DNA of 64,000 nt from IMG/VR virus record IMGVR_UViG_3300033232_000078. One strand, given 5' to 3'. Every line of letters begins with the position of its first letter. Positions within the stretch are counted from its first letter, which is position 1. The translations under genes were made by a program, and so were the position numbers. Source of the stretch: a virus. This document shows, piece by piece, positions 1 to 64,000 of the stretch. The notes under the pieces are model-generated. The model saw only the letters and a program-made list of their open reading frames with translations. It searched no databases and had not been told where the DNA came from.

Positions 1-685
1 CGGCATGGAAGTTCTGGCGGATATTCCGAGCGACAAGCTCCATTGGCACTACATCCCGCCAAGCTCGCCGGACTGGGTTGACATGATTGATAGTGCGACA
101 AAGATTAATAAGCTTACGCTGAAATCCCTGTCTGAAATGAGTGACATTAACAAGTCCAAGTACACGGAATTCCTGGATGTGTTAAATAGCTTGGCAAATT
201 TCCATGACGACCGCACGGGTAAGGCCTTTGGTCCGGTTGACTCTTGGGGACCAGAGCGAGTTATCGTGGTGGATTCCCTGTCCGGGCTGAGCATCATGGC
301 AATGAACCTTATTGCGGGCAGTAAACCCGTCAAATCTATCGCTGATTGGGGGGTGTCTGTCGATAACTTGGAACGCCTGCTGACCAAGCTCTGCGTTGAC
401 ACCCGCTGCCACTTCGTGCTGATCTCGCACCTTGAGCGGGAAACAGACGAGGTGACCGGCGGCACAGCACTCATGGCGAGTACCCTTGGTCGGAAGCTCG
501 GTCCGAAGCTCCCCCGATTCTTTTCGGACGTTATCCATGTGAAACGGGACGGCCCTAAATTCAAATGGTCTACCGCTACTTCGAACGTAGACACCAAGGC
601 CCGGAACGTCGGCATTTCCGCTGACCTCCCTCCGAGCTTTGTCTCCATCATTAAAGCTTGGCGTAAATCCGCCGGGCTTGAGTGA
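1..685 (+). CDS. AAA-type ATPase, 5'-truncated copy (full copy at 43907-44767)
   Basis: Identical to the 3' part of 43907-44767. Confidence 0.85.
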   Translation, partial: GMEVLADIPSDKLHWHYIPPSSPDWVDMIDSATKINKLTLKSLSEMSDINKSKYTEFLDVLNSLANFHDDRTGKAFGPVDSWGPERVIVVDSLSGLSIMAMNLIAGSKPVKSIADWGVSVDNLERLLTKLCVDTRCHFVLISHLERETDEVTGGTALMASTLGRKLGPKLPRFFSDVIHVKRDGPKFKWSTATSNVDTKARNVGISADLPPSFVSIIKAWRKSAGLE

Positions 686-783
686 GCACCAAGGTCCTCA
701 GGATGACATAAAACCCCTGGGTCCTGCCCGAGACCCCAAACCGGCATCAAACCCACTGTAATCACTTTATGAAAGGTACTAAA

Positions 784-1227
784 ATGTCACAATTCGATCC
801 CGAACAGTTCATGAACTCCTCCGTCTCCGACGCGAACTCGACTGCCTACACTCCCGTACCGGAAGGCGAATATCAGGCCTCGGTCGTGTCGGTTACCCCG
901 CGCGTGACTAGCACTGGCAAAGCCTTGCTTAACGTCGCATGGAAAGTGGACGACGAAACCGCACGGTCCGAGACCGGCATGGCCGAGCCGATGGTTTACC
1001 AAACCGTCTGGCTGGATGTGACCGAGTCTGGTGGTCTGGATACCGGCAAGGGCAAGAACGTCGGCCTGGGCAAACTCCGCGATGCCGTTGGCCAGAATCA
1101 AGCCGGTTCGCCCTGGTCGCCCGGTATGCTGATCGGCCAGGTCGCACTGGTTCGCGTCGGTCACAGCATCGACAAGCGCGACAACGTGACAATCCAGGCT
1201 GAAGTCAAAGCCGTCGCGGCGCTATAA
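784..1227 (+). CDS. Putative single-stranded DNA-binding protein (DUF669-like OB-fold)
   Basis: MSQFDPEQF...YTPVPEGEYQASVVSV pattern typical of DUF669-like phage SSBs; follows the AAA ATPase; RBS AAGGT before ATG at 784. Confidence 0.65.
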   Translation: MSQFDPEQFMNSSVSDANSTAYTPVPEGEYQASVVSVTPRVTSTGKALLNVAWKVDDETARSETGMAEPMVYQTVWLDVTESGGLDTGKGKNVGLGKLRDAVGQNQAGSPWSPGMLIGQVALVRVGHSIDKRDNVTIQAEVKAVAAL

Positions 1228-1246
1228 GTAGCCTCTGGTAGTACCA

Positions 1247-1279
1247 AGGGCCAGCGAGTGCATTTTGCTTTCTGGCCCT
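1247..1279 (+). terminator. Stem-loop after the SSB-like gene (possible terminator or processing site)
   Basis: AGGGCCAG...CTGGCCCT inverted repeat; no clear U-tract. Confidence 0.3.
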
Positions 1280-1300
1280 GTCTCACTAGGAGAACCCTGA

Positions 1301-1540
1301 ATGGAATATGACGAGTGTATTACCTGGTGGCGCGAGGAGTCCGGTTCGATACTCGACCGGGACTATGCCCGATACTTAGACAGTCTCAACAAAGGAGAGC
1401 AGAATGAAAAGCATACCGATGGAATCCCTGGTAATCCCGCCCAACCGACAGCGCCGGGAATTCGACGAGAAGAAAATCCAGGAACTTGCAACGAGCATCA
1501 ACAGCAAGGGTTTGTTGCACCCGCCGGTCGTCCGGGCTGA
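1301..1540 (+). CDS. Hypothetical protein overlapping the start of the ParB-MTase gene
   Basis: AGGAG RBS upstream; 137-nt overlap with the next gene lowers confidence. Confidence 0.35.
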   Translation: MEYDECITWWREESGSILDRDYARYLDSLNKGEQNEKHTDGIPGNPAQPTAPGIRREENPGTCNEHQQQGFVAPAGRPG

Positions 1541-2714
1541 CGGAGACTCCTATATCCTTGTTGCTGGTGAGCGCCGCACCCGCGCCATTCAGTCCCTGCA
1601 CATCCTCGACATAGGCATTACCTGTAATGATACTCTCATCCCAGCTGGATTTCTGCCGGTCACGTTGCTTAGCGATCTTGACGATTTTGCGCTGCGCGAG
1701 GCCGAACTCGAGGAAAACACCATCCGGGTGGATTTATCCTGGCAAGAGCAAACTGCCGCTGTTGCAGCACTTCATGCTTTGCGCAGTGAGCAAGGAGCTG
1801 CTGCTGGTAAGACGCACTCTGTTACGGCTACAGCTACAGAGATCCTGGGGAAGTCTGCCGAAGGCGGCCAAGTCACACGCGTCACGGAGAGTCTGATTCT
1901 GTCCAAGCACCTGGATGATCCGGATGTGCAGAAGGCCAAGACCCCCAAGGAAGCCATGAAGGTGTTGCAAAAGAAAGCTGACATTGCCCACCGGGCGAAA
2001 CTCGCGGAAACCTTTGACGGCGCTAAAACTCCGCACACCCTGATCCACGGTGACAGTTTGGTCGAATTACATAACTTCGACAGTGGTGTCTTTGATCTGA
2101 TTCTGACTGATCCGCCTTACGGCGTCGGCGCAGATACCTTCGGTGATATGGCCTCTACCGGCCACGAGTACCGAGACGATCCTGAGTACGCCCAGGAGTG
2201 CTATGCGAAGCTCGCCCGGGAAGGCTTCCGCATCACCAAGGACAAGGCTCATGCATACATCTTTTGCGACATTCGGAACTTCCAAACTATTGCGCTTGAG
2301 TTCACTTTGGCTGGCTGGGACGTATGGGAACGGCCTTTAATCTGGAGTAAGAAAAATGGAATGCTCCCCAAACCTGACTTCGGGCCGCGTCTCACCTACG
2401 AAGCCATTCTCTTTGCCAGCAAGGGCAATCGAAAAATCCTTCGCGTGGGAGCAGCTGACGTGCTCGAATTCACTACCGAAGGAAAGAACGAACACGGAGC
2501 ACAAAAGCCTGTCGCCCTTTATAGCGAACTCATTGCGAGATCTTGTTATCCTGGGGATCGGGTGCTTGACTGTTTCGTCGGTTCAGGAACTGTATTCCCC
2601 GCAGCCAATGCAACTCGCACCATTGCCACAGGCATTGAAATCAGCAAAACTTATCACGATCTGGCCCAGTCCCGGATGCATGGAGTAGACGCTCTTGAGG
2701 ATTTGGTGCTATGA
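1404..2714 (+). CDS. ParB-like N-terminal domain fused to a beta-class N6-adenine/N4-cytosine DNA methyltransferase
   Basis: ParB motif LLHPPVVR...LVAGERR; MTase motif IV DPPY precedes motif I DCFVGSGT; HGAQKP motif; GGAG RBS. Confidence 0.9.
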   Translation: MKSIPMESLVIPPNRQRREFDEKKIQELATSINSKGLLHPPVVRADGDSYILVAGERRTRAIQSLHILDIGITCNDTLIPAGFLPVTLLSDLDDFALREAELEENTIRVDLSWQEQTAAVAALHALRSEQGAAAGKTHSVTATATEILGKSAEGGQVTRVTESLILSKHLDDPDVQKAKTPKEAMKVLQKKADIAHRAKLAETFDGAKTPHTLIHGDSLVELHNFDSGVFDLILTDPPYGVGADTFGDMASTGHEYRDDPEYAQECYAKLAREGFRITKDKAHAYIFCDIRNFQTIALEFTLAGWDVWERPLIWSKKNGMLPKPDFGPRLTYEAILFASKGNRKILRVGAADVLEFTTEGKNEHGAQKPVALYSELIARSCYPGDRVLDCFVGSGTVFPAANATRTIATGIEISKTYHDLAQSRMHGVDALEDLVL

Positions 2715-4357
2715 GTGAGCTTTGCATAAAGCCGCATGGGCCGCAAAACGCCGAGGTGCTCATCGTGGGCGAGTATCCAGGCGCGGATGAACTCTGGAAG
2801 GGGATTCCTTTCCAAGGTGCTGCTGGCGCTGAACTCGCCCGGATGCTGCATGAGGCCGGGATCATCATCAGTGAGTGTCGCACGGCGTATGTGTATCCTT
2901 GGAAGAACTCCGGGCACACTACCTTGCTGGCACCCACAAAGCCTAAAGGCATTGCCATTGGTGCGACTGAATTCCTGGATGGTAAGTATTGTACCCCCAA
3001 GGTGCTTGAAGGGATTGCCCTGCTCAATGCCGAAATCGAATTGCACAAGCCTAAAGTAATCATCACTCTGGGCGAAATGTCAATGTGGGCTGTAACTGGC
3101 GAGAGCACCCTGACGAACTGGCGCGGTTCACATCTCGAGCACAAGGCAAGCGGCATCCGCACTATCCCTACCTACGCACCCCATATGGTCTTACGCAACT
3201 GGGAGTGGCGGATGTTCGCCGTCCGGGATTTATCCCGAGCCAATGCATACCGGCACCACCCGGAGGATTACAACCCCCAGTGGGATTTCCTGATCCGGCC
3301 GAGCTTCGAGGCCACAATGGAGATCCTGGAAAATTTGCTCGCCCAAGCTGAGCGTGGCCCCGTACCTTTGTCACTCGACATTGAGACTATTTGTCGACAT
3401 ATCTCTTGCCTTGGGATTGCCTGGAGCCGTACCAGTGCACTTTGCATCCCATTCATGGATCAGGGCAAACACTATTGGGAGGAACATGAAGAAGTTGCTA
3501 TTGTTCAAAGCCTCAAGACTTTATTGCAGCATCGCAATGTCTTTAACATCGGTCAAAATTTCGCTGGGTATGATAACCAGCACTTCGCCAAGCACTGGGG
3601 GTTTACCCCTCACCTTGAGTTCGACACCATGCTCGCGCAGCATACCCTGTTCCCCGGCATGGCCAAGTCTCTCGACGTTCTCTCATCCCTTTACTGTCAC
3701 TACCACAGGTACTGGAAAGACGAGCTTAAAGACTATAACAAGATGCCAGAAGATATTCATCAATACTGGACCTATAACTGCAAGGATTGCGTTATCACCT
3801 TTGAGGTTTGGGAAGTACTGCAGGCGCAACTCGAACGCGCCAAGCTAGTCCCACAATTCAACTTCTTGATGCGCATGGCTACCCGAAATGTGTTTCGCGC
3901 AATGCTCCGAGGCGTCCGTATTGACGCTAAGCGTCGCACTGAGGTTGCTGGCGAGTTGTTGCAGTCAATCCAAGAGCGCGAGCAGATCATCCACCACGTT
4001 ACTGGATATGCCCTTAATGTGGGCTCCCCCAAGCAAATGAAGGAGTTCTTCTATGACGACCTTGGGTTCCCCCCGATCAAGAACCGGAAGACTAAGCAGC
4101 CGACTTGTGACAGTGCGGCACTCGGTACCTTGGCGCAGAAGTTCCCATTGGTTAAGCCTCTTACTGATCTGATTGAGGAGAAGCGCTCCTTGGGGGTTTT
4201 CCTCTCTACCTTTTGCTTAATGCCTTTAGATACCGACGGGCGTATGCGGTGCTCGTATAACGTAGCCGGGACCGAGACCTTTAGGCTTTCCAGCTCTGAA
4301 AATGCATTCGGTTCAGGAGGTAATTTGCAGAACGTACCTAAGGGAGAAGAAGAATGA
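2711..4357 (+). CDS. Family A DNA polymerase N-terminal part: UDG family-4-like domain + 3'-5' exonuclease + start of polymerase domain
   Basis: GEYPG...E..KGIPFQGAAG (UDG motif A); exonuclease motifs SLDIET, GQNFAGYD, YNCKD; FRLSSS...GNLQNVP at C-terminus. Confidence 0.88.
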   Translation: MSELCIKPHGPQNAEVLIVGEYPGADELWKGIPFQGAAGAELARMLHEAGIIISECRTAYVYPWKNSGHTTLLAPTKPKGIAIGATEFLDGKYCTPKVLEGIALLNAEIELHKPKVIITLGEMSMWAVTGESTLTNWRGSHLEHKASGIRTIPTYAPHMVLRNWEWRMFAVRDLSRANAYRHHPEDYNPQWDFLIRPSFEATMEILENLLAQAERGPVPLSLDIETICRHISCLGIAWSRTSALCIPFMDQGKHYWEEHEEVAIVQSLKTLLQHRNVFNIGQNFAGYDNQHFAKHWGFTPHLEFDTMLAQHTLFPGMAKSLDVLSSLYCHYHRYWKDELKDYNKMPEDIHQYWTYNCKDCVITFEVWEVLQAQLERAKLVPQFNFLMRMATRNVFRAMLRGVRIDAKRRTEVAGELLQSIQEREQIIHHVTGYALNVGSPKQMKEFFYDDLGFPPIKNRKTKQPTCDSAALGTLAQKFPLVKPLTDLIEEKRSLGVFLSTFCLMPLDTDGRMRCSYNVAGTETFRLSSSENAFGSGGNLQNVPKGEEE

Positions 4358-5136
4358 ACCTGTCCGCCCATCACACCCTTCCCAATATCCGGAAGTTCTT
4401 CGTACCTGATCCCGGTTTCACGATTGCCGATTCGGACCTCGATCGGGCCGACCTCCAGGTCGTGATCTGGGAAGCTGACGACGCGATGCTTAAGCGCGCC
4501 CTGAAAGACGGCGTAGATATTCACATAATGAACGGGATTGACCTTGACAATCTACCCATGCCACCTCTTGACGAGCTGGTCGAAACTCATGCTAACTACC
4601 CTGAGCATAAAGCCCGCTTCAAGAAGCAACGGCAACTCGCAAAGTCCTGGGTACACGGCACGAATTACGGAGGCTCGGCGGCAACTATGGCTCGCGCAGC
4701 TAAAATCAGCACAGCGCAAAGCGAGCTGCTTCAACGTCGCTGGTTCGCGGCGCACCCAGGGATCAAAGACTGGCACGATAGAACCGAGGCGTCCCTGCTG
4801 GCTACTCGATCCGTCACGAACAAGTTCGGATTCCGAAAGCTTTACTTCGACCGAATAGAGGCGTTGCTGCCGCAAGCCCTGGCCTGGGTTCCTCAAAGCA
4901 CGGTCGCCATCTACATCAATATGGTCTGGGACGCCATCGAGGACTCTGTGCACGAAGCCCAGGTCTTGCTCCAGGTCCACGACAGTCTCGTCTGGCAAGC
5001 CCCCACGCACACCTTCAACAGAACGGCAAGGACAATCCAAGAACTTGCATCCAAGATCATAGTGCCATATGATGATCCATTAGTGATTCCCTTGGGGGTC
5101 AAATCCTCAGTGGTCTCCTGGGGTGATGTAGATTAA
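4354..5136 (+). CDS. Family A DNA polymerase C-terminal part (palm/fingers, motifs A, B, C)
   Basis: Motif A SDLDRADLQV, motif B RQLAKSWVHGTNYG, motif C LQVHDSLV; ATGA overlap and GGAG RBS at 4343. Confidence 0.9.
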   Translation: MNLSAHHTLPNIRKFFVPDPGFTIADSDLDRADLQVVIWEADDAMLKRALKDGVDIHIMNGIDLDNLPMPPLDELVETHANYPEHKARFKKQRQLAKSWVHGTNYGGSAATMARAAKISTAQSELLQRRWFAAHPGIKDWHDRTEASLLATRSVTNKFGFRKLYFDRIEALLPQALAWVPQSTVAIYINMVWDAIEDSVHEAQVLLQVHDSLVWQAPTHTFNRTARTIQELASKIIVPYDDPLVIPLGVKSSVVSWGDVD

Positions 5137-5174
5137 TAACGGGGCGCATAATGCATCTTTATACGCCCCTTAAA
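5136..5174. promoter_or_regulatory. 39-bp palindrome family, site 1
   Basis: GGGGCGCATAA-TGCATCT-TTATACGCCCC (core 5141-5169), intergenic between polymerase and helicase-like gene. Confidence 0.8.
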
Positions 5175-5187
5175 AAGGATAACCTTA

Positions 5188-6384
5188 ATGGCACAACGCA
5201 AGACCAGGGACTGGCTTCAGGCCTTTATGCAGTACGCCTCCTACGGCGAAGCACCTTTGAAAATGTACTTTTGGGTCGGAGTCAGCACTATTGCGGGGGC
5301 ACTTCGCCGTAGGGTCTGGATCGACCAGAAGTACTTCCAATGGACTCCGAACTTTTATGTTATCTTGGTAGCCCCGCCTGGGATTGTTTCAAAATCCACC
5401 ACGGCTTCTGTGGGCATGAACCTTCTCAAGGAAGTCCCCGGCGTTACCTTTGGCCCGGATGTAGTGACTTGGCAAAAGCTTGTTGAGGATATGGGAAAGT
5501 CCACGGAAATGGTAATGAACCCTGAGACCGGCGAGTACATCCCAATGTCTTGCCTCACGGTGGCTTCGAGTGAATTCGGTACCCTGCTAAATCCACAAGA
5601 CCGGGAGATGGTAGACGTACTGGTGAGCCTTTGGGACGGTCAAGTCGGAACCTTTAAAAAGGCCACCAAGTCTTCTGGCAATGACTCCATCGAGAACCCT
5701 TGGATTAATATCATCGCCTGCACCACGCCGAGCTGGATCGCAGGCAACTTTCCCGAGTACATGATCGGCGGAGGCTTTACGAGTCGCTGTGTCTTTGTGT
5801 ATGCTGCCCATAAGCGCCAGTTCGTAGCCTACCCCGCTGACCACGTTCCAGAGGAATTCCTGGCCCAACGTGCTGCCCTGATTCATGACCTTGAGATTAT
5901 CTCTACCCTGGTAGGCGAGATGGAGCTTGACTCGGAGGCCAAATCCTGGGGTGAGCAGTGGTACCAGAACCACTGGACGGCTAAGCACCAGCATCTATCC
6001 CCTGACCAGTTCGGCGGATACCTCGCCCGGAAGCAGACCCATATCCATAAGCTCGCTATGATCTTCGCCGTTAGCGAATCCGATGAACTCGTCATTCACC
6101 GCCGGCATCTGGAAAAAGCCGCTGACATGGTTGACGCCCTCGAAGACGACATGCCTTACGTCTTCGACAAGATCGGCCGAACGCAAAGCACCCGGGCGCT
6201 GAATGACCTGTGCGAAATCGTAGCAGCCTATTCCCCCATCACACAACAAGACCTGTACCGGAGACTGAGCCGCCAGTGTACCTTTAAAGAATTCGCAGAC
6301 ATTCTGCAAAGTGCCATATCCGCGGGCTTCATCACCATCAAGCAGCAAGGCACCGAGACACTTGTCTCAGCAAAAAGGAGTTAA
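5188..6384 (+). CDS. DUF3987-like P-loop NTPase (putative replicative helicase), without a primase domain
   Basis: NFYVILVAPPGIVSKST (Walker A-like), SSEFGTLL, LVSLWDG, FTSRCVFVY motifs typical of DUF3987/YfjI-like proteins. Confidence 0.7.
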   Translation: MAQRKTRDWLQAFMQYASYGEAPLKMYFWVGVSTIAGALRRRVWIDQKYFQWTPNFYVILVAPPGIVSKSTTASVGMNLLKEVPGVTFGPDVVTWQKLVEDMGKSTEMVMNPETGEYIPMSCLTVASSEFGTLLNPQDREMVDVLVSLWDGQVGTFKKATKSSGNDSIENPWINIIACTTPSWIAGNFPEYMIGGGFTSRCVFVYAAHKRQFVAYPADHVPEEFLAQRAALIHDLEIISTLVGEMELDSEAKSWGEQWYQNHWTAKHQHLSPDQFGGYLARKQTHIHKLAMIFAVSESDELVIHRRHLEKAADMVDALEDDMPYVFDKIGRTQSTRALNDLCEIVAAYSPITQQDLYRRLSRQCTFKEFADILQSAISAGFITIKQQGTETLVSAKRS

Positions 6385-6385
6385 A

Positions 6386-6595
6386 ATGAAGACCTTCCAT
6401 AATACCATCACCCAGCTCGGATACTGTTGCCCGACCGAGTTCTTCTTGAAAAACGCAGGTATCCCGCACAAGGAATTAGCCGAGACCCTCGACCTGGCGC
6501 CTCGAACGATCCGCTTGCATAAGCAAATCGTCCAAGACGAAAGTGAGTGTCCCGGCCACGAGTCCTGTCTTAAAAGGATTCCCCAACATCCTTGA
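6386..6595 (+). CDS. Small helix-turn-helix protein with Cys residues
   Basis: HKELAETLDLAPRTIRLHK HTH-like segment; AGGAG RBS; last gene of the + arm. Confidence 0.6.
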   Translation: MKTFHNTITQLGYCCPTEFFLKNAGIPHKELAETLDLAPRTIRLHKQIVQDESECPGHESCLKRIPQHP

Positions 6596-9500
6596 TGACG
6601 CTACGATATCGCTTCTCAGTGCTGTCACCACGATCCAGCTTCCGATTCCGCTTCCTCATATTCCGGACGCTTTCCATCCGGTCCTTGACACTGATCTTCA
6701 TCTTGAAGTCCGGCACCTGTTCGTTGTACTCGTCAATCGCGGACTGGCTGGCCTTTCGCTTATCCAGGTCCTTCTCCCAAACAGCTTTGCGGTAGGATTC
6801 CAGCAACCCGGCACGGCGCGATCTCCAGTAGATTATCTCCCCGGTCTCCGAAAATTTCCGTTCCCGGTTCACTGCCAGTACCGCCGGGTTCCCCCCAAGC
6901 GCCATCATTGCCAGCTCATAATCCGACAGATCCCGGAAGTTCCCGGTCTCCAGATCCTTGACGATGCGCTCACCACCTTTCCCAGTAACGCCGTAAGTCG
7001 GCCGCAGGGTTTGCTTGTGATACGCATCGAGAGCTCTACCCATAGCACCTGTCGCGCCCGGCAATTCCTTCAGCATCTCAGGCACAGTGGCACGCCCCCC
7101 GACTACCTTGGGAGCCAGCATGGTAACCTTGATCAAATCCTCAAGCACCCCGCCGGCGGGCCCAGACACTTCGACGGCGCCTTTACCAAGCAGTTCCCCC
7201 ACATCATCATAGTTCCGATTCAGCATCTCAGTGCCCGGAATGATTTGACCCAAGCCGAAGCTTCCGCTCAAGTCCAATCCCCCTGCATTATGCAACAGCC
7301 CGTTCATAACCAGATTCGAGTCCATCCCATATTCTTTAAAGAACCTCCGCATCTCAAGCCTGATATTATCACCACCGCTGAGTTTCCGCCAAATCGCCTG
7401 CAGCATGTCCAGAATATTACTTCCGAATGGTAGGCCTTCCAATCCGCTGAGCAGCAAAAACATCAGCCAAAGCTTCGCAGTCGTGCCAAACACCCAAGGC
7501 CTTACCGCCCTACCTTCGGCCCGGAACTGCGCACGCTGCCCCCTTTCATAGCCACCGCTCATGATCCAGCCCATGAACTGCACATAGCTCAGAAAGATAA
7601 ACATCACGGCTTTCTTGCCACGCAAAAACTGGCTCCGGTTCCCTGCATCATAAGCATTCTGCAGCAACAGCGTTTTGCTCTTGGCATTTTCATAAGCCTG
7701 TTGCCGCGCCATCTCAAATTTCATACCGTTGTTTCTAAGCCGATCGAATTCCGCCGAGAAGAAACTCATCAGCGTCGATGCCCGGTTCAGCTTCTCCACC
7801 GTTCGAAAGGTCCACATGCCGGTTTCAATAAACTGCCTCGCCATATGCCCCATCGTCGTCCTGCGGAAATGGCGCAGCATCGCACTGCTGGTACTTTGTC
7901 CGGCGAGAAAATATGCATAGCTCTGGTCAATAATACCATCCCTGATGGCATCATTCATCACCGAGCTAAAGGCATTCCTCCGGATCATCTCAGCATTATC
8001 CTTTGCCTCACTGATCCAGCCCGCCGTGTCCATCTTATACTTAATGAGATCGTGCATGGCGCTGACCATATACCGGGAACCCTTAAGTTCTCCGTATTCC
8101 GTTGTCATGGCTGCGCCCGTATTAAGCATGGTGCTGAAGTTCAGCAATGCCGTCTTCATGTTATATGCCAGCATCATTAGCGTCACCCAGAGCCGAACGC
8201 CTTGAAACTCTTGGGTCGGATACAGCATATACGACTTGGTGTTCTCCATCATCTTGAGGTTCCGGCGGCGCAAAGCAATCAGTTTGGCCCGCTCGGCCGC
8301 AGGCATTCCCTGAGACTTATGCAACTCCCTGATTTCATACTGTTGCCATTGGATCGCCCTTGTAAAGTTTGCCCGGTAACGCAGCTTCCAGGTAAAGTTC
8401 GCATTGTGCCAGATGAAATCCGCGTAGTTCCTGACAAAGTCCTTGCTGGCTCCGTCAAGCTTACTCGTGGCATCCTCAAACCTCTTCGCGATCTTGTCCA
8501 CCATATCCGGCTGCATCAGTTCGGCCGCAGCGGCAATCTGCTCTTCCGAGAACAGTCCGGTATCCTGGAAGTTTTGCAGCATCGACACCGGCAGGTTAAC
8601 CGGAATTCCATCGAAGTCTTTGAACTCCTTGGTCGAGACCTTATATTGCTGGGGGTTCTCGTCCTGCTTTTGCAGCCAATATTCACTCGCCTTCTTAAAG
8701 CTTTCTTCCGATTCGAAGTGCTCGATATGCACTGGAGCATATTTCTTACCATTCTTCTTCTGGGACTCCTTAACAATCACGACGTAGTTCCCGAAGTGCC
8801 CCTGCGGCATAAACGGAGTCTCGTTGAGTTTTGCGAAGGTCTCCTTAATCTTCTGGTGAATCCGGGCAATCACCAGATCATTACCTTCGTATTTGCTGAC
8901 TGCCAGTTCAAACAGAATTTGCCGCTGGTGCTCGAACTGCACTTGAGCCGCATTTTTATAGTCCAGAATCAGTTGCGCGAGGTGCTGGCCATCATCCGTC
9001 TGGGGGTCAATGCCGTGTTGCCTTAGCTGCTCCCGGAACAGTTCCGAGGGCTGGAACACCAGTCGCCCGTGCCGGTCCTCCGCAAGCGCGGTCCAGTGCT
9101 TACCCGCTTTCCACTCCGCTGAAAGAAACCCGTCGATGAGGTTTTGCTTGGCGATACCAAGCGTGAGAATTTCTTTGGCAACTTGTTCTCCTTGGACTTG
9201 TAACTGGCTCTTGAAAGTCTCAGCCATGTTCACAGCTTTAACCATGCTCTGCATCGGCAAGTCAAATTCATTCCCGTACAGCGGAATCACAGCACGCTGT
9301 TGCATTTGTACGAGTTGATCAAAGGCCTTTCCGGCGAGCGCAACCCCCAGGGTCCACGGCTTCGCCAGGAACTCTTTGATTGGCCCCGTAAGGGTCTCGT
9401 GCGCCTGGGCCTGTACCGGAGACTCCAGATCAAAGTATTCCTTTTGCATCTGGCCTTCGAGTTGACCATCCGCCAGTTGTGATGCATCCCACACCAGCAC

Positions 9501-12500
9501 CTGAGTATCCTCAAAGGGCATTCCGGTGTTCTTGAGCACCACGCCATCATGACCTGCGGCTTGGGCTTGCTTCACCAGGCTTTGCATATCCGTGCTAGTA
9601 ACGGCCTGTCCGGGGTACTCAACCCGCATGGGGTTTTCCATCTTCACGAAATAATCACGAAGGTCCCGGATATCCTGCAGCCCCCAAGCCGGGTTCCGCC
9701 AGTTCGCACTCAGCGAGTACACTGGGGTCTCCCCGACCAGTGCTACCTGCCCAGTCCTGTACCAGTACCGCAGGGGTTCCTGTGTCGCAGCATTAAGCAA
9801 TTTGCTTTGGCCAAGCCACCGCTTGAAGAAAACACTCTGGGTACCGTCTTTCTCAAACGCCTGAATCGCATCCTCAATCTGGGCCTGACCTTCGACCCCA
9901 GCGCTATCCTGGGTATGCGCCAGCGGAATGTTCGGGCTCGCAGGATTCTCACGATCCCAGTGCACCACCAGACTGCTCCGCTTATCCGTTAAGTCCACCT
10001 CTAGATAATCAAGCCCATTTCGCTTGACCTTCTGCACCTTGTACTTCTCGGCCTTGAGGAATCCCTGAATGGTTTTCTCGTAGAAGTCAATCGTGGCGGT
10101 TTGTCCGCTTAACTGCTCGGCATAAATGCGTTCAGCATTTGCTAACGTTTCCTGGAACTGTGGGTCAGCTCGCTGTTCCTCTGAAGCAAATTGCTCTCGT
10201 GTCAGAGGTTCCTTAAATCCCTGGATCGCCATCACCGCACTCCGTAGGGGAAGCAACGCAGCCTTCTGACCAATCTCCGCCAGCTTCCCGAGCGTCTCCT
10301 GCAACACCCGTTCGTACCAGCGCTGGCGTAAGGCATCCAGTTTCTTAAAGCCTTCATCCCGCATTTCAGGATTGTATTCAGGGTCATATTCGGCTTCCAA
10401 AGGCTCAAAGATCTGATTGGCCTTTGCCATCAAATCCGCCTGCAATTCCCCAATGATAACTTTGCCTGGAATGTCCACAGGCGCATTCACCCGAATATGA
10501 GCCACCACGTCAGGCGAGTCTTGCCAGTGATCCCTGAAAGACTTGTCACCAAGCGCCCTCTCTCGGCTCACCCGTAGTGGCGCTGCCAAGACCCAAGTCG
10601 CGGCCCGAGCCGGATTCTCCTGCATGGCGTCCCAACCAGTTTCATTATAGGCAAACTCGTCCGGCGAGACATTTCGGAATTTCAGCGGAAGCACCCGATC
10701 CATAACCCAGGCAACTACATCCTCCCGGGGTACGCTGGGAAGGCCTTCAGTTTCCGCTGCTTCGAAGATTTGCTTCAAGGCTTGCTGATCTTGTTTTCGC
10801 AGGGTCTGCTGATTCATCAGGGCCTTGATGGTTTCTAGTTTAACCTGGGCTTTGTTCGGGAGGCGTTGAATCGCCCTGGTGGTATACTCCCTGTCAAATA
10901 GCAGACTATCCTGCAGCGCCCGCATCTTCTCGCGGGCTTCTTCATAAGCTCCAATCGAGATCCTGTGCCGGATGCTGCGCACCGTCAGGCTATCTGCCTC
11001 CACCTCACCATCCGCAATCATCTTGTCCAGTTCCTGCAGCATCAACCCTTTGGCCTCAACCCCAGTCGCCAGTTCAGCTTGCGGCGGCGTCACCTCTATA
11101 GGTGCCGGCTCTGGCGCTTGCAATGGCGCTTGCTCCACAACCTCGTCCAGCCCAAGATTCTTTCTAGCATTCTCCCGAAGCTCGGCTTGCTTAGCTTGCA
11201 CTTCTTTCGAAAGTTGCTGCGCCCCTCGAGGCCGACGCTTCATCGCAGCATTCTTGGCGGTTAAATCCTCCAGCCATTCGTTGAACTTCACGCCCGGCTT
11301 GATCACGCCTTCCTTCTTGAGCATGGTGAAGAAGTCCCGGAGCTTCCCAATGATATCCGAGAAGAACTTGTTCAGTGGGCTCTGTGCCAAATCCCCTTTT
11401 GCGTAGGCCGCTCGGCTCATCTGCTCGGCGAAGTATTCGTCAAAGCTCAGTGCATACTTCATACCCCCCGGAAAGGCACTTTCAATCAAATCCTTGGCGC
11501 TGGAACCCTCCAAAGTTTTGCCCTGGGGTACCCGTTTCCTGGCCCATTCATATGGGTCCATATTCTGGGTATTTTCTTTCTTGATTCCAGCCCCATGCTT
11601 CCGGGGACCGGCCCAGGTATCCAGCCACTCCTTCGCAGTCATCACGCCGGACTCAACGCGCTGCTTGGTATCCAGCCATTCCTGGACCAAGCCCACTTCC
11701 AGGGGCGCAGTTTCCGCGAGTGCACTGAGCTGCTCGGGCGTCGCATTACCCAGCTTCGTGATGCTCTGAATGGTGTTCTTGACCTCCTCGCCAACCCGAG
11801 CTTTGAGGCCTTCAAAGAAAGCTTCCTCTGCCATACCATGCCCGAACTCGTGGCTTAGTGCTGTAAGGCTTTCCATCCGGGTCTGGCTGTTACCACCACC
11901 CTGGTACTTAAGGCTCGGCATTTCCCTGGGCGTAATCACATGGATGATGTTACCCTTGGTGTCCACTGCCCTTTGGTACGCCCCAAAGGTACTGGTGTCA
12001 CTGAGACTGTCGTAATTGATTATGATCCTGGCATTCGGCATATACTTCCGAACCCACTGTTGCACCGAATCATTCAGCGCCCGGCGCATCCCGCTCGGAT
12101 AGTTCCGCTCGTCATTGCGCGCAATCAGCCCCGTAACTACGCCCGGCGACAAGAACCCAACTTGCAGCGGCGTCAGGCCATCCATTCTGGCATCGCTGCT
12201 CGAGTCAAAGATTCTTTGCGAATGCGGCACAGTGCTGGGACCTTCCTCACCAGCCCGACGCTCCATCACCTCCGGGGACATGCCGCCAACGTCCTGGCTT
12301 GTGCTGTCCTGGAACAGTTCATCCAGCGTCCGAACCATATCAGGACCACTTTCCGCTGCCGGCGCTTCAATGCCTTTGGTGAGCTGCTCCAGCCGGGCAT
12401 CCGCCTCTGCGGCCTGTTCGGGGGTCAAGGTTTCGAGGGATTGTGGGGGCGTATAATCTTCTTTTATGCGCCCCGCCAATGCATCCAGTTCTTCCATCGC

Positions 12501-13418
12501 CACCTTGGCATCCACCCCGGGCGCGTCCACTGCAACCGGCTGCTTCGTACCATCAGCCTTTTCATAGACATACTGGATACCTTGCCCAACAGGCGCCATT
12601 GCCCCGCCCATCACGGCACCTGAGAGGCCTGCCTCAAATCCCCGCTGCAGCATATCCCCAGCCGAAATATCCGTATATCCTGAGATATTGGATTCCAAAT
12701 CCTGGGTACCTTGCGTTGCGGCTTCCTGCACGAACTCGGCCGCACCCAGCTTAACCACCCGCTTTCCAAGCTTCCCAACCTCCATCAAGGCACTCAGCCC
12801 AGGAGCTTCGAGCGCTGTGGAAACCGCCCCGACAATGCCGGCACTCCGGGTCGCCTGCTCATCCGTCGCACCTTCCTGCAAGGCCTCACCGTACGCCCCG
12901 CTGGCCTCGAGCGGATAGTTTGCACCAAGCCCCACCGCCATCGAAGCCGCCGGATTCCGGGTTGCCGCATAAGTCGCAAGTCCTGCGGTACTGGGCAAAA
13001 TGCTCTCAGCCGCACCACCAACAACCCGATCAAACATCGAGTGCTCAGCCCCCTCAGGCCGCTGCCGCCCCATATCCGCAGCATGGAGGTTGCGATTCAG
13101 CCTGGCTTCCTCAAAGCTCGCAATGTCTTTTTTGCGATCCTGCTGAAGTTTTGATGCCCTGGGGCTGGCCTTAATCGCATCCTGGTACTCGGGCTTATCC
13201 AGCCACTGATCCGCCGGGTCAACCCGGTTCGCGTACAGCTTAAGGTTCGCCGCCGTCAGTGGTAAACTTTGCGCCATCCGAGCCGGGAAGGTCTTCACGG
13301 ACTCCATAACCGAAGGCCCCTTGGGAGCCTCGTCCGGGTCCACAAAGCTCATTTCGTCGGGATCAACAAACCCAGTTGCTTTGGGCTTGCCCACTTCATC
13401 AGGATCAATAAAAGCCAT
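6570..13418 (-). CDS. 2282-aa DNA ejection (internal virion) protein with polyvalent-protein domains
   Basis: Last gene of structural arm after pilot-like genes; HEFGH and EYFAE zincin motifs; ART-PolyVal-like segment FKRWLGQSK...GHDGVVLKN...VLVWDASQL. Confidence 0.8.
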   Translation of the reverse strand: MAFIDPDEVGKPKATGFVDPDEMSFVDPDEAPKGPSVMESVKTFPARMAQSLPLTAANLKLYANRVDPADQWLDKPEYQDAIKASPRASKLQQDRKKDIASFEEARLNRNLHAADMGRQRPEGAEHSMFDRVVGGAAESILPSTAGLATYAATRNPAASMAVGLGANYPLEASGAYGEALQEGATDEQATRSAGIVGAVSTALEAPGLSALMEVGKLGKRVVKLGAAEFVQEAATQGTQDLESNISGYTDISAGDMLQRGFEAGLSGAVMGGAMAPVGQGIQYVYEKADGTKQPVAVDAPGVDAKVAMEELDALAGRIKEDYTPPQSLETLTPEQAAEADARLEQLTKGIEAPAAESGPDMVRTLDELFQDSTSQDVGGMSPEVMERRAGEEGPSTVPHSQRIFDSSSDARMDGLTPLQVGFLSPGVVTGLIARNDERNYPSGMRRALNDSVQQWVRKYMPNARIIINYDSLSDTSTFGAYQRAVDTKGNIIHVITPREMPSLKYQGGGNSQTRMESLTALSHEFGHGMAEEAFFEGLKARVGEEVKNTIQSITKLGNATPEQLSALAETAPLEVGLVQEWLDTKQRVESGVMTAKEWLDTWAGPRKHGAGIKKENTQNMDPYEWARKRVPQGKTLEGSSAKDLIESAFPGGMKYALSFDEYFAEQMSRAAYAKGDLAQSPLNKFFSDIIGKLRDFFTMLKKEGVIKPGVKFNEWLEDLTAKNAAMKRRPRGAQQLSKEVQAKQAELRENARKNLGLDEVVEQAPLQAPEPAPIEVTPPQAELATGVEAKGLMLQELDKMIADGEVEADSLTVRSIRHRISIGAYEEAREKMRALQDSLLFDREYTTRAIQRLPNKAQVKLETIKALMNQQTLRKQDQQALKQIFEAAETEGLPSVPREDVVAWVMDRVLPLKFRNVSPDEFAYNETGWDAMQENPARAATWVLAAPLRVSRERALGDKSFRDHWQDSPDVVAHIRVNAPVDIPGKVIIGELQADLMAKANQIFEPLEAEYDPEYNPEMRDEGFKKLDALRQRWYERVLQETLGKLAEIGQKAALLPLRSAVMAIQGFKEPLTREQFASEEQRADPQFQETLANAERIYAEQLSGQTATIDFYEKTIQGFLKAEKYKVQKVKRNGLDYLEVDLTDKRSSLVVHWDRENPASPNIPLAHTQDSAGVEGQAQIEDAIQAFEKDGTQSVFFKRWLGQSKLLNAATQEPLRYWYRTGQVALVGETPVYSLSANWRNPAWGLQDIRDLRDYFVKMENPMRVEYPGQAVTSTDMQSLVKQAQAAGHDGVVLKNTGMPFEDTQVLVWDASQLADGQLEGQMQKEYFDLESPVQAQAHETLTGPIKEFLAKPWTLGVALAGKAFDQLVQMQQRAVIPLYGNEFDLPMQSMVKAVNMAETFKSQLQVQGEQVAKEILTLGIAKQNLIDGFLSAEWKAGKHWTALAEDRHGRLVFQPSELFREQLRQHGIDPQTDDGQHLAQLILDYKNAAQVQFEHQRQILFELAVSKYEGNDLVIARIHQKIKETFAKLNETPFMPQGHFGNYVVIVKESQKKNGKKYAPVHIEHFESEESFKKASEYWLQKQDENPQQYKVSTKEFKDFDGIPVNLPVSMLQNFQDTGLFSEEQIAAAAELMQPDMVDKIAKRFEDATSKLDGASKDFVRNYADFIWHNANFTWKLRYRANFTRAIQWQQYEIRELHKSQGMPAAERAKLIALRRRNLKMMENTKSYMLYPTQEFQGVRLWVTLMMLAYNMKTALLNFSTMLNTGAAMTTEYGELKGSRYMVSAMHDLIKYKMDTAGWISEAKDNAEMIRRNAFSSVMNDAIRDGIIDQSYAYFLAGQSTSSAMLRHFRRTTMGHMARQFIETGMWTFRTVEKLNRASTLMSFFSAEFDRLRNNGMKFEMARQQAYENAKSKTLLLQNAYDAGNRSQFLRGKKAVMFIFLSYVQFMGWIMSGGYERGQRAQFRAEGRAVRPWVFGTTAKLWLMFLLLSGLEGLPFGSNILDMLQAIWRKLSGGDNIRLEMRRFFKEYGMDSNLVMNGLLHNAGGLDLSGSFGLGQIIPGTEMLNRNYDDVGELLGKGAVEVSGPAGGVLEDLIKVTMLAPKVVGGRATVPEMLKELPGATGAMGRALDAYHKQTLRPTYGVTGKGGERIVKDLETGNFRDLSDYELAMMALGGNPAVLAVNRERKFSETGEIIYWRSRRAGLLESYRKAVWEKDLDKRKASQSAIDEYNEQVPDFKMKISVKDRMESVRNMRKRNRKLDRGDSTEKRYRSVIKDVGESF
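12441..12479. promoter_or_regulatory. 39-bp palindrome family, site 2 (inside the ejection-protein CDS)
   Basis: TTGTGGGGGCGTATAA-TCTTCTT-TTATGCGCCCCGCCAA. Confidence 0.8.
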
Positions 13419-13433
13419 AGCAGTTCCTTTTTA

Positions 13434-14537
13434 TTAGTTGCCGAATTTCTCGTTAGCTCTGCGCTGAATCTCTGCGAGCGGTACATTCGGATTCGCGGCC
13501 TTTGCGCGTTGAATCCAGTCAGCCTTTTGGGCTGTCGTTGCCTTGGTGCCACCCCGGCCAGTCGCAGGCGTCACCCCACCTTGCTGCCGACCTTTAATCA
13601 GCCGGTCAGCTTCTGCCAGCAAAGCATTCCGCTCATCATCATCCTCAGTCAGCTCAGCCAGTTTCAGCAAATCCGCGGCGCTGTTAGTCTTGCTGGTGCT
13701 TTGCACTCCAAGAGTGGCTTGGGCAATCCGCTGGTCATAAGCCGCATCCGTTTCCCCGGCTTCCTTGGGATTCGCCCGGCGCACGAGTTCCTCCACATCC
13801 CGCTTGGCTTGCCCCGCCGCAGGGATCTTATTGGCGTTGATACGGTCAGTTTTGACCCGCTCATTCCGGGCCCAGATTGCACTTTCCTTGTCTTTCTTGG
13901 TGAGTTCCCACGCCGCCTTCAGGTTCCCGTTTTGAAATTCTTGCTCAACCAGTTTAGCATCTTCAACAAGACCTTTGCGCTTAAGGTTTGCGATACCGAG
14001 TTCAATTTCCTCAATAGCTTGCCCACGGGTTTTCGCATAGAAGTTATTCGAAGCTTCAGCTTTTTCAGCATCGGCAGTACCTTTACGAATATCCAATTCA
14101 TGCTTTTGATCCTCCATCCCTTGCTTGCGTTGCTTGTCCCTGGCATCCAGCTGGTTCTGCTTCAACATCTGGTTCGTCATCACCCCAGTCGCTGCGGCAT
14201 TTCCGAATTGCTGTCCGACGGATTGCCCAGGCTGACGCCCCTGCAGCAGCTTCAGCCCAACCATCATCATGATATCCTTGGCATTCGGCTGTGCCATCAG
14301 CCCGTCCAGTAAGGTCCGCCAACCCTGCTTGCGTTGCTCCAGCTCCGCTGGGTCCTGGGTAGGTTGTTGCGGCATAGCAGTACCTTGCGCACCTGCACCT
14401 TGGGGGGCCACCTCAGGCATACTGGGCAACGGCGCAGGCACGGCGCCCCCTTGCGGCATCCCCGGCACATAGGGCATTTGCTGGGGCTGAGCCTGCCCTT
14501 GCTGTGCCTGCATGATAATATCTTGAAAGTTAGCCAT
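13434..14537 (-). CDS. Putative DNA ejection protein (Q/P-rich N-terminus, helical C-terminus)
   Basis: Position between pilot-like gene and giant ejection gene; composition; AGGAA RBS. Confidence 0.65.
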   Translation of the reverse strand: MANFQDIIMQAQQGQAQPQQMPYVPGMPQGGAVPAPLPSMPEVAPQGAGAQGTAMPQQPTQDPAELEQRKQGWRTLLDGLMAQPNAKDIMMMVGLKLLQGRQPGQSVGQQFGNAAATGVMTNQMLKQNQLDARDKQRKQGMEDQKHELDIRKGTADAEKAEASNNFYAKTRGQAIEEIELGIANLKRKGLVEDAKLVEQEFQNGNLKAAWELTKKDKESAIWARNERVKTDRINANKIPAAGQAKRDVEELVRRANPKEAGETDAAYDQRIAQATLGVQSTSKTNSAADLLKLAELTEDDDERNALLAEADRLIKGRQQGGVTPATGRGGTKATTAQKADWIQRAKAANPNVPLAEIQRRANEKFGN

Positions 14538-14542
14538 GATGC

Positions 14543-15076
14543 TTATCTCCCGTAAAGCAGTTGCGCCAGCGTCGGGCGACCCTGTTGGGCTTGTGCCTGA
14601 AGCATTTGCGGATCACGCACTGAGGTACCGCCCTGTAGGCTTGGCGGATTCGGCGCACGGGGCTGCCCCTGACCCTGGTTCTGACCTTGACCCAGTAACT
14701 GCATCATCTGCATAGCCTGCAAGCCAGCGCCCATTGCATTTCCACCTTGTCCGAACTCCAGCGGAGCCGCCGGCGCCTGTTGCATCCCAGGATCAGGTTG
14801 TGCCATCCCAGGAACCTGACTCATTTGGGGAGGCGGTACCGGGGTCAGTGCACTTCCATCCGGACTCGGTTGCATTGGGACCTGCCCAGGAGCCCCGGCC
14901 TGTTGAAGCATCCCCGAGAAGCTGCCCGGCGCGCCCGGAACCTGGCTCATTTGTGGGGCACCCTGACGCCCGACCTGCGCCAGCAATTCCGGGGGAGGTG
15001 CACCTTTGTTGGCAAGCATATCCACCAGGGATTCCCGATTTTGGGGTTGTGTCAGTTGATTCATCCAATCCATCAT
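14543..15076 (-). CDS. Putative ejection protein, low-complexity Q/P/G/M-rich
   Basis: Position in ejection cluster; GGAG RBS. Confidence 0.6.
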   Translation of the reverse strand: MMDWMNQLTQPQNRESLVDMLANKGAPPPELLAQVGRQGAPQMSQVPGAPGSFSGMLQQAGAPGQVPMQPSPDGSALTPVPPPQMSQVPGMAQPDPGMQQAPAAPLEFGQGGNAMGAGLQAMQMMQLLGQGQNQGQGQPRAPNPPSLQGGTSVRDPQMLQAQAQQGRPTLAQLLYGR

Positions 15077-15088
15077 TTTCGTCTCTCC

Positions 15089-16000
15089 TTATCCAAGTAA
15101 CGCACCAATAACTCCGCCGGCTACCGCACCCCAGGGACCGCCAACACTAAAGCCCGTAGCTGCACCACCTATGGCACCTCCCAAGCGGTTCCTCGGCGCT
15201 CCTGGCTGGGTTGTCGTTGTGGTCCCTTGACTCGACCCTCCGCCATAGACAAGGTTCGCCATGTTGTTGAGGGGCGCCCATTGTGAGTTGTATCCCCACA
15301 TCGCCGCGTCAGATTCGTAGTTCGCATTAGCCTGCTGCAAATCTTCTTTCTGACCACCGACGCTCGACAGCCAGTTAACCGGCAGCATCCCAGTCTTCAG
15401 GGCTTCCGGCGCAAACATCAAGGTTCTGGCAAAGGTATCCTGACCCTTGTCGTAGGCCGCCGTATACATCTTGCTCGAGACATCCCCGACTTCCTGCGCA
15501 TACCGGCCGGCTGCAATGCCCTCGGCAACCCCTTGACGGCTGGAGCCAAACTGCCCAGCATCCACGCCGCCATCCCGAATCTGGCTCATTACGCCGCCAG
15601 AATCAGTATAGCTCTGGGTGATCGGTCGGATTGCACCTTCGACTGCCTTCGCCAGATACGGATTATTGTCCACATCCATCGAGGTGGTCAAGCCATAATT
15701 AACCCCTTGATTGATCTGGTCGATACCTTGCTGAGCGCCAAAAGCATTCTGCACGGCTAGGTTCTGAGCAGCCAAACTTTCCGGGCTAAAGGGAACGGGT
15801 TTCGCGCCCGGATAGGGGGAATTCGCAATCTTCGGCGCCGTTGTGTTGTATACCCGCAGCGCCTCGTCCATCACCTGGGTTCGGCGCGCAGCCTCTTCAG
15901 GTGAATAATTTAGCGTGGTCGAGGTACTCGTGGTGCTACCCCCGCCGCCATTAAAGCCCGGACGCCGCAGCCACCTTCTATGCTTTTCTGCTCCGTACAT
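15089..16000 (-). CDS. Putative DNA pilot/ejection protein (P22 gp7-like position)
   Basis: N-terminal GGGGSTTSTSTT, internal GQFGSSRQGVAEG, Gly-rich hydrophobic C-terminus GGPWGAVAGGVIGALLG. Confidence 0.7.
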   Translation of the reverse strand: MYGAEKHRRWLRRPGFNGGGGSTTSTSTTLNYSPEEAARRTQVMDEALRVYNTTAPKIANSPYPGAKPVPFSPESLAAQNLAVQNAFGAQQGIDQINQGVNYGLTTSMDVDNNPYLAKAVEGAIRPITQSYTDSGGVMSQIRDGGVDAGQFGSSRQGVAEGIAAGRYAQEVGDVSSKMYTAAYDKGQDTFARTLMFAPEALKTGMLPVNWLSSVGGQKEDLQQANANYESDAAMWGYNSQWAPLNNMANLVYGGGSSQGTTTTTQPGAPRNRLGGAIGGAATGFSVGGPWGAVAGGVIGALLG

Positions 16001-16003
16001 AGT

Positions 16004-16438
16004 TTATACTCCTGTCGGAAATCTGATAATATCGTATACTTTTTGAGAGCCGAAGCGACGATGATATCGCGTCATCTCGGGATGGGTCCAGGCCTCAAGA
16101 TACGCGGCTCCGTTGACTCTGGCCCAGTTTGCTACATATCCCATAAAGCGCACGATGAACTTTTCAAAGCCAGCGCCAGCAGCGACCACGACCCGGATAA
16201 CCTTGAATTGGGGATATTCCACATTCTCAGTTATCATACATCCGGTCACCTGCCCATCTGTACGGCCGACGAACAGGTGAAACTTTTCATTAGCAAAACC
16301 AATCGGGAAGTCGGACAGGGCTAACTCTCCTTGCATTTTCGGAAGCACATGCGCCACGAATCCTGCCACCAAGGGCCATTGCGCCAACGCGTCTTGCCCT
16401 ACATGGTACGAAATTTCAAGCTTCATAGCTTTACCCAC
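16004..16438 (-). CDS. GNAT-fold acetyltransferase-like virion assembly protein
   Basis: Position between nozzle and pilot genes, like T7 gp13/P22 gp14; ANWARVNGAAYLEAWT pattern; start may be 16429. Confidence 0.55.
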   Translation of the reverse strand: MGKAMKLEISYHVGQDALAQWPLVAGFVAHVLPKMQGELALSDFPIGFANEKFHLFVGRTDGQVTGCMITENVEYPQFKVIRVVVAAGAGFEKFIVRFMGYVANWARVNGAAYLEAWTHPEMTRYHRRFGSQKVYDIIRFPTGV

Positions 16439-16671
16439 ACAGCAGAGCTAAACACATAAACGCCTCGGCCACTCCCCGGGTTCCAGCTTGTACCATCGGC
16501 AAAAACCACCAGACCTTCGCGCGGCTTCCCCGGCGCACTGTAACGCTCCACCAGCTGCACTGAGTCAAACGTCCGAGCTTCCAGGTCAAGTGCAAGCCTC
16601 TGAAGTTCGGATTCCACAAAAAGCCTGAGGCTTGCTAAATCCCCTTGCGGGGGTGTCCCTGGAACAAACAT
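16423..16671 (-). CDS. Hypothetical virion protein
   Basis: Tightly packed between nozzle and GNAT genes; P..G.VVFADGTSWNPGSG.GVY motif. Confidence 0.6.
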   Translation of the reverse strand: MFVPGTPPQGDLASLRLFVESELQRLALDLEARTFDSVQLVERYSAPGKPREGLVVFADGTSWNPGSGRGVYVFSSAVWVKL

Positions 16672-16674
16672 GCT

Positions 16675-18246
16675 TTAATACCTCCCGCCGCCCTGCACCA
16701 AAAAGTCCATCGCTTCGAGTCTCCAGGTAGCATTCCCGCTTCCCGTGATCCTCCATGAAATATACCTTCCATTACGACCCATGCATAGTTCTGCATTCGT
16801 CCCGACAACATAGGGTTGAACCTCGCCCCAGTCAATCGGATCATTCAGGTTCATTTGCACGCCGATCTGGAACTCGAGCTGGGTGCCGTTCGCTGCGAGA
16901 ATCTTCGGGCGGAGCTTGCTGATATGCTTCACTGCATCAGCAATATCCACGTTCTTCGGATCGGCGAAGTCAAAGCTTTGATGCTCCAACAGGGTCTGCA
17001 TAGCGTCAGCCCCAATGGTTTCCCCCACATTCAGGGTGTAAAGTTTCTGTCCTATGGTATTCGCCACAACGCCGACTTTTCCGCGCAGGGTGAACGCCGA
17101 CCAGCCTTCCCCGTCACCATCCCAGTTCCCGCTATCCGAGTCCCAGCTTGCATCCGTCGGGTCAGGTGTAAATGCCGAGATAAGACTCTGCGCGAAAGGC
17201 AAGTCCCGCTTTGCCCAGGTATTCGTTTTCCAGTTCCACACATAAGCCAGGTTGGGCGGATACCCTGAGGTAGTCGAGATGCAAATCCAGACTTCTCGTT
17301 CAGCCGGGAACACCGCCAGATACGACTTGTGGTAATCCGATACTGAGATATTTGAGAACAGGTCCCGCCGCCATTTCTTGTTGATGATGGATTCCGCTTG
17401 CGTTCCGTCAAAGGCAATCACATCGTCAGTCGTCAGTACGATATGCCGGCCCAGTACCTCAACCATACAGTTCCGCCCCAGAATGCCGCTTTCCCGAAGC
17501 ACCGGACGGAACTTGAAGATAAAGGGCGCCCCGACAAACTGCATCAGATACGTCGCATCTTCCTTATACACGACGAAATTATCCCCCATTGCGAGGCCAT
17601 CAATGATGTGCCCAGGGGTATCCGACAGCGGGGTGTCACCGGCGTCCTTGGTCGGGTCAGTCACATCCCAGGTGCCAGGTACACTGCCCGGATTCGCTGG
17701 ATGGCTCCACAGTACGTTGTGCGGAAACCCCAAGGTTCCATCGCTATGGTTCATCGCTACCAGGTAGTTTTTGAACGGGCGCAATGCTTGGGCGGTATAG
17801 CCAATCGGCCAGTTCGACAGGTCCTTGAACAGGCCAGTAGACTTATCAAACTCCTGGGGGGCATCCGTGCCATTATTCAGGAAAGGAATGCCATGCAGCA
17901 CACCGCCGGTCCAGACGTTACCAACCCCAGCCGAATATGGCGTCAGCACACCAAGAGGCTGCCGAGTCGCATCCGAGTATACCCCACTCAGGTAGTAATG
18001 AATCGCGGCTTGCCCCGCAAGAAACAACCTCTTAACGCCGTCGTTTTCCTGCGAGGATAGCAAGTAGTAAGGCGCAATCGGCGGGGTGCCGTATTGCTCA
18101 GCCATACCACCGGCCTTCTCAATAGCCCCATCCAGAAACCTGACGTTCCTGGCATCCGTGAAAACTCCCGGCGGAACTGCCTGGGCCGGCAAATCCCCAG
18201 CGCTACCGCCATTGGCGTCAAACTGATTAATGCGAAACCACGGCAT
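16675..18246 (-). CDS. Tail nozzle / tail tubular protein B-like (P22 gp10-like)
   Basis: 523 aa, beta-rich, VLWSHPANP...WD, GIL...C.V motifs; position ahead of ejection genes. Confidence 0.75.
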   Translation of the reverse strand: MPWFRINQFDANGGSAGDLPAQAVPPGVFTDARNVRFLDGAIEKAGGMAEQYGTPPIAPYYLLSSQENDGVKRLFLAGQAAIHYYLSGVYSDATRQPLGVLTPYSAGVGNVWTGGVLHGIPFLNNGTDAPQEFDKSTGLFKDLSNWPIGYTAQALRPFKNYLVAMNHSDGTLGFPHNVLWSHPANPGSVPGTWDVTDPTKDAGDTPLSDTPGHIIDGLAMGDNFVVYKEDATYLMQFVGAPFIFKFRPVLRESGILGRNCMVEVLGRHIVLTTDDVIAFDGTQAESIINKKWRRDLFSNISVSDYHKSYLAVFPAEREVWICISTTSGYPPNLAYVWNWKTNTWAKRDLPFAQSLISAFTPDPTDASWDSDSGNWDGDGEGWSAFTLRGKVGVVANTIGQKLYTLNVGETIGADAMQTLLEHQSFDFADPKNVDIADAVKHISKLRPKILAANGTQLEFQIGVQMNLNDPIDWGEVQPYVVGTNAELCMGRNGRYISWRITGSGNATWRLEAMDFLVQGGGRY

Positions 18247-18248
18247 GA

Positions 18249-18854
18249 TTAAGTACCTGGGAAGTAGTCACTTAGCCGCTGCGCAATAAAGTACGCCCAG
18301 GCCTCACGACGGTTTGCGGTAAAGGCGCCAGTATGGTCTTTGTAAGCCATCCCAGGGCCGAACTTTGTGGCGTTGTGGCTGCAGTAATTCAAATGCTCCA
18401 CCGCATTATAGGGGGTCTTAGCAATCCCTACCTTACCCTGGTCGCCCCACATATGCATAGGTAAAAACCTCGCCAAATCTACCCAGCGATCCTGCTCGCT
18501 ATACACTGTCTCGACATGGGGAACGGGCGCAACTCTCCAGCGATCCAGCGCCGGATTAAAGTTAATAATCATATCGGGTCTGGCGCCCAGAGTTTTAGCC
18601 GCCATATAAGCAATCGCCGCGCCGTTGCTGTGCGTAACCCAGACTTCCCGTTCGCCCATAGTATTGGCTCGTGCAAATGCCAAGCGCTTTGCCACCCCAG
18701 GGTTTTTGAACCGGGCTGCCCAGAACCCCATGAAGCCATACGAAAACACTGAGACCAAGGCATCCGGCATAATCTTCTGAAGCACCGGGGCAAAGGCCGC
18801 AATGTTGTTGTTACCCTCGGGGGAATGAATCCCATGAATCAAGCGAATAATCAT
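18249..18854 (-). CDS. Alpha/beta-hydrolase (esterase/lipase-like) in the lysis cassette
   Basis: LIHGIH oxyanion segment, THSNG nucleophile elbow, candidate Asp (QDRWV) and His (DHTG); ATG overlaps endolysin TGA at 18854. Confidence 0.65.
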   Translation of the reverse strand: MIIRLIHGIHSPEGNNNIAAFAPVLQKIMPDALVSVFSYGFMGFWAARFKNPGVAKRLAFARANTMGEREVWVTHSNGAAIAYMAAKTLGARPDMIINFNPALDRWRVAPVPHVETVYSEQDRWVDLARFLPMHMWGDQGKVGIAKTPYNAVEHLNYCSHNATKFGPGMAYKDHTGAFTANRREAWAYFIAQRLSDYFPGT

Positions 18855-19237
18855 CAATAACTCCAGATTGTTGGGTGCGCGTGCTTCCGACTCATCCCAA
18901 GATGCAGGAACCGCCCTGCACCTTTTTGCTGAACCCCGACGCGCAGGATACCTTGATTCAAGGCGATCAGCAGAATCAAATGTGCCTCGCCGCCACGCAC
19001 AGCAATATCCGCGCACATGCCAGTCGTATGCTCGCCGACTGTGGATTTCTTCGCTTCAATCGGATGGGTTCGATCCCGATAGCCGGAACTGATTTTCATC
19101 GGATGCCCGAAGGCTTTACGAATCTGATACAGCTTATCCATGAATTCCTTTTGCATAAGACACTTTCCCGTGTGCTTACATTTGAATTCGTTCTCCGTAA
19201 AGTACGGCGCGTACGCACTCCAGTCAGTTACAATCAT
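18854..19237 (-). CDS. Endolysin, peptidase M15 (M15A/M15_3) family
   Basis: FTENEFKCK, ISSGYR, EHTTGMCADI, FLHLG Zn-peptidase motifs. Confidence 0.88.
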   Translation of the reverse strand: MIVTDWSAYAPYFTENEFKCKHTGKCLMQKEFMDKLYQIRKAFGHPMKISSGYRDRTHPIEAKKSTVGEHTTGMCADIAVRGGEAHLILLIALNQGILRVGVQQKGAGRFLHLGMSRKHAHPTIWSY

Positions 19238-19323
19238 TTCGCATCTCCCTTAAATAAAGACCCCAACCACAGCCCCAGCAGAATCCCAATATCAATCGCG
19301 ATCCAGAAGCCGAACCAGCACAT
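19234..19323 (-). CDS. 29-aa hydrophobic peptide (MCWFGFWIAIDIGILLGLWLGSLFKGDAK), not in ORF track
   Basis: Exactly fills the gap between flanking genes; ATGA overlap with endolysin start; one TM-length hydrophobic stretch. Confidence 0.55.
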   Translation of the reverse strand: MCWFGFWIAIDIGILLGLWLGSLFKGDAK

Positions 19324-19324
19324 T

Positions 19325-19627
19325 TCAGGGCTTCCCTAGAAGGCCGTTATTCGCACCCCCTATCCGCTCGACAATTCGATCCATCTTGCGATTGATCTCC
19401 CGGAGCTCCTCACGTAACACCGTCCGGTCTTCTCGAACGTCCCTGGAAAGTGCCTGAATCTCGGAGTCATGCCGCTGGACGGTTGACTTGAGATCCGAAC
19501 CCCAGGAGAATATCGACAACACTAAAGCAATCGTAGTCAGGATATGCGCTATGTTGATGGTGGTATCGACGCGGAATCTGGTCTGGTCGATCGTCCGGCG
19601 TTCCACGGTTTCGTGATCTTCGAGCAT
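19325..19627 (-). CDS. Single-TM plus coiled-coil membrane protein (holin-like or inner-spanin-like)
   Basis: Hydrophobic IAHILTTIALVLSIFSWG then coiled coil; upstream of endolysin. Confidence 0.6.
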   Translation of the reverse strand: MLEDHETVERRTIDQTRFRVDTTINIAHILTTIALVLSIFSWGSDLKSTVQRHDSEIQALSRDVREDRTVLREELREINRKMDRIVERIGGANNGLLGKP

Positions 19628-19629
19628 AT

Positions 19630-20211
19630 TCAGGCTTTCTTCAGGGTTAGTCCGGCTAGAAGTTGCTCCGGATTGGCTAAAAGATCGGCGAGTGCCGGGG
19701 CATTTTGCTGCATATTCATCAGAGATTCAACGCTGCCATTTCCCTGGGCCTGGAGTTGTTGTTCCAGCCTGGCCTGGAAATGCACGGCTTCTTCAGCCTC
19801 AAACTGCTCTCGGGTGTACTTGGGGAATTTCTGGAACTCCGCATAAAGACAATCAAGCTCACGCAAGGCATCATTCAGAAGCTTATTGATCCAGTTTCGG
19901 CTTTCCCGATCCTTAGCAATTTCAATCACAAGCCTACGCTTGTCGAAGCCCCCAGTATCAGCCTGAGCAAGTTTATACTCTTTTTCCTCGATATCAATAT
20001 CCGCGAGTTGCAATGCAAAAAGATTCTCCTTCACCGCACGGATTTTGGAAAACATCCGTAAGCCGATTGCCCGGTAGGCGCGCGCCGGAGTTAACTGCGA
20101 CGCAACCACAAAGGTCTTGTTCTGGAAATCGCTGTTCTCAAAAGGGATATCGAAGAAAGCTGTATCCAGCTCCTCCAAAACCCCGGATAAACCTTGTAAT
20201 GTAAGATTCAT
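19630..20211 (-). CDS. Helical/coiled-coil protein next to the propeller gene (possible fibre chaperone)
   Basis: Overlap-coupled to 20208-21125; charged helical composition. Confidence 0.55.
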   Translation of the reverse strand: MNLTLQGLSGVLEELDTAFFDIPFENSDFQNKTFVVASQLTPARAYRAIGLRMFSKIRAVKENLFALQLADIDIEEKEYKLAQADTGGFDKRRLVIEIAKDRESRNWINKLLNDALRELDCLYAEFQKFPKYTREQFEAEEAVHFQARLEQQLQAQGNGSVESLMNMQQNAPALADLLANPEQLLAGLTLKKA

Positions 20212-21125
20212 TTAAAACCCCCAGTTTGCGTTCCGGTAGCCCGGTCACGAGCCGAAGCCAACGTCGCACTCACCGCAGTTACAATTTCAGTGGGAAAGTA
20301 AAAACCCTCGATAAAGGTAGTGGGACCGCCGCCGCCGCCCAGAAAACCTTTCACGGCATTATTCACGCTCCCTTGGGTTGCGCGAATCCCCGCCAAGGTT
20401 GCAGACGGGTTGATGGCAGCTTCTGTGCTGAATTGGATGCCGTCAATAGCACTACTACCCGTAGCGTTGGAACCCCCTAGAGCATAACCCCGAGTTGTAG
20501 AGGAAAGACCTTCCGAGGCTGAGTGCCGTGCCTCGGTAAGTACAGCCGAGGGGTTTATTGCGGATTCATCACTATACTGAATACCGTCGATTTCAGTGTA
20601 AAAAGTTGACGAGGCGCCATTCCACAAATACCCCCCAAGTACGTATCCGCGAACAGCACTTGAAACCGCCATTGGGTGCCGTCGGGCTAAAACCAGTGCG
20701 GCCGCAGTATCACTGGCGGTTTCCGAGCCAAACACCAACGCCCAAATATCTGCAGTCGCAGTAGAATCTGTGGGGGCGCCGCCAAGTACATAACCTTTGG
20801 TATCAGAATGCGTTCCGGCAGGCCCAGATCGCGCCGTGTTCACAACAGCTGAGATTATGGCCGCGGTCTCTGTCCCAAAGGTAAAGTCAGTAATACCCGC
20901 AGTAAACGTCGGAATCGCCAGCGTACCCGCGCAATGGTAGCCTTTTGAATAGGATTCAAAACCAGCACCCGCGAACTTAGCCACCGAGAGTGCGCCACTT
21001 GGATTTATCGCAACCTCGGTTTCAAAGCGAATGCCGTCAATTTCAGTGGAGGAAGTACCCGCATTCTGACCTCCCACCCAATACCCAAGTTCATTTGCAG
21101 CGCTTGAAGCCGGAACGATAAACAT
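20208..21125 (-). CDS. Kelch-like six-bladed beta-propeller, putative receptor-binding protein
   Basis: Six G[YF]xx[GA]G motifs with recurring IDGIxF/YxxE..INPSA.L..AR blade pattern. Confidence 0.7.
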   Translation of the reverse strand: MFIVPASSAANELGYWVGGQNAGTSSTEIDGIRFETEVAINPSGALSVAKFAGAGFESYSKGYHCAGTLAIPTFTAGITDFTFGTETAAIISAVVNTARSGPAGTHSDTKGYVLGGAPTDSTATADIWALVFGSETASDTAAALVLARRHPMAVSSAVRGYVLGGYLWNGASSTFYTEIDGIQYSDESAINPSAVLTEARHSASEGLSSTTRGYALGGSNATGSSAIDGIQFSTEAAINPSATLAGIRATQGSVNNAVKGFLGGGGGPTTFIEGFYFPTEIVTAVSATLASARDRATGTQTGGFK

Positions 21126-21712
21126 TATGCGAGTCCTTTTGCTTGACCAACACAGTACATCACGTTCGAGGCCCCGCCAACAAAGGTGAAGACATCAACC
21201 GCGCTCGCCCCAGTCGAAAGCACCGGGGCCGCCCCGCCAGGAAAACGATACGCTGCGGCCCACGCCAGGGTACGGGACCCGGTCGCGTCCTGATGCACCC
21301 GCAACACATAGCAAGCATTCTCGACAATGTTAGTCGGCGCTGCCAGGGTCCGGTTACCAGCCAGTGTCACTGCTACGACTTGCCCATTGGCGTCCCCGTT
21401 CCAGTTGATCGTCGCACCATCCGTCAGGACACCGTTCATTGGGGTCTGTTGCGCCGTCCAGGTCTGCTTCACATCCTTCTTGGCCGTATCAACATCATAG
21501 CCCTGGACGGTAACCCCAATAGCTGAGGTCCCCAATACCGCATTCAGCTCGGTCTGGGTCTTGGTCATCGCGCCAGTGATGTTCGGGAAGGTCGCTTTGA
21601 GGGTGGCTTTAATCAGCCGGATGTGGTCATCCCCTGCACTCTTCGGGTCCGTACCCAGCGGGTTCGTCGCCACCAGATCGTTAATATAAGTACCTGTTTC
21701 AAGTCCCATCAC
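21125..21712 (-). CDS. Tail fibre protein (anchor plus short C-terminal domain)
   Basis: N-terminal ETGTYINDLVATNP...GDDHIRLIKATLKATFPN podovirus fibre anchor; QDATGSRTLAW...FPGGAAPVLST C-terminal motif. Confidence 0.75.
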   Translation of the reverse strand: MMGLETGTYINDLVATNPLGTDPKSAGDDHIRLIKATLKATFPNITGAMTKTQTELNAVLGTSAIGVTVQGYDVDTAKKDVKQTWTAQQTPMNGVLTDGATINWNGDANGQVVAVTLAGNRTLAAPTNIVENACYVLRVHQDATGSRTLAWAAAYRFPGGAAPVLSTGASAVDVFTFVGGASNVMYCVGQAKGLA

Positions 21713-22338
21713 ACATCTCCTTTTTTCCGGGGCGAATTCCGCTCAGCCCGATCCACATGCATCAAATAAATCCGCTTCGAGGCCTTGTCTTCATCTTCGG
21801 CAAACAAAGTCTGTGCCTCCGCATCCTTAATGAATCTGGCAACCGCCAGTCCAGTTTTCGCCAACAGCCAATCTGAAGCATTTTTAAGCCACTTGTTCTG
21901 GCCGTCCAGCGCAACATCGGAGGGGGCTGTATCCATTCGATAATACTTCATGTTGATCAGGTACGCGTCATCCGGCGTCGGAAACAGCTCGAAATATTCA
22001 TTCACCAATGCATATGCGCGCGGGGCGCCCGGCTCGGCATTCTCGAAACGCTCACTCAGATAATCCTGGTCGTGCTTTACCAGAGGAAGGCCATTATAAT
22101 ACAGCGCACCTTCCTCGTATTCCTGCAGCATATCCGTAGGGATCGGCACTCGCGGCTCGTCAATCGTGGTCGTATAAGTCGCATTCTCACCGAGCAGAAA
22201 CCACGGCGTAAAGACCCCAAAGCGCTCCAGTTCATACTGGGCCGCATCCAGTTCCAGGTTGATCTTTTCGTCGATGCCGGTATCAGTCCGATTCCCGAGC
22301 CGGGATTTGATCAGGTCAATAACCTTGCCCTTAATCAT
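21709..22338 (-). CDS. Head-tail adaptor / tail tubular protein A-like
   Basis: 209 aa; G.PRAYA...ELFPTPDDAY...NKWL.NASDWLL pattern; position. Confidence 0.7.
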   Translation of the reverse strand: MIKGKVIDLIKSRLGNRTDTGIDEKINLELDAAQYELERFGVFTPWFLLGENATYTTTIDEPRVPIPTDMLQEYEEGALYYNGLPLVKHDQDYLSERFENAEPGAPRAYALVNEYFELFPTPDDAYLINMKYYRMDTAPSDVALDGQNKWLKNASDWLLAKTGLAVARFIKDAEAQTLFAEDEDKASKRIYLMHVDRAERNSPRKKGDV

Positions 22339-22574
22339 AGGTAAATGTCCTTCTCAGTAACCACAATCGTGTTGTTCTGAATATAAACATTCACCCCGTT
22401 AAGCCGGGCAACCAAAGCATTCGCCTGGGATTGCTGACCCTCACTCAGGCGAACCGCACGCCGATGAAACACCTCACCGGATTCACCTGACACCAGCACC
22501 TGCATCCCCGGGCGCTCGGCAATTTTCAAGTCGGGCTCCGGGGAGGTGATAATGAAATCGGTCCAGTTTTCCAT
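22335..22574 (-). CDS. Hypothetical protein
   Basis: ATGA overlap with adaptor gene. Confidence 0.55.
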   Translation of the reverse strand: MENWTDFIITSPEPDLKIAERPGMQVLVSGESGEVFHRRAVRLSEGQQSQANALVARLNGVNVYIQNNTIVVTEKDIYL

Positions 22575-22578
22575 GATT

Positions 22579-23076
22579 TTAGATCTCGTCGTAGGAGAAG
22601 GTTAGGGTCTCGCCCGGCGTAGTCCCGGGGGAGGCCGTGTCAGCCACTGTCATCAGCAACACACAGTGATCGCCGATCTCAGTGTTGATGGTGCTGTACG
22701 GACCAGCGCCAAGACTCAGGGGAGCCGCCGCCGTGTAGGAAAAGGCATCGGTGAAGCCCGTGGTGCTGGCCGGTTGGGCCGGAGTCGCGAACGAAGTAAC
22801 AGCCTTGGCGAATAAGCCGACGCCAGTTCCCATACCGTTTGCGCCGTCAGTATAAAACTTCAGATTGCTGATCGAAGTGCTCGGACCAGTCGCACCGATC
22901 TTGAGACGCAGCCATTTTTCAAAGCTATAGTCCGTGATGCCGGATTCAATAACCAGTGGATTACCCGTATCCACTGTAGCATTATCCGCGTTTTTGAATC
23001 GCACAGTACCGCTGGTCTTGTCAGTATAGGTTCCACCAGCTCCGTTTTTTTCGCCAATTGTGACAGTTGCTACCAT
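22579..23076 (-). CDS. Beta-rich virion structural protein
   Basis: T/G/A-rich; AGGAG RBS; structural cluster. Confidence 0.6.
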   Translation of the reverse strand: MVATVTIGEKNGAGGTYTDKTSGTVRFKNADNATVDTGNPLVIESGITDYSFEKWLRLKIGATGPSTSISNLKFYTDGANGMGTGVGLFAKAVTSFATPAQPASTTGFTDAFSYTAAAPLSLGAGPYSTINTEIGDHCVLLMTVADTASPGTTPGETLTFSYDEI

Positions 23077-23102
23077 GATGCTGCTCCTTTAAAAGTTAAT
23101 TG

Positions 23103-25292
23103 TCAGGCCCAAAATCCAGAAATACTTGCATCATCTGCCCAACCGGTTCCTATATTCGCACTGGCTTCGGCCCAACCTGATGAACTAACAGCCTCGCTAT
23201 CTACCCACCCAGTACGAGAAATTATTGCACTAGCACTTACAGTAGTCAAGCCATTCTTGAAAAGCACTACACTTGCTGTGCAAGAAATAACTGCCATCCC
23301 GGTAAGGTGGGCACTAGCGTTGGTGATCTTGCTGAGATTTTTTTGCAGGACAGCACTGGCTGTGCTGGTTTTAGCCTGAGACGTCGCCAAGGCTGCGGAT
23401 ACGGAAGTATTAGTAGTAAGGGTTTTTTGTAGTACAGCATTCGCAGTTATAGTCTGGGCATTCGTACCTTCAGTGCCAAGGAATGCCGAGGCTTGGACGG
23501 TACGTTGAAGCGTAGCCTGGAGACTAGCACTGGCCTGCACCAACTTAGTCCTGAGCCCCAAAAGAAACGCTGAGACACTGGCAGTTTTGGTAAAGTTTTG
23601 CTGGAGTGTCGCGGAGCCACTTGCCGTTTTTGTATCCGATTTTTGCAGAATACCAGAGCCAGAAAGGCTTTTGCTCTGAGACTTCTGAAGAATGGCGGTA
23701 CCAGTAGTTAATTGGGTTACCTTAACCGAATTCCAGCCGGAAAGATCTGCATCCCAGGCTTCCGAATCACTATCCCAATCCGCAGCAACGTAAGCCTCAA
23801 GTACCGCATTTGCGCTTGCGGATTTAGTTAGGGTTTTTTGCAAAGCCCCGGAGCCACTAGTGGCCAGCGTGAGTTCAAGTGTCTGCGGCACTGCTAGCAT
23901 GAGTGTTTGCAAGTAAAATGTGTCAGCATCTACATACAAGCTCGGTGTGAGCGTCTGTGTGTCGCCGTCCCCTACAACAAAGAACAGATCATCGGAAACC
24001 ATTGAATCGAGTGCCGTGACCACGGCCTCTCCCCAAATGGCAATCTGGGCATCGGTAACCGGCGATGGCTCACCCATCTCAATATCAACCGCAAGAGTCG
24101 TTCCGAGGTTATAAATATATGTTGGCAATGAACCAGCACTGGTGTCACCTAGGTCAAGCACCGTATAGCCGGTCGCGGTGGCAAGGCGAGTCCTGAATGT
24201 CGCCTCCATCGTAGAGCCGACAGGCGCGAACAGACCCCAGGTATCCGCATACATAGCATGGGCGTTGATATTCCAGTCCGGTACTAAACCCGCCCGGTCG
24301 GTCGTCATTGCCGTGCGCGGCTTGGTGATGACTTCAAGCCCTGGACTAGCGTCCGAGAAGTGACGATTTAGGTCGTCTGCGCCACCGGCCCCTTGGGTGA
24401 ACGAACCCCGCCAGCCACCACCATAGCGACCAGGGGCATTCAGGCAGGGATAAATCAGGATGCGGTAGTGCCGTCGAAGATTCTGCGCGGCAGGCGTAGC
24501 CCCCAGCAGGTATTCAATACAGGCCTTGAACGGGAAGTCGCCTATGTCTTCACCAGCATGGATACCAGCCGTAAGCATGGCAAGCCGTTTGCCGCCAACC
24601 GAAGGCATCAAGCTGGTGTCGTTTATTTCAGCGGCATAGAACGGCGTGGCCGGGATCGTGCGACCTAGCTCATCGAGTTGAATTGAATACTCATCTGCAA
24701 TAAACGACTGCGCTGGCCATGCGGTCAGTGTCGGAGTGAAGGCTGTGGCAGTTTGAGTCGGAACCAGTATCGTTGGGTATGCTGCGGCTGTGTCTGCAAG
24801 CCATTGGCCCATCTGGGTGACACTTAGCTGCCTGCTGCGGGAGATGTAAACAGTATTCCCGGTGAAGGCTGTGTTGTGGCGAAACTCAATGTAGGTCGAA
24901 GCGACTGTTTGCGTGTCGAAGTGATGCCATGTCACCCGGTCATAACTGAACATCGGGCGTCGTGTAGACTGCCACGGTGCCCCGTGATACGTCCCGGCAG
25001 CCGGGGTGGTCGCATAATTAGAGAATCGGAACGTGGGTCGATAGCCGTTGATTCCCGTCACCTTTGCAGATGGCTCCAGCCAACGGGTCTGACTGCTGAC
25101 AACCTCGGACTCCTGCACCCGAGGTTTGAGCGTGATGACGGCAGCATCACCCACACCGGAAATGGTAGAGTCTGCCACATTGACCGACGACCGTTCGTAG
25201 TCGTCAGCAATTACCACAGCGTCTTCAAAGTACGTAGCTAGAAACTGCGCATTCGTACTTTGCCAACAGGGGATAAACTGTGCGTAAAACAT
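23103..25292 (-). CDS. Virion appendage protein with M14-type zinc carboxypeptidase domain and C-terminal 14-residue repeats
   Basis: GIHAGE (HxxE), LNAPG, DLNRHF, INAH motifs; LQKxxTKTxSxSAxL repeats. Confidence 0.7.
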   Translation of the reverse strand: MFYAQFIPCWQSTNAQFLATYFEDAVVIADDYERSSVNVADSTISGVGDAAVITLKPRVQESEVVSSQTRWLEPSAKVTGINGYRPTFRFSNYATTPAAGTYHGAPWQSTRRPMFSYDRVTWHHFDTQTVASTYIEFRHNTAFTGNTVYISRSRQLSVTQMGQWLADTAAAYPTILVPTQTATAFTPTLTAWPAQSFIADEYSIQLDELGRTIPATPFYAAEINDTSLMPSVGGKRLAMLTAGIHAGEDIGDFPFKACIEYLLGATPAAQNLRRHYRILIYPCLNAPGRYGGGWRGSFTQGAGGADDLNRHFSDASPGLEVITKPRTAMTTDRAGLVPDWNINAHAMYADTWGLFAPVGSTMEATFRTRLATATGYTVLDLGDTSAGSLPTYIYNLGTTLAVDIEMGEPSPVTDAQIAIWGEAVVTALDSMVSDDLFFVVGDGDTQTLTPSLYVDADTFYLQTLMLAVPQTLELTLATSGSGALQKTLTKSASANAVLEAYVAADWDSDSEAWDADLSGWNSVKVTQLTTGTAILQKSQSKSLSGSGILQKSDTKTASGSATLQQNFTKTASVSAFLLGLRTKLVQASASLQATLQRTVQASAFLGTEGTNAQTITANAVLQKTLTTNTSVSAALATSQAKTSTASAVLQKNLSKITNASAHLTGMAVISCTASVVLFKNGLTTVSASAIISRTGWVDSEAVSSSGWAEASANIGTGWADDASISGFWA

Positions 25293-26626
25293 TAGCTAAT
25301 GTCTACCACGGCGATCTTGCTGGCGAATACCAGTGAATCCCGGTAATCGGTGCCGTCGAGCTTGTAGAGCAGCAGAAAGCCGAATGCCCCAACTGCCAGC
25401 GACGTATGGGCTGCCAGATCAAGCTCAAGCACTCCGCTGGCGTCGGTCGTCTCGGCAGTAGTCTCGTAAGCCGGTGCACCGCTCGGTAAGTCCGCATTCC
25501 ACCACATCGCTCGAATACCCGTCAGACTTGCGCGGGGTGTCGAGCCATTGTGGAGTGTAACCCGTGCTCCCTTAACAGTCGCTGCACTTGTGATAAAGCT
25601 GGCGGTAGCCGATACGAGTGAGTCATTAGCAGCCGCATCAGCATGAACGGCATAGGCGTAGTAAGTCGTCGCAGCCGTCAGACCAGTCGCGCTAAAGGTC
25701 GTTGCCCCGGTGGTGCTGATCGCTTGGTTTGCCGCATAAACAGCAGCCGTACCGCCATTGTTCTGCCCCGCTTTTACTTGCGCCACACTTGGGGGCGTTG
25801 CACTGGTCGTGACAACAGCATACATCGTGCCGTTGCCTTCATCCGTGGTAAAGGAAAGCGTTGCAGTAGCTGCACCTGTCGGGGTGCCGATCGGGCTGGT
25901 GAGTACAGGTGCAGTGGTATCTACCGTACCGCCAAGCGTGGTGTTGGGGGGAGTTGCACCTGCCACATAGGTACTGCGCGCCGTAGCAGTCAGCTCGCTC
26001 GTGCTTAAATCATCTTGATTTGCCCACAACAACACAAGACCAGTAGGCTCCTCAAGCGGACCATTGTTTTGAGCATTTTGTAGTTGGGCGAGCGTAAGAA
26101 CCCTGTCCCAGATCGCAATGTATGCAATATCACCAATGAAGTCCCTTCCCAAACCCTCCCGGTTCATCAGGAAGGCATCATAGGTGGCATCAGAGGCGAC
26201 CGCCGTGGTGCCATCATTACCTGAAGAGTCCGCCGCCGAGACGTTTGCTAGATTGACACCAACACCGGCATAAACCAGCATGTTTGTTGAATCAAGCGTC
26301 CCATCCCAGGTGTAGGCGTAATGCCCCCATGAGTTATAAACCGCGCTATTGTTTGTACCGGGGCGTGTTGGGAATAGCGACTTGTCGGTGCTGTTCGCGC
26401 CGACTGTAAGTATCGGGACACCGCTATTGTGGTTGATGAAAAATCGCGGGCCACTTCCTCCGGTACTACCCTTGCTATAGAGGTATGCGAGGTTGTTACC
26501 TCCCGCACCAGTCGGCCTGCAGTAGGCAAGAACCGTTTGCGCCCCAAGATCATCCAGAACAGCAGGCGACCCAAGGTTGATATATCTCCCGGTCGCGCCT
26601 AGTTCAGTATTGGTTATGGTTGCCAT
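25292..26626 (-). CDS. Virion protein with LamG/concanavalin-like and fibronectin-III-like domains
   Basis: WGHYAYTWDG...FIGDIAYIAIWDRVLT (LamG-like); DTTAPVL...GLTAATTYYAY (FN3-like). Confidence 0.7.
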   Translation of the reverse strand: MATITNTELGATGRYINLGSPAVLDDLGAQTVLAYCRPTGAGGNNLAYLYSKGSTGGSGPRFFINHNSGVPILTVGANSTDKSLFPTRPGTNNSAVYNSWGHYAYTWDGTLDSTNMLVYAGVGVNLANVSAADSSGNDGTTAVASDATYDAFLMNREGLGRDFIGDIAYIAIWDRVLTLAQLQNAQNNGPLEEPTGLVLLWANQDDLSTSELTATARSTYVAGATPPNTTLGGTVDTTAPVLTSPIGTPTGAATATLSFTTDEGNGTMYAVVTTSATPPSVAQVKAGQNNGGTAAVYAANQAISTTGATTFSATGLTAATTYYAYAVHADAAANDSLVSATASFITSAATVKGARVTLHNGSTPRASLTGIRAMWWNADLPSGAPAYETTAETTDASGVLELDLAAHTSLAVGAFGFLLLYKLDGTDYRDSLVFASKIAVVDIS

Positions 26627-26672
26627 TTTATGCCCTCTGAATTTCGGGTTTGAAGCTGGTGATAATCAACGC

Positions 26673-27071
26673 TTAAAGCGTGAAGATGCCGGAAGCATTC
26701 CAGGTGACCGTAATGTCGCCACCGTTGGGCGTTACCGGTAAGCCTGTCACACCAGTATCGAGGAACGCGACAAGCCGGGAAGTGCCAGCCACGCCGGTAT
26801 CCAGATACAACACCAGGGCTTCGGCGCTTGCGCCCGTGACAGCCGTATAAGTCACGTTATCGCCATCCAGCGTGCCGTTGGTGTAGGTCTTGGTGCCGAT
26901 GGTCTGGGCGGTGCCAACGACACCAGTCAGCGATGTCAGGAACTCATGCGCGGCGCTGTAGGTGTATGTGCCGGTATCCACCAGCGCGACCTTGAGCGTG
27001 CCGCCCAGCGTGCTGTTGGCGGCTGCCTGGAGGATTGCTTCTTTCCACTTCGGGTAAATTGCGTTTGCCAT
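26673..27071 (-). CDS. Small beta-rich virion structural protein
   Basis: LKVALV...GLPVTPNGGDITVTWNASGIFTL pattern seen in phage minor structural proteins; AAGGA RBS. Confidence 0.65.
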   Translation of the reverse strand: MANAIYPKWKEAILQAAANSTLGGTLKVALVDTGTYTYSAAHEFLTSLTGVVGTAQTIGTKTYTNGTLDGDNVTYTAVTGASAEALVLYLDTGVAGTSRLVAFLDTGVTGLPVTPNGGDITVTWNASGIFTL

Positions 27072-27074
27072 GTT

Positions 27075-27737
27075 TTATCCTTTCGAACTATCCGGGGCTA
27101 TATCCCCGTGCGTGTAGGTATAACTTCCGATGTGGCCGATATGCTGACTCAGCATATGGTCTATGTGAATGGGGATTCCGGCGTCCTGCACCTTCGCGCA
27201 GAAATTCCAATCCTCACCTGTGTAGTCTTTCAAAACTGGATTCCAAGTAATATCAAACCACGGAGCGGGCACTTTGTCAAATACTTTCATGTTGATCAGC
27301 ATGACACCAGTCCCCACGCGCCAGACTTCTTCAATAGGAGGTTGTTCGGAATGCTGAGAATAAACCTGGTCACCGGCCATATTCATAGGATCGTACTGGC
27401 GGGCTGTCGGGGTGCTCGGCAGCATCTTGGTCGCGCAGTTCGCCGCCACCACCATCAGCTCCAGATCAAGCATCCGATGCAGCGTCCATTGAGGAAACAC
27501 CATATCCGAATCCAGAAACAAGATATGTGAAACACCTTCTTCTTGAGCTTTTTCCACCAGGGTCTGGCGGGAGCGGGAAAGAATCGAACCTTTCGTGTTC
27601 CAAAGCCGAAGCATTTCAATACGCTTGCCTTTGAGCAGGGGCTGGTTGATGCTGGCCATCAAACCCGCGAGGCTCATACCAAAATCAGCTTTCCAATCAT
27701 TCCCGCTGGGGATTGCAATCATTACGGAGGGATTCAT
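27075..27737 (-). CDS. GT-A fold (GT2-like) glycosyltransferase
   Basis: MIAIPS, HILFLDSDM (DxD), GTGVMLI, GEDWNFC motifs; start reassigned to ATG 27737 with AAGGT RBS. Confidence 0.8.
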   Translation of the reverse strand: MNPSVMIAIPSGNDWKADFGMSLAGLMASINQPLLKGKRIEMLRLWNTKGSILSRSRQTLVEKAQEEGVSHILFLDSDMVFPQWTLHRMLDLELMVVAANCATKMLPSTPTARQYDPMNMAGDQVYSQHSEQPPIEEVWRVGTGVMLINMKVFDKVPAPWFDITWNPVLKDYTGEDWNFCAKVQDAGIPIHIDHMLSQHIGHIGSYTYTHGDIAPDSSKG

Positions 27738-27758
27738 TTTTGAGTACCTTAAAAGTAA

Positions 27759-27797
27759 TTGTGGGGGCGTATAAAGATTAATTATACGCCCCCACAA
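27759..27797. promoter_or_regulatory. 39-bp palindrome family, site 3 (perfect 16-bp arms; may also act as terminator after the capsid gene)
   Basis: TTGTGGGGGCGTATAA-AGATTAA-TTATACGCCCCCACAA; followed by TTACTTTT on the minus strand. Confidence 0.85.
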
Positions 27798-27823
27798 ATC
27801 ACACAGAAAAACCCCCCAGTTAC

Positions 27824-29011
27824 TTAGGGGGTGGTGAAGTTGCCCAGATACGCGAACGTGCGCTCGTGGTTGACTTCCAGGCCGGCTTCCGTCAACCACT
27901 GACCCTTGTGGGTATCAGCGTCGTTGGCCTGGATGTTATCCTGGGCCGCAGTGTCGCGAAGGTGCCGGTACTTCATGGCGGCCGGGTTCAACACGAACAT
28001 CGAGTTGTTGTAACGCGGGTGGGTGTTCAGCAGCGGGTGAGTCTTAATGTAGAAGATCCCCTGCGGCGTCACGAACTGCTGGAGCGCCATGCCATACTGC
28101 TTGATGACGCCGTCGTAGTTCACCTTGACGTTCGCGTTCGAACCGATGATCTTGTTCAACGCGTTCAAGGCACCGTTACCGGCAAAGATGATGCGCTCGT
28201 TGCCAGCGCCCGAACCTGCATAGTCGAACACCGGATACAGGGCATCCAGGAACGAGTTCACAGTCGGGGTGGTCGAAAACACCGTCCGGTTTGTGGTGAT
28301 GTACGAACGCAGACCGCCGGTCGTGCGCATCGGCTTACCGTTGGGGCCGGTAACCTCGCTACGCGAACCGAAGAACCACGCCAGTTCCATTGCCACCGCA
28401 TGATCGAACATCTTCCGCTTTTTGTCGTTCTTCAGCGGATCGCCCGTGCGGGTGTTGGTTTTCTTGGCCGTGTTGGTCAGCTCGTAAGCCGTCTTGAAGA
28501 TCTGACAGTAGTTGAAGATCTTCGAGGGGTTGCGAGTCGTCGCAGTCGGGCTGTTGGTGCCTTCAGCGAAGCGGTTGCCGATCTTGGTCGCGAAGAAACT
28601 CACGCCAGTCACATCAGCCGAGGTGCCGGCTTGGCCACGCTTGACAACGATTGCAGTGTCAGAAGTAACGCTCGACACTTCCACGATTTCGTTGTCATAG
28701 TCGGCTGCGTCGGCTTTTTCCACCAACAGCAAGTCACCCGGAACCAGGTCCAGACCACCGCCGATCAAGCCGAGCGCTGTGGACGAAGCGCTCAGACCGG
28801 TTGCGTCAGACTGCACACGCATCAGGTTCAGTTGCTCCTCGTACCACGCAAACTCGGGATCGTCCGTCGCTTGCGAACCCATCTTGGACAGCAGCCCGGT
28901 CAGGGGCGTCATGCCGTTCGGATCGCGCCAGAGAATGGTCTCGCGAAAGTTCTTGGGCCGTTCATCGGTCGCCCAGTCACCAGTACCACGAAGTCCAGCA
29001 ATTGCAGGCAT
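27824..29011 (-). CDS. Major capsid protein (DUF5309/SU10-like)
   Basis: DPEFAWYEEQL, NYCQIFKTAYELT, TTGGLRSYI, GQWLTEAGLEV motifs; follows scaffold; strong codon bias. Confidence 0.88.
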   Translation of the reverse strand: MPAIAGLRGTGDWATDERPKNFRETILWRDPNGMTPLTGLLSKMGSQATDDPEFAWYEEQLNLMRVQSDATGLSASSTALGLIGGGLDLVPGDLLLVEKADAADYDNEIVEVSSVTSDTAIVVKRGQAGTSADVTGVSFFATKIGNRFAEGTNSPTATTRNPSKIFNYCQIFKTAYELTNTAKKTNTRTGDPLKNDKKRKMFDHAVAMELAWFFGSRSEVTGPNGKPMRTTGGLRSYITTNRTVFSTTPTVNSFLDALYPVFDYAGSGAGNERIIFAGNGALNALNKIIGSNANVKVNYDGVIKQYGMALQQFVTPQGIFYIKTHPLLNTHPRYNNSMFVLNPAAMKYRHLRDTAAQDNIQANDADTHKGQWLTEAGLEVNHERTFAYLGNFTTP

Positions 29012-29022
29012 AATATTACTCC

Positions 29023-29892
29023 TTAATCGTCAGTGTCGATAAGGTCTGCCCAGGGATTTGCCTGCGCGGGTGCGCGCGGAGCTGTACCGCCGCCACCCCC
29101 ACGAGCCGGTGCAAAGGGTTGCACGACAGGCTGCGGGGATGCCGGGGGAGCTGCACCCTGACCGGGGATACCGGCTGCGGGTAAGCCAAGGGCCGTCCTT
29201 ACCATATTACCAATAGTTACAATGGTCGTGTCAGCGTCAGCGTTCGGGTTGACCTGACGGAACATAGCGCCGATTTGGAGAATCTTGGCTTGGTCCACAT
29301 TCTTGAGATCAGGATTCATTTCATAGAATGCATTCTGCGCCTTGGTTTCCACTTCAGCAGACTGCGTTACGCTTCGAATCAAGCCCGGCACCATCTCATG
29401 CACGGCCTTCAGTACATTTTCCGTCACCTCGAAATGCACCTGCGCGGCCAGTCGCGGTAACACAGTCTCGGGTTCGGACAGCAAGGCACGGGCGGTATCT
29501 TCGTCCAGTGCGTAATGCTTTTCCAAGCCCGACATATGCTGCGTTTTCCACGAGTTGTAATCCAACGCGGGTTGCGGTGCCTGGGCAGGCTGAGGTTCGG
29601 GGGCAGCCGGCTGCGGAGTCGGGGTCTGGACGGGTGCAGCAGGTTCGACCGGAGCCACTAAAGGTTCGGTCGTCGGTTCCTGCGCGGGTTCCGATGGCTC
29701 GGGCGCCTCGGTGGACTCCACGGATTCCTCACCCGTTTCGCTAACCTCAAACTCCCCTTCCACCGTAAGTCCAGACTCGTCATCCGAGTCGTCTGCCATA
29801 TCGGCCCAATTAACATCAGAGGTCGCGCCCTCCTCTGCGGGAACCTCAGGGGGCGTTTCGGTACCCTGAGCTGCTTCCTGATTCACTAGCAT
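29023..29892 (-). CDS. Capsid scaffolding protein
   Basis: Acidic, Pro-rich, between portal and capsid genes. Confidence 0.7.
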   Translation of the reverse strand: MLVNQEAAQGTETPPEVPAEEGATSDVNWADMADDSDDESGLTVEGEFEVSETGEESVESTEAPEPSEPAQEPTTEPLVAPVEPAAPVQTPTPQPAAPEPQPAQAPQPALDYNSWKTQHMSGLEKHYALDEDTARALLSEPETVLPRLAAQVHFEVTENVLKAVHEMVPGLIRSVTQSAEVETKAQNAFYEMNPDLKNVDQAKILQIGAMFRQVNPNADADTTIVTIGNMVRTALGLPAAGIPGQGAAPPASPQPVVQPFAPARGGGGGTAPRAPAQANPWADLIDTDD

Positions 29893-30184
29893 TTAGTTGC
29901 TCCTTTACTCGATCAATGTCAAAATCAAGCTCAGACAGAATTGTCTCAGCCGTTACGGTAATAGACAGCCGGCCTTCGAGCTGCCCCTTTCTGAACTCCT
30001 GAAGCGGTACATCGTCCAGGCGCGTGAGTGGCGTATAGATAACAGAACGCTGGAGCTCGTCTGCCTGTTCCTGCAGCACTTGTACAAGGTTCATCCATGC
30101 CGGGCTAGAAGTCAACGACTCCCACGCCTTTTTCTTTTCGATCAGGGCAACCAAGTACCCCTGCGGATCATTCACATCTTCCAT
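29846..30184 (-). CDS. Hypothetical protein between portal and scaffold
   Basis: Overlap-coupled to portal; helical composition. Confidence 0.6.
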   Translation of the reverse strand: MEDVNDPQGYLVALIEKKKAWESLTSSPAWMNLVQVLQEQADELQRSVIYTPLTRLDDVPLQEFRKGQLEGRLSITVTAETILSELDFDIDRVKEQLNASESGSSSGYRNAP

Positions 30185-32127
30185 TACCCAGTACTCCCCA
30201 TGCCGGGAATTTGCCCGGGCTCATTAAAGTTACTCCGTCCGGCAGGCATCGGACCGCCTGCGGGAACTGGGACTCCCTGAGGCGTCATGCCATCAGGTAC
30301 CACATTGATGCGGAACTGGTTGATGTTCTTCAGCCCCGCGAGTTGCGCCACAAAAGCAAAGATCCTGGATACATCGTAGCCCTGCATGATCTGAGGGACT
30401 TTCGACATTGTACCGAACATCTGCTGCCATAGGTTCGCCTGAGCAAAGCGATCTACTGGCATCGTACCGTCCACAGGTACAAAGTCAAAGGCGCCCTGAA
30501 TCATATCCGGCGAGACGTTCATGTACTGACCCATCCATTGAGCCTGATCCCCGACGATCCGATATTGCCTTTCAATATCCATAAGCTGCTGAGTCGAGGC
30601 CACCATTTTGCTTGCCATCGGCGAGAAGCCCGTCGCGGAGAACCATTCGCAGTTCGTCTTCAGCCGGTTGATGCCAAAGGTCGAGGAGCTTCGCACTTCG
30701 GTCGCAGTCTTCCGACCACCTGAATTCACCATCCCCATGATGTTGTCGTTGACTCCCATGATCCGCTGGGCCATCGAGCCGACGATATCCGTGTCATTCA
30801 GATTTGAGCGGGTTACGTCCTGCACAGGGAGCTGGTGGATCATATTCCGAATGTCTCCACCGTATCCGGCAGGCTTCAGCCTGACCATCATGCCGGGCTC
30901 ATTCGACTCGAGATCCTTTGCATAGACCCTTGAGGGATCATAGACGAACTGGTTATTCAGACTCGCCCGGACATTATAGAAGTGCGAATTGATCAGCCAC
31001 TCCATGGTCTTGTTCAGCGGATCAAGGATCTCCATCATGCCCCGGGAGTGCAGCGAGTATCCGTCAATCTCGAACTGCAGCACGTCAAAGGGGAACTTAC
31101 CATGCAGCAAGCCGAGCGGCTGAGCCGACACAATGGCTTTCTTGTTTGCAATAGTAAAGACCCATTTTTCGGGCTTCGAACTGGTGCCCAGACCCCAATC
31201 CCTGGGGATGATCTGCCAGTGGAATTCATACAGCTCAACCGTAGACGGAGCATTTTCATACAGGTTAATCTGGGCGCCATCCAAGGGAAGTTGTACTCGC
31301 GAGCTTCCCGAGTCCCGATCCTCCGAGCCGTGATTGTTGCCTTTCTTGATATACTCCAGATTAAAGTATTTCCCCTGACCGTGCCCCTCGACGAGCTTGT
31401 GCCAACCCACCTTATCATAGACAATACAAAATTCTCCGTCCTGGAAACGGTACACCGGATACCGGGGATCAGTGTAAAAGTCATGGGGCCGGATATTATA
31501 CAGCTTGTTTCCGACATATCCAAAAGCCGTCTGGGATTGCAGGACCTTCTTCGGGGCCCGTCCAGGGATCGGCATACCAAGGAAGGTTTCCGGAACCTCA
31601 ACATATTGAGAGGTCGTAATTTCTTCCTTATCCCAGTACTGACCCAGCACCCCGTGGCCGTACTTGCCAACATCGAGCAGCCAAATATAAAGCGGAGGGG
31701 TGTTGCCGCCAGTCTGAAGCTGATAATCCAGCAGACTCTCCATCGCCATCTCGGCATTCTGAGACTCACCGTGCCGGCCGCGCATCTGGAGCACCGGGTC
31801 CCTGGCCAGGAACACAGACGTATAGTAAGTGTGGCTGGTCAGCAGCATCGCATAACTATAGGGAATGTTCAAATTCACATAGCTCGGCTTGCCCTTTTGC
31901 CGGTTCCCCTTGCGCGCGTTATCCAAATCATCTTCAGGAATATACATCATGAAGGTGTCTTCAGACTCTTGCCACTTGACCGCGCGCAAATCCTGGGCTT
32001 CCTTCGCCGCCTTCCAGCGTTTGTCAAACTCGCTCATAATGCGAGCATGCTGCTTCTTGCCGAAGGGAATGTGGAAAACTCCAGGTGCCAATGGCACCCC
32101 TTGCTCTAGCTTGTCTTGTTCATTCAT
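30184..32127 (-). CDS. Portal protein
   Basis: 647 aa; GRKTATEV motif, Q/P-rich tail; follows TerL. Confidence 0.85.
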   Translation of the reverse strand: MNEQDKLEQGVPLAPGVFHIPFGKKQHARIMSEFDKRWKAAKEAQDLRAVKWQESEDTFMMYIPEDDLDNARKGNRQKGKPSYVNLNIPYSYAMLLTSHTYYTSVFLARDPVLQMRGRHGESQNAEMAMESLLDYQLQTGGNTPPLYIWLLDVGKYGHGVLGQYWDKEEITTSQYVEVPETFLGMPIPGRAPKKVLQSQTAFGYVGNKLYNIRPHDFYTDPRYPVYRFQDGEFCIVYDKVGWHKLVEGHGQGKYFNLEYIKKGNNHGSEDRDSGSSRVQLPLDGAQINLYENAPSTVELYEFHWQIIPRDWGLGTSSKPEKWVFTIANKKAIVSAQPLGLLHGKFPFDVLQFEIDGYSLHSRGMMEILDPLNKTMEWLINSHFYNVRASLNNQFVYDPSRVYAKDLESNEPGMMVRLKPAGYGGDIRNMIHQLPVQDVTRSNLNDTDIVGSMAQRIMGVNDNIMGMVNSGGRKTATEVRSSSTFGINRLKTNCEWFSATGFSPMASKMVASTQQLMDIERQYRIVGDQAQWMGQYMNVSPDMIQGAFDFVPVDGTMPVDRFAQANLWQQMFGTMSKVPQIMQGYDVSRIFAFVAQLAGLKNINQFRINVVPDGMTPQGVPVPAGGPMPAGRSNFNEPGQIPGMGSTG

Positions 32128-32582
32128 GGCGCGTTCTCCACCTCAGTAATAATATTAAGTTCCCAATCTTTCCGGGCTTGAATTGCCTGCTCTTTAGAAG
32201 GCCCTAAATATAAATGGTACTGTTGACCTTTACGCATACCATAGGCCTGCCACAGTCCACACTGAGTATTGAAACGAACACCTTTGACACCAGACTTATT
32301 ATTGGAAGAAAGTCCACGATTCCAGTCCTGCTGTTCTTGAGTTGCCCAGCGACAGTTTGCTTTGCTGTATCCAAGATTTCCATCAATACGATCAAGACTT
32401 CTTCCTTTAGGTCGCAAACCCATATCGGACATAAAAGTCTCAAAACTTCCCCAAGCCGGATCAACTGTAATTCCTTTACCACCATACCGCATAAAGTCAT
32501 CTCGCATTGGATCAGTGCAGCGTCGCCACATATCCACCCAAATTGAGCGTAAAGCCCGAGTTTCTTCCGTGTGTCGTTTCAT
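32124..32582 (-). CDS. Free-standing HNH endonuclease with AP2-like C-terminus
   Basis: YGGKGITV...SLDRIDGNLGYSKANCRWAT..Q..N; NNKSGVKGV...WQA; lower GC than flanks. Confidence 0.85.
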   Translation of the reverse strand: MKRHTEETRALRSIWVDMWRRCTDPMRDDFMRYGGKGITVDPAWGSFETFMSDMGLRPKGRSLDRIDGNLGYSKANCRWATQEQQDWNRGLSSNNKSGVKGVRFNTQCGLWQAYGMRKGQQYHLYLGPSKEQAIQARKDWELNIITEVENAP

Positions 32583-34045
32583 TAAGGCGCGTTCCTAAAG
32601 TTTAATTGGGCAGGAGCCTCGTCCTCGACTTCGCTCGCCTCCCCGTCAATCCAGTCTCCGATGGCTTGGTTCTGCCCCCAGGTAATTCCCATCGCCACAG
32701 CATCCACCACGTCGTCGTGATTGCCGCTGGTCGGGCTATACTCCACGAACTGTTCGATGAACTTTGAGTGCGTGGCCTTACAGTGAAGCCGGCCGTACCC
32801 ACTGGTCTCTCCGAGCGCCTGGACAATCCGGTCGGACTTGCGCCGGCGATCCTGCACCTGATACACTGGGATATACACCCGCTTCTCCCGCATCTGGGTT
32901 TCCAAATACCATGCCAATACCCTTTGATAGGCGATCGACTCAACCACAATGCCCAGGGGTCGATAACGCCGGATAAATTCAAAGACGGATTTCGCAACCA
33001 TCTCGGGAGTTTGGCCGATTTCAGCCTCGTATTCAATAAGATATACGTTGTCTTTGTGGAAGCCAAGTACTGCAACCGCATTATCATCGGCTTCTTTGGA
33101 GTCGCTCGAAGCCGGGTCAATCGCAATTACAAAGGTCATTCGGTCGGGCAGCACATCCCAGAAGACCAGCGAATCCTCCCGGAAGCTCGCGAGTTCCTCA
33201 GAGATAACCTTACACTCTTTTTCCCGCATCCACACCGACAGGCGCCCGGATCGAATGTAATCCGCCTTGACCTTGAGCAATTCCTCGGTCGGGTAGCGGC
33301 TTTCCCAGCGGGACTTCCCCCGCTCATCAAAAATCCCGAAGCGGATGCCTTTCCAGGCCGGATCATTTTGGCAGGTCTCAATCAAGTCGAACTTATTCTT
33401 CGGGGTATCCAGCAAGACGATCTTGGCGTCGGGCGACTCGCTGGGCGGGCTCAACGAGTTAATCAAGGCCCCGAAGAACAGATTGGATTCCTTACGACGC
33501 TGCTCAGCACTTCCACTCGCCTCATCCGTTGAGGTATCATCGCAAAGGATAAGGTCAGGCCGATAATCATCAATGTTAAAGCCGCGGAGCTGGCCGGTGA
33601 TGCCCAGCGCGACAACCGTGATCGGGGTGTCCGTTACCTCGTTCCAGATTTCAATATGATCGTCTGACCACTTCGCACCCTTACGAAGCCGGAAGGTACT
33701 TGCCCAGAACTTGTTGTGTTCGATTTGGCGTTTGATCCAGCGCAGCGTCAGAATCGAGTGGCCCTGGCTTGCACTGACCACCATAATCGTGCGAGAGATG
33801 TTGTATGCGATCCTCTGGCTCAGGTATACCCTGAGCAGGGTTGTCTTAGCCCCGTCGCGGAAGACTTCAATGGCAATCTGGCGGTTGTCCGGGTTGTACA
33901 ACTCCTGCCCGATCTGGTCATGGAATGCGGGGGAGTCCTGCCGCAGGGTCTTCGGGAAGAAGATCCTGCCGTAGCGGCTCAAACTAGTCGCGCCCACCAT
34001 CACGGCTTCCCGGGGGGAGATAGCTACTTGATTCACGGACGCCAT
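32582..34045 (-). CDS. terL: Terminase large subunit
   Basis: FRDGAKTT Walker A-like, RPDLILCDD Walker B, nuclease motifs AIDPA and HDDVVDA. Confidence 0.9.
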   Translation of the reverse strand: MASVNQVAISPREAVMVGATSLSRYGRIFFPKTLRQDSPAFHDQIGQELYNPDNRQIAIEVFRDGAKTTLLRVYLSQRIAYNISRTIMVVSASQGHSILTLRWIKRQIEHNKFWASTFRLRKGAKWSDDHIEIWNEVTDTPITVVALGITGQLRGFNIDDYRPDLILCDDTSTDEASGSAEQRRKESNLFFGALINSLSPPSESPDAKIVLLDTPKNKFDLIETCQNDPAWKGIRFGIFDERGKSRWESRYPTEELLKVKADYIRSGRLSVWMREKECKVISEELASFREDSLVFWDVLPDRMTFVIAIDPASSDSKEADDNAVAVLGFHKDNVYLIEYEAEIGQTPEMVAKSVFEFIRRYRPLGIVVESIAYQRVLAWYLETQMREKRVYIPVYQVQDRRRKSDRIVQALGETSGYGRLHCKATHSKFIEQFVEYSPTSGNHDDVVDAVAMGITWGQNQAIGDWIDGEASEVEDEAPAQLNFRNAP

Positions 34046-34551
34046 ATGTGTACCTTGAAACCTGAATGCGGATTGTCCACGTCACTGGCGAGCACCACCC
34101 GCTCGGGAAACACGACCGAGGGATCGTACCATTTCACCACTTCGCAGACTTCGATTTTCCAGAGATGTTGGGGAAACATCGTGCGCAGGACAGGTGCGTA
34201 GAGCCTGCGTGTCTGCCACCAAGCCAGCCCAACGTGCTGGTACTTCACCTCAATGATGGTAATCACGCCCCTCGCCAAGTCCCAGATCAAGCCGTCCGGC
34301 TGACACCAGCGCCACTTCCCTTCATCGAAGAATTTGATCCAGGGGGACGCCAAATAATGCTCACCATAAAAGGATTCCAGATATGCATGGACCTTCTTTT
34401 CATAGCGGATGCCCTCAGCCCGGCGCCCCTTGTACTGGCGCTTCTTGAGCTGGGGCGGGACGCAGAAGTGAGCTGCGCGCGGAGCCTGGGCCGGACGGAA
34501 GCCGGCGGGCACCAGGAGGTCAGGCTGCGCCATCAGCACTCGGCAATGCAC
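34033..34551 (-). CDS. PD-(D/E)XK nuclease-like protein between TerS and TerL
   Basis: QPDGLIW...IIEVKY motif. Confidence 0.6.
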   Translation of the reverse strand: MHCRVLMAQPDLLVPAGFRPAQAPRAAHFCVPPQLKKRQYKGRRAEGIRYEKKVHAYLESFYGEHYLASPWIKFFDEGKWRWCQPDGLIWDLARGVITIIEVKYQHVGLAWWQTRRLYAPVLRTMFPQHLWKIEVCEVVKWYDPSVVFPERVVLASDVDNPHSGFKVHIWRP

Positions 34552-35065
34552 TTGGTTCTTGCACCACCTCGACCAGTTCGCCTTGGATGGCGGCCTTGAA
34601 CTGACCTTGCGCCTTCATCACATTCCGGGCGGCGTCCAAGTCGTCTTGGCTCAGCAGAAACACATTTTGCTGATTGACCTGAAGGCCCCCTTGGTTGGCG
34701 CCGAAGCCGTTCCGGGCGCTGGCGGGGGCGTAGCCCATCCGGTGCAGAGCCTTGTCCGCCGCATCCAGAATATATTCCGGGTCCTCCGAGTCCGCGATTT
34801 TTTCCGCGAGCCGGTCGAGCGCGATGTCCGCGACCACCTTGAGCTTCTCCGGGATGCTCATCGCACAGTGGTTATGAATATTCTGGAGCTTCTCCTGGAA
34901 TTCGGCCTGGAAAACATCGCTGTGGATGACGGTACTGAGCCAGGCCTGGCTGACGCCGAAATGGTCGGCGCACTGGCGCAACGGCTTGTCCGGATTCAGC
35001 ACCATCCAGTTCATTATCATTGAATGTTTATGGGAGATTTTTTGAATTTGGGCGGACTCAGCCAT
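34520..35065 (-). CDS. Putative terminase small subunit (N-terminal HTH)
   Basis: First gene of the late arm; LRQCADHFGVSQAWLSTVI HTH; GGAG RBS. Confidence 0.65.
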   Translation of the reverse strand: MAESAQIQKISHKHSMIMNWMVLNPDKPLRQCADHFGVSQAWLSTVIHSDVFQAEFQEKLQNIHNHCAMSIPEKLKVVADIALDRLAEKIADSEDPEYILDAADKALHRMGYAPASARNGFGANQGGLQVNQQNVFLLSQDDLDAARNVMKAQGQFKAAIQGELVEVVQEPSALPSADGAA

Positions 35066-35235
35066 GGCGTTGTCTCCGAAACGGTTTAGGTATGCATACT
35101 GTATGCCCGGCGGGTTTGGGAGGCAACTACTGGATTTATTAACGGGACCGCTAATTCCACTTTAACTCTAGAAATCCGTAAGTGCATTCCCCCCTGGTAT
35201 GCGGGGTGCGAAGGGGGGCGGTACGGTATGCACGC

Positions 35236-35248
35236 TAAGTCGTTGATT
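35236..35248 (-). promoter_or_regulatory. IHF consensus site
   Basis: Minus strand AATCAACGACTTA matches WATCAANNNNTTR. Confidence 0.5.
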
Positions 35249-35269
35249 TGTAACGGATTTTTCCCGGGC

Positions 35270-35297
35270 TTGCATTCCAGCCCAGTCGGCGTATTAT
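35270..35297 (+). promoter_or_regulatory. Putative sigma70 promoter for the first early gene
   Basis: TTGCAT-16bp-TATTAT. Confidence 0.45.
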
Positions 35298-35422
35298 ATA
35301 CATATGGACGCCAGGAACAGGTTACCAGGTCCCAGGGTCCAGGTTGGACCGGCGAAGCTGCATAGGGCAGTAGAGTCGAGGTGCATTATGCATCGAGCAG
35401 TATTCATTTTGGAGATTTTACC

Positions 35423-35920
35423 ATGAGTGCAAAACAGAAGTTTCTCTCGAAAGTCACGCCCAGCGATATTGGGGGCAAGGACCAAGTAGTTGCCTTTGTT
35501 CTCGGCAATGGGTTGCGGGTTGAGGCGGACTTAAAGCAAGTCTCGCCGGACATGATAACGCAGCTCGCATTGCACGGGCTCAGCCAGAAGGTAGGCGACG
35601 CAAGCGCCGGGTTCTCGAAACTGCAAGACTTTTCTGGTGCCTTCGGCGCGATGCAGCAGGTAGTGGATAATCTGTACAGCGGCCAATGGAGCACCCGAGG
35701 CCAGGGCGGCGGACTCAGTGACTTGGTGCAGGCAATCTGTGAACTGCGCGGGGTTGAGCCGGATGCAGCTCAGTCGGCGATCGAAGCGATGGATGAGGAG
35801 CAGTTGAAGAGGGTTACCAGCCATCCTCAAGTCAAAGCCAAGATTGCGGATATCAAAGCAGCAAGGCTGACCAAGGCCGCAGAAGGCGCGGCGGATCTGG
35901 ATGACTTGTTAGACCTGTAG
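35423..35920 (+). CDS. Early protein A, paralog of 38571-39072
   Basis: GGAG RBS before ATG 35423; followed by a strong terminator. Confidence 0.8.
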   Translation: MSAKQKFLSKVTPSDIGGKDQVVAFVLGNGLRVEADLKQVSPDMITQLALHGLSQKVGDASAGFSKLQDFSGAFGAMQQVVDNLYSGQWSTRGQGGGLSDLVQAICELRGVEPDAAQSAIEAMDEEQLKRVTSHPQVKAKIADIKAARLTKAAEGAADLDDLLDL

Positions 35921-35947
35921 TCCCTCGTCCCTCGTCCCAGGTCCCAT

Positions 35948-35977
35948 ACCCCCAGAGCAATCTGGGGGTTTTTTTTT
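35948..35977 (+). terminator. Rho-independent terminator
   Basis: ACCCCCAGA-GCAA-TCTGGGGGT followed by a T run. Confidence 0.9.
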
Positions 35978-36012
35978 ACGCCTTATGCATATGCCTTGCC
36001 GAGGCGGGGCGG

Positions 36013-36068
36013 GCTCTGGGAGATTGGCGCTTGGATCTGGGAGCTTGGAGCTTGGAGCTTGGCGCTCA
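36013..36068 (+). repeat. Eight degenerate tandem heptamers (three exact GAGCTTG)
   Basis: GCTCTGG GAGATTG GCGCTTG GATCTGG GAGCTTG GAGCTTG GAGCTTG GCGCTCA. Confidence 0.7.
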
Positions 36069-36140
36069 ATGCATTCACGAGGCCGGGCTGTGGCCCGGAT
36101 TCTCGCAGGTCTTGCATATGTGCTCGCAGGGGGTAGGTAA

Positions 36141-36179
36141 TTGGCGGGGCGGATAACAAAGTATTATGCGCCCCCACAA
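36141..36179. promoter_or_regulatory. 39-bp palindrome family, site 4
   Basis: TTGGCGGGGCGGATAA-CAAAGTA-TTATGCGCCCCCACAA. Confidence 0.8.
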
Positions 36180-36410
36180 TACCCTACGGCGCGTCCAAAC
36201 CATAGGGATGCCCTACCATACCCAATTCCTCCGAACGCCGCATGGCGACCCCATCCCGGGCGCGGTAGCCCCATTCCCAACACCCCTACCCCCCCACATT
36301 AGCCCCATCCCGAAATACTATATCCCTGATTCATTCTAACCCGCATTGAGGCCCAATGATAAGCATTCATAGCAATGGTGCAATGATTCGGAGTACCCCC
36401 CACACTCCCA

Positions 36411-36449
36411 TTCACGGGGCGCATAATAAATCATTATACAGCCCGCCAA
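36411..36449. promoter_or_regulatory. 39-bp palindrome family, site 5
   Basis: TTCACGGGGCGCATAA-TAAATCA-TTATACAGCCCGCCAA. Confidence 0.75.
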
Positions 36450-36644
36450 TTCTTCAGCTCATGGTCAATGCACTGTATTTAAGGTTCTAAGTTTTTTTTT
36501 TTATAAACATACTAACTAACTACCCCAGGCTACACATTAACGGGGCGCAGAATGGCCGGGGGAAAGGGGGTATGGCAAAATCATTGCACCATTACAATCA
36601 ATGCATTCCAATGCTCCCCATTGCCTTTCAGCCCACATCAAGGC

Positions 36645-36673
36645 TTGACAACCTTACAAAATCATACCACAAT
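36645..36673 (+). promoter_or_regulatory. Early sigma70 promoter P1
   Basis: TTGACA-accttacaaaatcatac(17)-CACAAT. Confidence 0.8.
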
Positions 36674-36704
36674 CCCAAATGCAGCACTCACAAAAGGAAC
36701 CCGG

Positions 36705-37181
36705 ATGAAAATATACTCAAAAGACACACCGATGTGGCAAGCGTATGAGGAATTATTCCTCAACACTACAGCGCCAGACATATTTAATGAAGTATCCCAA
36801 CACTTTGAGCCCGCCCCAATACAAATCCCTTGCCAAACCAAGGGCGAGGCCCTGAATCTGGCGATGGGGCTCAATGCATGTCAAATTCAAGACTTTATGG
36901 AGAAAGGCACTCCGAAGAGTTTTATCACAAAGAGTGCCAAGGCCAAGATACTACCCAACGGCGAGCCTGTGCTGGAAATAAGCGTAAGCTATCGGCATCG
37001 ACCTAAGCCCCGGAAGGTCGACAGTGCCTTGGGCAAAATCCTCAAACAAAGCCAAGATCAGAGCAAGGAAACGCAAGTGCAACCAGCAGGCTCTGGCCGG
37101 GGGGAAATCACGGAAGAGCAGCGCATTCAGCATCAAGAAGCTGAGGATGCTAAAATCAGAAAACTAATGGGGCTAGAATAG
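36705..37181 (+). CDS. Hypothetical early protein
   Basis: AAGGA RBS before ATG 36705, downstream of P1. Confidence 0.7.
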   Translation: MKIYSKDTPMWQAYEELFLNTTAPDIFNEVSQHFEPAPIQIPCQTKGEALNLAMGLNACQIQDFMEKGTPKSFITKSAKAKILPNGEPVLEISVSYRHRPKPRKVDSALGKILKQSQDQSKETQVQPAGSGRGEITEEQRIQHQEAEDAKIRKLMGLE

Positions 37182-37182
37182 C

Positions 37183-37416
37183 ATGGCCCGGCTTGATACT
37201 GCACTCACATATACAGAACTTGCCTTGATGATACGAGCCAAGTACGCCAGCCGGGCTGTCCCAAGCGACGTTATGCATATGCAATTTGATGACTATGCGG
37301 CAACGGTTTGCCAGGTCTGGGACGAAACCGACGGCAAGCTTCATGCAATAATCAAGCGCAACGTCAAGGGCAACATCAGCATCTTGTTTAAAAGCCATCC
37401 AGCCAAAGGAGAATAA
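37183..37416 (+). CDS. Hypothetical early protein
   Basis: Tightly packed in operon. Confidence 0.6.
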   Translation: MARLDTALTYTELALMIRAKYASRAVPSDVMHMQFDDYAATVCQVWDETDGKLHAIIKRNVKGNISILFKSHPAKGE

Positions 37417-37419
37417 GCC

Positions 37420-37752
37420 ATGCCAAAGCCAAAGCCAAAGCCAAAGCCAAGCGAATTGCAAATCGCAACCCAAGCTTACAACGGTATCCGGTGGCAACTC
37501 AAAGGCAGCGCCAAAATAGTCCAAAGACTCATGCATAGGGTCCCCGAGCAGGGCTTGCTAATCAGCCCTGGTGCAACCCCCTGGCCGGAATACCCCAAGC
37601 AACTCAAAGCAAAGCTATGCAACGCGCTCGAATCCGCCCAGAACCAGCTCGAATATTGCGAATACCTGTGCAAAATGCTCAGCCAATCCCACAGTGAAGC
37701 CTATGCACATACCCAGAAACTAACCAAAACCAAGGAGACTCAAGATGATTAG
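37420..37752 (+). CDS. Hypothetical early protein with N-terminal (PK)n
   Basis: AGGAG RBS; (GCCAAA)4 at 37422-37445. Confidence 0.65.
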   Translation: MPKPKPKPKPSELQIATQAYNGIRWQLKGSAKIVQRLMHRVPEQGLLISPGATPWPEYPKQLKAKLCNALESAQNQLEYCEYLCKMLSQSHSEAYAHTQKLTKTKETQDD

Positions 37753-38167
37753 GAAACTCATACTAGGCTTAATGCTTAGCTCAATCCCAACGCTCGCGCC
37801 CGCCGACCCACTAATCGAGTACCAGCTCCCAGACCTCGGTACCAGCGCCAGCCCCCAGTACCAGATCACTACAACCGGGAAGCTCCAGGCCGGGTATCTG
37901 GTCCTGCATACCCTGGATTGGATGCAGACCCTCACCATCGCAAGGAACCCGGACCGATGGCACGAAACCAACCCGATTCTCGGCAATCACCCCTCGGTGG
38001 CCCAGGTCAACCAGTACTTTCTGGCAACCGGCATCGCACACACCCTGATTACCGCGCACCTCCCCCAGCGCAAGGCCCGGCTCTGGCTCGGGGCCACCAG
38101 CATTATGCAACTCGGCTTCGTGATGCATAACCGGAACCTCGGCATCGGCCTCAACGTCAAATACTAA
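37745..38167 (+). CDS. Exported/membrane protein with signal peptide and ExNPILG motif (DUF5658-like)
   Basis: MIRKLILGLMLSSIPTLAPA signal-like N-terminus; LDWMQTL..., HETNPILG; AGGAG RBS. Confidence 0.65.
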   Translation: MIRKLILGLMLSSIPTLAPADPLIEYQLPDLGTSASPQYQITTTGKLQAGYLVLHTLDWMQTLTIARNPDRWHETNPILGNHPSVAQVNQYFLATGIAHTLITAHLPQRKARLWLGATSIMQLGFVMHNRNLGIGLNVKY

Positions 38168-38180
38168 AGGAATATGCATA

Positions 38181-38438
38181 ATGCAAACCAAGCTTGAAAG
38201 CCTGCTGGAATCCGGCGTCAACATAATCATAGGGTATCTGATTGCCCTCGCCAGTCAAATCCTAATCTTCCCCCTATACGGTATCCAGATCACTCTGAGC
38301 ACCAACCTCTGGATCGGGCTATGGTTTACCCTGGTAAGCCTCGTCCGGTCGTACCTTCTGCGCCGGTACTTCAACCAGCGAGTGCATAAAGCCATTCATA
38401 ATCTGATTAAGGAAAACTCAAATGCATCAAATGCATAA
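38181..38438 (+). CDS. Two-TM phage membrane protein
   Basis: SLLESGVNIIIGY...QILIFPLYG...FTLVSLVRSYLLRRYFN, a widespread phage membrane-protein pattern. Confidence 0.75.
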   Translation: MQTKLESLLESGVNIIIGYLIALASQILIFPLYGIQITLSTNLWIGLWFTLVSLVRSYLLRRYFNQRVHKAIHNLIKENSNASNA

Positions 38439-38472
38439 GCCCAACAGCCCCCCACAAAAGCTCGTATAATGC

Positions 38473-38501
38473 TTGACAACCTTACCGCAACCATGCATTA
38501 T
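38473..38501 (+). promoter_or_regulatory. Early sigma70 promoter P2
   Basis: TTGACA-accttaccgcaaccatg(17)-CATTAT. Confidence 0.75.
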
Positions 38502-38537
38502 GCATATTCGGTTCCGGGAAATGCATATTCGGTTCCG
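38500..38537 (+). repeat. 17-bp direct repeat ATGCATATTCGGTTCCG x2
   Basis: Copies at 38500-38516 and 38521-38537. Confidence 0.85.
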
Positions 38538-38570
38538 ACTCACCCTCAACTTTTTTAAGGAGCATCACGA

Positions 38571-39072
38571 AATGACTGCAGAAACCCAAACCGCCGCTGA
38601 AACCAAGAAGCCCAAGTTCTGCGACAAATCCAGCGAAGGCACGACCGCCTCGTTTACCTTCGGCGACGGCACCGTGCTGTCCCTGGACGTGTCCAACCTG
38701 ACCGAAGAAATCCAAACCGAGCTGATGCTCCACGGCGCCCTGCAGAAAATCGGTGACAGTTATGCTGGTGCGGCTGGCGACTACGCGTATGCCAAAGCCC
38801 AGGCCGAAAAGGTCATCCAGAATCTGGTCGATGGTGTCTGGAAGGCCGCCCGTGAAGCCGGCGAGTCCAAGCCCAAGTCCGGCGAACTGGTGCAGGCCCT
38901 GGCGGAACTCAAAGGCCTCGAGGTCGAAGCCGTTGCCGCAGCCGTCGAGGCTATGGACGAAGAGCGCCGCAAGGCCGTCCGCAGCCACCCTGCGGTCAAG
39001 GCGAAAATCGCTGAACTCCGCGCCCGCAAGGCCAACGAGGCGGCTGCCAAAGCCGGCGCACTGGACTTCTAA
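38571..39072 (+). CDS. Early protein B, paralog of 35423-35920
   Basis: AGGAG RBS before MTAETQ (ATG about 38572); strongly C/G-ending codons; followed by terminator. Confidence 0.8.
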
Positions 39073-39135
39073 GCAACCTTTGCTTTGCCTCCCTCGATAG
39101 GAATAAGCATACCCAATGCGATTTCCTACCGCCTT

Positions 39136-39172
39136 AGCCCCGCGATGCCCTATGCATCCTGGGGCTTTTTTT
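39136..39172 (+). terminator. Rho-independent terminator
   Basis: AGCCCC..GATGC-loop-GCATC..GGGGCT followed by a T run. Confidence 0.8.
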
Positions 39173-39206
39173 CGGCCACTATACAGCATTCCAGCGAATA
39201 ATTTGC

Positions 39207-39235
39207 TTGACAACCTTGCCGGTGGGTGGGACAAT
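39207..39235 (+). promoter_or_regulatory. Early sigma70 promoter P3
   Basis: TTGACA-accttgccggtgggtgg(17)-GACAAT. Confidence 0.8.
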
Positions 39236-39239
39236 TCAA

Positions 39240-39278
39240 TTGTCGGGGCGCATAATTAATTTTTACCCGCCCCGCCAA
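39240..39278. promoter_or_regulatory. 39-bp palindrome family, site 6 (covers predicted start site of P3)
   Basis: TTGTCGGGGCGCATAA-TTAATTT-TTACCCGCCCCGCCAA, beginning 4 bp after the -10 box. Confidence 0.75.
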
Positions 39279-39311
39279 AACCCAGAACCTGACACATACA
39301 AGGAGCCGAAA

Positions 39312-39506
39312 ATGCAAAAACCCAGCCAAAAGAATCCCATCATCCAAGTCCTCATGACCCGCGACGACCTCAGCTTTGACGACGCGTGCGAGCAGTTCAC
39401 CAAGGCCCAAGACGAATTCAATTCCGGCGCATACGGCACTGATGCAGAAGATTGCCTCGCGCAGGAATTTGGCCTCGAGCCGGATTACATTTTCGACTTT
39501 CTTTAA
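39312..39506 (+). CDS. Small acidic early protein
   Basis: AGGAG RBS; C-terminal EFGLEPDYIFDFL. Confidence 0.7.
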   Translation: MQKPSQKNPIIQVLMTRDDLSFDDACEQFTKAQDEFNSGAYGTDAEDCLAQEFGLEPDYIFDFL

Positions 39507-39539
39507 GGAGCCCATCTACCACCATAACCACCTTGCACG

Positions 39540-39571
39540 ACCAGTACAGAACCAGTACAGAACCAGTACAG
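39540..39571 (+). repeat. 11-bp tandem repeat ACCAGTACAGA x3
   Basis: Intergenic, copies at 39540, 39551, 39562 (last lacks the final A). Confidence 0.85.
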
Positions 39572-39593
39572 CATCAGCACCCGGGAGCCTCAA

Positions 39594-40100
39594 ATGCCAC
39601 AAGAACCTAAAGATCTCGACATTGATCAGCGGTTAAAGCCAGACGCCCTTGATCTGCTCGCAAGTATCCTCTCCGACTTCGGCACCCGCCCGAAAAAGGA
39701 ATCGGCGAAGAAACCCAGCCTTACCAATACCTCCTTTGCTGCACCACCAAAAAGTATCGCCAAGCAAATCGCCTTGCTGCGAACGCGCCAAACTATCTGG
39801 AAACCCATCGGGCGCGCAGTATTCATTCGCACCCAAGAATGTCAGTGTTGCGGCGAAACCACAGAGTTCGTGGAGAACGAACTTTATCTCCTTGAAGGTG
39901 GCAAATCCCAGTCCCGCTGGTATCGCCGCGAAGCCCATATGCCGGAACTCGACTGCCCCAACCTCCCTATCGAAGTTCATTGTAACCCGGAACCCCTCCC
40001 TGTTACAGTTTGTGCAAAATGCACCAGTGACAAACCCACGAACCAGCTTCTTGACTTGTTGGCCTCCCCTCAGCTTTGTTTGGAGTTTCCTGATGACTAA
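39594..40100 (+). CDS. Hypothetical protein with CxxC...CxxC zinc-binding pattern
   Basis: ECQCCG and VCAKC; GGAG RBS. Confidence 0.7.
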   Translation: MPQEPKDLDIDQRLKPDALDLLASILSDFGTRPKKESAKKPSLTNTSFAAPPKSIAKQIALLRTRQTIWKPIGRAVFIRTQECQCCGETTEFVENELYLLEGGKSQSRWYRREAHMPELDCPNLPIEVHCNPEPLPVTVCAKCTSDKPTNQLLDLLASPQLCLEFPDD

Positions 40101-40311
40101 GCCACACATCACCCGCTTCAATCGCGGCAAGTGGAATGCAATCCTAGCATGCATCTGTCCCCAGATTCTGGGCTGCATTTCCCCTCGGATGTGGCGCAAA
40201 TATGCCACTATGCCAGGGCAGCTCACCCATCGCCTTGTCTGGTCCACCCAGAGCAAAAAGGTAAACCCCCAAAACCTCACTGTTAATCCATACTACAAGG
40301 AGAATGCATAA
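40093..40311 (+). CDS. Hypothetical protein
   Basis: GGAG before ATG 40093; TAATG coupling to next gene. Confidence 0.5.
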   Translation: MTKPHITRFNRGKWNAILACICPQILGCISPRMWRKYATMPGQLTHRLVWSTQSKKVNPQNLTVNPYYKENA

Positions 40312-40556
40312 TGCCCAGAGCTAAATCCAGAGCCCGTGCGCGTCAAGCCGGCGGCACTCACTACAAGCATATGACGATCCAGCCTTGGGATGTGATTGAT
40401 ACTTGGCCTATCGAGCAGCAAATCGGGTATCACCGGGGCACGGCACTGGCCTATATTATGCGCGCCGGCTCCAAAGGACCCAGGCTTGAGGAATTCCAAA
40501 AAGCCGAGCATCACCTCCAAAAGCTTTGTGAAAATCTCATCAAGGAGCCTGTATAA
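40311..40556 (+). CDS. DUF3310 (SaV-like) protein
   Basis: GGTHYKHMTIQPWDVI...GTALAYIMRAGSKG...QKAEHHL motif. Confidence 0.8.
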   Translation: MPRAKSRARARQAGGTHYKHMTIQPWDVIDTWPIEQQIGYHRGTALAYIMRAGSKGPRLEEFQKAEHHLQKLCENLIKEPV

Positions 40557-40786
40557 TGTACATCGCCCTTTACACACGCGAGTTCATGGAGCCCCGGTTC
40601 AAGCTCCAAACCGTTCAGCGCATCCCGGAGAATCAGTCCTACGATGATGCTAAGATCGTTTTGTTGCGCGAAAACGGGAGTCTACTCGGCGACCGCTATC
40701 AGCGCGTCCTTCCCACTGCTCGTATTTCTGACCTTCCTGACGAACTGGAGAATCTCGATGTTGACCAACCCTGTGTATCCAACTGA
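40556..40786 (+). CDS. Hypothetical protein
   Basis: AGGAG RBS; TAATG coupling. Confidence 0.6.
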   Translation: MYIALYTREFMEPRFKLQTVQRIPENQSYDDAKIVLLRENGSLLGDRYQRVLPTARISDLPDELENLDVDQPCVSN

Positions 40787-41066
40787 CGTAGGTGTGTGCC
40801 CGGTGTGCAAGGGCACCAAGCGCCAGCACTATTCCGGCGAGTATAAAGACTCCGTGGCCGGCTTCTCAAAAAGCGACTCGACTATCCCCTGCCAAAACTG
40901 CGGCGGCCAGTACATGTTCGGTAGCCCCACCGGCTTGGTTCGTCACGCCAAGGATACCAACCTGCCTTGCGAGCACGACTATTCTGTCACCTCAAGCAAG
41001 AACTGCCTGCACCACTTCAAGTGCAAGCATTGCGGTGATACCTTTGAAATTGACTCAGGAGATTAA
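40758..41066 (+). CDS. Cys-rich zinc-finger protein
   Basis: CPVCKG, CQNCGG, CEH, CKHCG; GGAG RBS. Confidence 0.65.
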   Translation: MLTNPVYPTDVGVCPVCKGTKRQHYSGEYKDSVAGFSKSDSTIPCQNCGGQYMFGSPTGLVRHAKDTNLPCEHDYSVTSSKNCLHHFKCKHCGDTFEIDSGD

Positions 41067-41067
41067 A

Positions 41068-41292
41068 ATGCCCATCGCAATAACAGGAACTGGAAACAGC
41101 ATCAAGCCCGTTTTCGTCGGGGAAACCCTCGAGGCGAATACCCTCGTCCCCTCCCGGCGCGCAGCCGTCGAGGCACTCGGCATCATCCAGCGCCTGACTA
41201 CCAAGCACGACAATTCCGCGCTGGTGGACAATCAAACCATTACCTGGGATGAGGCAGTTGACACCCTGCGCCGTTTCGTTCTTACCCGTTAA
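41068..41292 (+). CDS. Hypothetical protein
   Basis: AGGAG RBS before ATG 41068. Confidence 0.6.
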   Translation: MPIAITGTGNSIKPVFVGETLEANTLVPSRRAAVEALGIIQRLTTKHDNSALVDNQTITWDEAVDTLRRFVLTR

Positions 41293-41310
41293 TCACAAGG
41301 AGCCTATATC

Positions 41311-41793
41311 ATGCAAGTCACCCATACCCTGCCGGAAGAATCCTACAAAGCCTATTTGCGTTTTGGCGCGGTCTGCCGGTACATTGGCCAGCACCGCGAC
41401 AAGATCTCAACCGATAACGCCGAAAACATGCTTATTGTGGGGATGCTCGAAATCAGCGAGGACAGCATCGAAGCCCTGATGACGAACCCTTCAGGACTCG
41501 GCGAGCTCCTGCTTGAAGCCCTGACCAATCCCGTCGACCCCGAGGTGTTTCTGGTCACGACCTTCTTCCGGGTTCGCGATATGTCCAAGCGTAAGCATAC
41601 CGACGCGGACTTTGTCCAGATCATGCAGGTACTGCTTTCAATTATCGCAGTCTCCTATAACAAGCCCAAAAAGCAAGTCGTGCACGATATGATTGCTGAG
41701 TTTAAGAAGTTTGATGAAAAATGGGAAGAGTTTCAACGCCGTAAAATCCTGGATTTGGTCGCCGCCACATCCCCCTCAAAGGAGCTCCACTAA
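41311..41793 (+). CDS. Hypothetical helical protein
   Basis: AGGAG RBS. Confidence 0.7.
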   Translation: MQVTHTLPEESYKAYLRFGAVCRYIGQHRDKISTDNAENMLIVGMLEISEDSIEALMTNPSGLGELLLEALTNPVDPEVFLVTTFFRVRDMSKRKHTDADFVQIMQVLLSIIAVSYNKPKKQVVHDMIAEFKKFDEKWEEFQRRKILDLVAATSPSKELH

Positions 41794-41990
41794 TGGCAAA
41801 GCCCGGCAGAAAGCCCAACGTCATTCCAACCACTGACTGGAAGGTCTGGATTCCAGTCGACTTGGCGGTCAAGTTCGACCTGCATCATATTGATCCCCTG
41901 ACTGGCAAAGTCCCACGCGGGGTTCGCAGTGATATTGTAACCGGCTTGATCCGCCAGTACCTACGCGACCAAGGCGTGCCTGTGGATTGA
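41793..41990 (+). CDS. Ribbon-helix-helix-like DNA-binding protein
   Basis: WKVWIP strand, VDLAVKFD helix, RSDIVTGLIRQYL helix; AGGAG RBS. Confidence 0.55.
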   Translation: MAKPGRKPNVIPTTDWKVWIPVDLAVKFDLHHIDPLTGKVPRGVRSDIVTGLIRQYLRDQGVPVD

Positions 41991-42003
41991 GGGTGGGAAA
42001 AAC

Positions 42004-42032
42004 TTGACAACCTTGCCGCATTGATGCACAAT
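42004..42032 (+). promoter_or_regulatory. Sigma70 promoter P4 (heads the recombination/replication operon)
   Basis: TTGACA-accttgccgcattgatg(17)-CACAAT. Confidence 0.8.
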
Positions 42033-42056
42033 AACCAATCATTGAAAGGAACTAAA

Positions 42057-42326
42057 ATGAAACTCATCAGAGAAATGAAAGTTAGCGACGACAACTATGG
42101 CAATACCACCAAGCGGATTGAGTTGAATATCCCCGCCAGTAAGTTTCCCCTTGCGGAGTCCCTGCTGGATGAGTGGGAGGCGCTGGTGCGTAGTGGTATG
42201 ACTCTGGAATTGCCCGACGAGGATTTGCTTCCTGGACGTATTTACAAAGAAAAGCTCATGCAATATGCGAGTTTCGAGCGGGTGTTGAAAGATATCGCTG
42301 CTCTGGAGGATGTGCAAAATGACTGA
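42057..42326 (+). CDS. Hypothetical protein
   Basis: AAGGA RBS before ATG 42057. Confidence 0.65.
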   Translation: MKLIREMKVSDDNYGNTTKRIELNIPASKFPLAESLLDEWEALVRSGMTLELPDEDLLPGRIYKEKLMQYASFERVLKDIAALEDVQND

Positions 42327-42537
42327 ATCCGAACGCTTAAACGACTTGCGACAAAAGGTCCTCGCCGGGGAAGATGTATCCCTGGACGAGTACAAGGAAA
42401 TTATCCAGTCCCTGCGCAGCAAACGCATGGGGGACTTGGTAGACAGTGCGGCCAAGAAAGCCACCAAGGCCAGCGCCACCAAAACCAAGTCCCCGCCTGT
42501 GGATTTGGACAGCCTGTTGGGAGGGCTTGGCATATGA
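42319..42537 (+). CDS. Hypothetical protein
   Basis: GGAGG RBS; ATGA coupling to the nuclease gene. Confidence 0.65.
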   Translation: MTESERLNDLRQKVLAGEDVSLDEYKEIIQSLRSKRMGDLVDSAAKKATKASATKTKSPPVDLDSLLGGLGI

Positions 42538-43454
42538 GCACCATGCCAGCACTTTCCTTCCCGACTGTGATCGACAACACGGCCCGCAGTCAGTTCGTCA
42601 CCTGCCCGACGAAGTGGGCATACGCGTCTTGCTATAACATCGCGCCGAACTCCCCGAGCATTCACCTGCACGCAGGCGGGGCATTCGCCTCGGGTCTGGA
42701 ATATGCCCGCAAGGCATTTTACGACGAAGGCCTCAGCCCGGAGGCTGCAATCAAGCAGGGCACCGAGCAGCTCCTTGCATTCTATGGCGACTTCGAGTGC
42801 CCCGGGCATATCAACAAAACCAAGGCCCGCATGATGGAAGCCCTGTGGGAGTACTTCTGTGAGTACCCCTTGGGCAAAGACCCAGTGGTGCCCTTTCAAA
42901 GCGCAACCGGGAAGCACGCAATCGAGTTTACCTTTTCCGTACCACTTCCGATTCTACACCCGGACACCATGCAGCCTTTACTGTACGCAGGCCGCTTCGA
43001 TATGCTTGGCGTCTACCAGGACTCCATGTACGCAGTGGACGAAAAAACCGCATCCCAGCTCGGGAAATCCTGGCTCGACCAATGGGAACTCGACTCTCAG
43101 TTCACCGGGTACTGTTGGGCCGGTCAGCAATTTAACTTCCCGGTCACGGGCGCTATTATCCGGGGCATCAGCATCTTGAAGGAAAAGTACGGCCACGCCC
43201 AGGCTATCCTCCACCGCCCCCAATGGCAACTCGATCGCTGGTACGAGAACTTGCTGTGGGACATTGAGGATATGTTGAATACCTACGACCGGCTGCGCAA
43301 TGACAAGCGCATTAAGCTTGCCCTTGACAAAGGTATATGCGCCCAGTACGGGGGTTGTAGCTATGCAACCCTGTGTAAGTCTCCGAATCCGGCCACTTGG
43401 ATTGCAGCTGAGTACGGTCCCCGGGAATGGAACCCTTTACATAAAGGAGCCTAG
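42534..43454 (+). CDS. PD-(D/E)XK exonuclease, Cas4/AddB-like with putative Fe-S cysteines
   Basis: YAGRFDM...AVDEKT motif; N-terminal TCP and C-terminal C-x5-C-x5-C. Confidence 0.8.
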   Translation: MSTMPALSFPTVIDNTARSQFVTCPTKWAYASCYNIAPNSPSIHLHAGGAFASGLEYARKAFYDEGLSPEAAIKQGTEQLLAFYGDFECPGHINKTKARMMEALWEYFCEYPLGKDPVVPFQSATGKHAIEFTFSVPLPILHPDTMQPLLYAGRFDMLGVYQDSMYAVDEKTASQLGKSWLDQWELDSQFTGYCWAGQQFNFPVTGAIIRGISILKEKYGHAQAILHRPQWQLDRWYENLLWDIEDMLNTYDRLRNDKRIKLALDKGICAQYGGCSYATLCKSPNPATWIAAEYGPREWNPLHKGA

Positions 43455-43456
43455 CT

Positions 43457-43591
43457 ATGTGGGAACATTTCTTTGACGCGCTCGGTACGATCTTTGCTTG
43501 GGGCCTGTGGTTTATGTTGGGTGTTGTTATGTTTGTCTGGGCTAAGTTTTTAGTATATGGCTTATGGTCGATCGTACAGGCTTTGCTATGA
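43457..43591 (+). CDS. 44-aa Trp/Phe-rich membrane peptide, not in ORF track
   Basis: AAGGAG RBS; MWEHFFDALGTIFAWGLWFMLGVVMFVWAKFLVYGLWSIVQALL; ATGA coupling to the next gene. Confidence 0.65.
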   Translation: MWEHFFDALGTIFAWGLWFMLGVVMFVWAKFLVYGLWSIVQALL

Positions 43592-43914
43592 CTTGGACTC
43601 AGACCTGGTTCCTCGCGGGAAGGCTTGTGGTGCACGCCCCTTGTAAGCCCGAGCATATCCGCAACGAGCTGCACCCGCCGTTGTCCCTGGCATTCTTCTG
43701 CCCGGTCTGCGGGGATGTATGGGCAAGGCGCGTCATTCTGCCGGAAACCCGCTGGAACGTGCTGACCCACGAATGCCCCAAGCACCGCAGTCCCAGGTAC
43801 TGTGAACCTGAAGGTAGTGTTTGGCTAAACTACAACGCGGATTTTCTCGGGAACCTCCCCAAGGAAATCCTTCAATATGAAGCACTTTTGAGAATGGAGC
43901 AAGATAATGGCTGA
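43588..43914 (+). CDS. Hypothetical protein with CPVC motif
   Basis: ATGA overlap; FCPVCG. Confidence 0.6.
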   Translation: MTWTQTWFLAGRLVVHAPCKPEHIRNELHPPLSLAFFCPVCGDVWARRVILPETRWNVLTHECPKHRSPRYCEPEGSVWLNYNADFLGNLPKEILQYEALLRMEQDNG

Positions 43915-44767
43915 TATGCAACAGCAAGCCCCAACAGGTACAGCACCTTTGGTTGACCCGAACATCAAGCAAATTCCCGGAGTCAACGTACTCCTCATGG
44001 GGGCCTCTGGCACTGGCAAAACTCACAGTCTCCGTACCTTGGTCGAGGCCGGGCTCGAAGTCTTCGTGCTGTTTACTGAGCCCGGCATGGAAGTTCTGGC
44101 GGATATTCCGAGCGACAAGCTCCATTGGCACTACATCCCGCCAAGCTCGCCGGACTGGGTTGACATGATTGATAGTGCGACAAAGATTAATAAGCTTACG
44201 CTGAAATCCCTGTCTGAAATGAGTGACATTAACAAGTCCAAGTACACGGAATTCCTGGATGTGTTAAATAGCTTGGCAAATTTCCATGACGACCGCACGG
44301 GTAAGGCCTTTGGTCCGGTTGACTCTTGGGGACCAGAGCGAGTTATCGTGGTGGATTCCCTGTCCGGGCTGAGCATCATGGCAATGAACCTTATTGCGGG
44401 CAGTAAACCCGTCAAATCTATCGCTGATTGGGGGGTGTCTGTCGATAACTTGGAACGCCTGCTGACCAAGCTCTGCGTTGACACCCGCTGCCACTTCGTG
44501 CTGATCTCGCACCTTGAGCGGGAAACAGACGAGGTGACCGGCGGCACAGCACTCATGGCGAGTACCCTTGGTCGGAAGCTCGGTCCGAAGCTCCCCCGAT
44601 TCTTTTCGGACGTTATCCATGTGAAACGGGACGGCCCTAAATTCAAATGGTCTACCGCTACTTCGAACGTAGACACCAAGGCCCGGAACGTCGGCATTTC
44701 CGCTGACCTCCCTCCGAGCTTTGTCTCCATCATTAAAGCTTGGCGTAAATCCGCCGGGCTTGAGTGA
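43907..44767 (+). CDS. AAA_24/Sak4-like ATPase
   Basis: Walker A GASGTGKT, Walker B VIVVDSLS, ISHLE, GRKL..KLPRFF; exonuclease-ATPase-SSB gene order. Confidence 0.8.
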   Translation: MADMQQQAPTGTAPLVDPNIKQIPGVNVLLMGASGTGKTHSLRTLVEAGLEVFVLFTEPGMEVLADIPSDKLHWHYIPPSSPDWVDMIDSATKINKLTLKSLSEMSDINKSKYTEFLDVLNSLANFHDDRTGKAFGPVDSWGPERVIVVDSLSGLSIMAMNLIAGSKPVKSIADWGVSVDNLERLLTKLCVDTRCHFVLISHLERETDEVTGGTALMASTLGRKLGPKLPRFFSDVIHVKRDGPKFKWSTATSNVDTKARNVGISADLPPSFVSIIKAWRKSAGLE

Positions 44768-44865
44768 GCACCAAGGTCCTCAGGATGACATAAAACCCCT
44801 GGGTCCTGCCCGAGACCCCAAACCGGCATCAAACCCACTGTAATCACTTTATGAAAGGTACTAAA

Positions 44866-45309
44866 ATGTCACAATTCGATCCCGAACAGTTCATGAACTC
44901 CTCCGTCTCCGACGCGAACTCGACTGCCTACACTCCCGTACCGGAAGGCGAATATCAGGCCTCGGTCGTGTCGGTTACCCCGCGCGTGACTAGCACTGGC
45001 AAAGCCTTGCTTAACGTCGCATGGAAAGTGGACGACGAAACCGCACGGTCCGAGACCGGCATGGCCGAGCCGATGGTTTACCAAACCGTCTGGCTGGATG
45101 TGACCGAGTCTGGTGGTCTGGATACCGGCAAGGGCAAGAACGTCGGCCTGGGCAAACTCCGCGATGCCGTTGGCCAGAATCAAGCCGGTTCGCCCTGGTC
45201 GCCCGGTATGCTGATCGGCCAGGTCGCACTGGTTCGCGTCGGTCACAGCATCGACAAGCGCGACAACGTGACAATCCAGGCTGAAGTCAAAGCCGTCGCG
45301 GCGCTATAA
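44866..45309 (+). CDS. SSB-like protein (second copy)
   Basis: Identical to 784-1227. Confidence 0.65.
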   Translation: MSQFDPEQFMNSSVSDANSTAYTPVPEGEYQASVVSVTPRVTSTGKALLNVAWKVDDETARSETGMAEPMVYQTVWLDVTESGGLDTGKGKNVGLGKLRDAVGQNQAGSPWSPGMLIGQVALVRVGHSIDKRDNVTIQAEVKAVAAL

Positions 45310-45485
45310 GTAGCCTCTGGTAGTACCAAGGGCCAGCGAGTGCATTTTGCTTTCTGGCCCTGTCTCACTAGGAGAACCCTGAATGGAATATGACGAGTGT
45401 ATTACCTGGTGGCGCGAGGAGTCCGGTTCGATACTCGACCGGGACTATGCCCGATACTTAGACAGTCTCAACAAAGGAGAGCAGA

Positions 45486-46796
45486 ATGAAAAGCATACCG
45501 ATGGAATCCCTGGTAATCCCGCCCAACCGACAGCGCCGGGAATTCGACGAGAAGAAAATCCAGGAACTTGCAACGAGCATCAACAGCAAGGGTTTGTTGC
45601 ACCCGCCGGTCGTCCGGGCTGACGGAGACTCCTATATCCTTGTTGCTGGTGAGCGCCGCACCCGCGCCATTCAGTCCCTGCACATCCTCGACATAGGCAT
45701 TACCTGTAATGATACTCTCATCCCAGCTGGATTTCTGCCGGTCACGTTGCTTAGCGATCTTGACGATTTTGCGCTGCGCGAGGCCGAACTCGAGGAAAAC
45801 ACCATCCGGGTGGATTTATCCTGGCAAGAGCAAACTGCCGCTGTTGCAGCACTTCATGCTTTGCGCAGTGAGCAAGGAGCTGCTGCTGGTAAGACGCACT
45901 CTGTTACGGCTACAGCTACAGAGATCCTGGGGAAGTCTGCCGAAGGCGGCCAAGTCACACGCGTCACGGAGAGTCTGATTCTGTCCAAGCACCTGGATGA
46001 TCCGGATGTGCAGAAGGCCAAGACCCCCAAGGAAGCCATGAAGGTGTTGCAAAAGAAAGCTGACATTGCCCACCGGGCGAAACTCGCGGAAACCTTTGAC
46101 GGCGCTAAAACTCCGCACACCCTGATCCACGGTGACAGTTTGGTCGAATTACATAACTTCGACAGTGGTGTCTTTGATCTGATTCTGACTGATCCGCCTT
46201 ACGGCGTCGGCGCAGATACCTTCGGTGATATGGCCTCTACCGGCCACGAGTACCGAGACGATCCTGAGTACGCCCAGGAGTGCTATGCGAAGCTCGCCCG
46301 GGAAGGCTTCCGCATCACCAAGGACAAGGCTCATGCATACATCTTTTGCGACATTCGGAACTTCCAAACTATTGCGCTTGAGTTCACTTTGGCTGGCTGG
46401 GACGTATGGGAACGGCCTTTAATCTGGAGTAAGAAAAATGGAATGCTCCCCAAACCTGACTTCGGGCCGCGTCTCACCTACGAAGCCATTCTCTTTGCCA
46501 GCAAGGGCAATCGAAAAATCCTTCGCGTGGGAGCAGCTGACGTGCTCGAATTCACTACCGAAGGAAAGAACGAACACGGAGCACAAAAGCCTGTCGCCCT
46601 TTATAGCGAACTCATTGCGAGATCTTGTTATCCTGGGGATCGGGTGCTTGACTGTTTCGTCGGTTCAGGAACTGTATTCCCCGCAGCCAATGCAACTCGC
46701 ACCATTGCCACAGGCATTGAAATCAGCAAAACTTATCACGATCTGGCCCAGTCCCGGATGCATGGAGTAGACGCTCTTGAGGATTTGGTGCTATGA
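45486..46796 (+). CDS. ParB-methyltransferase fusion (second copy)
   Basis: Identical to 1404-2714. Confidence 0.9.
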   Translation: MKSIPMESLVIPPNRQRREFDEKKIQELATSINSKGLLHPPVVRADGDSYILVAGERRTRAIQSLHILDIGITCNDTLIPAGFLPVTLLSDLDDFALREAELEENTIRVDLSWQEQTAAVAALHALRSEQGAAAGKTHSVTATATEILGKSAEGGQVTRVTESLILSKHLDDPDVQKAKTPKEAMKVLQKKADIAHRAKLAETFDGAKTPHTLIHGDSLVELHNFDSGVFDLILTDPPYGVGADTFGDMASTGHEYRDDPEYAQECYAKLAREGFRITKDKAHAYIFCDIRNFQTIALEFTLAGWDVWERPLIWSKKNGMLPKPDFGPRLTYEAILFASKGNRKILRVGAADVLEFTTEGKNEHGAQKPVALYSELIARSCYPGDRVLDCFVGSGTVFPAANATRTIATGIEISKTYHDLAQSRMHGVDALEDLVL

Positions 46797-48439
46797 GTGA
46801 GCTTTGCATAAAGCCGCATGGGCCGCAAAACGCCGAGGTGCTCATCGTGGGCGAGTATCCAGGCGCGGATGAACTCTGGAAGGGGATTCCTTTCCAAGGT
46901 GCTGCTGGCGCTGAACTCGCCCGGATGCTGCATGAGGCCGGGATCATCATCAGTGAGTGTCGCACGGCGTATGTGTATCCTTGGAAGAACTCCGGGCACA
47001 CTACCTTGCTGGCACCCACAAAGCCTAAAGGCATTGCCATTGGTGCGACTGAATTCCTGGATGGTAAGTATTGTACCCCCAAGGTGCTTGAAGGGATTGC
47101 CCTGCTCAATGCCGAAATCGAATTGCACAAGCCTAAAGTAATCATCACTCTGGGCGAAATGTCAATGTGGGCTGTAACTGGCGAGAGCACCCTGACGAAC
47201 TGGCGCGGTTCACATCTCGAGCACAAGGCAAGCGGCATCCGCACTATCCCTACCTACGCACCCCATATGGTCTTACGCAACTGGGAGTGGCGGATGTTCG
47301 CCGTCCGGGATTTATCCCGAGCCAATGCATACCGGCACCACCCGGAGGATTACAACCCCCAGTGGGATTTCCTGATCCGGCCGAGCTTCGAGGCCACAAT
47401 GGAGATCCTGGAAAATTTGCTCGCCCAAGCTGAGCGTGGCCCCGTACCTTTGTCACTCGACATTGAGACTATTTGTCGACATATCTCTTGCCTTGGGATT
47501 GCCTGGAGCCGTACCAGTGCACTTTGCATCCCATTCATGGATCAGGGCAAACACTATTGGGAGGAACATGAAGAAGTTGCTATTGTTCAAAGCCTCAAGA
47601 CTTTATTGCAGCATCGCAATGTCTTTAACATCGGTCAAAATTTCGCTGGGTATGATAACCAGCACTTCGCCAAGCACTGGGGGTTTACCCCTCACCTTGA
47701 GTTCGACACCATGCTCGCGCAGCATACCCTGTTCCCCGGCATGGCCAAGTCTCTCGACGTTCTCTCATCCCTTTACTGTCACTACCACAGGTACTGGAAA
47801 GACGAGCTTAAAGACTATAACAAGATGCCAGAAGATATTCATCAATACTGGACCTATAACTGCAAGGATTGCGTTATCACCTTTGAGGTTTGGGAAGTAC
47901 TGCAGGCGCAACTCGAACGCGCCAAGCTAGTCCCACAATTCAACTTCTTGATGCGCATGGCTACCCGAAATGTGTTTCGCGCAATGCTCCGAGGCGTCCG
48001 TATTGACGCTAAGCGTCGCACTGAGGTTGCTGGCGAGTTGTTGCAGTCAATCCAAGAGCGCGAGCAGATCATCCACCACGTTACTGGATATGCCCTTAAT
48101 GTGGGCTCCCCCAAGCAAATGAAGGAGTTCTTCTATGACGACCTTGGGTTCCCCCCGATCAAGAACCGGAAGACTAAGCAGCCGACTTGTGACAGTGCGG
48201 CACTCGGTACCTTGGCGCAGAAGTTCCCATTGGTTAAGCCTCTTACTGATCTGATTGAGGAGAAGCGCTCCTTGGGGGTTTTCCTCTCTACCTTTTGCTT
48301 AATGCCTTTAGATACCGACGGGCGTATGCGGTGCTCGTATAACGTAGCCGGGACCGAGACCTTTAGGCTTTCCAGCTCTGAAAATGCATTCGGTTCAGGA
48401 GGTAATTTGCAGAACGTACCTAAGGGAGAAGAAGAATGA
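46793..48439 (+). CDS. UDG-exonuclease-PolA N-terminal part (second copy)
   Basis: Identical to 2711-4357. Confidence 0.88.
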   Translation: MSELCIKPHGPQNAEVLIVGEYPGADELWKGIPFQGAAGAELARMLHEAGIIISECRTAYVYPWKNSGHTTLLAPTKPKGIAIGATEFLDGKYCTPKVLEGIALLNAEIELHKPKVIITLGEMSMWAVTGESTLTNWRGSHLEHKASGIRTIPTYAPHMVLRNWEWRMFAVRDLSRANAYRHHPEDYNPQWDFLIRPSFEATMEILENLLAQAERGPVPLSLDIETICRHISCLGIAWSRTSALCIPFMDQGKHYWEEHEEVAIVQSLKTLLQHRNVFNIGQNFAGYDNQHFAKHWGFTPHLEFDTMLAQHTLFPGMAKSLDVLSSLYCHYHRYWKDELKDYNKMPEDIHQYWTYNCKDCVITFEVWEVLQAQLERAKLVPQFNFLMRMATRNVFRAMLRGVRIDAKRRTEVAGELLQSIQEREQIIHHVTGYALNVGSPKQMKEFFYDDLGFPPIKNRKTKQPTCDSAALGTLAQKFPLVKPLTDLIEEKRSLGVFLSTFCLMPLDTDGRMRCSYNVAGTETFRLSSSENAFGSGGNLQNVPKGEEE

Positions 48440-49218
48440 ACCTGTCCGCCCATCACACCCTTCCCAATATCCGGAAGTTCTTCGTACCTGATCCCGGTTT
48501 CACGATTGCCGATTCGGACCTCGATCGGGCCGACCTCCAGGTCGTGATCTGGGAAGCTGACGACGCGATGCTTAAGCGCGCCCTGAAAGACGGCGTAGAT
48601 ATTCACATAATGAACGGGATTGACCTTGACAATCTACCCATGCCACCTCTTGACGAGCTGGTCGAAACTCATGCTAACTACCCTGAGCATAAAGCCCGCT
48701 TCAAGAAGCAACGGCAACTCGCAAAGTCCTGGGTACACGGCACGAATTACGGAGGCTCGGCGGCAACTATGGCTCGCGCAGCTAAAATCAGCACAGCGCA
48801 AAGCGAGCTGCTTCAACGTCGCTGGTTCGCGGCGCACCCAGGGATCAAAGACTGGCACGATAGAACCGAGGCGTCCCTGCTGGCTACTCGATCCGTCACG
48901 AACAAGTTCGGATTCCGAAAGCTTTACTTCGACCGAATAGAGGCGTTGCTGCCGCAAGCCCTGGCCTGGGTTCCTCAAAGCACGGTCGCCATCTACATCA
49001 ATATGGTCTGGGACGCCATCGAGGACTCTGTGCACGAAGCCCAGGTCTTGCTCCAGGTCCACGACAGTCTCGTCTGGCAAGCCCCCACGCACACCTTCAA
49101 CAGAACGGCAAGGACAATCCAAGAACTTGCATCCAAGATCATAGTGCCATATGATGATCCATTAGTGATTCCCTTGGGGGTCAAATCCTCAGTGGTCTCC
49201 TGGGGTGATGTAGATTAA
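48436..49218 (+). CDS. PolA C-terminal part (second copy)
   Basis: Identical to 4354-5136. Confidence 0.9.
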   Translation: MNLSAHHTLPNIRKFFVPDPGFTIADSDLDRADLQVVIWEADDAMLKRALKDGVDIHIMNGIDLDNLPMPPLDELVETHANYPEHKARFKKQRQLAKSWVHGTNYGGSAATMARAAKISTAQSELLQRRWFAAHPGIKDWHDRTEASLLATRSVTNKFGFRKLYFDRIEALLPQALAWVPQSTVAIYINMVWDAIEDSVHEAQVLLQVHDSLVWQAPTHTFNRTARTIQELASKIIVPYDDPLVIPLGVKSSVVSWGDVD

Positions 49219-49256
49219 TAACGGGGCGCATAATGCATCTTTATACGCCCCTTAAA
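49218..49256. promoter_or_regulatory. Palindrome site 1 (second copy)
   Basis: Identical to 5136-5174. Confidence 0.8.
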
Positions 49257-49269
49257 AAGGATAACCTTA

Positions 49270-50466
49270 ATGGCACAACGCAAGACCAGGGACTGGCTTC
49301 AGGCCTTTATGCAGTACGCCTCCTACGGCGAAGCACCTTTGAAAATGTACTTTTGGGTCGGAGTCAGCACTATTGCGGGGGCACTTCGCCGTAGGGTCTG
49401 GATCGACCAGAAGTACTTCCAATGGACTCCGAACTTTTATGTTATCTTGGTAGCCCCGCCTGGGATTGTTTCAAAATCCACCACGGCTTCTGTGGGCATG
49501 AACCTTCTCAAGGAAGTCCCCGGCGTTACCTTTGGCCCGGATGTAGTGACTTGGCAAAAGCTTGTTGAGGATATGGGAAAGTCCACGGAAATGGTAATGA
49601 ACCCTGAGACCGGCGAGTACATCCCAATGTCTTGCCTCACGGTGGCTTCGAGTGAATTCGGTACCCTGCTAAATCCACAAGACCGGGAGATGGTAGACGT
49701 ACTGGTGAGCCTTTGGGACGGTCAAGTCGGAACCTTTAAAAAGGCCACCAAGTCTTCTGGCAATGACTCCATCGAGAACCCTTGGATTAATATCATCGCC
49801 TGCACCACGCCGAGCTGGATCGCAGGCAACTTTCCCGAGTACATGATCGGCGGAGGCTTTACGAGTCGCTGTGTCTTTGTGTATGCTGCCCATAAGCGCC
49901 AGTTCGTAGCCTACCCCGCTGACCACGTTCCAGAGGAATTCCTGGCCCAACGTGCTGCCCTGATTCATGACCTTGAGATTATCTCTACCCTGGTAGGCGA
50001 GATGGAGCTTGACTCGGAGGCCAAATCCTGGGGTGAGCAGTGGTACCAGAACCACTGGACGGCTAAGCACCAGCATCTATCCCCTGACCAGTTCGGCGGA
50101 TACCTCGCCCGGAAGCAGACCCATATCCATAAGCTCGCTATGATCTTCGCCGTTAGCGAATCCGATGAACTCGTCATTCACCGCCGGCATCTGGAAAAAG
50201 CCGCTGACATGGTTGACGCCCTCGAAGACGACATGCCTTACGTCTTCGACAAGATCGGCCGAACGCAAAGCACCCGGGCGCTGAATGACCTGTGCGAAAT
50301 CGTAGCAGCCTATTCCCCCATCACACAACAAGACCTGTACCGGAGACTGAGCCGCCAGTGTACCTTTAAAGAATTCGCAGACATTCTGCAAAGTGCCATA
50401 TCCGCGGGCTTCATCACCATCAAGCAGCAAGGCACCGAGACACTTGTCTCAGCAAAAAGGAGTTAA
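49270..50466 (+). CDS. DUF3987-like helicase (second copy)
   Basis: Identical to 5188-6384. Confidence 0.7.
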   Translation: MAQRKTRDWLQAFMQYASYGEAPLKMYFWVGVSTIAGALRRRVWIDQKYFQWTPNFYVILVAPPGIVSKSTTASVGMNLLKEVPGVTFGPDVVTWQKLVEDMGKSTEMVMNPETGEYIPMSCLTVASSEFGTLLNPQDREMVDVLVSLWDGQVGTFKKATKSSGNDSIENPWINIIACTTPSWIAGNFPEYMIGGGFTSRCVFVYAAHKRQFVAYPADHVPEEFLAQRAALIHDLEIISTLVGEMELDSEAKSWGEQWYQNHWTAKHQHLSPDQFGGYLARKQTHIHKLAMIFAVSESDELVIHRRHLEKAADMVDALEDDMPYVFDKIGRTQSTRALNDLCEIVAAYSPITQQDLYRRLSRQCTFKEFADILQSAISAGFITIKQQGTETLVSAKRS

Positions 50467-50467
50467 A

Positions 50468-50677
50468 ATGAAGACCTTCCATAATACCATCACCCAGCTC
50501 GGATACTGTTGCCCGACCGAGTTCTTCTTGAAAAACGCAGGTATCCCGCACAAGGAATTAGCCGAGACCCTCGACCTGGCGCCTCGAACGATCCGCTTGC
50601 ATAAGCAAATCGTCCAAGACGAAAGTGAGTGTCCCGGCCACGAGTCCTGTCTTAAAAGGATTCCCCAACATCCTTGA
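50468..50677 (+). CDS. Small HTH protein (second copy)
   Basis: Identical to 6386-6595. Confidence 0.6.
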   Translation: MKTFHNTITQLGYCCPTEFFLKNAGIPHKELAETLDLAPRTIRLHKQIVQDESECPGHESCLKRIPQHP

Positions 50678-53600
50678 TGACGCTACGATATCGCTTCTCA
50701 GTGCTGTCACCACGATCCAGCTTCCGATTCCGCTTCCTCATATTCCGGACGCTTTCCATCCGGTCCTTGACACTGATCTTCATCTTGAAGTCCGGCACCT
50801 GTTCGTTGTACTCGTCAATCGCGGACTGGCTGGCCTTTCGCTTATCCAGGTCCTTCTCCCAAACAGCTTTGCGGTAGGATTCCAGCAACCCGGCACGGCG
50901 CGATCTCCAGTAGATTATCTCCCCGGTCTCCGAAAATTTCCGTTCCCGGTTCACTGCCAGTACCGCCGGGTTCCCCCCAAGCGCCATCATTGCCAGCTCA
51001 TAATCCGACAGATCCCGGAAGTTCCCGGTCTCCAGATCCTTGACGATGCGCTCACCACCTTTCCCAGTAACGCCGTAAGTCGGCCGCAGGGTTTGCTTGT
51101 GATACGCATCGAGAGCTCTACCCATAGCACCTGTCGCGCCCGGCAATTCCTTCAGCATCTCAGGCACAGTGGCACGCCCCCCGACTACCTTGGGAGCCAG
51201 CATGGTAACCTTGATCAAATCCTCAAGCACCCCGCCGGCGGGCCCAGACACTTCGACGGCGCCTTTACCAAGCAGTTCCCCCACATCATCATAGTTCCGA
51301 TTCAGCATCTCAGTGCCCGGAATGATTTGACCCAAGCCGAAGCTTCCGCTCAAGTCCAATCCCCCTGCATTATGCAACAGCCCGTTCATAACCAGATTCG
51401 AGTCCATCCCATATTCTTTAAAGAACCTCCGCATCTCAAGCCTGATATTATCACCACCGCTGAGTTTCCGCCAAATCGCCTGCAGCATGTCCAGAATATT
51501 ACTTCCGAATGGTAGGCCTTCCAATCCGCTGAGCAGCAAAAACATCAGCCAAAGCTTCGCAGTCGTGCCAAACACCCAAGGCCTTACCGCCCTACCTTCG
51601 GCCCGGAACTGCGCACGCTGCCCCCTTTCATAGCCACCGCTCATGATCCAGCCCATGAACTGCACATAGCTCAGAAAGATAAACATCACGGCTTTCTTGC
51701 CACGCAAAAACTGGCTCCGGTTCCCTGCATCATAAGCATTCTGCAGCAACAGCGTTTTGCTCTTGGCATTTTCATAAGCCTGTTGCCGCGCCATCTCAAA
51801 TTTCATACCGTTGTTTCTAAGCCGATCGAATTCCGCCGAGAAGAAACTCATCAGCGTCGATGCCCGGTTCAGCTTCTCCACCGTTCGAAAGGTCCACATG
51901 CCGGTTTCAATAAACTGCCTCGCCATATGCCCCATCGTCGTCCTGCGGAAATGGCGCAGCATCGCACTGCTGGTACTTTGTCCGGCGAGAAAATATGCAT
52001 AGCTCTGGTCAATAATACCATCCCTGATGGCATCATTCATCACCGAGCTAAAGGCATTCCTCCGGATCATCTCAGCATTATCCTTTGCCTCACTGATCCA
52101 GCCCGCCGTGTCCATCTTATACTTAATGAGATCGTGCATGGCGCTGACCATATACCGGGAACCCTTAAGTTCTCCGTATTCCGTTGTCATGGCTGCGCCC
52201 GTATTAAGCATGGTGCTGAAGTTCAGCAATGCCGTCTTCATGTTATATGCCAGCATCATTAGCGTCACCCAGAGCCGAACGCCTTGAAACTCTTGGGTCG
52301 GATACAGCATATACGACTTGGTGTTCTCCATCATCTTGAGGTTCCGGCGGCGCAAAGCAATCAGTTTGGCCCGCTCGGCCGCAGGCATTCCCTGAGACTT
52401 ATGCAACTCCCTGATTTCATACTGTTGCCATTGGATCGCCCTTGTAAAGTTTGCCCGGTAACGCAGCTTCCAGGTAAAGTTCGCATTGTGCCAGATGAAA
52501 TCCGCGTAGTTCCTGACAAAGTCCTTGCTGGCTCCGTCAAGCTTACTCGTGGCATCCTCAAACCTCTTCGCGATCTTGTCCACCATATCCGGCTGCATCA
52601 GTTCGGCCGCAGCGGCAATCTGCTCTTCCGAGAACAGTCCGGTATCCTGGAAGTTTTGCAGCATCGACACCGGCAGGTTAACCGGAATTCCATCGAAGTC
52701 TTTGAACTCCTTGGTCGAGACCTTATATTGCTGGGGGTTCTCGTCCTGCTTTTGCAGCCAATATTCACTCGCCTTCTTAAAGCTTTCTTCCGATTCGAAG
52801 TGCTCGATATGCACTGGAGCATATTTCTTACCATTCTTCTTCTGGGACTCCTTAACAATCACGACGTAGTTCCCGAAGTGCCCCTGCGGCATAAACGGAG
52901 TCTCGTTGAGTTTTGCGAAGGTCTCCTTAATCTTCTGGTGAATCCGGGCAATCACCAGATCATTACCTTCGTATTTGCTGACTGCCAGTTCAAACAGAAT
53001 TTGCCGCTGGTGCTCGAACTGCACTTGAGCCGCATTTTTATAGTCCAGAATCAGTTGCGCGAGGTGCTGGCCATCATCCGTCTGGGGGTCAATGCCGTGT
53101 TGCCTTAGCTGCTCCCGGAACAGTTCCGAGGGCTGGAACACCAGTCGCCCGTGCCGGTCCTCCGCAAGCGCGGTCCAGTGCTTACCCGCTTTCCACTCCG
53201 CTGAAAGAAACCCGTCGATGAGGTTTTGCTTGGCGATACCAAGCGTGAGAATTTCTTTGGCAACTTGTTCTCCTTGGACTTGTAACTGGCTCTTGAAAGT
53301 CTCAGCCATGTTCACAGCTTTAACCATGCTCTGCATCGGCAAGTCAAATTCATTCCCGTACAGCGGAATCACAGCACGCTGTTGCATTTGTACGAGTTGA
53401 TCAAAGGCCTTTCCGGCGAGCGCAACCCCCAGGGTCCACGGCTTCGCCAGGAACTCTTTGATTGGCCCCGTAAGGGTCTCGTGCGCCTGGGCCTGTACCG
53501 GAGACTCCAGATCAAAGTATTCCTTTTGCATCTGGCCTTCGAGTTGACCATCCGCCAGTTGTGATGCATCCCACACCAGCACCTGAGTATCCTCAAAGGG

Positions 53601-56600
53601 CATTCCGGTGTTCTTGAGCACCACGCCATCATGACCTGCGGCTTGGGCTTGCTTCACCAGGCTTTGCATATCCGTGCTAGTAACGGCCTGTCCGGGGTAC
53701 TCAACCCGCATGGGGTTTTCCATCTTCACGAAATAATCACGAAGGTCCCGGATATCCTGCAGCCCCCAAGCCGGGTTCCGCCAGTTCGCACTCAGCGAGT
53801 ACACTGGGGTCTCCCCGACCAGTGCTACCTGCCCAGTCCTGTACCAGTACCGCAGGGGTTCCTGTGTCGCAGCATTAAGCAATTTGCTTTGGCCAAGCCA
53901 CCGCTTGAAGAAAACACTCTGGGTACCGTCTTTCTCAAACGCCTGAATCGCATCCTCAATCTGGGCCTGACCTTCGACCCCAGCGCTATCCTGGGTATGC
54001 GCCAGCGGAATGTTCGGGCTCGCAGGATTCTCACGATCCCAGTGCACCACCAGACTGCTCCGCTTATCCGTTAAGTCCACCTCTAGATAATCAAGCCCAT
54101 TTCGCTTGACCTTCTGCACCTTGTACTTCTCGGCCTTGAGGAATCCCTGAATGGTTTTCTCGTAGAAGTCAATCGTGGCGGTTTGTCCGCTTAACTGCTC
54201 GGCATAAATGCGTTCAGCATTTGCTAACGTTTCCTGGAACTGTGGGTCAGCTCGCTGTTCCTCTGAAGCAAATTGCTCTCGTGTCAGAGGTTCCTTAAAT
54301 CCCTGGATCGCCATCACCGCACTCCGTAGGGGAAGCAACGCAGCCTTCTGACCAATCTCCGCCAGCTTCCCGAGCGTCTCCTGCAACACCCGTTCGTACC
54401 AGCGCTGGCGTAAGGCATCCAGTTTCTTAAAGCCTTCATCCCGCATTTCAGGATTGTATTCAGGGTCATATTCGGCTTCCAAAGGCTCAAAGATCTGATT
54501 GGCCTTTGCCATCAAATCCGCCTGCAATTCCCCAATGATAACTTTGCCTGGAATGTCCACAGGCGCATTCACCCGAATATGAGCCACCACGTCAGGCGAG
54601 TCTTGCCAGTGATCCCTGAAAGACTTGTCACCAAGCGCCCTCTCTCGGCTCACCCGTAGTGGCGCTGCCAAGACCCAAGTCGCGGCCCGAGCCGGATTCT
54701 CCTGCATGGCGTCCCAACCAGTTTCATTATAGGCAAACTCGTCCGGCGAGACATTTCGGAATTTCAGCGGAAGCACCCGATCCATAACCCAGGCAACTAC
54801 ATCCTCCCGGGGTACGCTGGGAAGGCCTTCAGTTTCCGCTGCTTCGAAGATTTGCTTCAAGGCTTGCTGATCTTGTTTTCGCAGGGTCTGCTGATTCATC
54901 AGGGCCTTGATGGTTTCTAGTTTAACCTGGGCTTTGTTCGGGAGGCGTTGAATCGCCCTGGTGGTATACTCCCTGTCAAATAGCAGACTATCCTGCAGCG
55001 CCCGCATCTTCTCGCGGGCTTCTTCATAAGCTCCAATCGAGATCCTGTGCCGGATGCTGCGCACCGTCAGGCTATCTGCCTCCACCTCACCATCCGCAAT
55101 CATCTTGTCCAGTTCCTGCAGCATCAACCCTTTGGCCTCAACCCCAGTCGCCAGTTCAGCTTGCGGCGGCGTCACCTCTATAGGTGCCGGCTCTGGCGCT
55201 TGCAATGGCGCTTGCTCCACAACCTCGTCCAGCCCAAGATTCTTTCTAGCATTCTCCCGAAGCTCGGCTTGCTTAGCTTGCACTTCTTTCGAAAGTTGCT
55301 GCGCCCCTCGAGGCCGACGCTTCATCGCAGCATTCTTGGCGGTTAAATCCTCCAGCCATTCGTTGAACTTCACGCCCGGCTTGATCACGCCTTCCTTCTT
55401 GAGCATGGTGAAGAAGTCCCGGAGCTTCCCAATGATATCCGAGAAGAACTTGTTCAGTGGGCTCTGTGCCAAATCCCCTTTTGCGTAGGCCGCTCGGCTC
55501 ATCTGCTCGGCGAAGTATTCGTCAAAGCTCAGTGCATACTTCATACCCCCCGGAAAGGCACTTTCAATCAAATCCTTGGCGCTGGAACCCTCCAAAGTTT
55601 TGCCCTGGGGTACCCGTTTCCTGGCCCATTCATATGGGTCCATATTCTGGGTATTTTCTTTCTTGATTCCAGCCCCATGCTTCCGGGGACCGGCCCAGGT
55701 ATCCAGCCACTCCTTCGCAGTCATCACGCCGGACTCAACGCGCTGCTTGGTATCCAGCCATTCCTGGACCAAGCCCACTTCCAGGGGCGCAGTTTCCGCG
55801 AGTGCACTGAGCTGCTCGGGCGTCGCATTACCCAGCTTCGTGATGCTCTGAATGGTGTTCTTGACCTCCTCGCCAACCCGAGCTTTGAGGCCTTCAAAGA
55901 AAGCTTCCTCTGCCATACCATGCCCGAACTCGTGGCTTAGTGCTGTAAGGCTTTCCATCCGGGTCTGGCTGTTACCACCACCCTGGTACTTAAGGCTCGG
56001 CATTTCCCTGGGCGTAATCACATGGATGATGTTACCCTTGGTGTCCACTGCCCTTTGGTACGCCCCAAAGGTACTGGTGTCACTGAGACTGTCGTAATTG
56101 ATTATGATCCTGGCATTCGGCATATACTTCCGAACCCACTGTTGCACCGAATCATTCAGCGCCCGGCGCATCCCGCTCGGATAGTTCCGCTCGTCATTGC
56201 GCGCAATCAGCCCCGTAACTACGCCCGGCGACAAGAACCCAACTTGCAGCGGCGTCAGGCCATCCATTCTGGCATCGCTGCTCGAGTCAAAGATTCTTTG
56301 CGAATGCGGCACAGTGCTGGGACCTTCCTCACCAGCCCGACGCTCCATCACCTCCGGGGACATGCCGCCAACGTCCTGGCTTGTGCTGTCCTGGAACAGT
56401 TCATCCAGCGTCCGAACCATATCAGGACCACTTTCCGCTGCCGGCGCTTCAATGCCTTTGGTGAGCTGCTCCAGCCGGGCATCCGCCTCTGCGGCCTGTT
56501 CGGGGGTCAAGGTTTCGAGGGATTGTGGGGGCGTATAATCTTCTTTTATGCGCCCCGCCAATGCATCCAGTTCTTCCATCGCCACCTTGGCATCCACCCC

Positions 56601-57500
56601 GGGCGCGTCCACTGCAACCGGCTGCTTCGTACCATCAGCCTTTTCATAGACATACTGGATACCTTGCCCAACAGGCGCCATTGCCCCGCCCATCACGGCA
56701 CCTGAGAGGCCTGCCTCAAATCCCCGCTGCAGCATATCCCCAGCCGAAATATCCGTATATCCTGAGATATTGGATTCCAAATCCTGGGTACCTTGCGTTG
56801 CGGCTTCCTGCACGAACTCGGCCGCACCCAGCTTAACCACCCGCTTTCCAAGCTTCCCAACCTCCATCAAGGCACTCAGCCCAGGAGCTTCGAGCGCTGT
56901 GGAAACCGCCCCGACAATGCCGGCACTCCGGGTCGCCTGCTCATCCGTCGCACCTTCCTGCAAGGCCTCACCGTACGCCCCGCTGGCCTCGAGCGGATAG
57001 TTTGCACCAAGCCCCACCGCCATCGAAGCCGCCGGATTCCGGGTTGCCGCATAAGTCGCAAGTCCTGCGGTACTGGGCAAAATGCTCTCAGCCGCACCAC
57101 CAACAACCCGATCAAACATCGAGTGCTCAGCCCCCTCAGGCCGCTGCCGCCCCATATCCGCAGCATGGAGGTTGCGATTCAGCCTGGCTTCCTCAAAGCT
57201 CGCAATGTCTTTTTTGCGATCCTGCTGAAGTTTTGATGCCCTGGGGCTGGCCTTAATCGCATCCTGGTACTCGGGCTTATCCAGCCACTGATCCGCCGGG
57301 TCAACCCGGTTCGCGTACAGCTTAAGGTTCGCCGCCGTCAGTGGTAAACTTTGCGCCATCCGAGCCGGGAAGGTCTTCACGGACTCCATAACCGAAGGCC
57401 CCTTGGGAGCCTCGTCCGGGTCCACAAAGCTCATTTCGTCGGGATCAACAAACCCAGTTGCTTTGGGCTTGCCCACTTCATCAGGATCAATAAAAGCCAT
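50652..57500 (-). CDS. 2282-aa polyvalent ejection protein (second copy)
   Basis: Identical to 6570-13418. Confidence 0.8.
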   Translation of the reverse strand: MAFIDPDEVGKPKATGFVDPDEMSFVDPDEAPKGPSVMESVKTFPARMAQSLPLTAANLKLYANRVDPADQWLDKPEYQDAIKASPRASKLQQDRKKDIASFEEARLNRNLHAADMGRQRPEGAEHSMFDRVVGGAAESILPSTAGLATYAATRNPAASMAVGLGANYPLEASGAYGEALQEGATDEQATRSAGIVGAVSTALEAPGLSALMEVGKLGKRVVKLGAAEFVQEAATQGTQDLESNISGYTDISAGDMLQRGFEAGLSGAVMGGAMAPVGQGIQYVYEKADGTKQPVAVDAPGVDAKVAMEELDALAGRIKEDYTPPQSLETLTPEQAAEADARLEQLTKGIEAPAAESGPDMVRTLDELFQDSTSQDVGGMSPEVMERRAGEEGPSTVPHSQRIFDSSSDARMDGLTPLQVGFLSPGVVTGLIARNDERNYPSGMRRALNDSVQQWVRKYMPNARIIINYDSLSDTSTFGAYQRAVDTKGNIIHVITPREMPSLKYQGGGNSQTRMESLTALSHEFGHGMAEEAFFEGLKARVGEEVKNTIQSITKLGNATPEQLSALAETAPLEVGLVQEWLDTKQRVESGVMTAKEWLDTWAGPRKHGAGIKKENTQNMDPYEWARKRVPQGKTLEGSSAKDLIESAFPGGMKYALSFDEYFAEQMSRAAYAKGDLAQSPLNKFFSDIIGKLRDFFTMLKKEGVIKPGVKFNEWLEDLTAKNAAMKRRPRGAQQLSKEVQAKQAELRENARKNLGLDEVVEQAPLQAPEPAPIEVTPPQAELATGVEAKGLMLQELDKMIADGEVEADSLTVRSIRHRISIGAYEEAREKMRALQDSLLFDREYTTRAIQRLPNKAQVKLETIKALMNQQTLRKQDQQALKQIFEAAETEGLPSVPREDVVAWVMDRVLPLKFRNVSPDEFAYNETGWDAMQENPARAATWVLAAPLRVSRERALGDKSFRDHWQDSPDVVAHIRVNAPVDIPGKVIIGELQADLMAKANQIFEPLEAEYDPEYNPEMRDEGFKKLDALRQRWYERVLQETLGKLAEIGQKAALLPLRSAVMAIQGFKEPLTREQFASEEQRADPQFQETLANAERIYAEQLSGQTATIDFYEKTIQGFLKAEKYKVQKVKRNGLDYLEVDLTDKRSSLVVHWDRENPASPNIPLAHTQDSAGVEGQAQIEDAIQAFEKDGTQSVFFKRWLGQSKLLNAATQEPLRYWYRTGQVALVGETPVYSLSANWRNPAWGLQDIRDLRDYFVKMENPMRVEYPGQAVTSTDMQSLVKQAQAAGHDGVVLKNTGMPFEDTQVLVWDASQLADGQLEGQMQKEYFDLESPVQAQAHETLTGPIKEFLAKPWTLGVALAGKAFDQLVQMQQRAVIPLYGNEFDLPMQSMVKAVNMAETFKSQLQVQGEQVAKEILTLGIAKQNLIDGFLSAEWKAGKHWTALAEDRHGRLVFQPSELFREQLRQHGIDPQTDDGQHLAQLILDYKNAAQVQFEHQRQILFELAVSKYEGNDLVIARIHQKIKETFAKLNETPFMPQGHFGNYVVIVKESQKKNGKKYAPVHIEHFESEESFKKASEYWLQKQDENPQQYKVSTKEFKDFDGIPVNLPVSMLQNFQDTGLFSEEQIAAAAELMQPDMVDKIAKRFEDATSKLDGASKDFVRNYADFIWHNANFTWKLRYRANFTRAIQWQQYEIRELHKSQGMPAAERAKLIALRRRNLKMMENTKSYMLYPTQEFQGVRLWVTLMMLAYNMKTALLNFSTMLNTGAAMTTEYGELKGSRYMVSAMHDLIKYKMDTAGWISEAKDNAEMIRRNAFSSVMNDAIRDGIIDQSYAYFLAGQSTSSAMLRHFRRTTMGHMARQFIETGMWTFRTVEKLNRASTLMSFFSAEFDRLRNNGMKFEMARQQAYENAKSKTLLLQNAYDAGNRSQFLRGKKAVMFIFLSYVQFMGWIMSGGYERGQRAQFRAEGRAVRPWVFGTTAKLWLMFLLLSGLEGLPFGSNILDMLQAIWRKLSGGDNIRLEMRRFFKEYGMDSNLVMNGLLHNAGGLDLSGSFGLGQIIPGTEMLNRNYDDVGELLGKGAVEVSGPAGGVLEDLIKVTMLAPKVVGGRATVPEMLKELPGATGAMGRALDAYHKQTLRPTYGVTGKGGERIVKDLETGNFRDLSDYELAMMALGGNPAVLAVNRERKFSETGEIIYWRSRRAGLLESYRKAVWEKDLDKRKASQSAIDEYNEQVPDFKMKISVKDRMESVRNMRKRNRKLDRGDSTEKRYRSVIKDVGESF
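56523..56561. promoter_or_regulatory. Palindrome site 2 (second copy)
   Basis: Identical to 12441-12479. Confidence 0.8.
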
Positions 57501-57515
57501 AGCAGTTCCTTTTTA

Positions 57516-58619
57516 TTAGTTGCCGAATTTCTCGTTAGCTCTGCGCTGAATCTCTGCGAGCGGTACATTCGGATTCGCGGCCTTTGCGCGTTGAATCCAG
57601 TCAGCCTTTTGGGCTGTCGTTGCCTTGGTGCCACCCCGGCCAGTCGCAGGCGTCACCCCACCTTGCTGCCGACCTTTAATCAGCCGGTCAGCTTCTGCCA
57701 GCAAAGCATTCCGCTCATCATCATCCTCAGTCAGCTCAGCCAGTTTCAGCAAATCCGCGGCGCTGTTAGTCTTGCTGGTGCTTTGCACTCCAAGAGTGGC
57801 TTGGGCAATCCGCTGGTCATAAGCCGCATCCGTTTCCCCGGCTTCCTTGGGATTCGCCCGGCGCACGAGTTCCTCCACATCCCGCTTGGCTTGCCCCGCC
57901 GCAGGGATCTTATTGGCGTTGATACGGTCAGTTTTGACCCGCTCATTCCGGGCCCAGATTGCACTTTCCTTGTCTTTCTTGGTGAGTTCCCACGCCGCCT
58001 TCAGGTTCCCGTTTTGAAATTCTTGCTCAACCAGTTTAGCATCTTCAACAAGACCTTTGCGCTTAAGGTTTGCGATACCGAGTTCAATTTCCTCAATAGC
58101 TTGCCCACGGGTTTTCGCATAGAAGTTATTCGAAGCTTCAGCTTTTTCAGCATCGGCAGTACCTTTACGAATATCCAATTCATGCTTTTGATCCTCCATC
58201 CCTTGCTTGCGTTGCTTGTCCCTGGCATCCAGCTGGTTCTGCTTCAACATCTGGTTCGTCATCACCCCAGTCGCTGCGGCATTTCCGAATTGCTGTCCGA
58301 CGGATTGCCCAGGCTGACGCCCCTGCAGCAGCTTCAGCCCAACCATCATCATGATATCCTTGGCATTCGGCTGTGCCATCAGCCCGTCCAGTAAGGTCCG
58401 CCAACCCTGCTTGCGTTGCTCCAGCTCCGCTGGGTCCTGGGTAGGTTGTTGCGGCATAGCAGTACCTTGCGCACCTGCACCTTGGGGGGCCACCTCAGGC
58501 ATACTGGGCAACGGCGCAGGCACGGCGCCCCCTTGCGGCATCCCCGGCACATAGGGCATTTGCTGGGGCTGAGCCTGCCCTTGCTGTGCCTGCATGATAA
58601 TATCTTGAAAGTTAGCCAT
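57516..58619 (-). CDS. Ejection protein (second copy)
   Basis: Identical to 13434-14537. Confidence 0.65.
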   Translation of the reverse strand: MANFQDIIMQAQQGQAQPQQMPYVPGMPQGGAVPAPLPSMPEVAPQGAGAQGTAMPQQPTQDPAELEQRKQGWRTLLDGLMAQPNAKDIMMMVGLKLLQGRQPGQSVGQQFGNAAATGVMTNQMLKQNQLDARDKQRKQGMEDQKHELDIRKGTADAEKAEASNNFYAKTRGQAIEEIELGIANLKRKGLVEDAKLVEQEFQNGNLKAAWELTKKDKESAIWARNERVKTDRINANKIPAAGQAKRDVEELVRRANPKEAGETDAAYDQRIAQATLGVQSTSKTNSAADLLKLAELTEDDDERNALLAEADRLIKGRQQGGVTPATGRGGTKATTAQKADWIQRAKAANPNVPLAEIQRRANEKFGN

Positions 58620-58624
58620 GATGC

Positions 58625-59158
58625 TTATCTCCCGTAAAGCAGTTGCGCCAGCGTCGGGCGACCCTGTTGGGCTTGTGCCTGAAGCATTTGCGGATCACGC
58701 ACTGAGGTACCGCCCTGTAGGCTTGGCGGATTCGGCGCACGGGGCTGCCCCTGACCCTGGTTCTGACCTTGACCCAGTAACTGCATCATCTGCATAGCCT
58801 GCAAGCCAGCGCCCATTGCATTTCCACCTTGTCCGAACTCCAGCGGAGCCGCCGGCGCCTGTTGCATCCCAGGATCAGGTTGTGCCATCCCAGGAACCTG
58901 ACTCATTTGGGGAGGCGGTACCGGGGTCAGTGCACTTCCATCCGGACTCGGTTGCATTGGGACCTGCCCAGGAGCCCCGGCCTGTTGAAGCATCCCCGAG
59001 AAGCTGCCCGGCGCGCCCGGAACCTGGCTCATTTGTGGGGCACCCTGACGCCCGACCTGCGCCAGCAATTCCGGGGGAGGTGCACCTTTGTTGGCAAGCA
59101 TATCCACCAGGGATTCCCGATTTTGGGGTTGTGTCAGTTGATTCATCCAATCCATCAT
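58625..59158 (-). CDS. Low-complexity ejection protein (second copy)
   Basis: Identical to 14543-15076. Confidence 0.6.
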   Translation of the reverse strand: MMDWMNQLTQPQNRESLVDMLANKGAPPPELLAQVGRQGAPQMSQVPGAPGSFSGMLQQAGAPGQVPMQPSPDGSALTPVPPPQMSQVPGMAQPDPGMQQAPAAPLEFGQGGNAMGAGLQAMQMMQLLGQGQNQGQGQPRAPNPPSLQGGTSVRDPQMLQAQAQQGRPTLAQLLYGR

Positions 59159-59170
59159 TTTCGTCTCTCC

Positions 59171-60082
59171 TTATCCAAGTAACGCACCAATAACTCCGCC
59201 GGCTACCGCACCCCAGGGACCGCCAACACTAAAGCCCGTAGCTGCACCACCTATGGCACCTCCCAAGCGGTTCCTCGGCGCTCCTGGCTGGGTTGTCGTT
59301 GTGGTCCCTTGACTCGACCCTCCGCCATAGACAAGGTTCGCCATGTTGTTGAGGGGCGCCCATTGTGAGTTGTATCCCCACATCGCCGCGTCAGATTCGT
59401 AGTTCGCATTAGCCTGCTGCAAATCTTCTTTCTGACCACCGACGCTCGACAGCCAGTTAACCGGCAGCATCCCAGTCTTCAGGGCTTCCGGCGCAAACAT
59501 CAAGGTTCTGGCAAAGGTATCCTGACCCTTGTCGTAGGCCGCCGTATACATCTTGCTCGAGACATCCCCGACTTCCTGCGCATACCGGCCGGCTGCAATG
59601 CCCTCGGCAACCCCTTGACGGCTGGAGCCAAACTGCCCAGCATCCACGCCGCCATCCCGAATCTGGCTCATTACGCCGCCAGAATCAGTATAGCTCTGGG
59701 TGATCGGTCGGATTGCACCTTCGACTGCCTTCGCCAGATACGGATTATTGTCCACATCCATCGAGGTGGTCAAGCCATAATTAACCCCTTGATTGATCTG
59801 GTCGATACCTTGCTGAGCGCCAAAAGCATTCTGCACGGCTAGGTTCTGAGCAGCCAAACTTTCCGGGCTAAAGGGAACGGGTTTCGCGCCCGGATAGGGG
59901 GAATTCGCAATCTTCGGCGCCGTTGTGTTGTATACCCGCAGCGCCTCGTCCATCACCTGGGTTCGGCGCGCAGCCTCTTCAGGTGAATAATTTAGCGTGG
60001 TCGAGGTACTCGTGGTGCTACCCCCGCCGCCATTAAAGCCCGGACGCCGCAGCCACCTTCTATGCTTTTCTGCTCCGTACAT
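59171..60082 (-). CDS. Pilot/ejection protein (second copy)
   Basis: Identical to 15089-16000. Confidence 0.7.
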   Translation of the reverse strand: MYGAEKHRRWLRRPGFNGGGGSTTSTSTTLNYSPEEAARRTQVMDEALRVYNTTAPKIANSPYPGAKPVPFSPESLAAQNLAVQNAFGAQQGIDQINQGVNYGLTTSMDVDNNPYLAKAVEGAIRPITQSYTDSGGVMSQIRDGGVDAGQFGSSRQGVAEGIAAGRYAQEVGDVSSKMYTAAYDKGQDTFARTLMFAPEALKTGMLPVNWLSSVGGQKEDLQQANANYESDAAMWGYNSQWAPLNNMANLVYGGGSSQGTTTTTQPGAPRNRLGGAIGGAATGFSVGGPWGAVAGGVIGALLG

Positions 60083-60085
60083 AGT

Positions 60086-60520
60086 TTATACTCCTGTCGG
60101 AAATCTGATAATATCGTATACTTTTTGAGAGCCGAAGCGACGATGATATCGCGTCATCTCGGGATGGGTCCAGGCCTCAAGATACGCGGCTCCGTTGACT
60201 CTGGCCCAGTTTGCTACATATCCCATAAAGCGCACGATGAACTTTTCAAAGCCAGCGCCAGCAGCGACCACGACCCGGATAACCTTGAATTGGGGATATT
60301 CCACATTCTCAGTTATCATACATCCGGTCACCTGCCCATCTGTACGGCCGACGAACAGGTGAAACTTTTCATTAGCAAAACCAATCGGGAAGTCGGACAG
60401 GGCTAACTCTCCTTGCATTTTCGGAAGCACATGCGCCACGAATCCTGCCACCAAGGGCCATTGCGCCAACGCGTCTTGCCCTACATGGTACGAAATTTCA
60501 AGCTTCATAGCTTTACCCAC
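60086..60520 (-). CDS. GNAT-like protein (second copy)
   Basis: Identical to 16004-16438. Confidence 0.55.
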   Translation of the reverse strand: MGKAMKLEISYHVGQDALAQWPLVAGFVAHVLPKMQGELALSDFPIGFANEKFHLFVGRTDGQVTGCMITENVEYPQFKVIRVVVAAGAGFEKFIVRFMGYVANWARVNGAAYLEAWTHPEMTRYHRRFGSQKVYDIIRFPTGV

Positions 60521-60753
60521 ACAGCAGAGCTAAACACATAAACGCCTCGGCCACTCCCCGGGTTCCAGCTTGTACCATCGGCAAAAACCACCAGACCTTC
60601 GCGCGGCTTCCCCGGCGCACTGTAACGCTCCACCAGCTGCACTGAGTCAAACGTCCGAGCTTCCAGGTCAAGTGCAAGCCTCTGAAGTTCGGATTCCACA
60701 AAAAGCCTGAGGCTTGCTAAATCCCCTTGCGGGGGTGTCCCTGGAACAAACAT
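60505..60753 (-). CDS. Hypothetical virion protein (second copy)
   Basis: Identical to 16423-16671. Confidence 0.6.
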   Translation of the reverse strand: MFVPGTPPQGDLASLRLFVESELQRLALDLEARTFDSVQLVERYSAPGKPREGLVVFADGTSWNPGSGRGVYVFSSAVWVKL

Positions 60754-60756
60754 GCT

Positions 60757-62328
60757 TTAATACCTCCCGCCGCCCTGCACCAAAAAGTCCATCGCTTCGA
60801 GTCTCCAGGTAGCATTCCCGCTTCCCGTGATCCTCCATGAAATATACCTTCCATTACGACCCATGCATAGTTCTGCATTCGTCCCGACAACATAGGGTTG
60901 AACCTCGCCCCAGTCAATCGGATCATTCAGGTTCATTTGCACGCCGATCTGGAACTCGAGCTGGGTGCCGTTCGCTGCGAGAATCTTCGGGCGGAGCTTG
61001 CTGATATGCTTCACTGCATCAGCAATATCCACGTTCTTCGGATCGGCGAAGTCAAAGCTTTGATGCTCCAACAGGGTCTGCATAGCGTCAGCCCCAATGG
61101 TTTCCCCCACATTCAGGGTGTAAAGTTTCTGTCCTATGGTATTCGCCACAACGCCGACTTTTCCGCGCAGGGTGAACGCCGACCAGCCTTCCCCGTCACC
61201 ATCCCAGTTCCCGCTATCCGAGTCCCAGCTTGCATCCGTCGGGTCAGGTGTAAATGCCGAGATAAGACTCTGCGCGAAAGGCAAGTCCCGCTTTGCCCAG
61301 GTATTCGTTTTCCAGTTCCACACATAAGCCAGGTTGGGCGGATACCCTGAGGTAGTCGAGATGCAAATCCAGACTTCTCGTTCAGCCGGGAACACCGCCA
61401 GATACGACTTGTGGTAATCCGATACTGAGATATTTGAGAACAGGTCCCGCCGCCATTTCTTGTTGATGATGGATTCCGCTTGCGTTCCGTCAAAGGCAAT
61501 CACATCGTCAGTCGTCAGTACGATATGCCGGCCCAGTACCTCAACCATACAGTTCCGCCCCAGAATGCCGCTTTCCCGAAGCACCGGACGGAACTTGAAG
61601 ATAAAGGGCGCCCCGACAAACTGCATCAGATACGTCGCATCTTCCTTATACACGACGAAATTATCCCCCATTGCGAGGCCATCAATGATGTGCCCAGGGG
61701 TATCCGACAGCGGGGTGTCACCGGCGTCCTTGGTCGGGTCAGTCACATCCCAGGTGCCAGGTACACTGCCCGGATTCGCTGGATGGCTCCACAGTACGTT
61801 GTGCGGAAACCCCAAGGTTCCATCGCTATGGTTCATCGCTACCAGGTAGTTTTTGAACGGGCGCAATGCTTGGGCGGTATAGCCAATCGGCCAGTTCGAC
61901 AGGTCCTTGAACAGGCCAGTAGACTTATCAAACTCCTGGGGGGCATCCGTGCCATTATTCAGGAAAGGAATGCCATGCAGCACACCGCCGGTCCAGACGT
62001 TACCAACCCCAGCCGAATATGGCGTCAGCACACCAAGAGGCTGCCGAGTCGCATCCGAGTATACCCCACTCAGGTAGTAATGAATCGCGGCTTGCCCCGC
62101 AAGAAACAACCTCTTAACGCCGTCGTTTTCCTGCGAGGATAGCAAGTAGTAAGGCGCAATCGGCGGGGTGCCGTATTGCTCAGCCATACCACCGGCCTTC
62201 TCAATAGCCCCATCCAGAAACCTGACGTTCCTGGCATCCGTGAAAACTCCCGGCGGAACTGCCTGGGCCGGCAAATCCCCAGCGCTACCGCCATTGGCGT
62301 CAAACTGATTAATGCGAAACCACGGCAT
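60757..62328 (-). CDS. Tail nozzle protein (second copy)
   Basis: Identical to 16675-18246. Confidence 0.75.
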   Translation of the reverse strand: MPWFRINQFDANGGSAGDLPAQAVPPGVFTDARNVRFLDGAIEKAGGMAEQYGTPPIAPYYLLSSQENDGVKRLFLAGQAAIHYYLSGVYSDATRQPLGVLTPYSAGVGNVWTGGVLHGIPFLNNGTDAPQEFDKSTGLFKDLSNWPIGYTAQALRPFKNYLVAMNHSDGTLGFPHNVLWSHPANPGSVPGTWDVTDPTKDAGDTPLSDTPGHIIDGLAMGDNFVVYKEDATYLMQFVGAPFIFKFRPVLRESGILGRNCMVEVLGRHIVLTTDDVIAFDGTQAESIINKKWRRDLFSNISVSDYHKSYLAVFPAEREVWICISTTSGYPPNLAYVWNWKTNTWAKRDLPFAQSLISAFTPDPTDASWDSDSGNWDGDGEGWSAFTLRGKVGVVANTIGQKLYTLNVGETIGADAMQTLLEHQSFDFADPKNVDIADAVKHISKLRPKILAANGTQLEFQIGVQMNLNDPIDWGEVQPYVVGTNAELCMGRNGRYISWRITGSGNATWRLEAMDFLVQGGGRY

Positions 62329-62330
62329 GA

Positions 62331-62936
62331 TTAAGTACCTGGGAAGTAGTCACTTAGCCGCTGCGCAATAAAGTACGCCCAGGCCTCACGACGGTTTGCG
62401 GTAAAGGCGCCAGTATGGTCTTTGTAAGCCATCCCAGGGCCGAACTTTGTGGCGTTGTGGCTGCAGTAATTCAAATGCTCCACCGCATTATAGGGGGTCT
62501 TAGCAATCCCTACCTTACCCTGGTCGCCCCACATATGCATAGGTAAAAACCTCGCCAAATCTACCCAGCGATCCTGCTCGCTATACACTGTCTCGACATG
62601 GGGAACGGGCGCAACTCTCCAGCGATCCAGCGCCGGATTAAAGTTAATAATCATATCGGGTCTGGCGCCCAGAGTTTTAGCCGCCATATAAGCAATCGCC
62701 GCGCCGTTGCTGTGCGTAACCCAGACTTCCCGTTCGCCCATAGTATTGGCTCGTGCAAATGCCAAGCGCTTTGCCACCCCAGGGTTTTTGAACCGGGCTG
62801 CCCAGAACCCCATGAAGCCATACGAAAACACTGAGACCAAGGCATCCGGCATAATCTTCTGAAGCACCGGGGCAAAGGCCGCAATGTTGTTGTTACCCTC
62901 GGGGGAATGAATCCCATGAATCAAGCGAATAATCAT
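62331..62936 (-). CDS. Alpha/beta-hydrolase (second copy)
   Basis: Identical to 18249-18854. Confidence 0.65.
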   Translation of the reverse strand: MIIRLIHGIHSPEGNNNIAAFAPVLQKIMPDALVSVFSYGFMGFWAARFKNPGVAKRLAFARANTMGEREVWVTHSNGAAIAYMAAKTLGARPDMIINFNPALDRWRVAPVPHVETVYSEQDRWVDLARFLPMHMWGDQGKVGIAKTPYNAVEHLNYCSHNATKFGPGMAYKDHTGAFTANRREAWAYFIAQRLSDYFPGT

Positions 62937-63319
62937 CAATAACTCCAGATTGTTGGGTGCGCGTGCTTCCGACTCATCCCAAGATGCAGGAACCGCCCTG
63001 CACCTTTTTGCTGAACCCCGACGCGCAGGATACCTTGATTCAAGGCGATCAGCAGAATCAAATGTGCCTCGCCGCCACGCACAGCAATATCCGCGCACAT
63101 GCCAGTCGTATGCTCGCCGACTGTGGATTTCTTCGCTTCAATCGGATGGGTTCGATCCCGATAGCCGGAACTGATTTTCATCGGATGCCCGAAGGCTTTA
63201 CGAATCTGATACAGCTTATCCATGAATTCCTTTTGCATAAGACACTTTCCCGTGTGCTTACATTTGAATTCGTTCTCCGTAAAGTACGGCGCGTACGCAC
63301 TCCAGTCAGTTACAATCAT
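62936..63319 (-). CDS. M15 endolysin (second copy)
   Basis: Identical to 18854-19237. Confidence 0.88.
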   Translation of the reverse strand: MIVTDWSAYAPYFTENEFKCKHTGKCLMQKEFMDKLYQIRKAFGHPMKISSGYRDRTHPIEAKKSTVGEHTTGMCADIAVRGGEAHLILLIALNQGILRVGVQQKGAGRFLHLGMSRKHAHPTIWSY

Positions 63320-63405
63320 TTCGCATCTCCCTTAAATAAAGACCCCAACCACAGCCCCAGCAGAATCCCAATATCAATCGCGATCCAGAAGCCGAACCAG
63401 CACAT
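63316..63405 (-). CDS. 29-aa hydrophobic peptide (second copy)
   Basis: Identical to 19234-19323. Confidence 0.55.
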   Translation of the reverse strand: MCWFGFWIAIDIGILLGLWLGSLFKGDAK

Positions 63406-63406
63406 T

Positions 63407-63709
63407 TCAGGGCTTCCCTAGAAGGCCGTTATTCGCACCCCCTATCCGCTCGACAATTCGATCCATCTTGCGATTGATCTCCCGGAGCTCCTCACGTAAC
63501 ACCGTCCGGTCTTCTCGAACGTCCCTGGAAAGTGCCTGAATCTCGGAGTCATGCCGCTGGACGGTTGACTTGAGATCCGAACCCCAGGAGAATATCGACA
63601 ACACTAAAGCAATCGTAGTCAGGATATGCGCTATGTTGATGGTGGTATCGACGCGGAATCTGGTCTGGTCGATCGTCCGGCGTTCCACGGTTTCGTGATC
63701 TTCGAGCAT
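63407..63709 (-). CDS. TM plus coiled-coil lysis-associated protein (second copy)
   Basis: Identical to 19325-19627. Confidence 0.6.
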   Translation of the reverse strand: MLEDHETVERRTIDQTRFRVDTTINIAHILTTIALVLSIFSWGSDLKSTVQRHDSEIQALSRDVREDRTVLREELREINRKMDRIVERIGGANNGLLGKP

Positions 63710-63711
63710 AT

Positions 63712-64000
63712 TCAGGCTTTCTTCAGGGTTAGTCCGGCTAGAAGTTGCTCCGGATTGGCTAAAAGATCGGCGAGTGCCGGGGCATTTTGCTGCATATTCA
63801 TCAGAGATTCAACGCTGCCATTTCCCTGGGCCTGGAGTTGTTGTTCCAGCCTGGCCTGGAAATGCACGGCTTCTTCAGCCTCAAACTGCTCTCGGGTGTA
63901 CTTGGGGAATTTCTGGAACTCCGCATAAAGACAATCAAGCTCACGCAAGGCATCATTCAGAAGCTTATTGATCCAGTTTCGGCTTTCCCGATCCTTAGCA
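63712..64000 (-). CDS. Coiled-coil protein, truncated by the window edge (second copy)
   Basis: Identical to the 3' part of 19630-20211. Confidence 0.55.
   Translation of the reverse strand, partial: AKDRESRNWINKLLNDALRELDCLYAEFQKFPKYTREQFEAEEAVHFQARLEQQLQAQGNGSVESLMNMQQNAPALADLLANPEQLLAGLTLKKA

Follow-up and report, generated by a model that had tools for sequence, protein, structure and literature searches.

Dispersed palindromes in an SU10-like podophage genome as candidate operators of a small ribbon-helix-helix protein

Six copies of a 39-bp palindrome are scattered over the viral DNA of IMG/VR record IMGVR_UViG_3300033232_000078, lying between genes, within a gene and over a predicted promoter, and the question that they raise is what reads them. 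The initial annotation, made from the DNA letters alone, had proposed that they form a genome-wide network of binding sites for one dimeric protein, acting by repression or roadblocking and not by recombination, and had named four candidate binders: a ParB domain, a ribbon-helix-helix (RHH) protein, a helix-turn-helix (HTH) protein and a host Xer-type protein. The window, by which we mean the whole stretch of 64,000 nucleotides analysed, proves to be the 44,082-bp genome of an SU10-like podophage written 1.45 times, and sites 1 and 2 therefore recur at 49218 and 56523, site 1 with identical flanks. A megablast search with 20 kb against 50,697 phage records gave no match, and comparisons were made with a set of related environmental genomes and contigs.

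All six palindromes are located where they had been reported (Table 1), each with an 11-7-11 core within a longer TTG..CAA frame, and their consensus is GGGGCGNATAA-N7-TTATNCGCCCC, whose two conserved G-rich blocks lie some 23 bp from each other (a 6-17-6 spacing). The full 11-7-11 pattern with up to three mismatches occurs six times in the genome unit and not at all in 30 dinucleotide shuffles, and the window has 16 occurrences of the arm GGGGCGCATAA with no more than one mismatch, where 1.42 are expected and no shuffle gave more than 4. One arm is exact in five of the six sites, as had been noted, the exception being site 3 with a T at position 7 in both arms. The polarity drawn from this holds only within the window: read along the sense strand, sites 1, 2 and 6 present the exact arm before its partner, but polarity is absent in the relatives G001 and G002, and it is a weak signal that was dropped as a sign of promoters or of replication. 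A -10-like CATAAT within the arm was also dropped as a promoter sign, such hexamers often being present on both strands. The spacer is always 7 nt (nine of nine window-type copies and 14 of 14 in G001/G002), and its length is fixed in most lineages while its sequence varies; 46 of the 55 departures from the half-site consensus are confined to one arm, leaving 84% uncompensated. The copies are distributed around the genome with a largest gap of at most 15.3 kb. The long non-coding region to which sites 4 and 5 had been assigned holds a gene (35381–35920), which has an early paralogue at 38473–39072, and a canonical terminator (35948–35969), but the two sites do lie in an ORF-free segment (35970–36550), which also has a 7-bp tandem repeat and a T11 run. 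The lone half-site at the start of the first early gene could be due to chance, since it has no partner arm.

Table 1. Coordinates of the palindromes and associated features in the window, and half-sites by lineage
Feature	Coordinates	Strand	Context
Site 1	5136..5174 (core 5141-5169)		Between C-terminal PolA ORF (4354-5136) and DUF3987 helicase gene (5188-6384)
Site 2	12441..12479		Inside 2282-aa virion gene (6570-13418, minus strand); reads LAGRIKEDYTPPQ
Site 3	27759..27797		Perfect palindrome, 16-bp arms, after capsid gene
Site 4	36141..36179		ORF-free control region
Site 5	36411..36449		ORF-free control region; most degenerate copy, 8/11 arm pairs complementary
Lone half-site GGGGCGCAGAA	36542..36552	+	Start of first early gene; no partner arm
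Predicted sigma70 promoter P3	39207..39235	+	TTGACA-17-GACAAT with TG; predicted start ~39241-39243
Site 6	39240..39278		At +1 of predicted promoter P3; upstream of gene starting 39312
65-aa RHH protein gene, candidate binder	41793..41990	+	Last gene of P3 operon; next promoter 42004
Second written copy of site 1	49218..49256		Wrap-around, not separate; offset 44,082
Second written copy of site 2	56523..56561		Wrap-around of window
Half-site GGGGCGNATAA			Window, L104, L001, L106
Half-site GGGGRCGWTAA			L099/L101
Half-site GGGACGGTGAT			G001/G002
Half-site GGCGGGGTAA			G005
Half-site GCGCAWTTCA			G003 and Mel-JY34
Half-site GTGGATATTAT			G007/G010
Half-site TGGGGAGGTTAA			G009

Palindrome families are present in 8 other complete or near-complete genomes among the 21 compared, and in several partial contigs. 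Simple k-mer counting did not reveal them, and a strict hairpin search overlooks imperfect copies. The relatives retain palindromes of about 29 bp, steady in number at 3–7 per genome, and the places counted in G001 (six), G002 (five) and G005 (seven) compare with at most 0.03 in shuffles. No position is common to all, and several patterns emerge. First, nearly all lineages with a family have a copy in the gap between the polymerase and helicase genes, with an own-type palindrome there in G001, G002, G003, G005, G007, G009, G010, Mel-JY34 and L099/L101. Secondly, most have a copy after the capsid gene. Thirdly, the palindrome inside the giant virion gene is matched at its codon position in G001/G002 alone, which form one sister lineage; these counterparts of site 2 (G001 26208, G002 15260) are palindromes of the G001/G002 type at the aligned codon of the orthologous gene, and in all three genomes this position falls in a poorly conserved linker and is filled in frame with no indel. 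Copies stand at orthologous positions across lineages with 47–78% capsid identity. The half-site is lineage-specific yet uniform within each genome, with 7–8 motif groups counted, and this concerted change would call for a trans-acting factor that co-evolves with the sites. Since palindromes recur at corresponding places in the relatives but with a sequence peculiar to each lineage, we conclude that docking sites for a small phage-encoded DNA-binding protein are the most likely explanation. The L104 orthologue of site 6 keeps both arms, including the degenerate right arm, around a different 7-nt spacer. The exact pattern was found in one relative among viral contigs (L001) and gave three hits in metagenome contigs, of which L106 is a relative and L105/L107 an unrelated contig; the P0005 contigs (L160–L162) stop short of the promoter region and had no informative site. 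Apparent direct terminal repeats of 127 bp, of one identical length in G001, G002 and G004, are taken for assembler overlap and not for a sign of genome ends.

On balance we think it probable that the six palindromes are double-stranded DNA operators of one phage-encoded dimer, most likely the 65-aa RHH protein, which would block initiation at some copies and roadblock elongation at others; we infer protein binding, the RHH protein as the binder and the direction of regulation alike. The P3 operon, in which the RHH gene is the last, is the sole operon of the window with a palindrome at its promoter, and P3 is one of four promoters sharing TTGACAACCTT and alone among them in having a palindrome after it. 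In all eight genomes or contigs checked, the RHH gene is 1.1–3.4 kb downstream, on the same strand, of a palindrome sited at a predicted promoter or close to one. The AF2 model of the protein (pLDDT 88) is strand-helix-helix, with helices at residues 22–32 and 44–59 and an extended N-terminus; of the 40 best VIA-align hits roughly three quarters are RHH proteins, with Z only up to 4.3, while Foldseek against the PDB returned nothing and Pfam had no hit. A YGARS motif is conserved in the homologues and fits the G-x-S/T-type turn before helix B. The predicted homodimer scores 0.61 against 0.00 for the best control, a mark that 20 of 30 solved homodimers attained, as did 1 of 23 monomers, and its interface includes residues 11–25. 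As modelled, the protein is of the RHH (Arc/MetJ/CopG) type in both fold and dimer. None of the small early proteins is named by Pfam or PHROGs, and in those early proteins that are conserved in relatives, no fold other than RHH can be recognised as one that binds DNA sequence-specifically.

The distribution of the RHH gene is broader than that of the palindromes, with homologues in 19 of 22 genomes, ten of which have no palindrome family that we found; a pattern-based search of viral contigs for more RHH loci gave nothing beyond contigs already in the comparison. An apparent joint absence of gene and palindromes from G003 and G004 was discarded, as an HMM search found RHH in both, and G003 has its own family. 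The beta-strand of the RHH protein is distinct in each of the 7–8 motif groups and identical or nearly so in the motif-sharing pairs G001/G002, G003/Mel-JY34 and G007/G010, but these pairs are close relatives (89–93% capsid identity), so that the link of RHH protein to palindrome, as read from these alignments, is correlative and confounded by phylogeny. Between the window and L104 a probably DNA-facing residue of the strand differs (W and H) where the arms are identical, and operators of the Arc/CopG type are classically narrower than the separation of the G-blocks. Among the four candidates first named, the RHH protein is nevertheless favoured by its fold, predicted dimer, operon position and co-variation with lineage. 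The HTH candidate (ORF 6311–6595) has no homologue in five relatives, and nothing specific speaks for loading of ParB: the ParB_N domain (residues 2–71) is fused to an N6_N4 methylase with no HTH detected, and the 29-bp palindrome is unlike the consensus of the 16-bp parS palindrome. The core of the original proposal, a network for one dimer working by repression or roadblock, holds and is strengthened by the comparative data.

How such a network would act differs with position, all promoters and transcription starts being predictions. In addition to site 6, copies overlap strong predicted sigma70 promoters, lying on or right after the -10 box, with the predicted start inside the palindrome or the box inside an arm, in G001 (1965 and 12109), G002 (38973 and 29360), L101 (1143), G005 (5758) and Mel-JY34 (1679). 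At these promoter-linked copies a bound protein would block RNA polymerase, and at site 6 it would exert negative autoregulation on the binder's own P3 operon. The two most widely conserved positions, the polymerase–helicase gap and the post-capsid place, have no convincing promoter, and the promoterless copies, those that follow the polymerase and capsid genes and the one within the giant virion gene, would serve as elongation roadblocks or attenuators, like the stoperators of mycobacteriophages. We also speculate, and hold it unlikely in so full a form, that roadblocking in a phage with no sign of lysogeny genes sets gene dosage along two long operons and not immunity, that a single element works both as DNA bound by RHH and, at the capsid 3' end, as an RNA hairpin, and that the 7–8 co-evolved pairs of protein and site embody a recognition code of the RHH beta-ribbon. 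In the gene-dosage reading, transcription would be attenuated past the capsid gene, ahead of the helicase gene and even within the giant virion gene.

The palindromes might instead act in transcripts as RNA hairpins (attenuators, 3'-end stabilisers or RNase processing sites), perhaps read by a lineage-specific phage factor as lambdoid N proteins read boxB, and most copies do lie 15–40 nt upstream of a start codon. The case is best after the capsid gene, where site 3, 26 nt past the capsid stop codon and 21 nt ahead of the ATG of the next gene (27737), forms a perfect 16-bp hairpin of about -27 to -28 kcal/mol. Hairpins occupy this place in nearly all relatives, with covariation and G.U pairs in the capsid sense; arm position 7 is compensated (T:A in the window, C:G in L001, G:C in L106), and distant relatives have ordinary terminator hairpins in this place. 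Because of these perfect hairpins, compensated changes and terminators, an RNA-level role at the capsid 3' end is likely, with the post-capsid copy probably serving as an RNA hairpin as well. Elsewhere the evidence runs the other way. In several relatives the predicted start or -10 box is inside the palindrome, and RNA from those promoters therefore cannot contain both arms; the largely uncompensated deviations noted above also weigh against pairing in RNA. At all four asymmetric window sites (1, 2, 5 and 6) folding is less stable for the sense than for the antisense strand, by 3.5–7.5 kcal/mol, and site 1 scores as a terminator on the antisense strand only. The G+C-rich hairpin followed by a U-tract that marks an intrinsic terminator was not found: a U-tract is missing from five of the six window copies, a tail that is partly T-rich in the sense direction is seen at site 3 only, and canonical U-tract terminators stand apart from the palindromes at 35948 and 39147. 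The stem sequence is conserved among copies, which simple hairpin function does not need, and an Rfam scan of the whole genome unit at gathering thresholds gave 0 matches. We regard RNA hairpins as an unlikely explanation for the family.

A DNA-level function in replication or genome handling, with the palindromes as hairpins on which a helicase or primase loads, as multiple origins or cruciforms, or as places where the ParB-domain methyltransferase loads, seems to us improbable. The copy adjoining the helicase gene in nearly all lineages with a family, the two copies beside the tandem repeat and T11 run, the spread round the genome and a flip of exact-arm polarity between sites 4 and 5 and again between sites 1 and 2, as for two diverging arms, would all suit such a function. 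The polarity, however, does not extend to G001/G002, many copies coincide precisely with a promoter -10 or +1, which replication sites do not need, and a 44-kb genome with six to seven origins would be unusual; as to methyltransferase loading, no parS-type HTH was detected in the protein, and methylase targets are much shorter than these palindromes.

Selfish or neutral repeats with no regulatory role, whether MITE/REP-like or homogenised by gene conversion, are very improbable, even though palindromes can spread and self-correct and genes for a Sak4-like annealing protein and a PD-(D/E)XK nuclease, through which this could happen, are present in the phage. Against them stand the retention of orthologous positions at the capsid divergence given above, including the in-frame intragenic copy, the conservation of arms between the window and L104 while spacers diverged, the stable copy number and the absence of the motif from bacterial genomes, a scan of 185,579 bacterial and archaeal species genomes having given 0 matches.

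The least credible reading is that of Xer/dif-like sites bound by host XerC/XerD or by an unrecognised phage protein of tyrosine-recombinase fold, to which the reported XerC/lox likeness of the arms had pointed. The XerC arm of E. coli dif is GGTGCGCATAA, which one window arm matches at 10 of 11 positions, and dif likewise has 11-bp arms and a 6–8 bp centre; but dif is an asymmetric, single-copy chromosomal site with a XerC and a XerD arm, whereas here both arms are the same half-site mirrored, TTATG is all that the right arm has in common with the XerD arm, and the likeness is confined to one phage lineage, relatives having unrelated half-sites (GGGACGGTGAT, GCGCAWTTCA, GTGGATATTAT and others). 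The scan of species genomes offers nothing in its favour, and the statement that the phage has no recombinase stands for the 30 ORFs scanned with Pfam, which gave no Phage_integrase-type or tyrosine recombinase hit, eight of the remaining small ORFs having been scanned against PHROGs only. SPbeta, in which a recombinase-fold repressor binds dispersed repeats (PMC10516654), supplies a precedent for such a protein.

If the palindromes are operators, they describe a testable regulatory circuit for a large and almost unstudied group of environmental SU10-like podophages, among whose named isolates Microcystis phage Mel-JY34 is the nearest. At least seven lineage-specific operator versions, together with fast-evolving RHH proteins, would amount to a natural experiment on how a beta-ribbon reads DNA, and the lineage pairs could supply orthogonal repressor/operator pairs. 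An operator held at one codon position of a structural gene while its sequence is rewritten would also imply a strong constraint by a cis element on coding sequence.

Several known systems resemble this one in part. Small RHH dimers such as P22 Arc and Mnt, omega, CopG and NikR use a two-stranded beta-ribbon to bind operators that are palindromic or repeated, and they autoregulate; the two 6-bp half-sites of NikR are separated by 16 bp, which resembles the spacing of the G-blocks here. Arc and Mnt, however, have one operator each, of about 21 bp, whereas these sites are dispersed over the genome, and the 65-aa protein has no extra tetramerisation domain. In the Streptomyces phage phiC31 the c repressor binds highly conserved inverted repeats (CIRs) that stand at many intergenic positions, some beside promoters and terminators, but the CIRs are 17 bp long and belong to a temperate siphovirus with a different repressor family. 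Intrinsic terminators share the G+C-rich stem-loop, and the post-capsid site occupies a classical terminator or attenuator position; unlike terminators, the copies here have a common stem sequence, and some overlap promoters or sit inside an ORF. The SPBRE of SPbeta is likewise a conserved repeat at several intergenic places of a phage genome, predicted in silico decades before its binder, MrpR, was found and the repeat recognised as a master repressor site (PMC10516654); MrpR has the tyrosine-recombinase fold and a 15-bp motif, whereas no recombinase-fold protein was detected here. A functional parallel is offered by Cluster A mycobacteriophages (L5 gp71, Bxb1, TipsytheTRex), in which the repressor both blocks initiation and stops elongation, and repressor and stoperator motif diverge together between subclusters (PMC9283540, PMC6550527). 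Stoperators too repeat one short motif many times over the genome, occupying an early promoter, short intergenic gaps and in some cases the interior of genes, but they are asymmetric, 13–14 bp long, present at 24–36 per genome and oriented with transcription, and are bound by a monomeric HTH repressor in temperate phages, whereas here there are 3–7 symmetric 29-bp 11-7-11 palindromes and a probable RHH dimer, with no sign of lysogeny genes. Dispersed operator control is thus known in phages, and this network is most likely a new example of such control and not a set of Xer/dif recombination sites.

The six palindromes share the form GGGGCGNATAA-N7-TTATNCGCCCC, set in a looser frame of TTG-N2 ... 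N2-CAA, and were found where the initial annotation had placed them. With one mismatch permitted, the window contains 16 instances of the arm GGGGCGCATAA, where 1.42 are expected and 100 shuffles gave at most 4. Because the sites at 49218 and 56523, read with their flanks, exactly repeat those at 5136 and 12441, the window comprises 1.45 lengths of a 44,082-bp genome, with everything from 44083 onward a repeat of 1–19918. Each genome unit contains six full sites, and the full pattern with up to 3 mismatches has 6 matches in the unit and 0 in 30 dinucleotide shuffles. The exact arm is present once in five of the sites, as previously noted, the remaining one (site 3) being a perfect palindrome with 16-bp arms.

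Palindromes and associated features of the window
Feature	Position	Strand	Context
Site 1	5136		Polymerase-helicase gap
Site 2	12441		Within giant gene (2282-aa protein), read in frame
Site 3	27759		After the capsid gene
Site 4	36141		ORF-free stretch 35970–36550
Site 5	36411		ORF-free stretch 35970–36550
Site 6	39240		Begins at predicted start point of P3
Lone half-site	36542
Early and replication genes	~36552 through junction to 6384	+	ParB_N-methylase, UDG-PolA (split, two ORFs), DUF3987 helicase, PD-(D/E)XK nuclease, Sak4-like annealing protein
Virion genes	35065 down to 6570	-	Terminase, SU10-type portal and capsid, 2282-aa protein
Strong predicted sigma70 promoters	36645, 38473, 39207, 42004	+	Extended -35 TTGACAACCTT
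P3	39207–39235	+	TTGACA-17-GACAAT
RHH gene	41793–41990	+	65-aa product
Terminators	35948, 39147		Canonical hairpin and U-tract
Family A polymerase	2711–5136		Two ORFs
HTH-like ORF	6311–6595
GGAGCTT tandem repeat	36040–36060		7 bp, three copies; beside sites 4/5
T11 run	36492–36502		Beside sites 4/5
Short C5/G6 hairpin	27798–27830	-	Across capsid stop codon, then T5; just upstream of site 3

The closest named phage is Microcystis phage Mel-JY34, with 59% capsid identity, and a megablast of 20 kb against 50,697 phage records gave no match. No integrase-type protein was found among 30 ORFs scanned, in keeping with the earlier description of a phage without a recombinase, and the reported overlap of site 6 with the start of P3 agrees with the predicted start point. 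The GGAGCTT repeat and T11 run are candidates for an origin or physical genome ends, and the C5/G6 hairpin is a possible weak conventional terminator adjoining the palindrome. The early control region (35000–39200) is also enriched for a second short palindrome, TGCATWATGCA / ATGCAT, unrelated to the first and possibly serving as another operator or as a site of methylation; the genome has 14 occurrences of TATGCATA.

Searching IMG/VR with the capsid yielded 114 relatives, from which 20 complete or near-complete genomes were assembled, and Mel-JY34 was added to these; further contigs were fetched via homologues of one small protein, and palindrome families were sought both de novo and by scanning with consensus sequences. 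Many lineages have a family of their own, with 3–7 palindromes of ~29 bp. The half-site is GGGGCGNATAA-N7 in the window and contigs L104, L001 and L106, GGGGRCGWTAA-N8 in L099/L100/L101, GGGACGGTGAT-N7 in genomes G001/G002, GGCGGGGTAA-N7/8 in G005, GCGCAWTTCA-N7 in G003 and Mel-JY34, GTGGATATTAT-N7 in G007/G010, and TGGGGAGGTTAA-N8 in G009, with more variants of the GGGG-NNN-ATAA type in L002 and L163. A copy lies in the polymerase-helicase gap of the window, G001, G002, G003, G005, G007, G009, G010, Mel-JY34 and L099/L101, and most of these lineages have another in the post-capsid gap. Within the giant gene, G001 and G002 have a palindrome of their own type at the codon position that aligns with site 2 (window ..AGRIKEDYTPPQ.. 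versus ..KGRELNQSTSQ..); the intragenic site has stayed in place, and its sequence has been rewritten along with that of the intergenic copies in its genome. This joint rewriting is concerted evolution, and it speaks for a trans-acting partner with sequence specificity, not the same in every lineage. In twelve other genomes neither gap has a shared palindrome, and the capsid gene is followed only by ordinary terminators of the UUCG type.

Some further features of these contigs were noted. The polymerase is also two ORFs in L099 and L100, its halves are separated by an extra 97-aa ORF in L101, and it is a single 778–810-aa ORF in G001 (16977–19313), G002 and Mel-JY34. Intergenic N runs (masked) in L103, at 6763–6840 and 15092–15165, could hide regulatory sites. 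The 'direct terminal repeats' of G001, G002 and G004 are each exactly 127 bp, and look like assembler overlap of circular contigs rather than a real terminal repeat. A perfect GGGGCGAATAA-N7-TTATTCGCCCC palindrome adjoins a terminator-like hairpin in an unrelated 76-kb metagenome contig (L105 3141–3169 / L107 3884–3912) whose proteins show no similarity to those of the window.

The palindromes could act as DNA or as RNA, and six lines favour double-stranded DNA recognition: promoters, arm deviations, spacer, folding, U-tract and Rfam. First, a number of copies in relatives are placed at strong predicted sigma70-like promoters: TTGACA-17-TATAAT abuts the left arm at G001 1965, G002 38973 and L101 1143; at G001 12109, G002 29360, G005 5758 and Mel-JY34 1679 either the left arm contains the -10 box or the promoter's spacer and -10 are taken up by the palindrome, and the copy at L099 1865 is just upstream of a -35 box. 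Where the predicted start is inside the palindrome, a transcript from that promoter cannot include the two arms together, and variable placement relative to the promoter is the pattern shown by repressor operators. Secondly, 46 of the 55 arm positions deviating from lineage consensus do so in one arm only, breaking the pairing. Thirdly, the spacer is 7 nt in all 23 window-type and G001/G002 copies and its sequence is free; site 6 of the window and L104 have both arms in common, including the same imperfect right arm, with unrelated spacers. Fourthly, sense RNA of sites 1, 2, 5 and 6 folds 3.5–7.5 kcal/mol worse than antisense (C.A versus G.U), the opposite of what is expected under selection for an mRNA hairpin. 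Lastly, five of the six window copies lack a U-tract, and Rfam gave no match. The separate canonical terminators show that the palindromes are not ordinary terminators of this phage. The post-capsid copy, however, probably also acts as an RNA hairpin, because the palindromes are most perfect after the capsid gene, the pair at arm position 7 varies (T:A in the window, C:G in L001, G:C in L106), and in the wider family this place has a hairpin that covaries, has G.U pairs when read in the capsid sense and ends in a tail rich in T.

A protein binding these DNA sites is expected to be conserved wherever they occur. Of the early proteins shared with relatives, the 65-aa product of the RHH gene is alone in having a fold recognisable as one for sequence-specific DNA binding. 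Pfam and PHROG gave no match for it; a 28-sequence alignment gave a predicted fold (pLDDT 88) with an extended N-terminus and two helices, and a structure search returned mostly ribbon-helix-helix repressors and antitoxins (omega, CopA, TraM, SvtR, NikR, PutA, AmrZ), with Z only up to 4.3. The predicted homodimer scores 0.61 against 0.00 for the best control, a score attained by 20 of 30 solved homodimers but also by 1 of 23 monomers. HMM searches found homologues in 19 of 22 genomes. Among the four TTGACAACCTT promoters only P3 has a palindrome, and the RHH gene closes the P3 operon, no terminator being predicted between the two, which is the layout of negative autoregulation. In G001, G002, G003, G005, L099, L101 and L104 the RHH gene is likewise preceded, at a distance of 1.1–3.4 kb and on its own strand, by a palindrome at or near a predicted promoter, and the spacing is similar in Mel-JY34. 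The beta-strand varies by motif group (DWKVWIP, EWKVRVP, RWRIEVK, DWHVSVD, RWNISIP, TFYLD/TFYLS, HKIYLD) and is identical or nearly so within close pairs having a common motif; in L104 one probably DNA-facing residue differs from the window, with identical arms. In G001/G002, G003/Mel-JY34 and G007/G010 the RHH protein evolves faster, with 59–74% identity compared with 89–93% for capsid and helicase, as would befit a fast-evolving regulator. The proposal that this protein is the binder draws on fold, predicted dimer, operon position and the association of strand with motif; the case is suggestive, but is confounded by phylogeny. An HNH endonuclease gene directly follows the RHH gene in L101 (4362–4931) and L102 (2197–2766) and is absent from their close relative L099. 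A G001-type RHH protein (P0003) on a 51.5-kb contig (L113) is labelled Methylocaldum sp. in NCBI; the 15.7-kb stretch read has phage-like or unannotated genes only, and the binning-based label hints weakly at a methanotroph host.

The other proposed binders fare less well than the RHH protein. The HTH-like ORF has no homologue in five relatives, and the ParB_N-methylase, suggested for ParB loading, has no detected HTH, and nothing ties it to the sites. The XerC/lox-like character assigned to the arms is not supported. The likeness to dif is confined to this lineage and to a single arm, 10 of whose 11 positions agree, and the two arms are one and the same half-site; in relatives the corresponding places carry half-sites of unrelated sequence, and no match to the pattern occurs in 185,579 species genomes of bacteria and archaea. 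Mobile or neutral repeats agree neither with the orthologous positions nor with a copy that lies in frame within a gene and brings no indel.

At the protein level the nearest counterparts are Arc, Mnt and other RHH repressors. As systems, the closest analogues are found in Cluster A mycobacteriophages, whose operators and stoperators repeat one motif many times, stop initiation and elongation and diverge together with the repressor (PMC9283540, PMC6550527); SPbeta offers another in its SPBRE repeats, bound by MrpR (PMC10516654). The phage group of the window differs from these in that no lysogeny genes were seen, the sites are few per genome, and they are symmetric 11-7-11 palindromes.

Follow-up and report, generated by a model that had tools for sequence, protein, structure and literature searches.

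The early region of this phage genome carries a cluster of ATGCAT words that is real and non-random, and that coincides with elements of early control: the −10 of promoter P2, the +1 of promoter P1, 5′ leaders, the spacers between SD and start codon, and terminators. We suggest, with a probability of about 0.4, that these words are putative sites through which a symmetric DNA-binding protein would regulate the early transcription units. The window, that is, the whole stretch of DNA that was analysed, is 64,000 nt long and proved to be a 44,082-bp genome read 1.45 times (exact offset 44,082; 19,918 of 19,918 positions identical), so its 42 ATGCAT matches are 32 unique sites. The source is an uncultivated phage with a 44-kb genome from a podophage group that is widespread, and the function of none of the early genes of this group is known. 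In the counts, the early region is 35066–40320 (about 5 kb, first-expressed); the narrower span 35092–39157 is that of 16 sites.

A first-pass annotation of this DNA had listed those 16 sites, and all 16 coordinates are exact matches. Its estimate of about 1 expected in 4 kb was fair; the expectation for 35092–39157 is 0.8, 1.9, and 2.5 under order-0, order-1, and order-2 Markov models, respectively. The early region has 18 sites, adding those at 40149 and 40304, while a local order-2 model predicts 2.83 (z = 9.0), and ATGCAT is the most over-represented of all hexamers. None of 5000 simulations under order 1, and none of 5000 under order 2, reached 18 sites. An order-3 model trained on 35066–40320 itself, which already absorbs the tetramers of ATGCAT, reached 18 in 13 of 5000 simulations. 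Thus, the enrichment survives di- and trinucleotide modelling, under which the annotation had considered that it might vanish. The density in the early region is about nine times expectation, and the genome outside it has 14 sites for 10–12 expected. Adjacent sites are not significantly clustered given the high density (P about 0.18). The non-coding early DNA (1.6 kb) contains 10 sites, for 0.4–1.9 expected, and the early coding DNA contains 8, compared with 2.8 in synonymous-codon shuffles (P = 0.0005), in which ATGCA is also rarer (11.9, compared with 21 observed). ATGCAT in the genes of the window phage is maintained by selection at the nucleotide level.

The features of the early region, and the methylase gene proposed as its writer, are given below, with the strand where a feature has one.

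35092–35097: ATGCAT in the divergent control region, where the leftward terminase operon has its 5′ leader; conserved at 4124 in L039 (the nearest relative with an early region), absent in L051.
35381–35393: near-palindrome GTGCATTATGCAT (TGCAT-T-ATGCA) in the early gene A leader; contains ATGCAT 35388.
35985–35995: ATGCATATGCC, 7 nt past the T-run of the gene A terminator; in L039, ATGCAT directly follows the same terminator, at 5110.
36069–36074: ATGCAT within a 784-bp non-coding stretch, 35921–36704.
36601–36606: ATGCAT, 44 bp upstream of the P1 −35.
36645–36673, plus strand: early promoter P1, TTGACA-17-CACAAT; ATGCAG at 36679 is at about +1.
36874–36879: ATGCAT within early gene B (36705–37181).
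37273–37284: ATGCATATGCAA within gene C, reading M-H-M-Q; conserved in the L039 homologue at 7767.
37531–37536: ATGCAT within gene D.
38123–38128: ATGCAT within gene E; ATGCAA lies 18 bp upstream.
38174–38184: ATGCATAATGC, filling the SD-to-ATG spacer of gene F (DUF7220).
38422–38436: ATGCAT-CAA-ATGCAT at the gene F 3′ end, 42–51 bp upstream of the P2 −35.
38473–38501, plus strand: early promoter P2, TTGACA-17-CATTAT; −35 TTGACA at 38473, −10 ending at 38501; the −35 block is conserved in L039, L043, and G001.
38493–38505: perfect 13-bp palindrome ATGCATTATGCAT, covering the P2 −10, with two ATGCAT sites.
38500–38537, plus strand: two 17-bp direct repeats in the P2 leader (38500–38516 and 38521–38537), each starting ATGCAT.
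39147–39172, plus strand: gene G terminator, with ATGCAT 39152 in its stem-loop.
40149–40154: ATGCAT within gene J; ATGCAA lies 13 bp upstream.
40304–40314: ATGCATAATGC, filling the SD-to-ATG spacer of gene K (DUF3310).
1404–2714, plus strand: ParB_N and N6_N4_Mtase fusion gene, the proposed writer, a link that is not supported.

The placements proposed earlier were largely borne out. Two copies had been said to bracket the P2 −10, and the sites at 38493 and 38500 overlap both of its edges; the site said to lie in a terminator stem, 39152, is within the stem-loop at 39147–39165; and, as to start codons, the site at 38174 fills the spacer of gene F, and the added site at 40304 that of gene K. 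Of two reported overlaps with dispersed palindromes, the site at 5151 does lie inside one, but that at 12479 only adjoins another. ATGCAT sites occur 42–55 bp upstream of the three TTGACA promoters, and others are found in leaders and at terminators. No exact copies of the 17-bp P2-leader repeat were found in IMG/VR. The nick consensus of tf/LUZ24-type phages, which we take to be TACT/RTGMC, has no exact match in the window, and its one-mismatch matches are not concentrated in the early region.

What is the unit under selection? Relative to the sense-oriented rest of the genome, ATGCAT is enriched 9.5-fold in the early region, ATGCA followed by a base other than T 2.9-fold, and TGCAT preceded by a base other than A 2.7-fold. 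ATGC not followed by A, GCAT not preceded by T, and TGCA with neither the outer A nor the outer T show no enrichment there (0.9–1.1-fold). One mismatch is tolerated at the outer positions only (2.85-fold, P = 9e-6), inner-mismatch variants are not enriched in the early region, and the flanks of the sites prefer A/T. Recognition of the word looks graded, and the enrichment of outer mismatches is more readily explained by a protein that binds with graded strength than by an enzyme whose target is all-or-none. With both strands pooled, TATGCA/TGCATA ranks first among hexamers both in the window (26 vs. 4.5) and in L039 (22 vs. 4.3), and the sense-strand counts are about equal (12 for TATGCA and 14 for TGCATA). 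The composite TGCAT-N-ATGCA is present in 3 copies, compared with 0.17 expected, and ATGCATATGCA(T) is found again and again, in contexts that are not related, in the window, L039, L043, L049, and L037. The unit under selection is about WATGCATW, a symmetric word on both strands, as expected if the reader recognizes double-stranded DNA.

L039 is about 80% identical to the window phage in DNA over shared genes (protein identity 91% for G and 86% for the methylase), and its early genes are largely different. Its early region (6.7 kb) has 11 ATGCAT sites for 3.3 expected; the excess in its coding regions is not significant (3 vs. 2.2). In L039, a site where the divergent region begins and another immediately past the gene A terminator are retained amid otherwise unalignable DNA. 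L051, which is 92% identical by terminase, has one ATGCAT in roughly 2 kb of early DNA and thus no enrichment, showing that the feature turns over fast. In the more distant G001, Mel-JY34, and MW202489, ATGCAT is under-represented (jointly 5 for about 20 expected, P = 7e-5) and forms no cluster. The window phage and L039 have a common palindrome bias, in which GGATCC, GCATGC, CAGCTG, and GGGCCC are avoided and AGGCCT is enriched; ATCGAT is likewise avoided by the window phage. The same profile is seen in the Porticoccaceae MAG that holds the 92%-terminase contig, which suggests a shared host, unlike that of the ATGCAT-poor relatives, the host link being the MAG binning of one 4.9-kb contig.

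We propose that WATGCATW, or roughly this sequence, serves in the early region as a cis-regulatory word specific to the lineage. Its reader would be a protein with two-fold symmetry that recognizes the double-stranded form, most likely a dimeric regulator encoded by the phage or the host. By binding to numerous sites, weak as well as strong, throughout the early transcription units, this regulator would modulate these units, and the likely effect would be the shut-off or timing of early transcription by host RNA polymerase. The strongest composite sites are the 13-bp palindrome over the P2 −10 with the repeats in the P2 leader, and, further, TGCAT-W-ATGCA as it occurs in the leader of gene A and the two SD-start spacers. 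The proposal is based on the observed enrichment, symmetry, placement, presence in the closest relative and, in the window phage, nucleotide-level selection within genes; from these we infer protein binding at the sites, what kind of protein it would be, and the direction of its effect. Against the proposal, the early proteins have no match to HTH, RHH, or other DNA-binding families, and no structural counterpart was found for the A/G early protein, which is conserved. The lack of significant clustering of adjacent sites, the single site in L051, and the non-significant coding excess in L039 also count against it. A word of 6–8 bp is also short for a specific operator.

The stoperators of cluster A mycobacteriophages, which are the sites of the L5 gp71 repressor, are 13-bp, asymmetric, and orientation-biased, and they are distributed genome-wide in temperate phages with a known repressor. 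The ATGCAT sites are like stoperators in that many copies of one short word are spread across phage transcription units, both close to promoters and within short non-coding gaps, and in that a single protein would act through them on many units. However, the word in our phage is symmetric and of 6–8 bp, rather than an asymmetric site of about 13 bp with an orientation tied to transcription; it has no orientation bias, is confined to about 5 kb, and is accompanied by no recognisable repressor gene.

It is unlikely that the words have no dedicated function and are a by-product of short repeated modules, of recombination junctions between mosaic early genes, or of local drift. The early region is highly mosaic, site density varies among close relatives, as in L051, and sub-families of sites do share 11–17-bp contexts (TCAATGCATTC, TTATGCATATGC, ATGCATAATGC, and the 17-bp repeat), but these repeats are too short and too varied to account for 18 sites. 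Furthermore, the excess over synonymous shuffles in unrelated genes indicates that the word itself is selected, as does the symmetry of the mismatch pattern, and the same word is top-ranked in L039 despite its largely different early genes.

The first-pass annotation had proposed that the phage ParB-MTase methylates ATGCAT, to which the pentamer ATGCA may be added as a target, and that the methylation state of the dense early sites could set the timing of the early promoters, silence them, or label the DNA as self. While the annotation was right about the cluster and its position on control elements, its choice of writer is unsupported, and we consider a methylation switch of this kind quite unlikely. 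In its favor, the word is palindromic and of the typical methylase or restriction type, and it is not avoided by the phage and L039 and is under-represented in the candidate host MAG (25 vs. 48 in 400 kb). ORF 1404–2714 is an intact beta-class N6/N4 methylase with an N-terminal ParB domain, and its motif order is as had been described, DPPY (236–239) before FVGSGT (391–396), with QKP at 367–369; yet this arrangement is common to all beta-class enzymes, including CcrM. The clustered word is also the target of YhdJ, the orphan beta-class adenine methylase of E. coli and Salmonella (PMC9239280), which has the same superfamily and motif order. A YhdJ-type enzyme would methylate the second A of ATGCAT. 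Unlike YhdJ, the phage enzyme has the ParB domain, and the two are 27% identical only across generic beta-class catalytic motifs, with a gapped region between. It scores 70.2 bits in the YhdJ equivalog model NCBIfam NF008572, for which the cut-off is 292 and E. coli YhdJ scores 589.5, and it matches CcrM (GANTC) about equally well. Since the likeness to YhdJ lies in generic catalytic motifs only, the writing of ATGCAT by the phage enzyme is unsupported. Moreover, orthologous ParB-MTases with a conserved DPPY-to-QKP segment are found in the ATGCAT-poor G001 (57%) and in Mel-JY34 and MW202489 (40%). A methylation-site switch would use exact target words only, and the enriched outer one-off variants and A/T-biased flanks are not what such an enzyme target predicts. 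In Salmonella, transcription hardly alters when YhdJ methylation is lost altogether (PMC9239280). As judged from these comparisons, nothing appears to tie the cluster to the phage's own methylase.

Clusters of methylase sites act as switches in the case of GATC at E. coli oriC/SeqA, the P1 pac site, and the IS10 transposase promoter, and of GANTC in the Caulobacter ccrM promoter, and GATC overlaps the −10 element in known Dam-sensitive promoters. In the early region, as in these, a short palindrome of methylase type is locally in excess of what composition predicts (18 vs. 2.8) and lies on control DNA, where it overlaps a −10 element. However, the GATC and GANTC switches have a known cognate methylase and methylation-sensing reader, whereas no enzyme is tied to ATGCAT here, and the cluster spans 5 kb, including coding DNA, with near-miss variants enriched.

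The genome also contains dispersed 16-7-16 palindromes, three of them in the early region. Two of the 14 ATGCAT sites outside the early region touch such palindromes (P = 0.007), which are possible docking sites for the ParB domain and would in that respect favor methylation. A ParB/parS site is a palindrome of about 16 bp of HTH half-sites, and ATGCAT has 6 bp; the 16-7-16 palindromes, two of which touch an ATGCAT, are better candidates for ParB docking. We consider it very unlikely that the ParB domain docks on these palindromes while the fused methylase writes m6A on the surrounding ATGCA(T) field, so that methylated parental and unmethylated new genomes would differ in early-promoter activity, as a spatially targeted phage epigenetic timer.

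RNA-level shut-off of early genes has models in T4 RegB, a nuclease, and RegA, a translational repressor. By analogy, AUGCAU in early transcripts could be recognized by a nuclease that processes them or by a repressor of their translation, either of which would shut off the early genes. All of the ATGCAT sites can lie in transcripts, several are in 5′ leaders, and the two in SD-start spacers create mini-ORFs of 6–7 codons that overlap the real starts, with a third case in L037. However, the enrichment is strand-symmetric, while an RNA motif need not be palindromic; the sites directly past terminator T-runs are absent from terminated RNAs; and there is no Rfam match. An RNA signal seems hardly probable.

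In phi29, Spo0A boxes are host transcription-factor sites in the early control region. The ATGCAT sites are like them in that there are multiple short sites around early promoters, possibly coupled to a protein that the phage need not encode, and in their dependence on host lineage; unlike them, the ATGCAT sites extend into coding DNA. We know of no host factor with a WATGCATW site. The least probable reading is that a host orphan methylase or other host factor reads ATGCAT, coupling early expression to host state, or that the sites are a decoy: the palindrome-bias profile is common to the window phage, L039, and the Porticoccaceae MAG, and this MAG has several PF01555 methylases, but the host assignment is by binning, no ATGCAT-specific host enzyme or reader was identified, and L051, from that MAG itself, is not enriched.

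Phages usually purge short palindromes. GGATCC, GCATGC, and ATCGAT are purged here, yet ATGCAT is concentrated about nine-fold in the early control region and is held even against codon choice. This pattern points to an unrecognised control layer in an uncultivated podophage group. The P2 region offers a compact target that can be tested directly, with two repeats in its leader and a 13-bp palindrome over its −10. Should a factor that binds the word, or a modification of it, come to light, this would provide a handle on how early transcription is switched off in these phages, and ParB-methylase fusions would gain either their first regulatory target or a clean negative.

The genome is 44,082 bp long and is read 1.45 times across the 64-kb window, with an offset that is exact over 19,918 bases. 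Window positions above 44082 thus repeat 1-19918 exactly, and whole-window counts tally that part twice. The gene content is podophage-like, in two divergent arms. The rightward arm carries early genes without assigned function, the ParB-methylase fusion, a split family-A polymerase, and a primase-helicase, and the leftward arm carries terminase, portal, and structural genes, including that for a 2282-aa virion protein. Its closest named relatives are Microcystis phage Mel-JY34 (terminase 45%), Vibrio phage VS-ABTNL-3, and the spring-water contig MW202489. Closer uncultivated relatives came from IMG/VR (L004-L035 and the complete 45.8-kb genome G001), Logan assemblies (L039-L043 and L049/L050), a JGI metagenome contig (L048), and a Porticoccaceae MAG contig (L051). 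A megablast search with 34500-40500 as query, covering 50,697 phage records, found no near-identical one, and a search of JGI metagenome contigs found no close relative of gene G. The early region (35066-40320) contains the following genes.

Early genes (own gene calls)
35423-35920, + strand, gene A
36705-37181, + strand, gene B
37183-37416, + strand, gene C
37420-37752, + strand, gene D
37745-38167, + strand, gene E
38181-38438, + strand, gene F (DUF7220)
38572-39072, + strand, gene G (paralogue of A)
39312-39506, + strand, gene H
39594-40100, + strand, gene I
40093-40311, + strand, gene J
40311-40556, + strand, gene K (DUF3310)

The first-pass annotation had listed about 16 ATGCAT sites in 35092-39157, and every one is present in the sequence. 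The genome has 32 sites; the early region, with 12% of its length, holds 18 of them (binomial P = 2e-9). Local Markov models expect 0.8-2.8 there, and no other hexamer of the region ranks higher than ATGCAT (z = 9). In 5000 simulations under order-1 or order-2 models the count never reached 18, and 13 of 5000 did so under an order-3 model fitted to the early region itself. The rest of the genome is at background, with 14 sites vs 10-12 expected. The excess survives di- and trinucleotide modelling, which might have made it vanish; the observation is genuine and holds up statistically.

Word enrichments were obtained by comparing the early region with the remaining genome, the latter turned to sense orientation. 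ATGCAT is enriched 9.5-fold, ATGCA[^T] 2.9-fold, and [^A]TGCAT 2.7-fold, with values of 0.9-1.1 for ATGC[^A], [^T]GCAT, and [^A]TGCA[^T]. One-mismatch variants are enriched only at the two outer positions (2.85-fold, P = 9e-6) and at none of the inner four, and the flanks favour T/A. With both strands pooled, TATGCA/TGCATA ranks first among hexamers of the early region (26 vs 4.5 expected). The outer-mismatch tolerance, the T/A flanks, and the symmetric enrichment together indicate that the selected object is a strand-symmetric word, approximately WATGCATW, with graded tolerance. Such a pattern is expected for a two-fold symmetric reader of double-stranded DNA, unlike an RNA signal, and we consider it very improbable that the cluster acts at the RNA level. 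The eight coding sites exceed the 2.8 found in synonymous-codon shuffles of the same proteins (P = 0.0005), as does coding ATGCA (21 vs 11.9), showing that ATGCAT is selected at the nucleotide level in this phage. That the cluster is a by-product of repeats and mosaic junctions seems to us unlikely. A coding-frame artefact was rejected, since the coding sites are spread over all three frames. Cooperative site pairing was also rejected, neighbouring gaps being no shorter than in random placement at equal density, as was an alternating purine-pyrimidine (Z-DNA) reading, as the -1 flank disfavours C and prefers T.

Non-coding early DNA (1626 bp) holds 10 sites vs 0.4-1.9 expected. Three strong sigma-70-type promoters, at 36645 (P1), 38473 (P2), and 39207, have an extended -35 block in common, and genes A and G are each followed by a strong terminator. 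The sites and related elements are placed as follows.

Placement of ATGCAT words in the early region
35092, leader of the leftward operon, non-coding
35381, GTGCATTATGCAT, gene A leader, non-coding
35985, immediately 3' of the gene A terminator, non-coding
36601, 44 bp upstream of the P1 -35, non-coding
38174, ATGCATAATG, filling the SD-start spacer of a gene, non-coding
38493-38505, perfect 13-bp palindrome spanning the P2 -10, non-coding
after this palindrome, two 17-bp repeats, each beginning ATGCAT, non-coding
39152, gene G terminator stem-loop, non-coding
40304, ATGCATAATG, filling an SD-start spacer in the gene J 3' end, tallied as a coding site

This regulatory placement supports one part of the proposed early control switch; authorship by the phage methylase, the other part, is unsupported. 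IMG/VR contained no exact match to the 17-bp repeat, and the only Rfam match, on a terminator, was below threshold (NsiR1, 21.6 vs 39 bits). Several readings of the sites as known signals were rejected. As a -35, ATGCAT is followed 17 bp downstream of the non-coding sites by hexamers of which none is -10-like; TGCATAAT as an extended -10 lacks a usable -35, and its transcripts would begin within genes; the sigma-54-type TTGCA lacks GG at the correct spacing; and the consensus of tf/LUZ24-type nick sites has no exact match. The promoters share a 15-bp block, GCTTGACAACCTT(A/G)CC, at 36644-36660, 38472-38488, and 39206-39222, each with a 17-bp spacer and a -10 of the form nAnnAT, and the block is kept in L039, L043, and G001. 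Mini-ORFs of 7 and 6 codons (MHNANQA and MHNAQS) open at the upstream ATG of ATGCATAATG (38174-38197 and 40304-40324) and overlap the true starts of genes F and K.

Other features of the region were also recorded. ATACTA occurs six times in the genome, always within this region (36315-40286) and frequently close to gene starts or ends; the remaining sequence predicts about 0.07 copies here, and local order-2 models predict 0.9-1.2. The gene-poor stretch after gene A (35921-36704; 4889-6362 in L039) contains two 16-7-16 palindromes, tandem GCTTGGA repeats, an extended T-run with TACTAACTA, and islands of conservation common to L039 and L051. Possible roles are an origin or a non-coding RNA region; no Rfam model matched it above threshold. 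The start of gene D (37424-37450) has a fivefold GCCAAA repeat encoding (PK)n, and the gap before gene I (39540-39572) has three copies of the 11-bp repeat ACCAGTACAGA. The paralogues A and G are 36% identical, each within its own promoter-gene-terminator cassette, and the family has at least 154 metagenome homologues. The AlphaFold model of the conserved A/G protein is confident (pLDDT 85), with three strands and six helices, and found no PDB match, a result that is neutral on its role as a possible reader of the word. Just 3' of the gene G stop in L043 (~805-840) and L048 (~1365-1400) is an inverted repeat with an 11-bp stem, GAAGTATGCAC...GTGCATACTTC, composed of ATGCA/TGCAT words.

The cluster had been tentatively attributed to ORF 1404-2714, a ParB_N + N6_N4_Mtase fusion, by analogy with YhdJ of E. 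coli, which methylates ATGCAT (PMC9239280). The likeness is limited to catalytic motifs: the 27% identity comes only via DPPY, QKP, and FxGSGT, with the intervening segment gapped; CcrM is matched about equally well; and the score on the YhdJ equivalog model is 70 bits, against a cut-off of 292. The enrichment of near-miss words is also not predicted for an exact enzyme target. The DPPY-to-QKP segment is well conserved in six aligned family members, including those poor in ATGCAT, where the word is under-represented. If specificity is shared, these orthologues (40-57% identity) would argue weakly against the enzyme protecting ATGCAT. On the other side, of the 14 sites lying elsewhere in the genome, 2 touch 16-7-16 palindromes (P = 0.007), and the phage does not avoid ATGCAT, yet in a candidate host MAG the word falls below expectation (25 vs 48 per 400 kb). 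For these two reasons we retain a methylase switch, although as an improbable explanation. The dispersed palindromes (5136-5174, 12441-12479, 36141, 36411, and 39240; in L039, 5241-5268 and 6024-6052) may be ParB docking sites. Their arms vary by phage (GGGGCGCATAA here, GGGGCAGATAA in L039), as does a putative recognition helix located centrally in the ParB-methylase, a possible co-variation bearing on the docking-site idea.

Palindrome bias was compared over the whole genome, L039, and L061-L080; the Porticoccaceae MAG, which holds the 92%-terminase contig, was sampled over 400 kb. The phage and L039 have a common profile: GGATCC is absent (0 vs 14-20 expected), GCATGC is rare (2 vs 17-21), CAGCTG and GGGCCC are low, and AGGCCT is high. 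ATCGAT is strongly avoided (0 vs 8-10 expected), with a like profile in L039. The MAG has similar but weaker tendencies and a G+C content nearly equal to that of the phage, a weak lead to a Porticoccaceae-like gammaproteobacterium as host. The cluster is most improbably the target of a host enzyme or host factor.

L039 is 91% identical to the window phage in gene G, 86% in the methylase, and about 80% in the DNA of shared genes, and its early gene set is largely different. Its 6.7-kb early region has 11 ATGCAT vs 3.3 expected, with 3 in the other 13.7 kb, and its top early hexamer is also TATGCA/TGCATA (22 vs 4.3). It retains one ATGCAT where the divergent region begins and another directly 3' of the gene A terminator; its gene C homologue keeps ATGCATATGCAA, and words are also retained near P2 and the gene G terminator. 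In the P2 leaders of other close gene G relatives the word is present and its position shifts, as ATGCATATGCA in L043 and ATGCATATGCAT in L049/L050; L048 has none upstream and three pentamers downstream. In L037 (methylase 81%), ATGCATATGCAT is at 5744-5755, the SD-start position of a small gene preceding the methylase. L051 (terminase 92%) has only one ATGCAT across ~2 kb of its early sequence. In G001 (methylase 57%) there are two genome-wide and none in the syntenic early region, Mel-JY34 has two, and MW202489 has one; these three GC-rich genomes together have 5 vs ~20 expected (P = 7e-5). The early regions of G001, Mel-JY34, MW202489, and VS-ABTNL-3 hold no comparable clustered palindrome and no substitute for ATGCAT, so a general family trait was rejected.

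We suggest, with a probability of about 0.40, that the ATGCAT cluster represents predicted binding sites of a candidate symmetric DNA-binding regulator, which would act on the early units; none of the early proteins matches a DNA-binding family. Behind this reading, the enrichment, its symmetry and placement, the nucleotide-level selection in the window phage, and the presence of the same enrichment in L039 are established observations; the binder and what it does are inferred. The P2 region offers a compact object for testing the mechanism. The pattern among the relatives marks the cluster as a trait of a narrow sub-lineage, maintained with turnover of sites, rather than a feature of the family.
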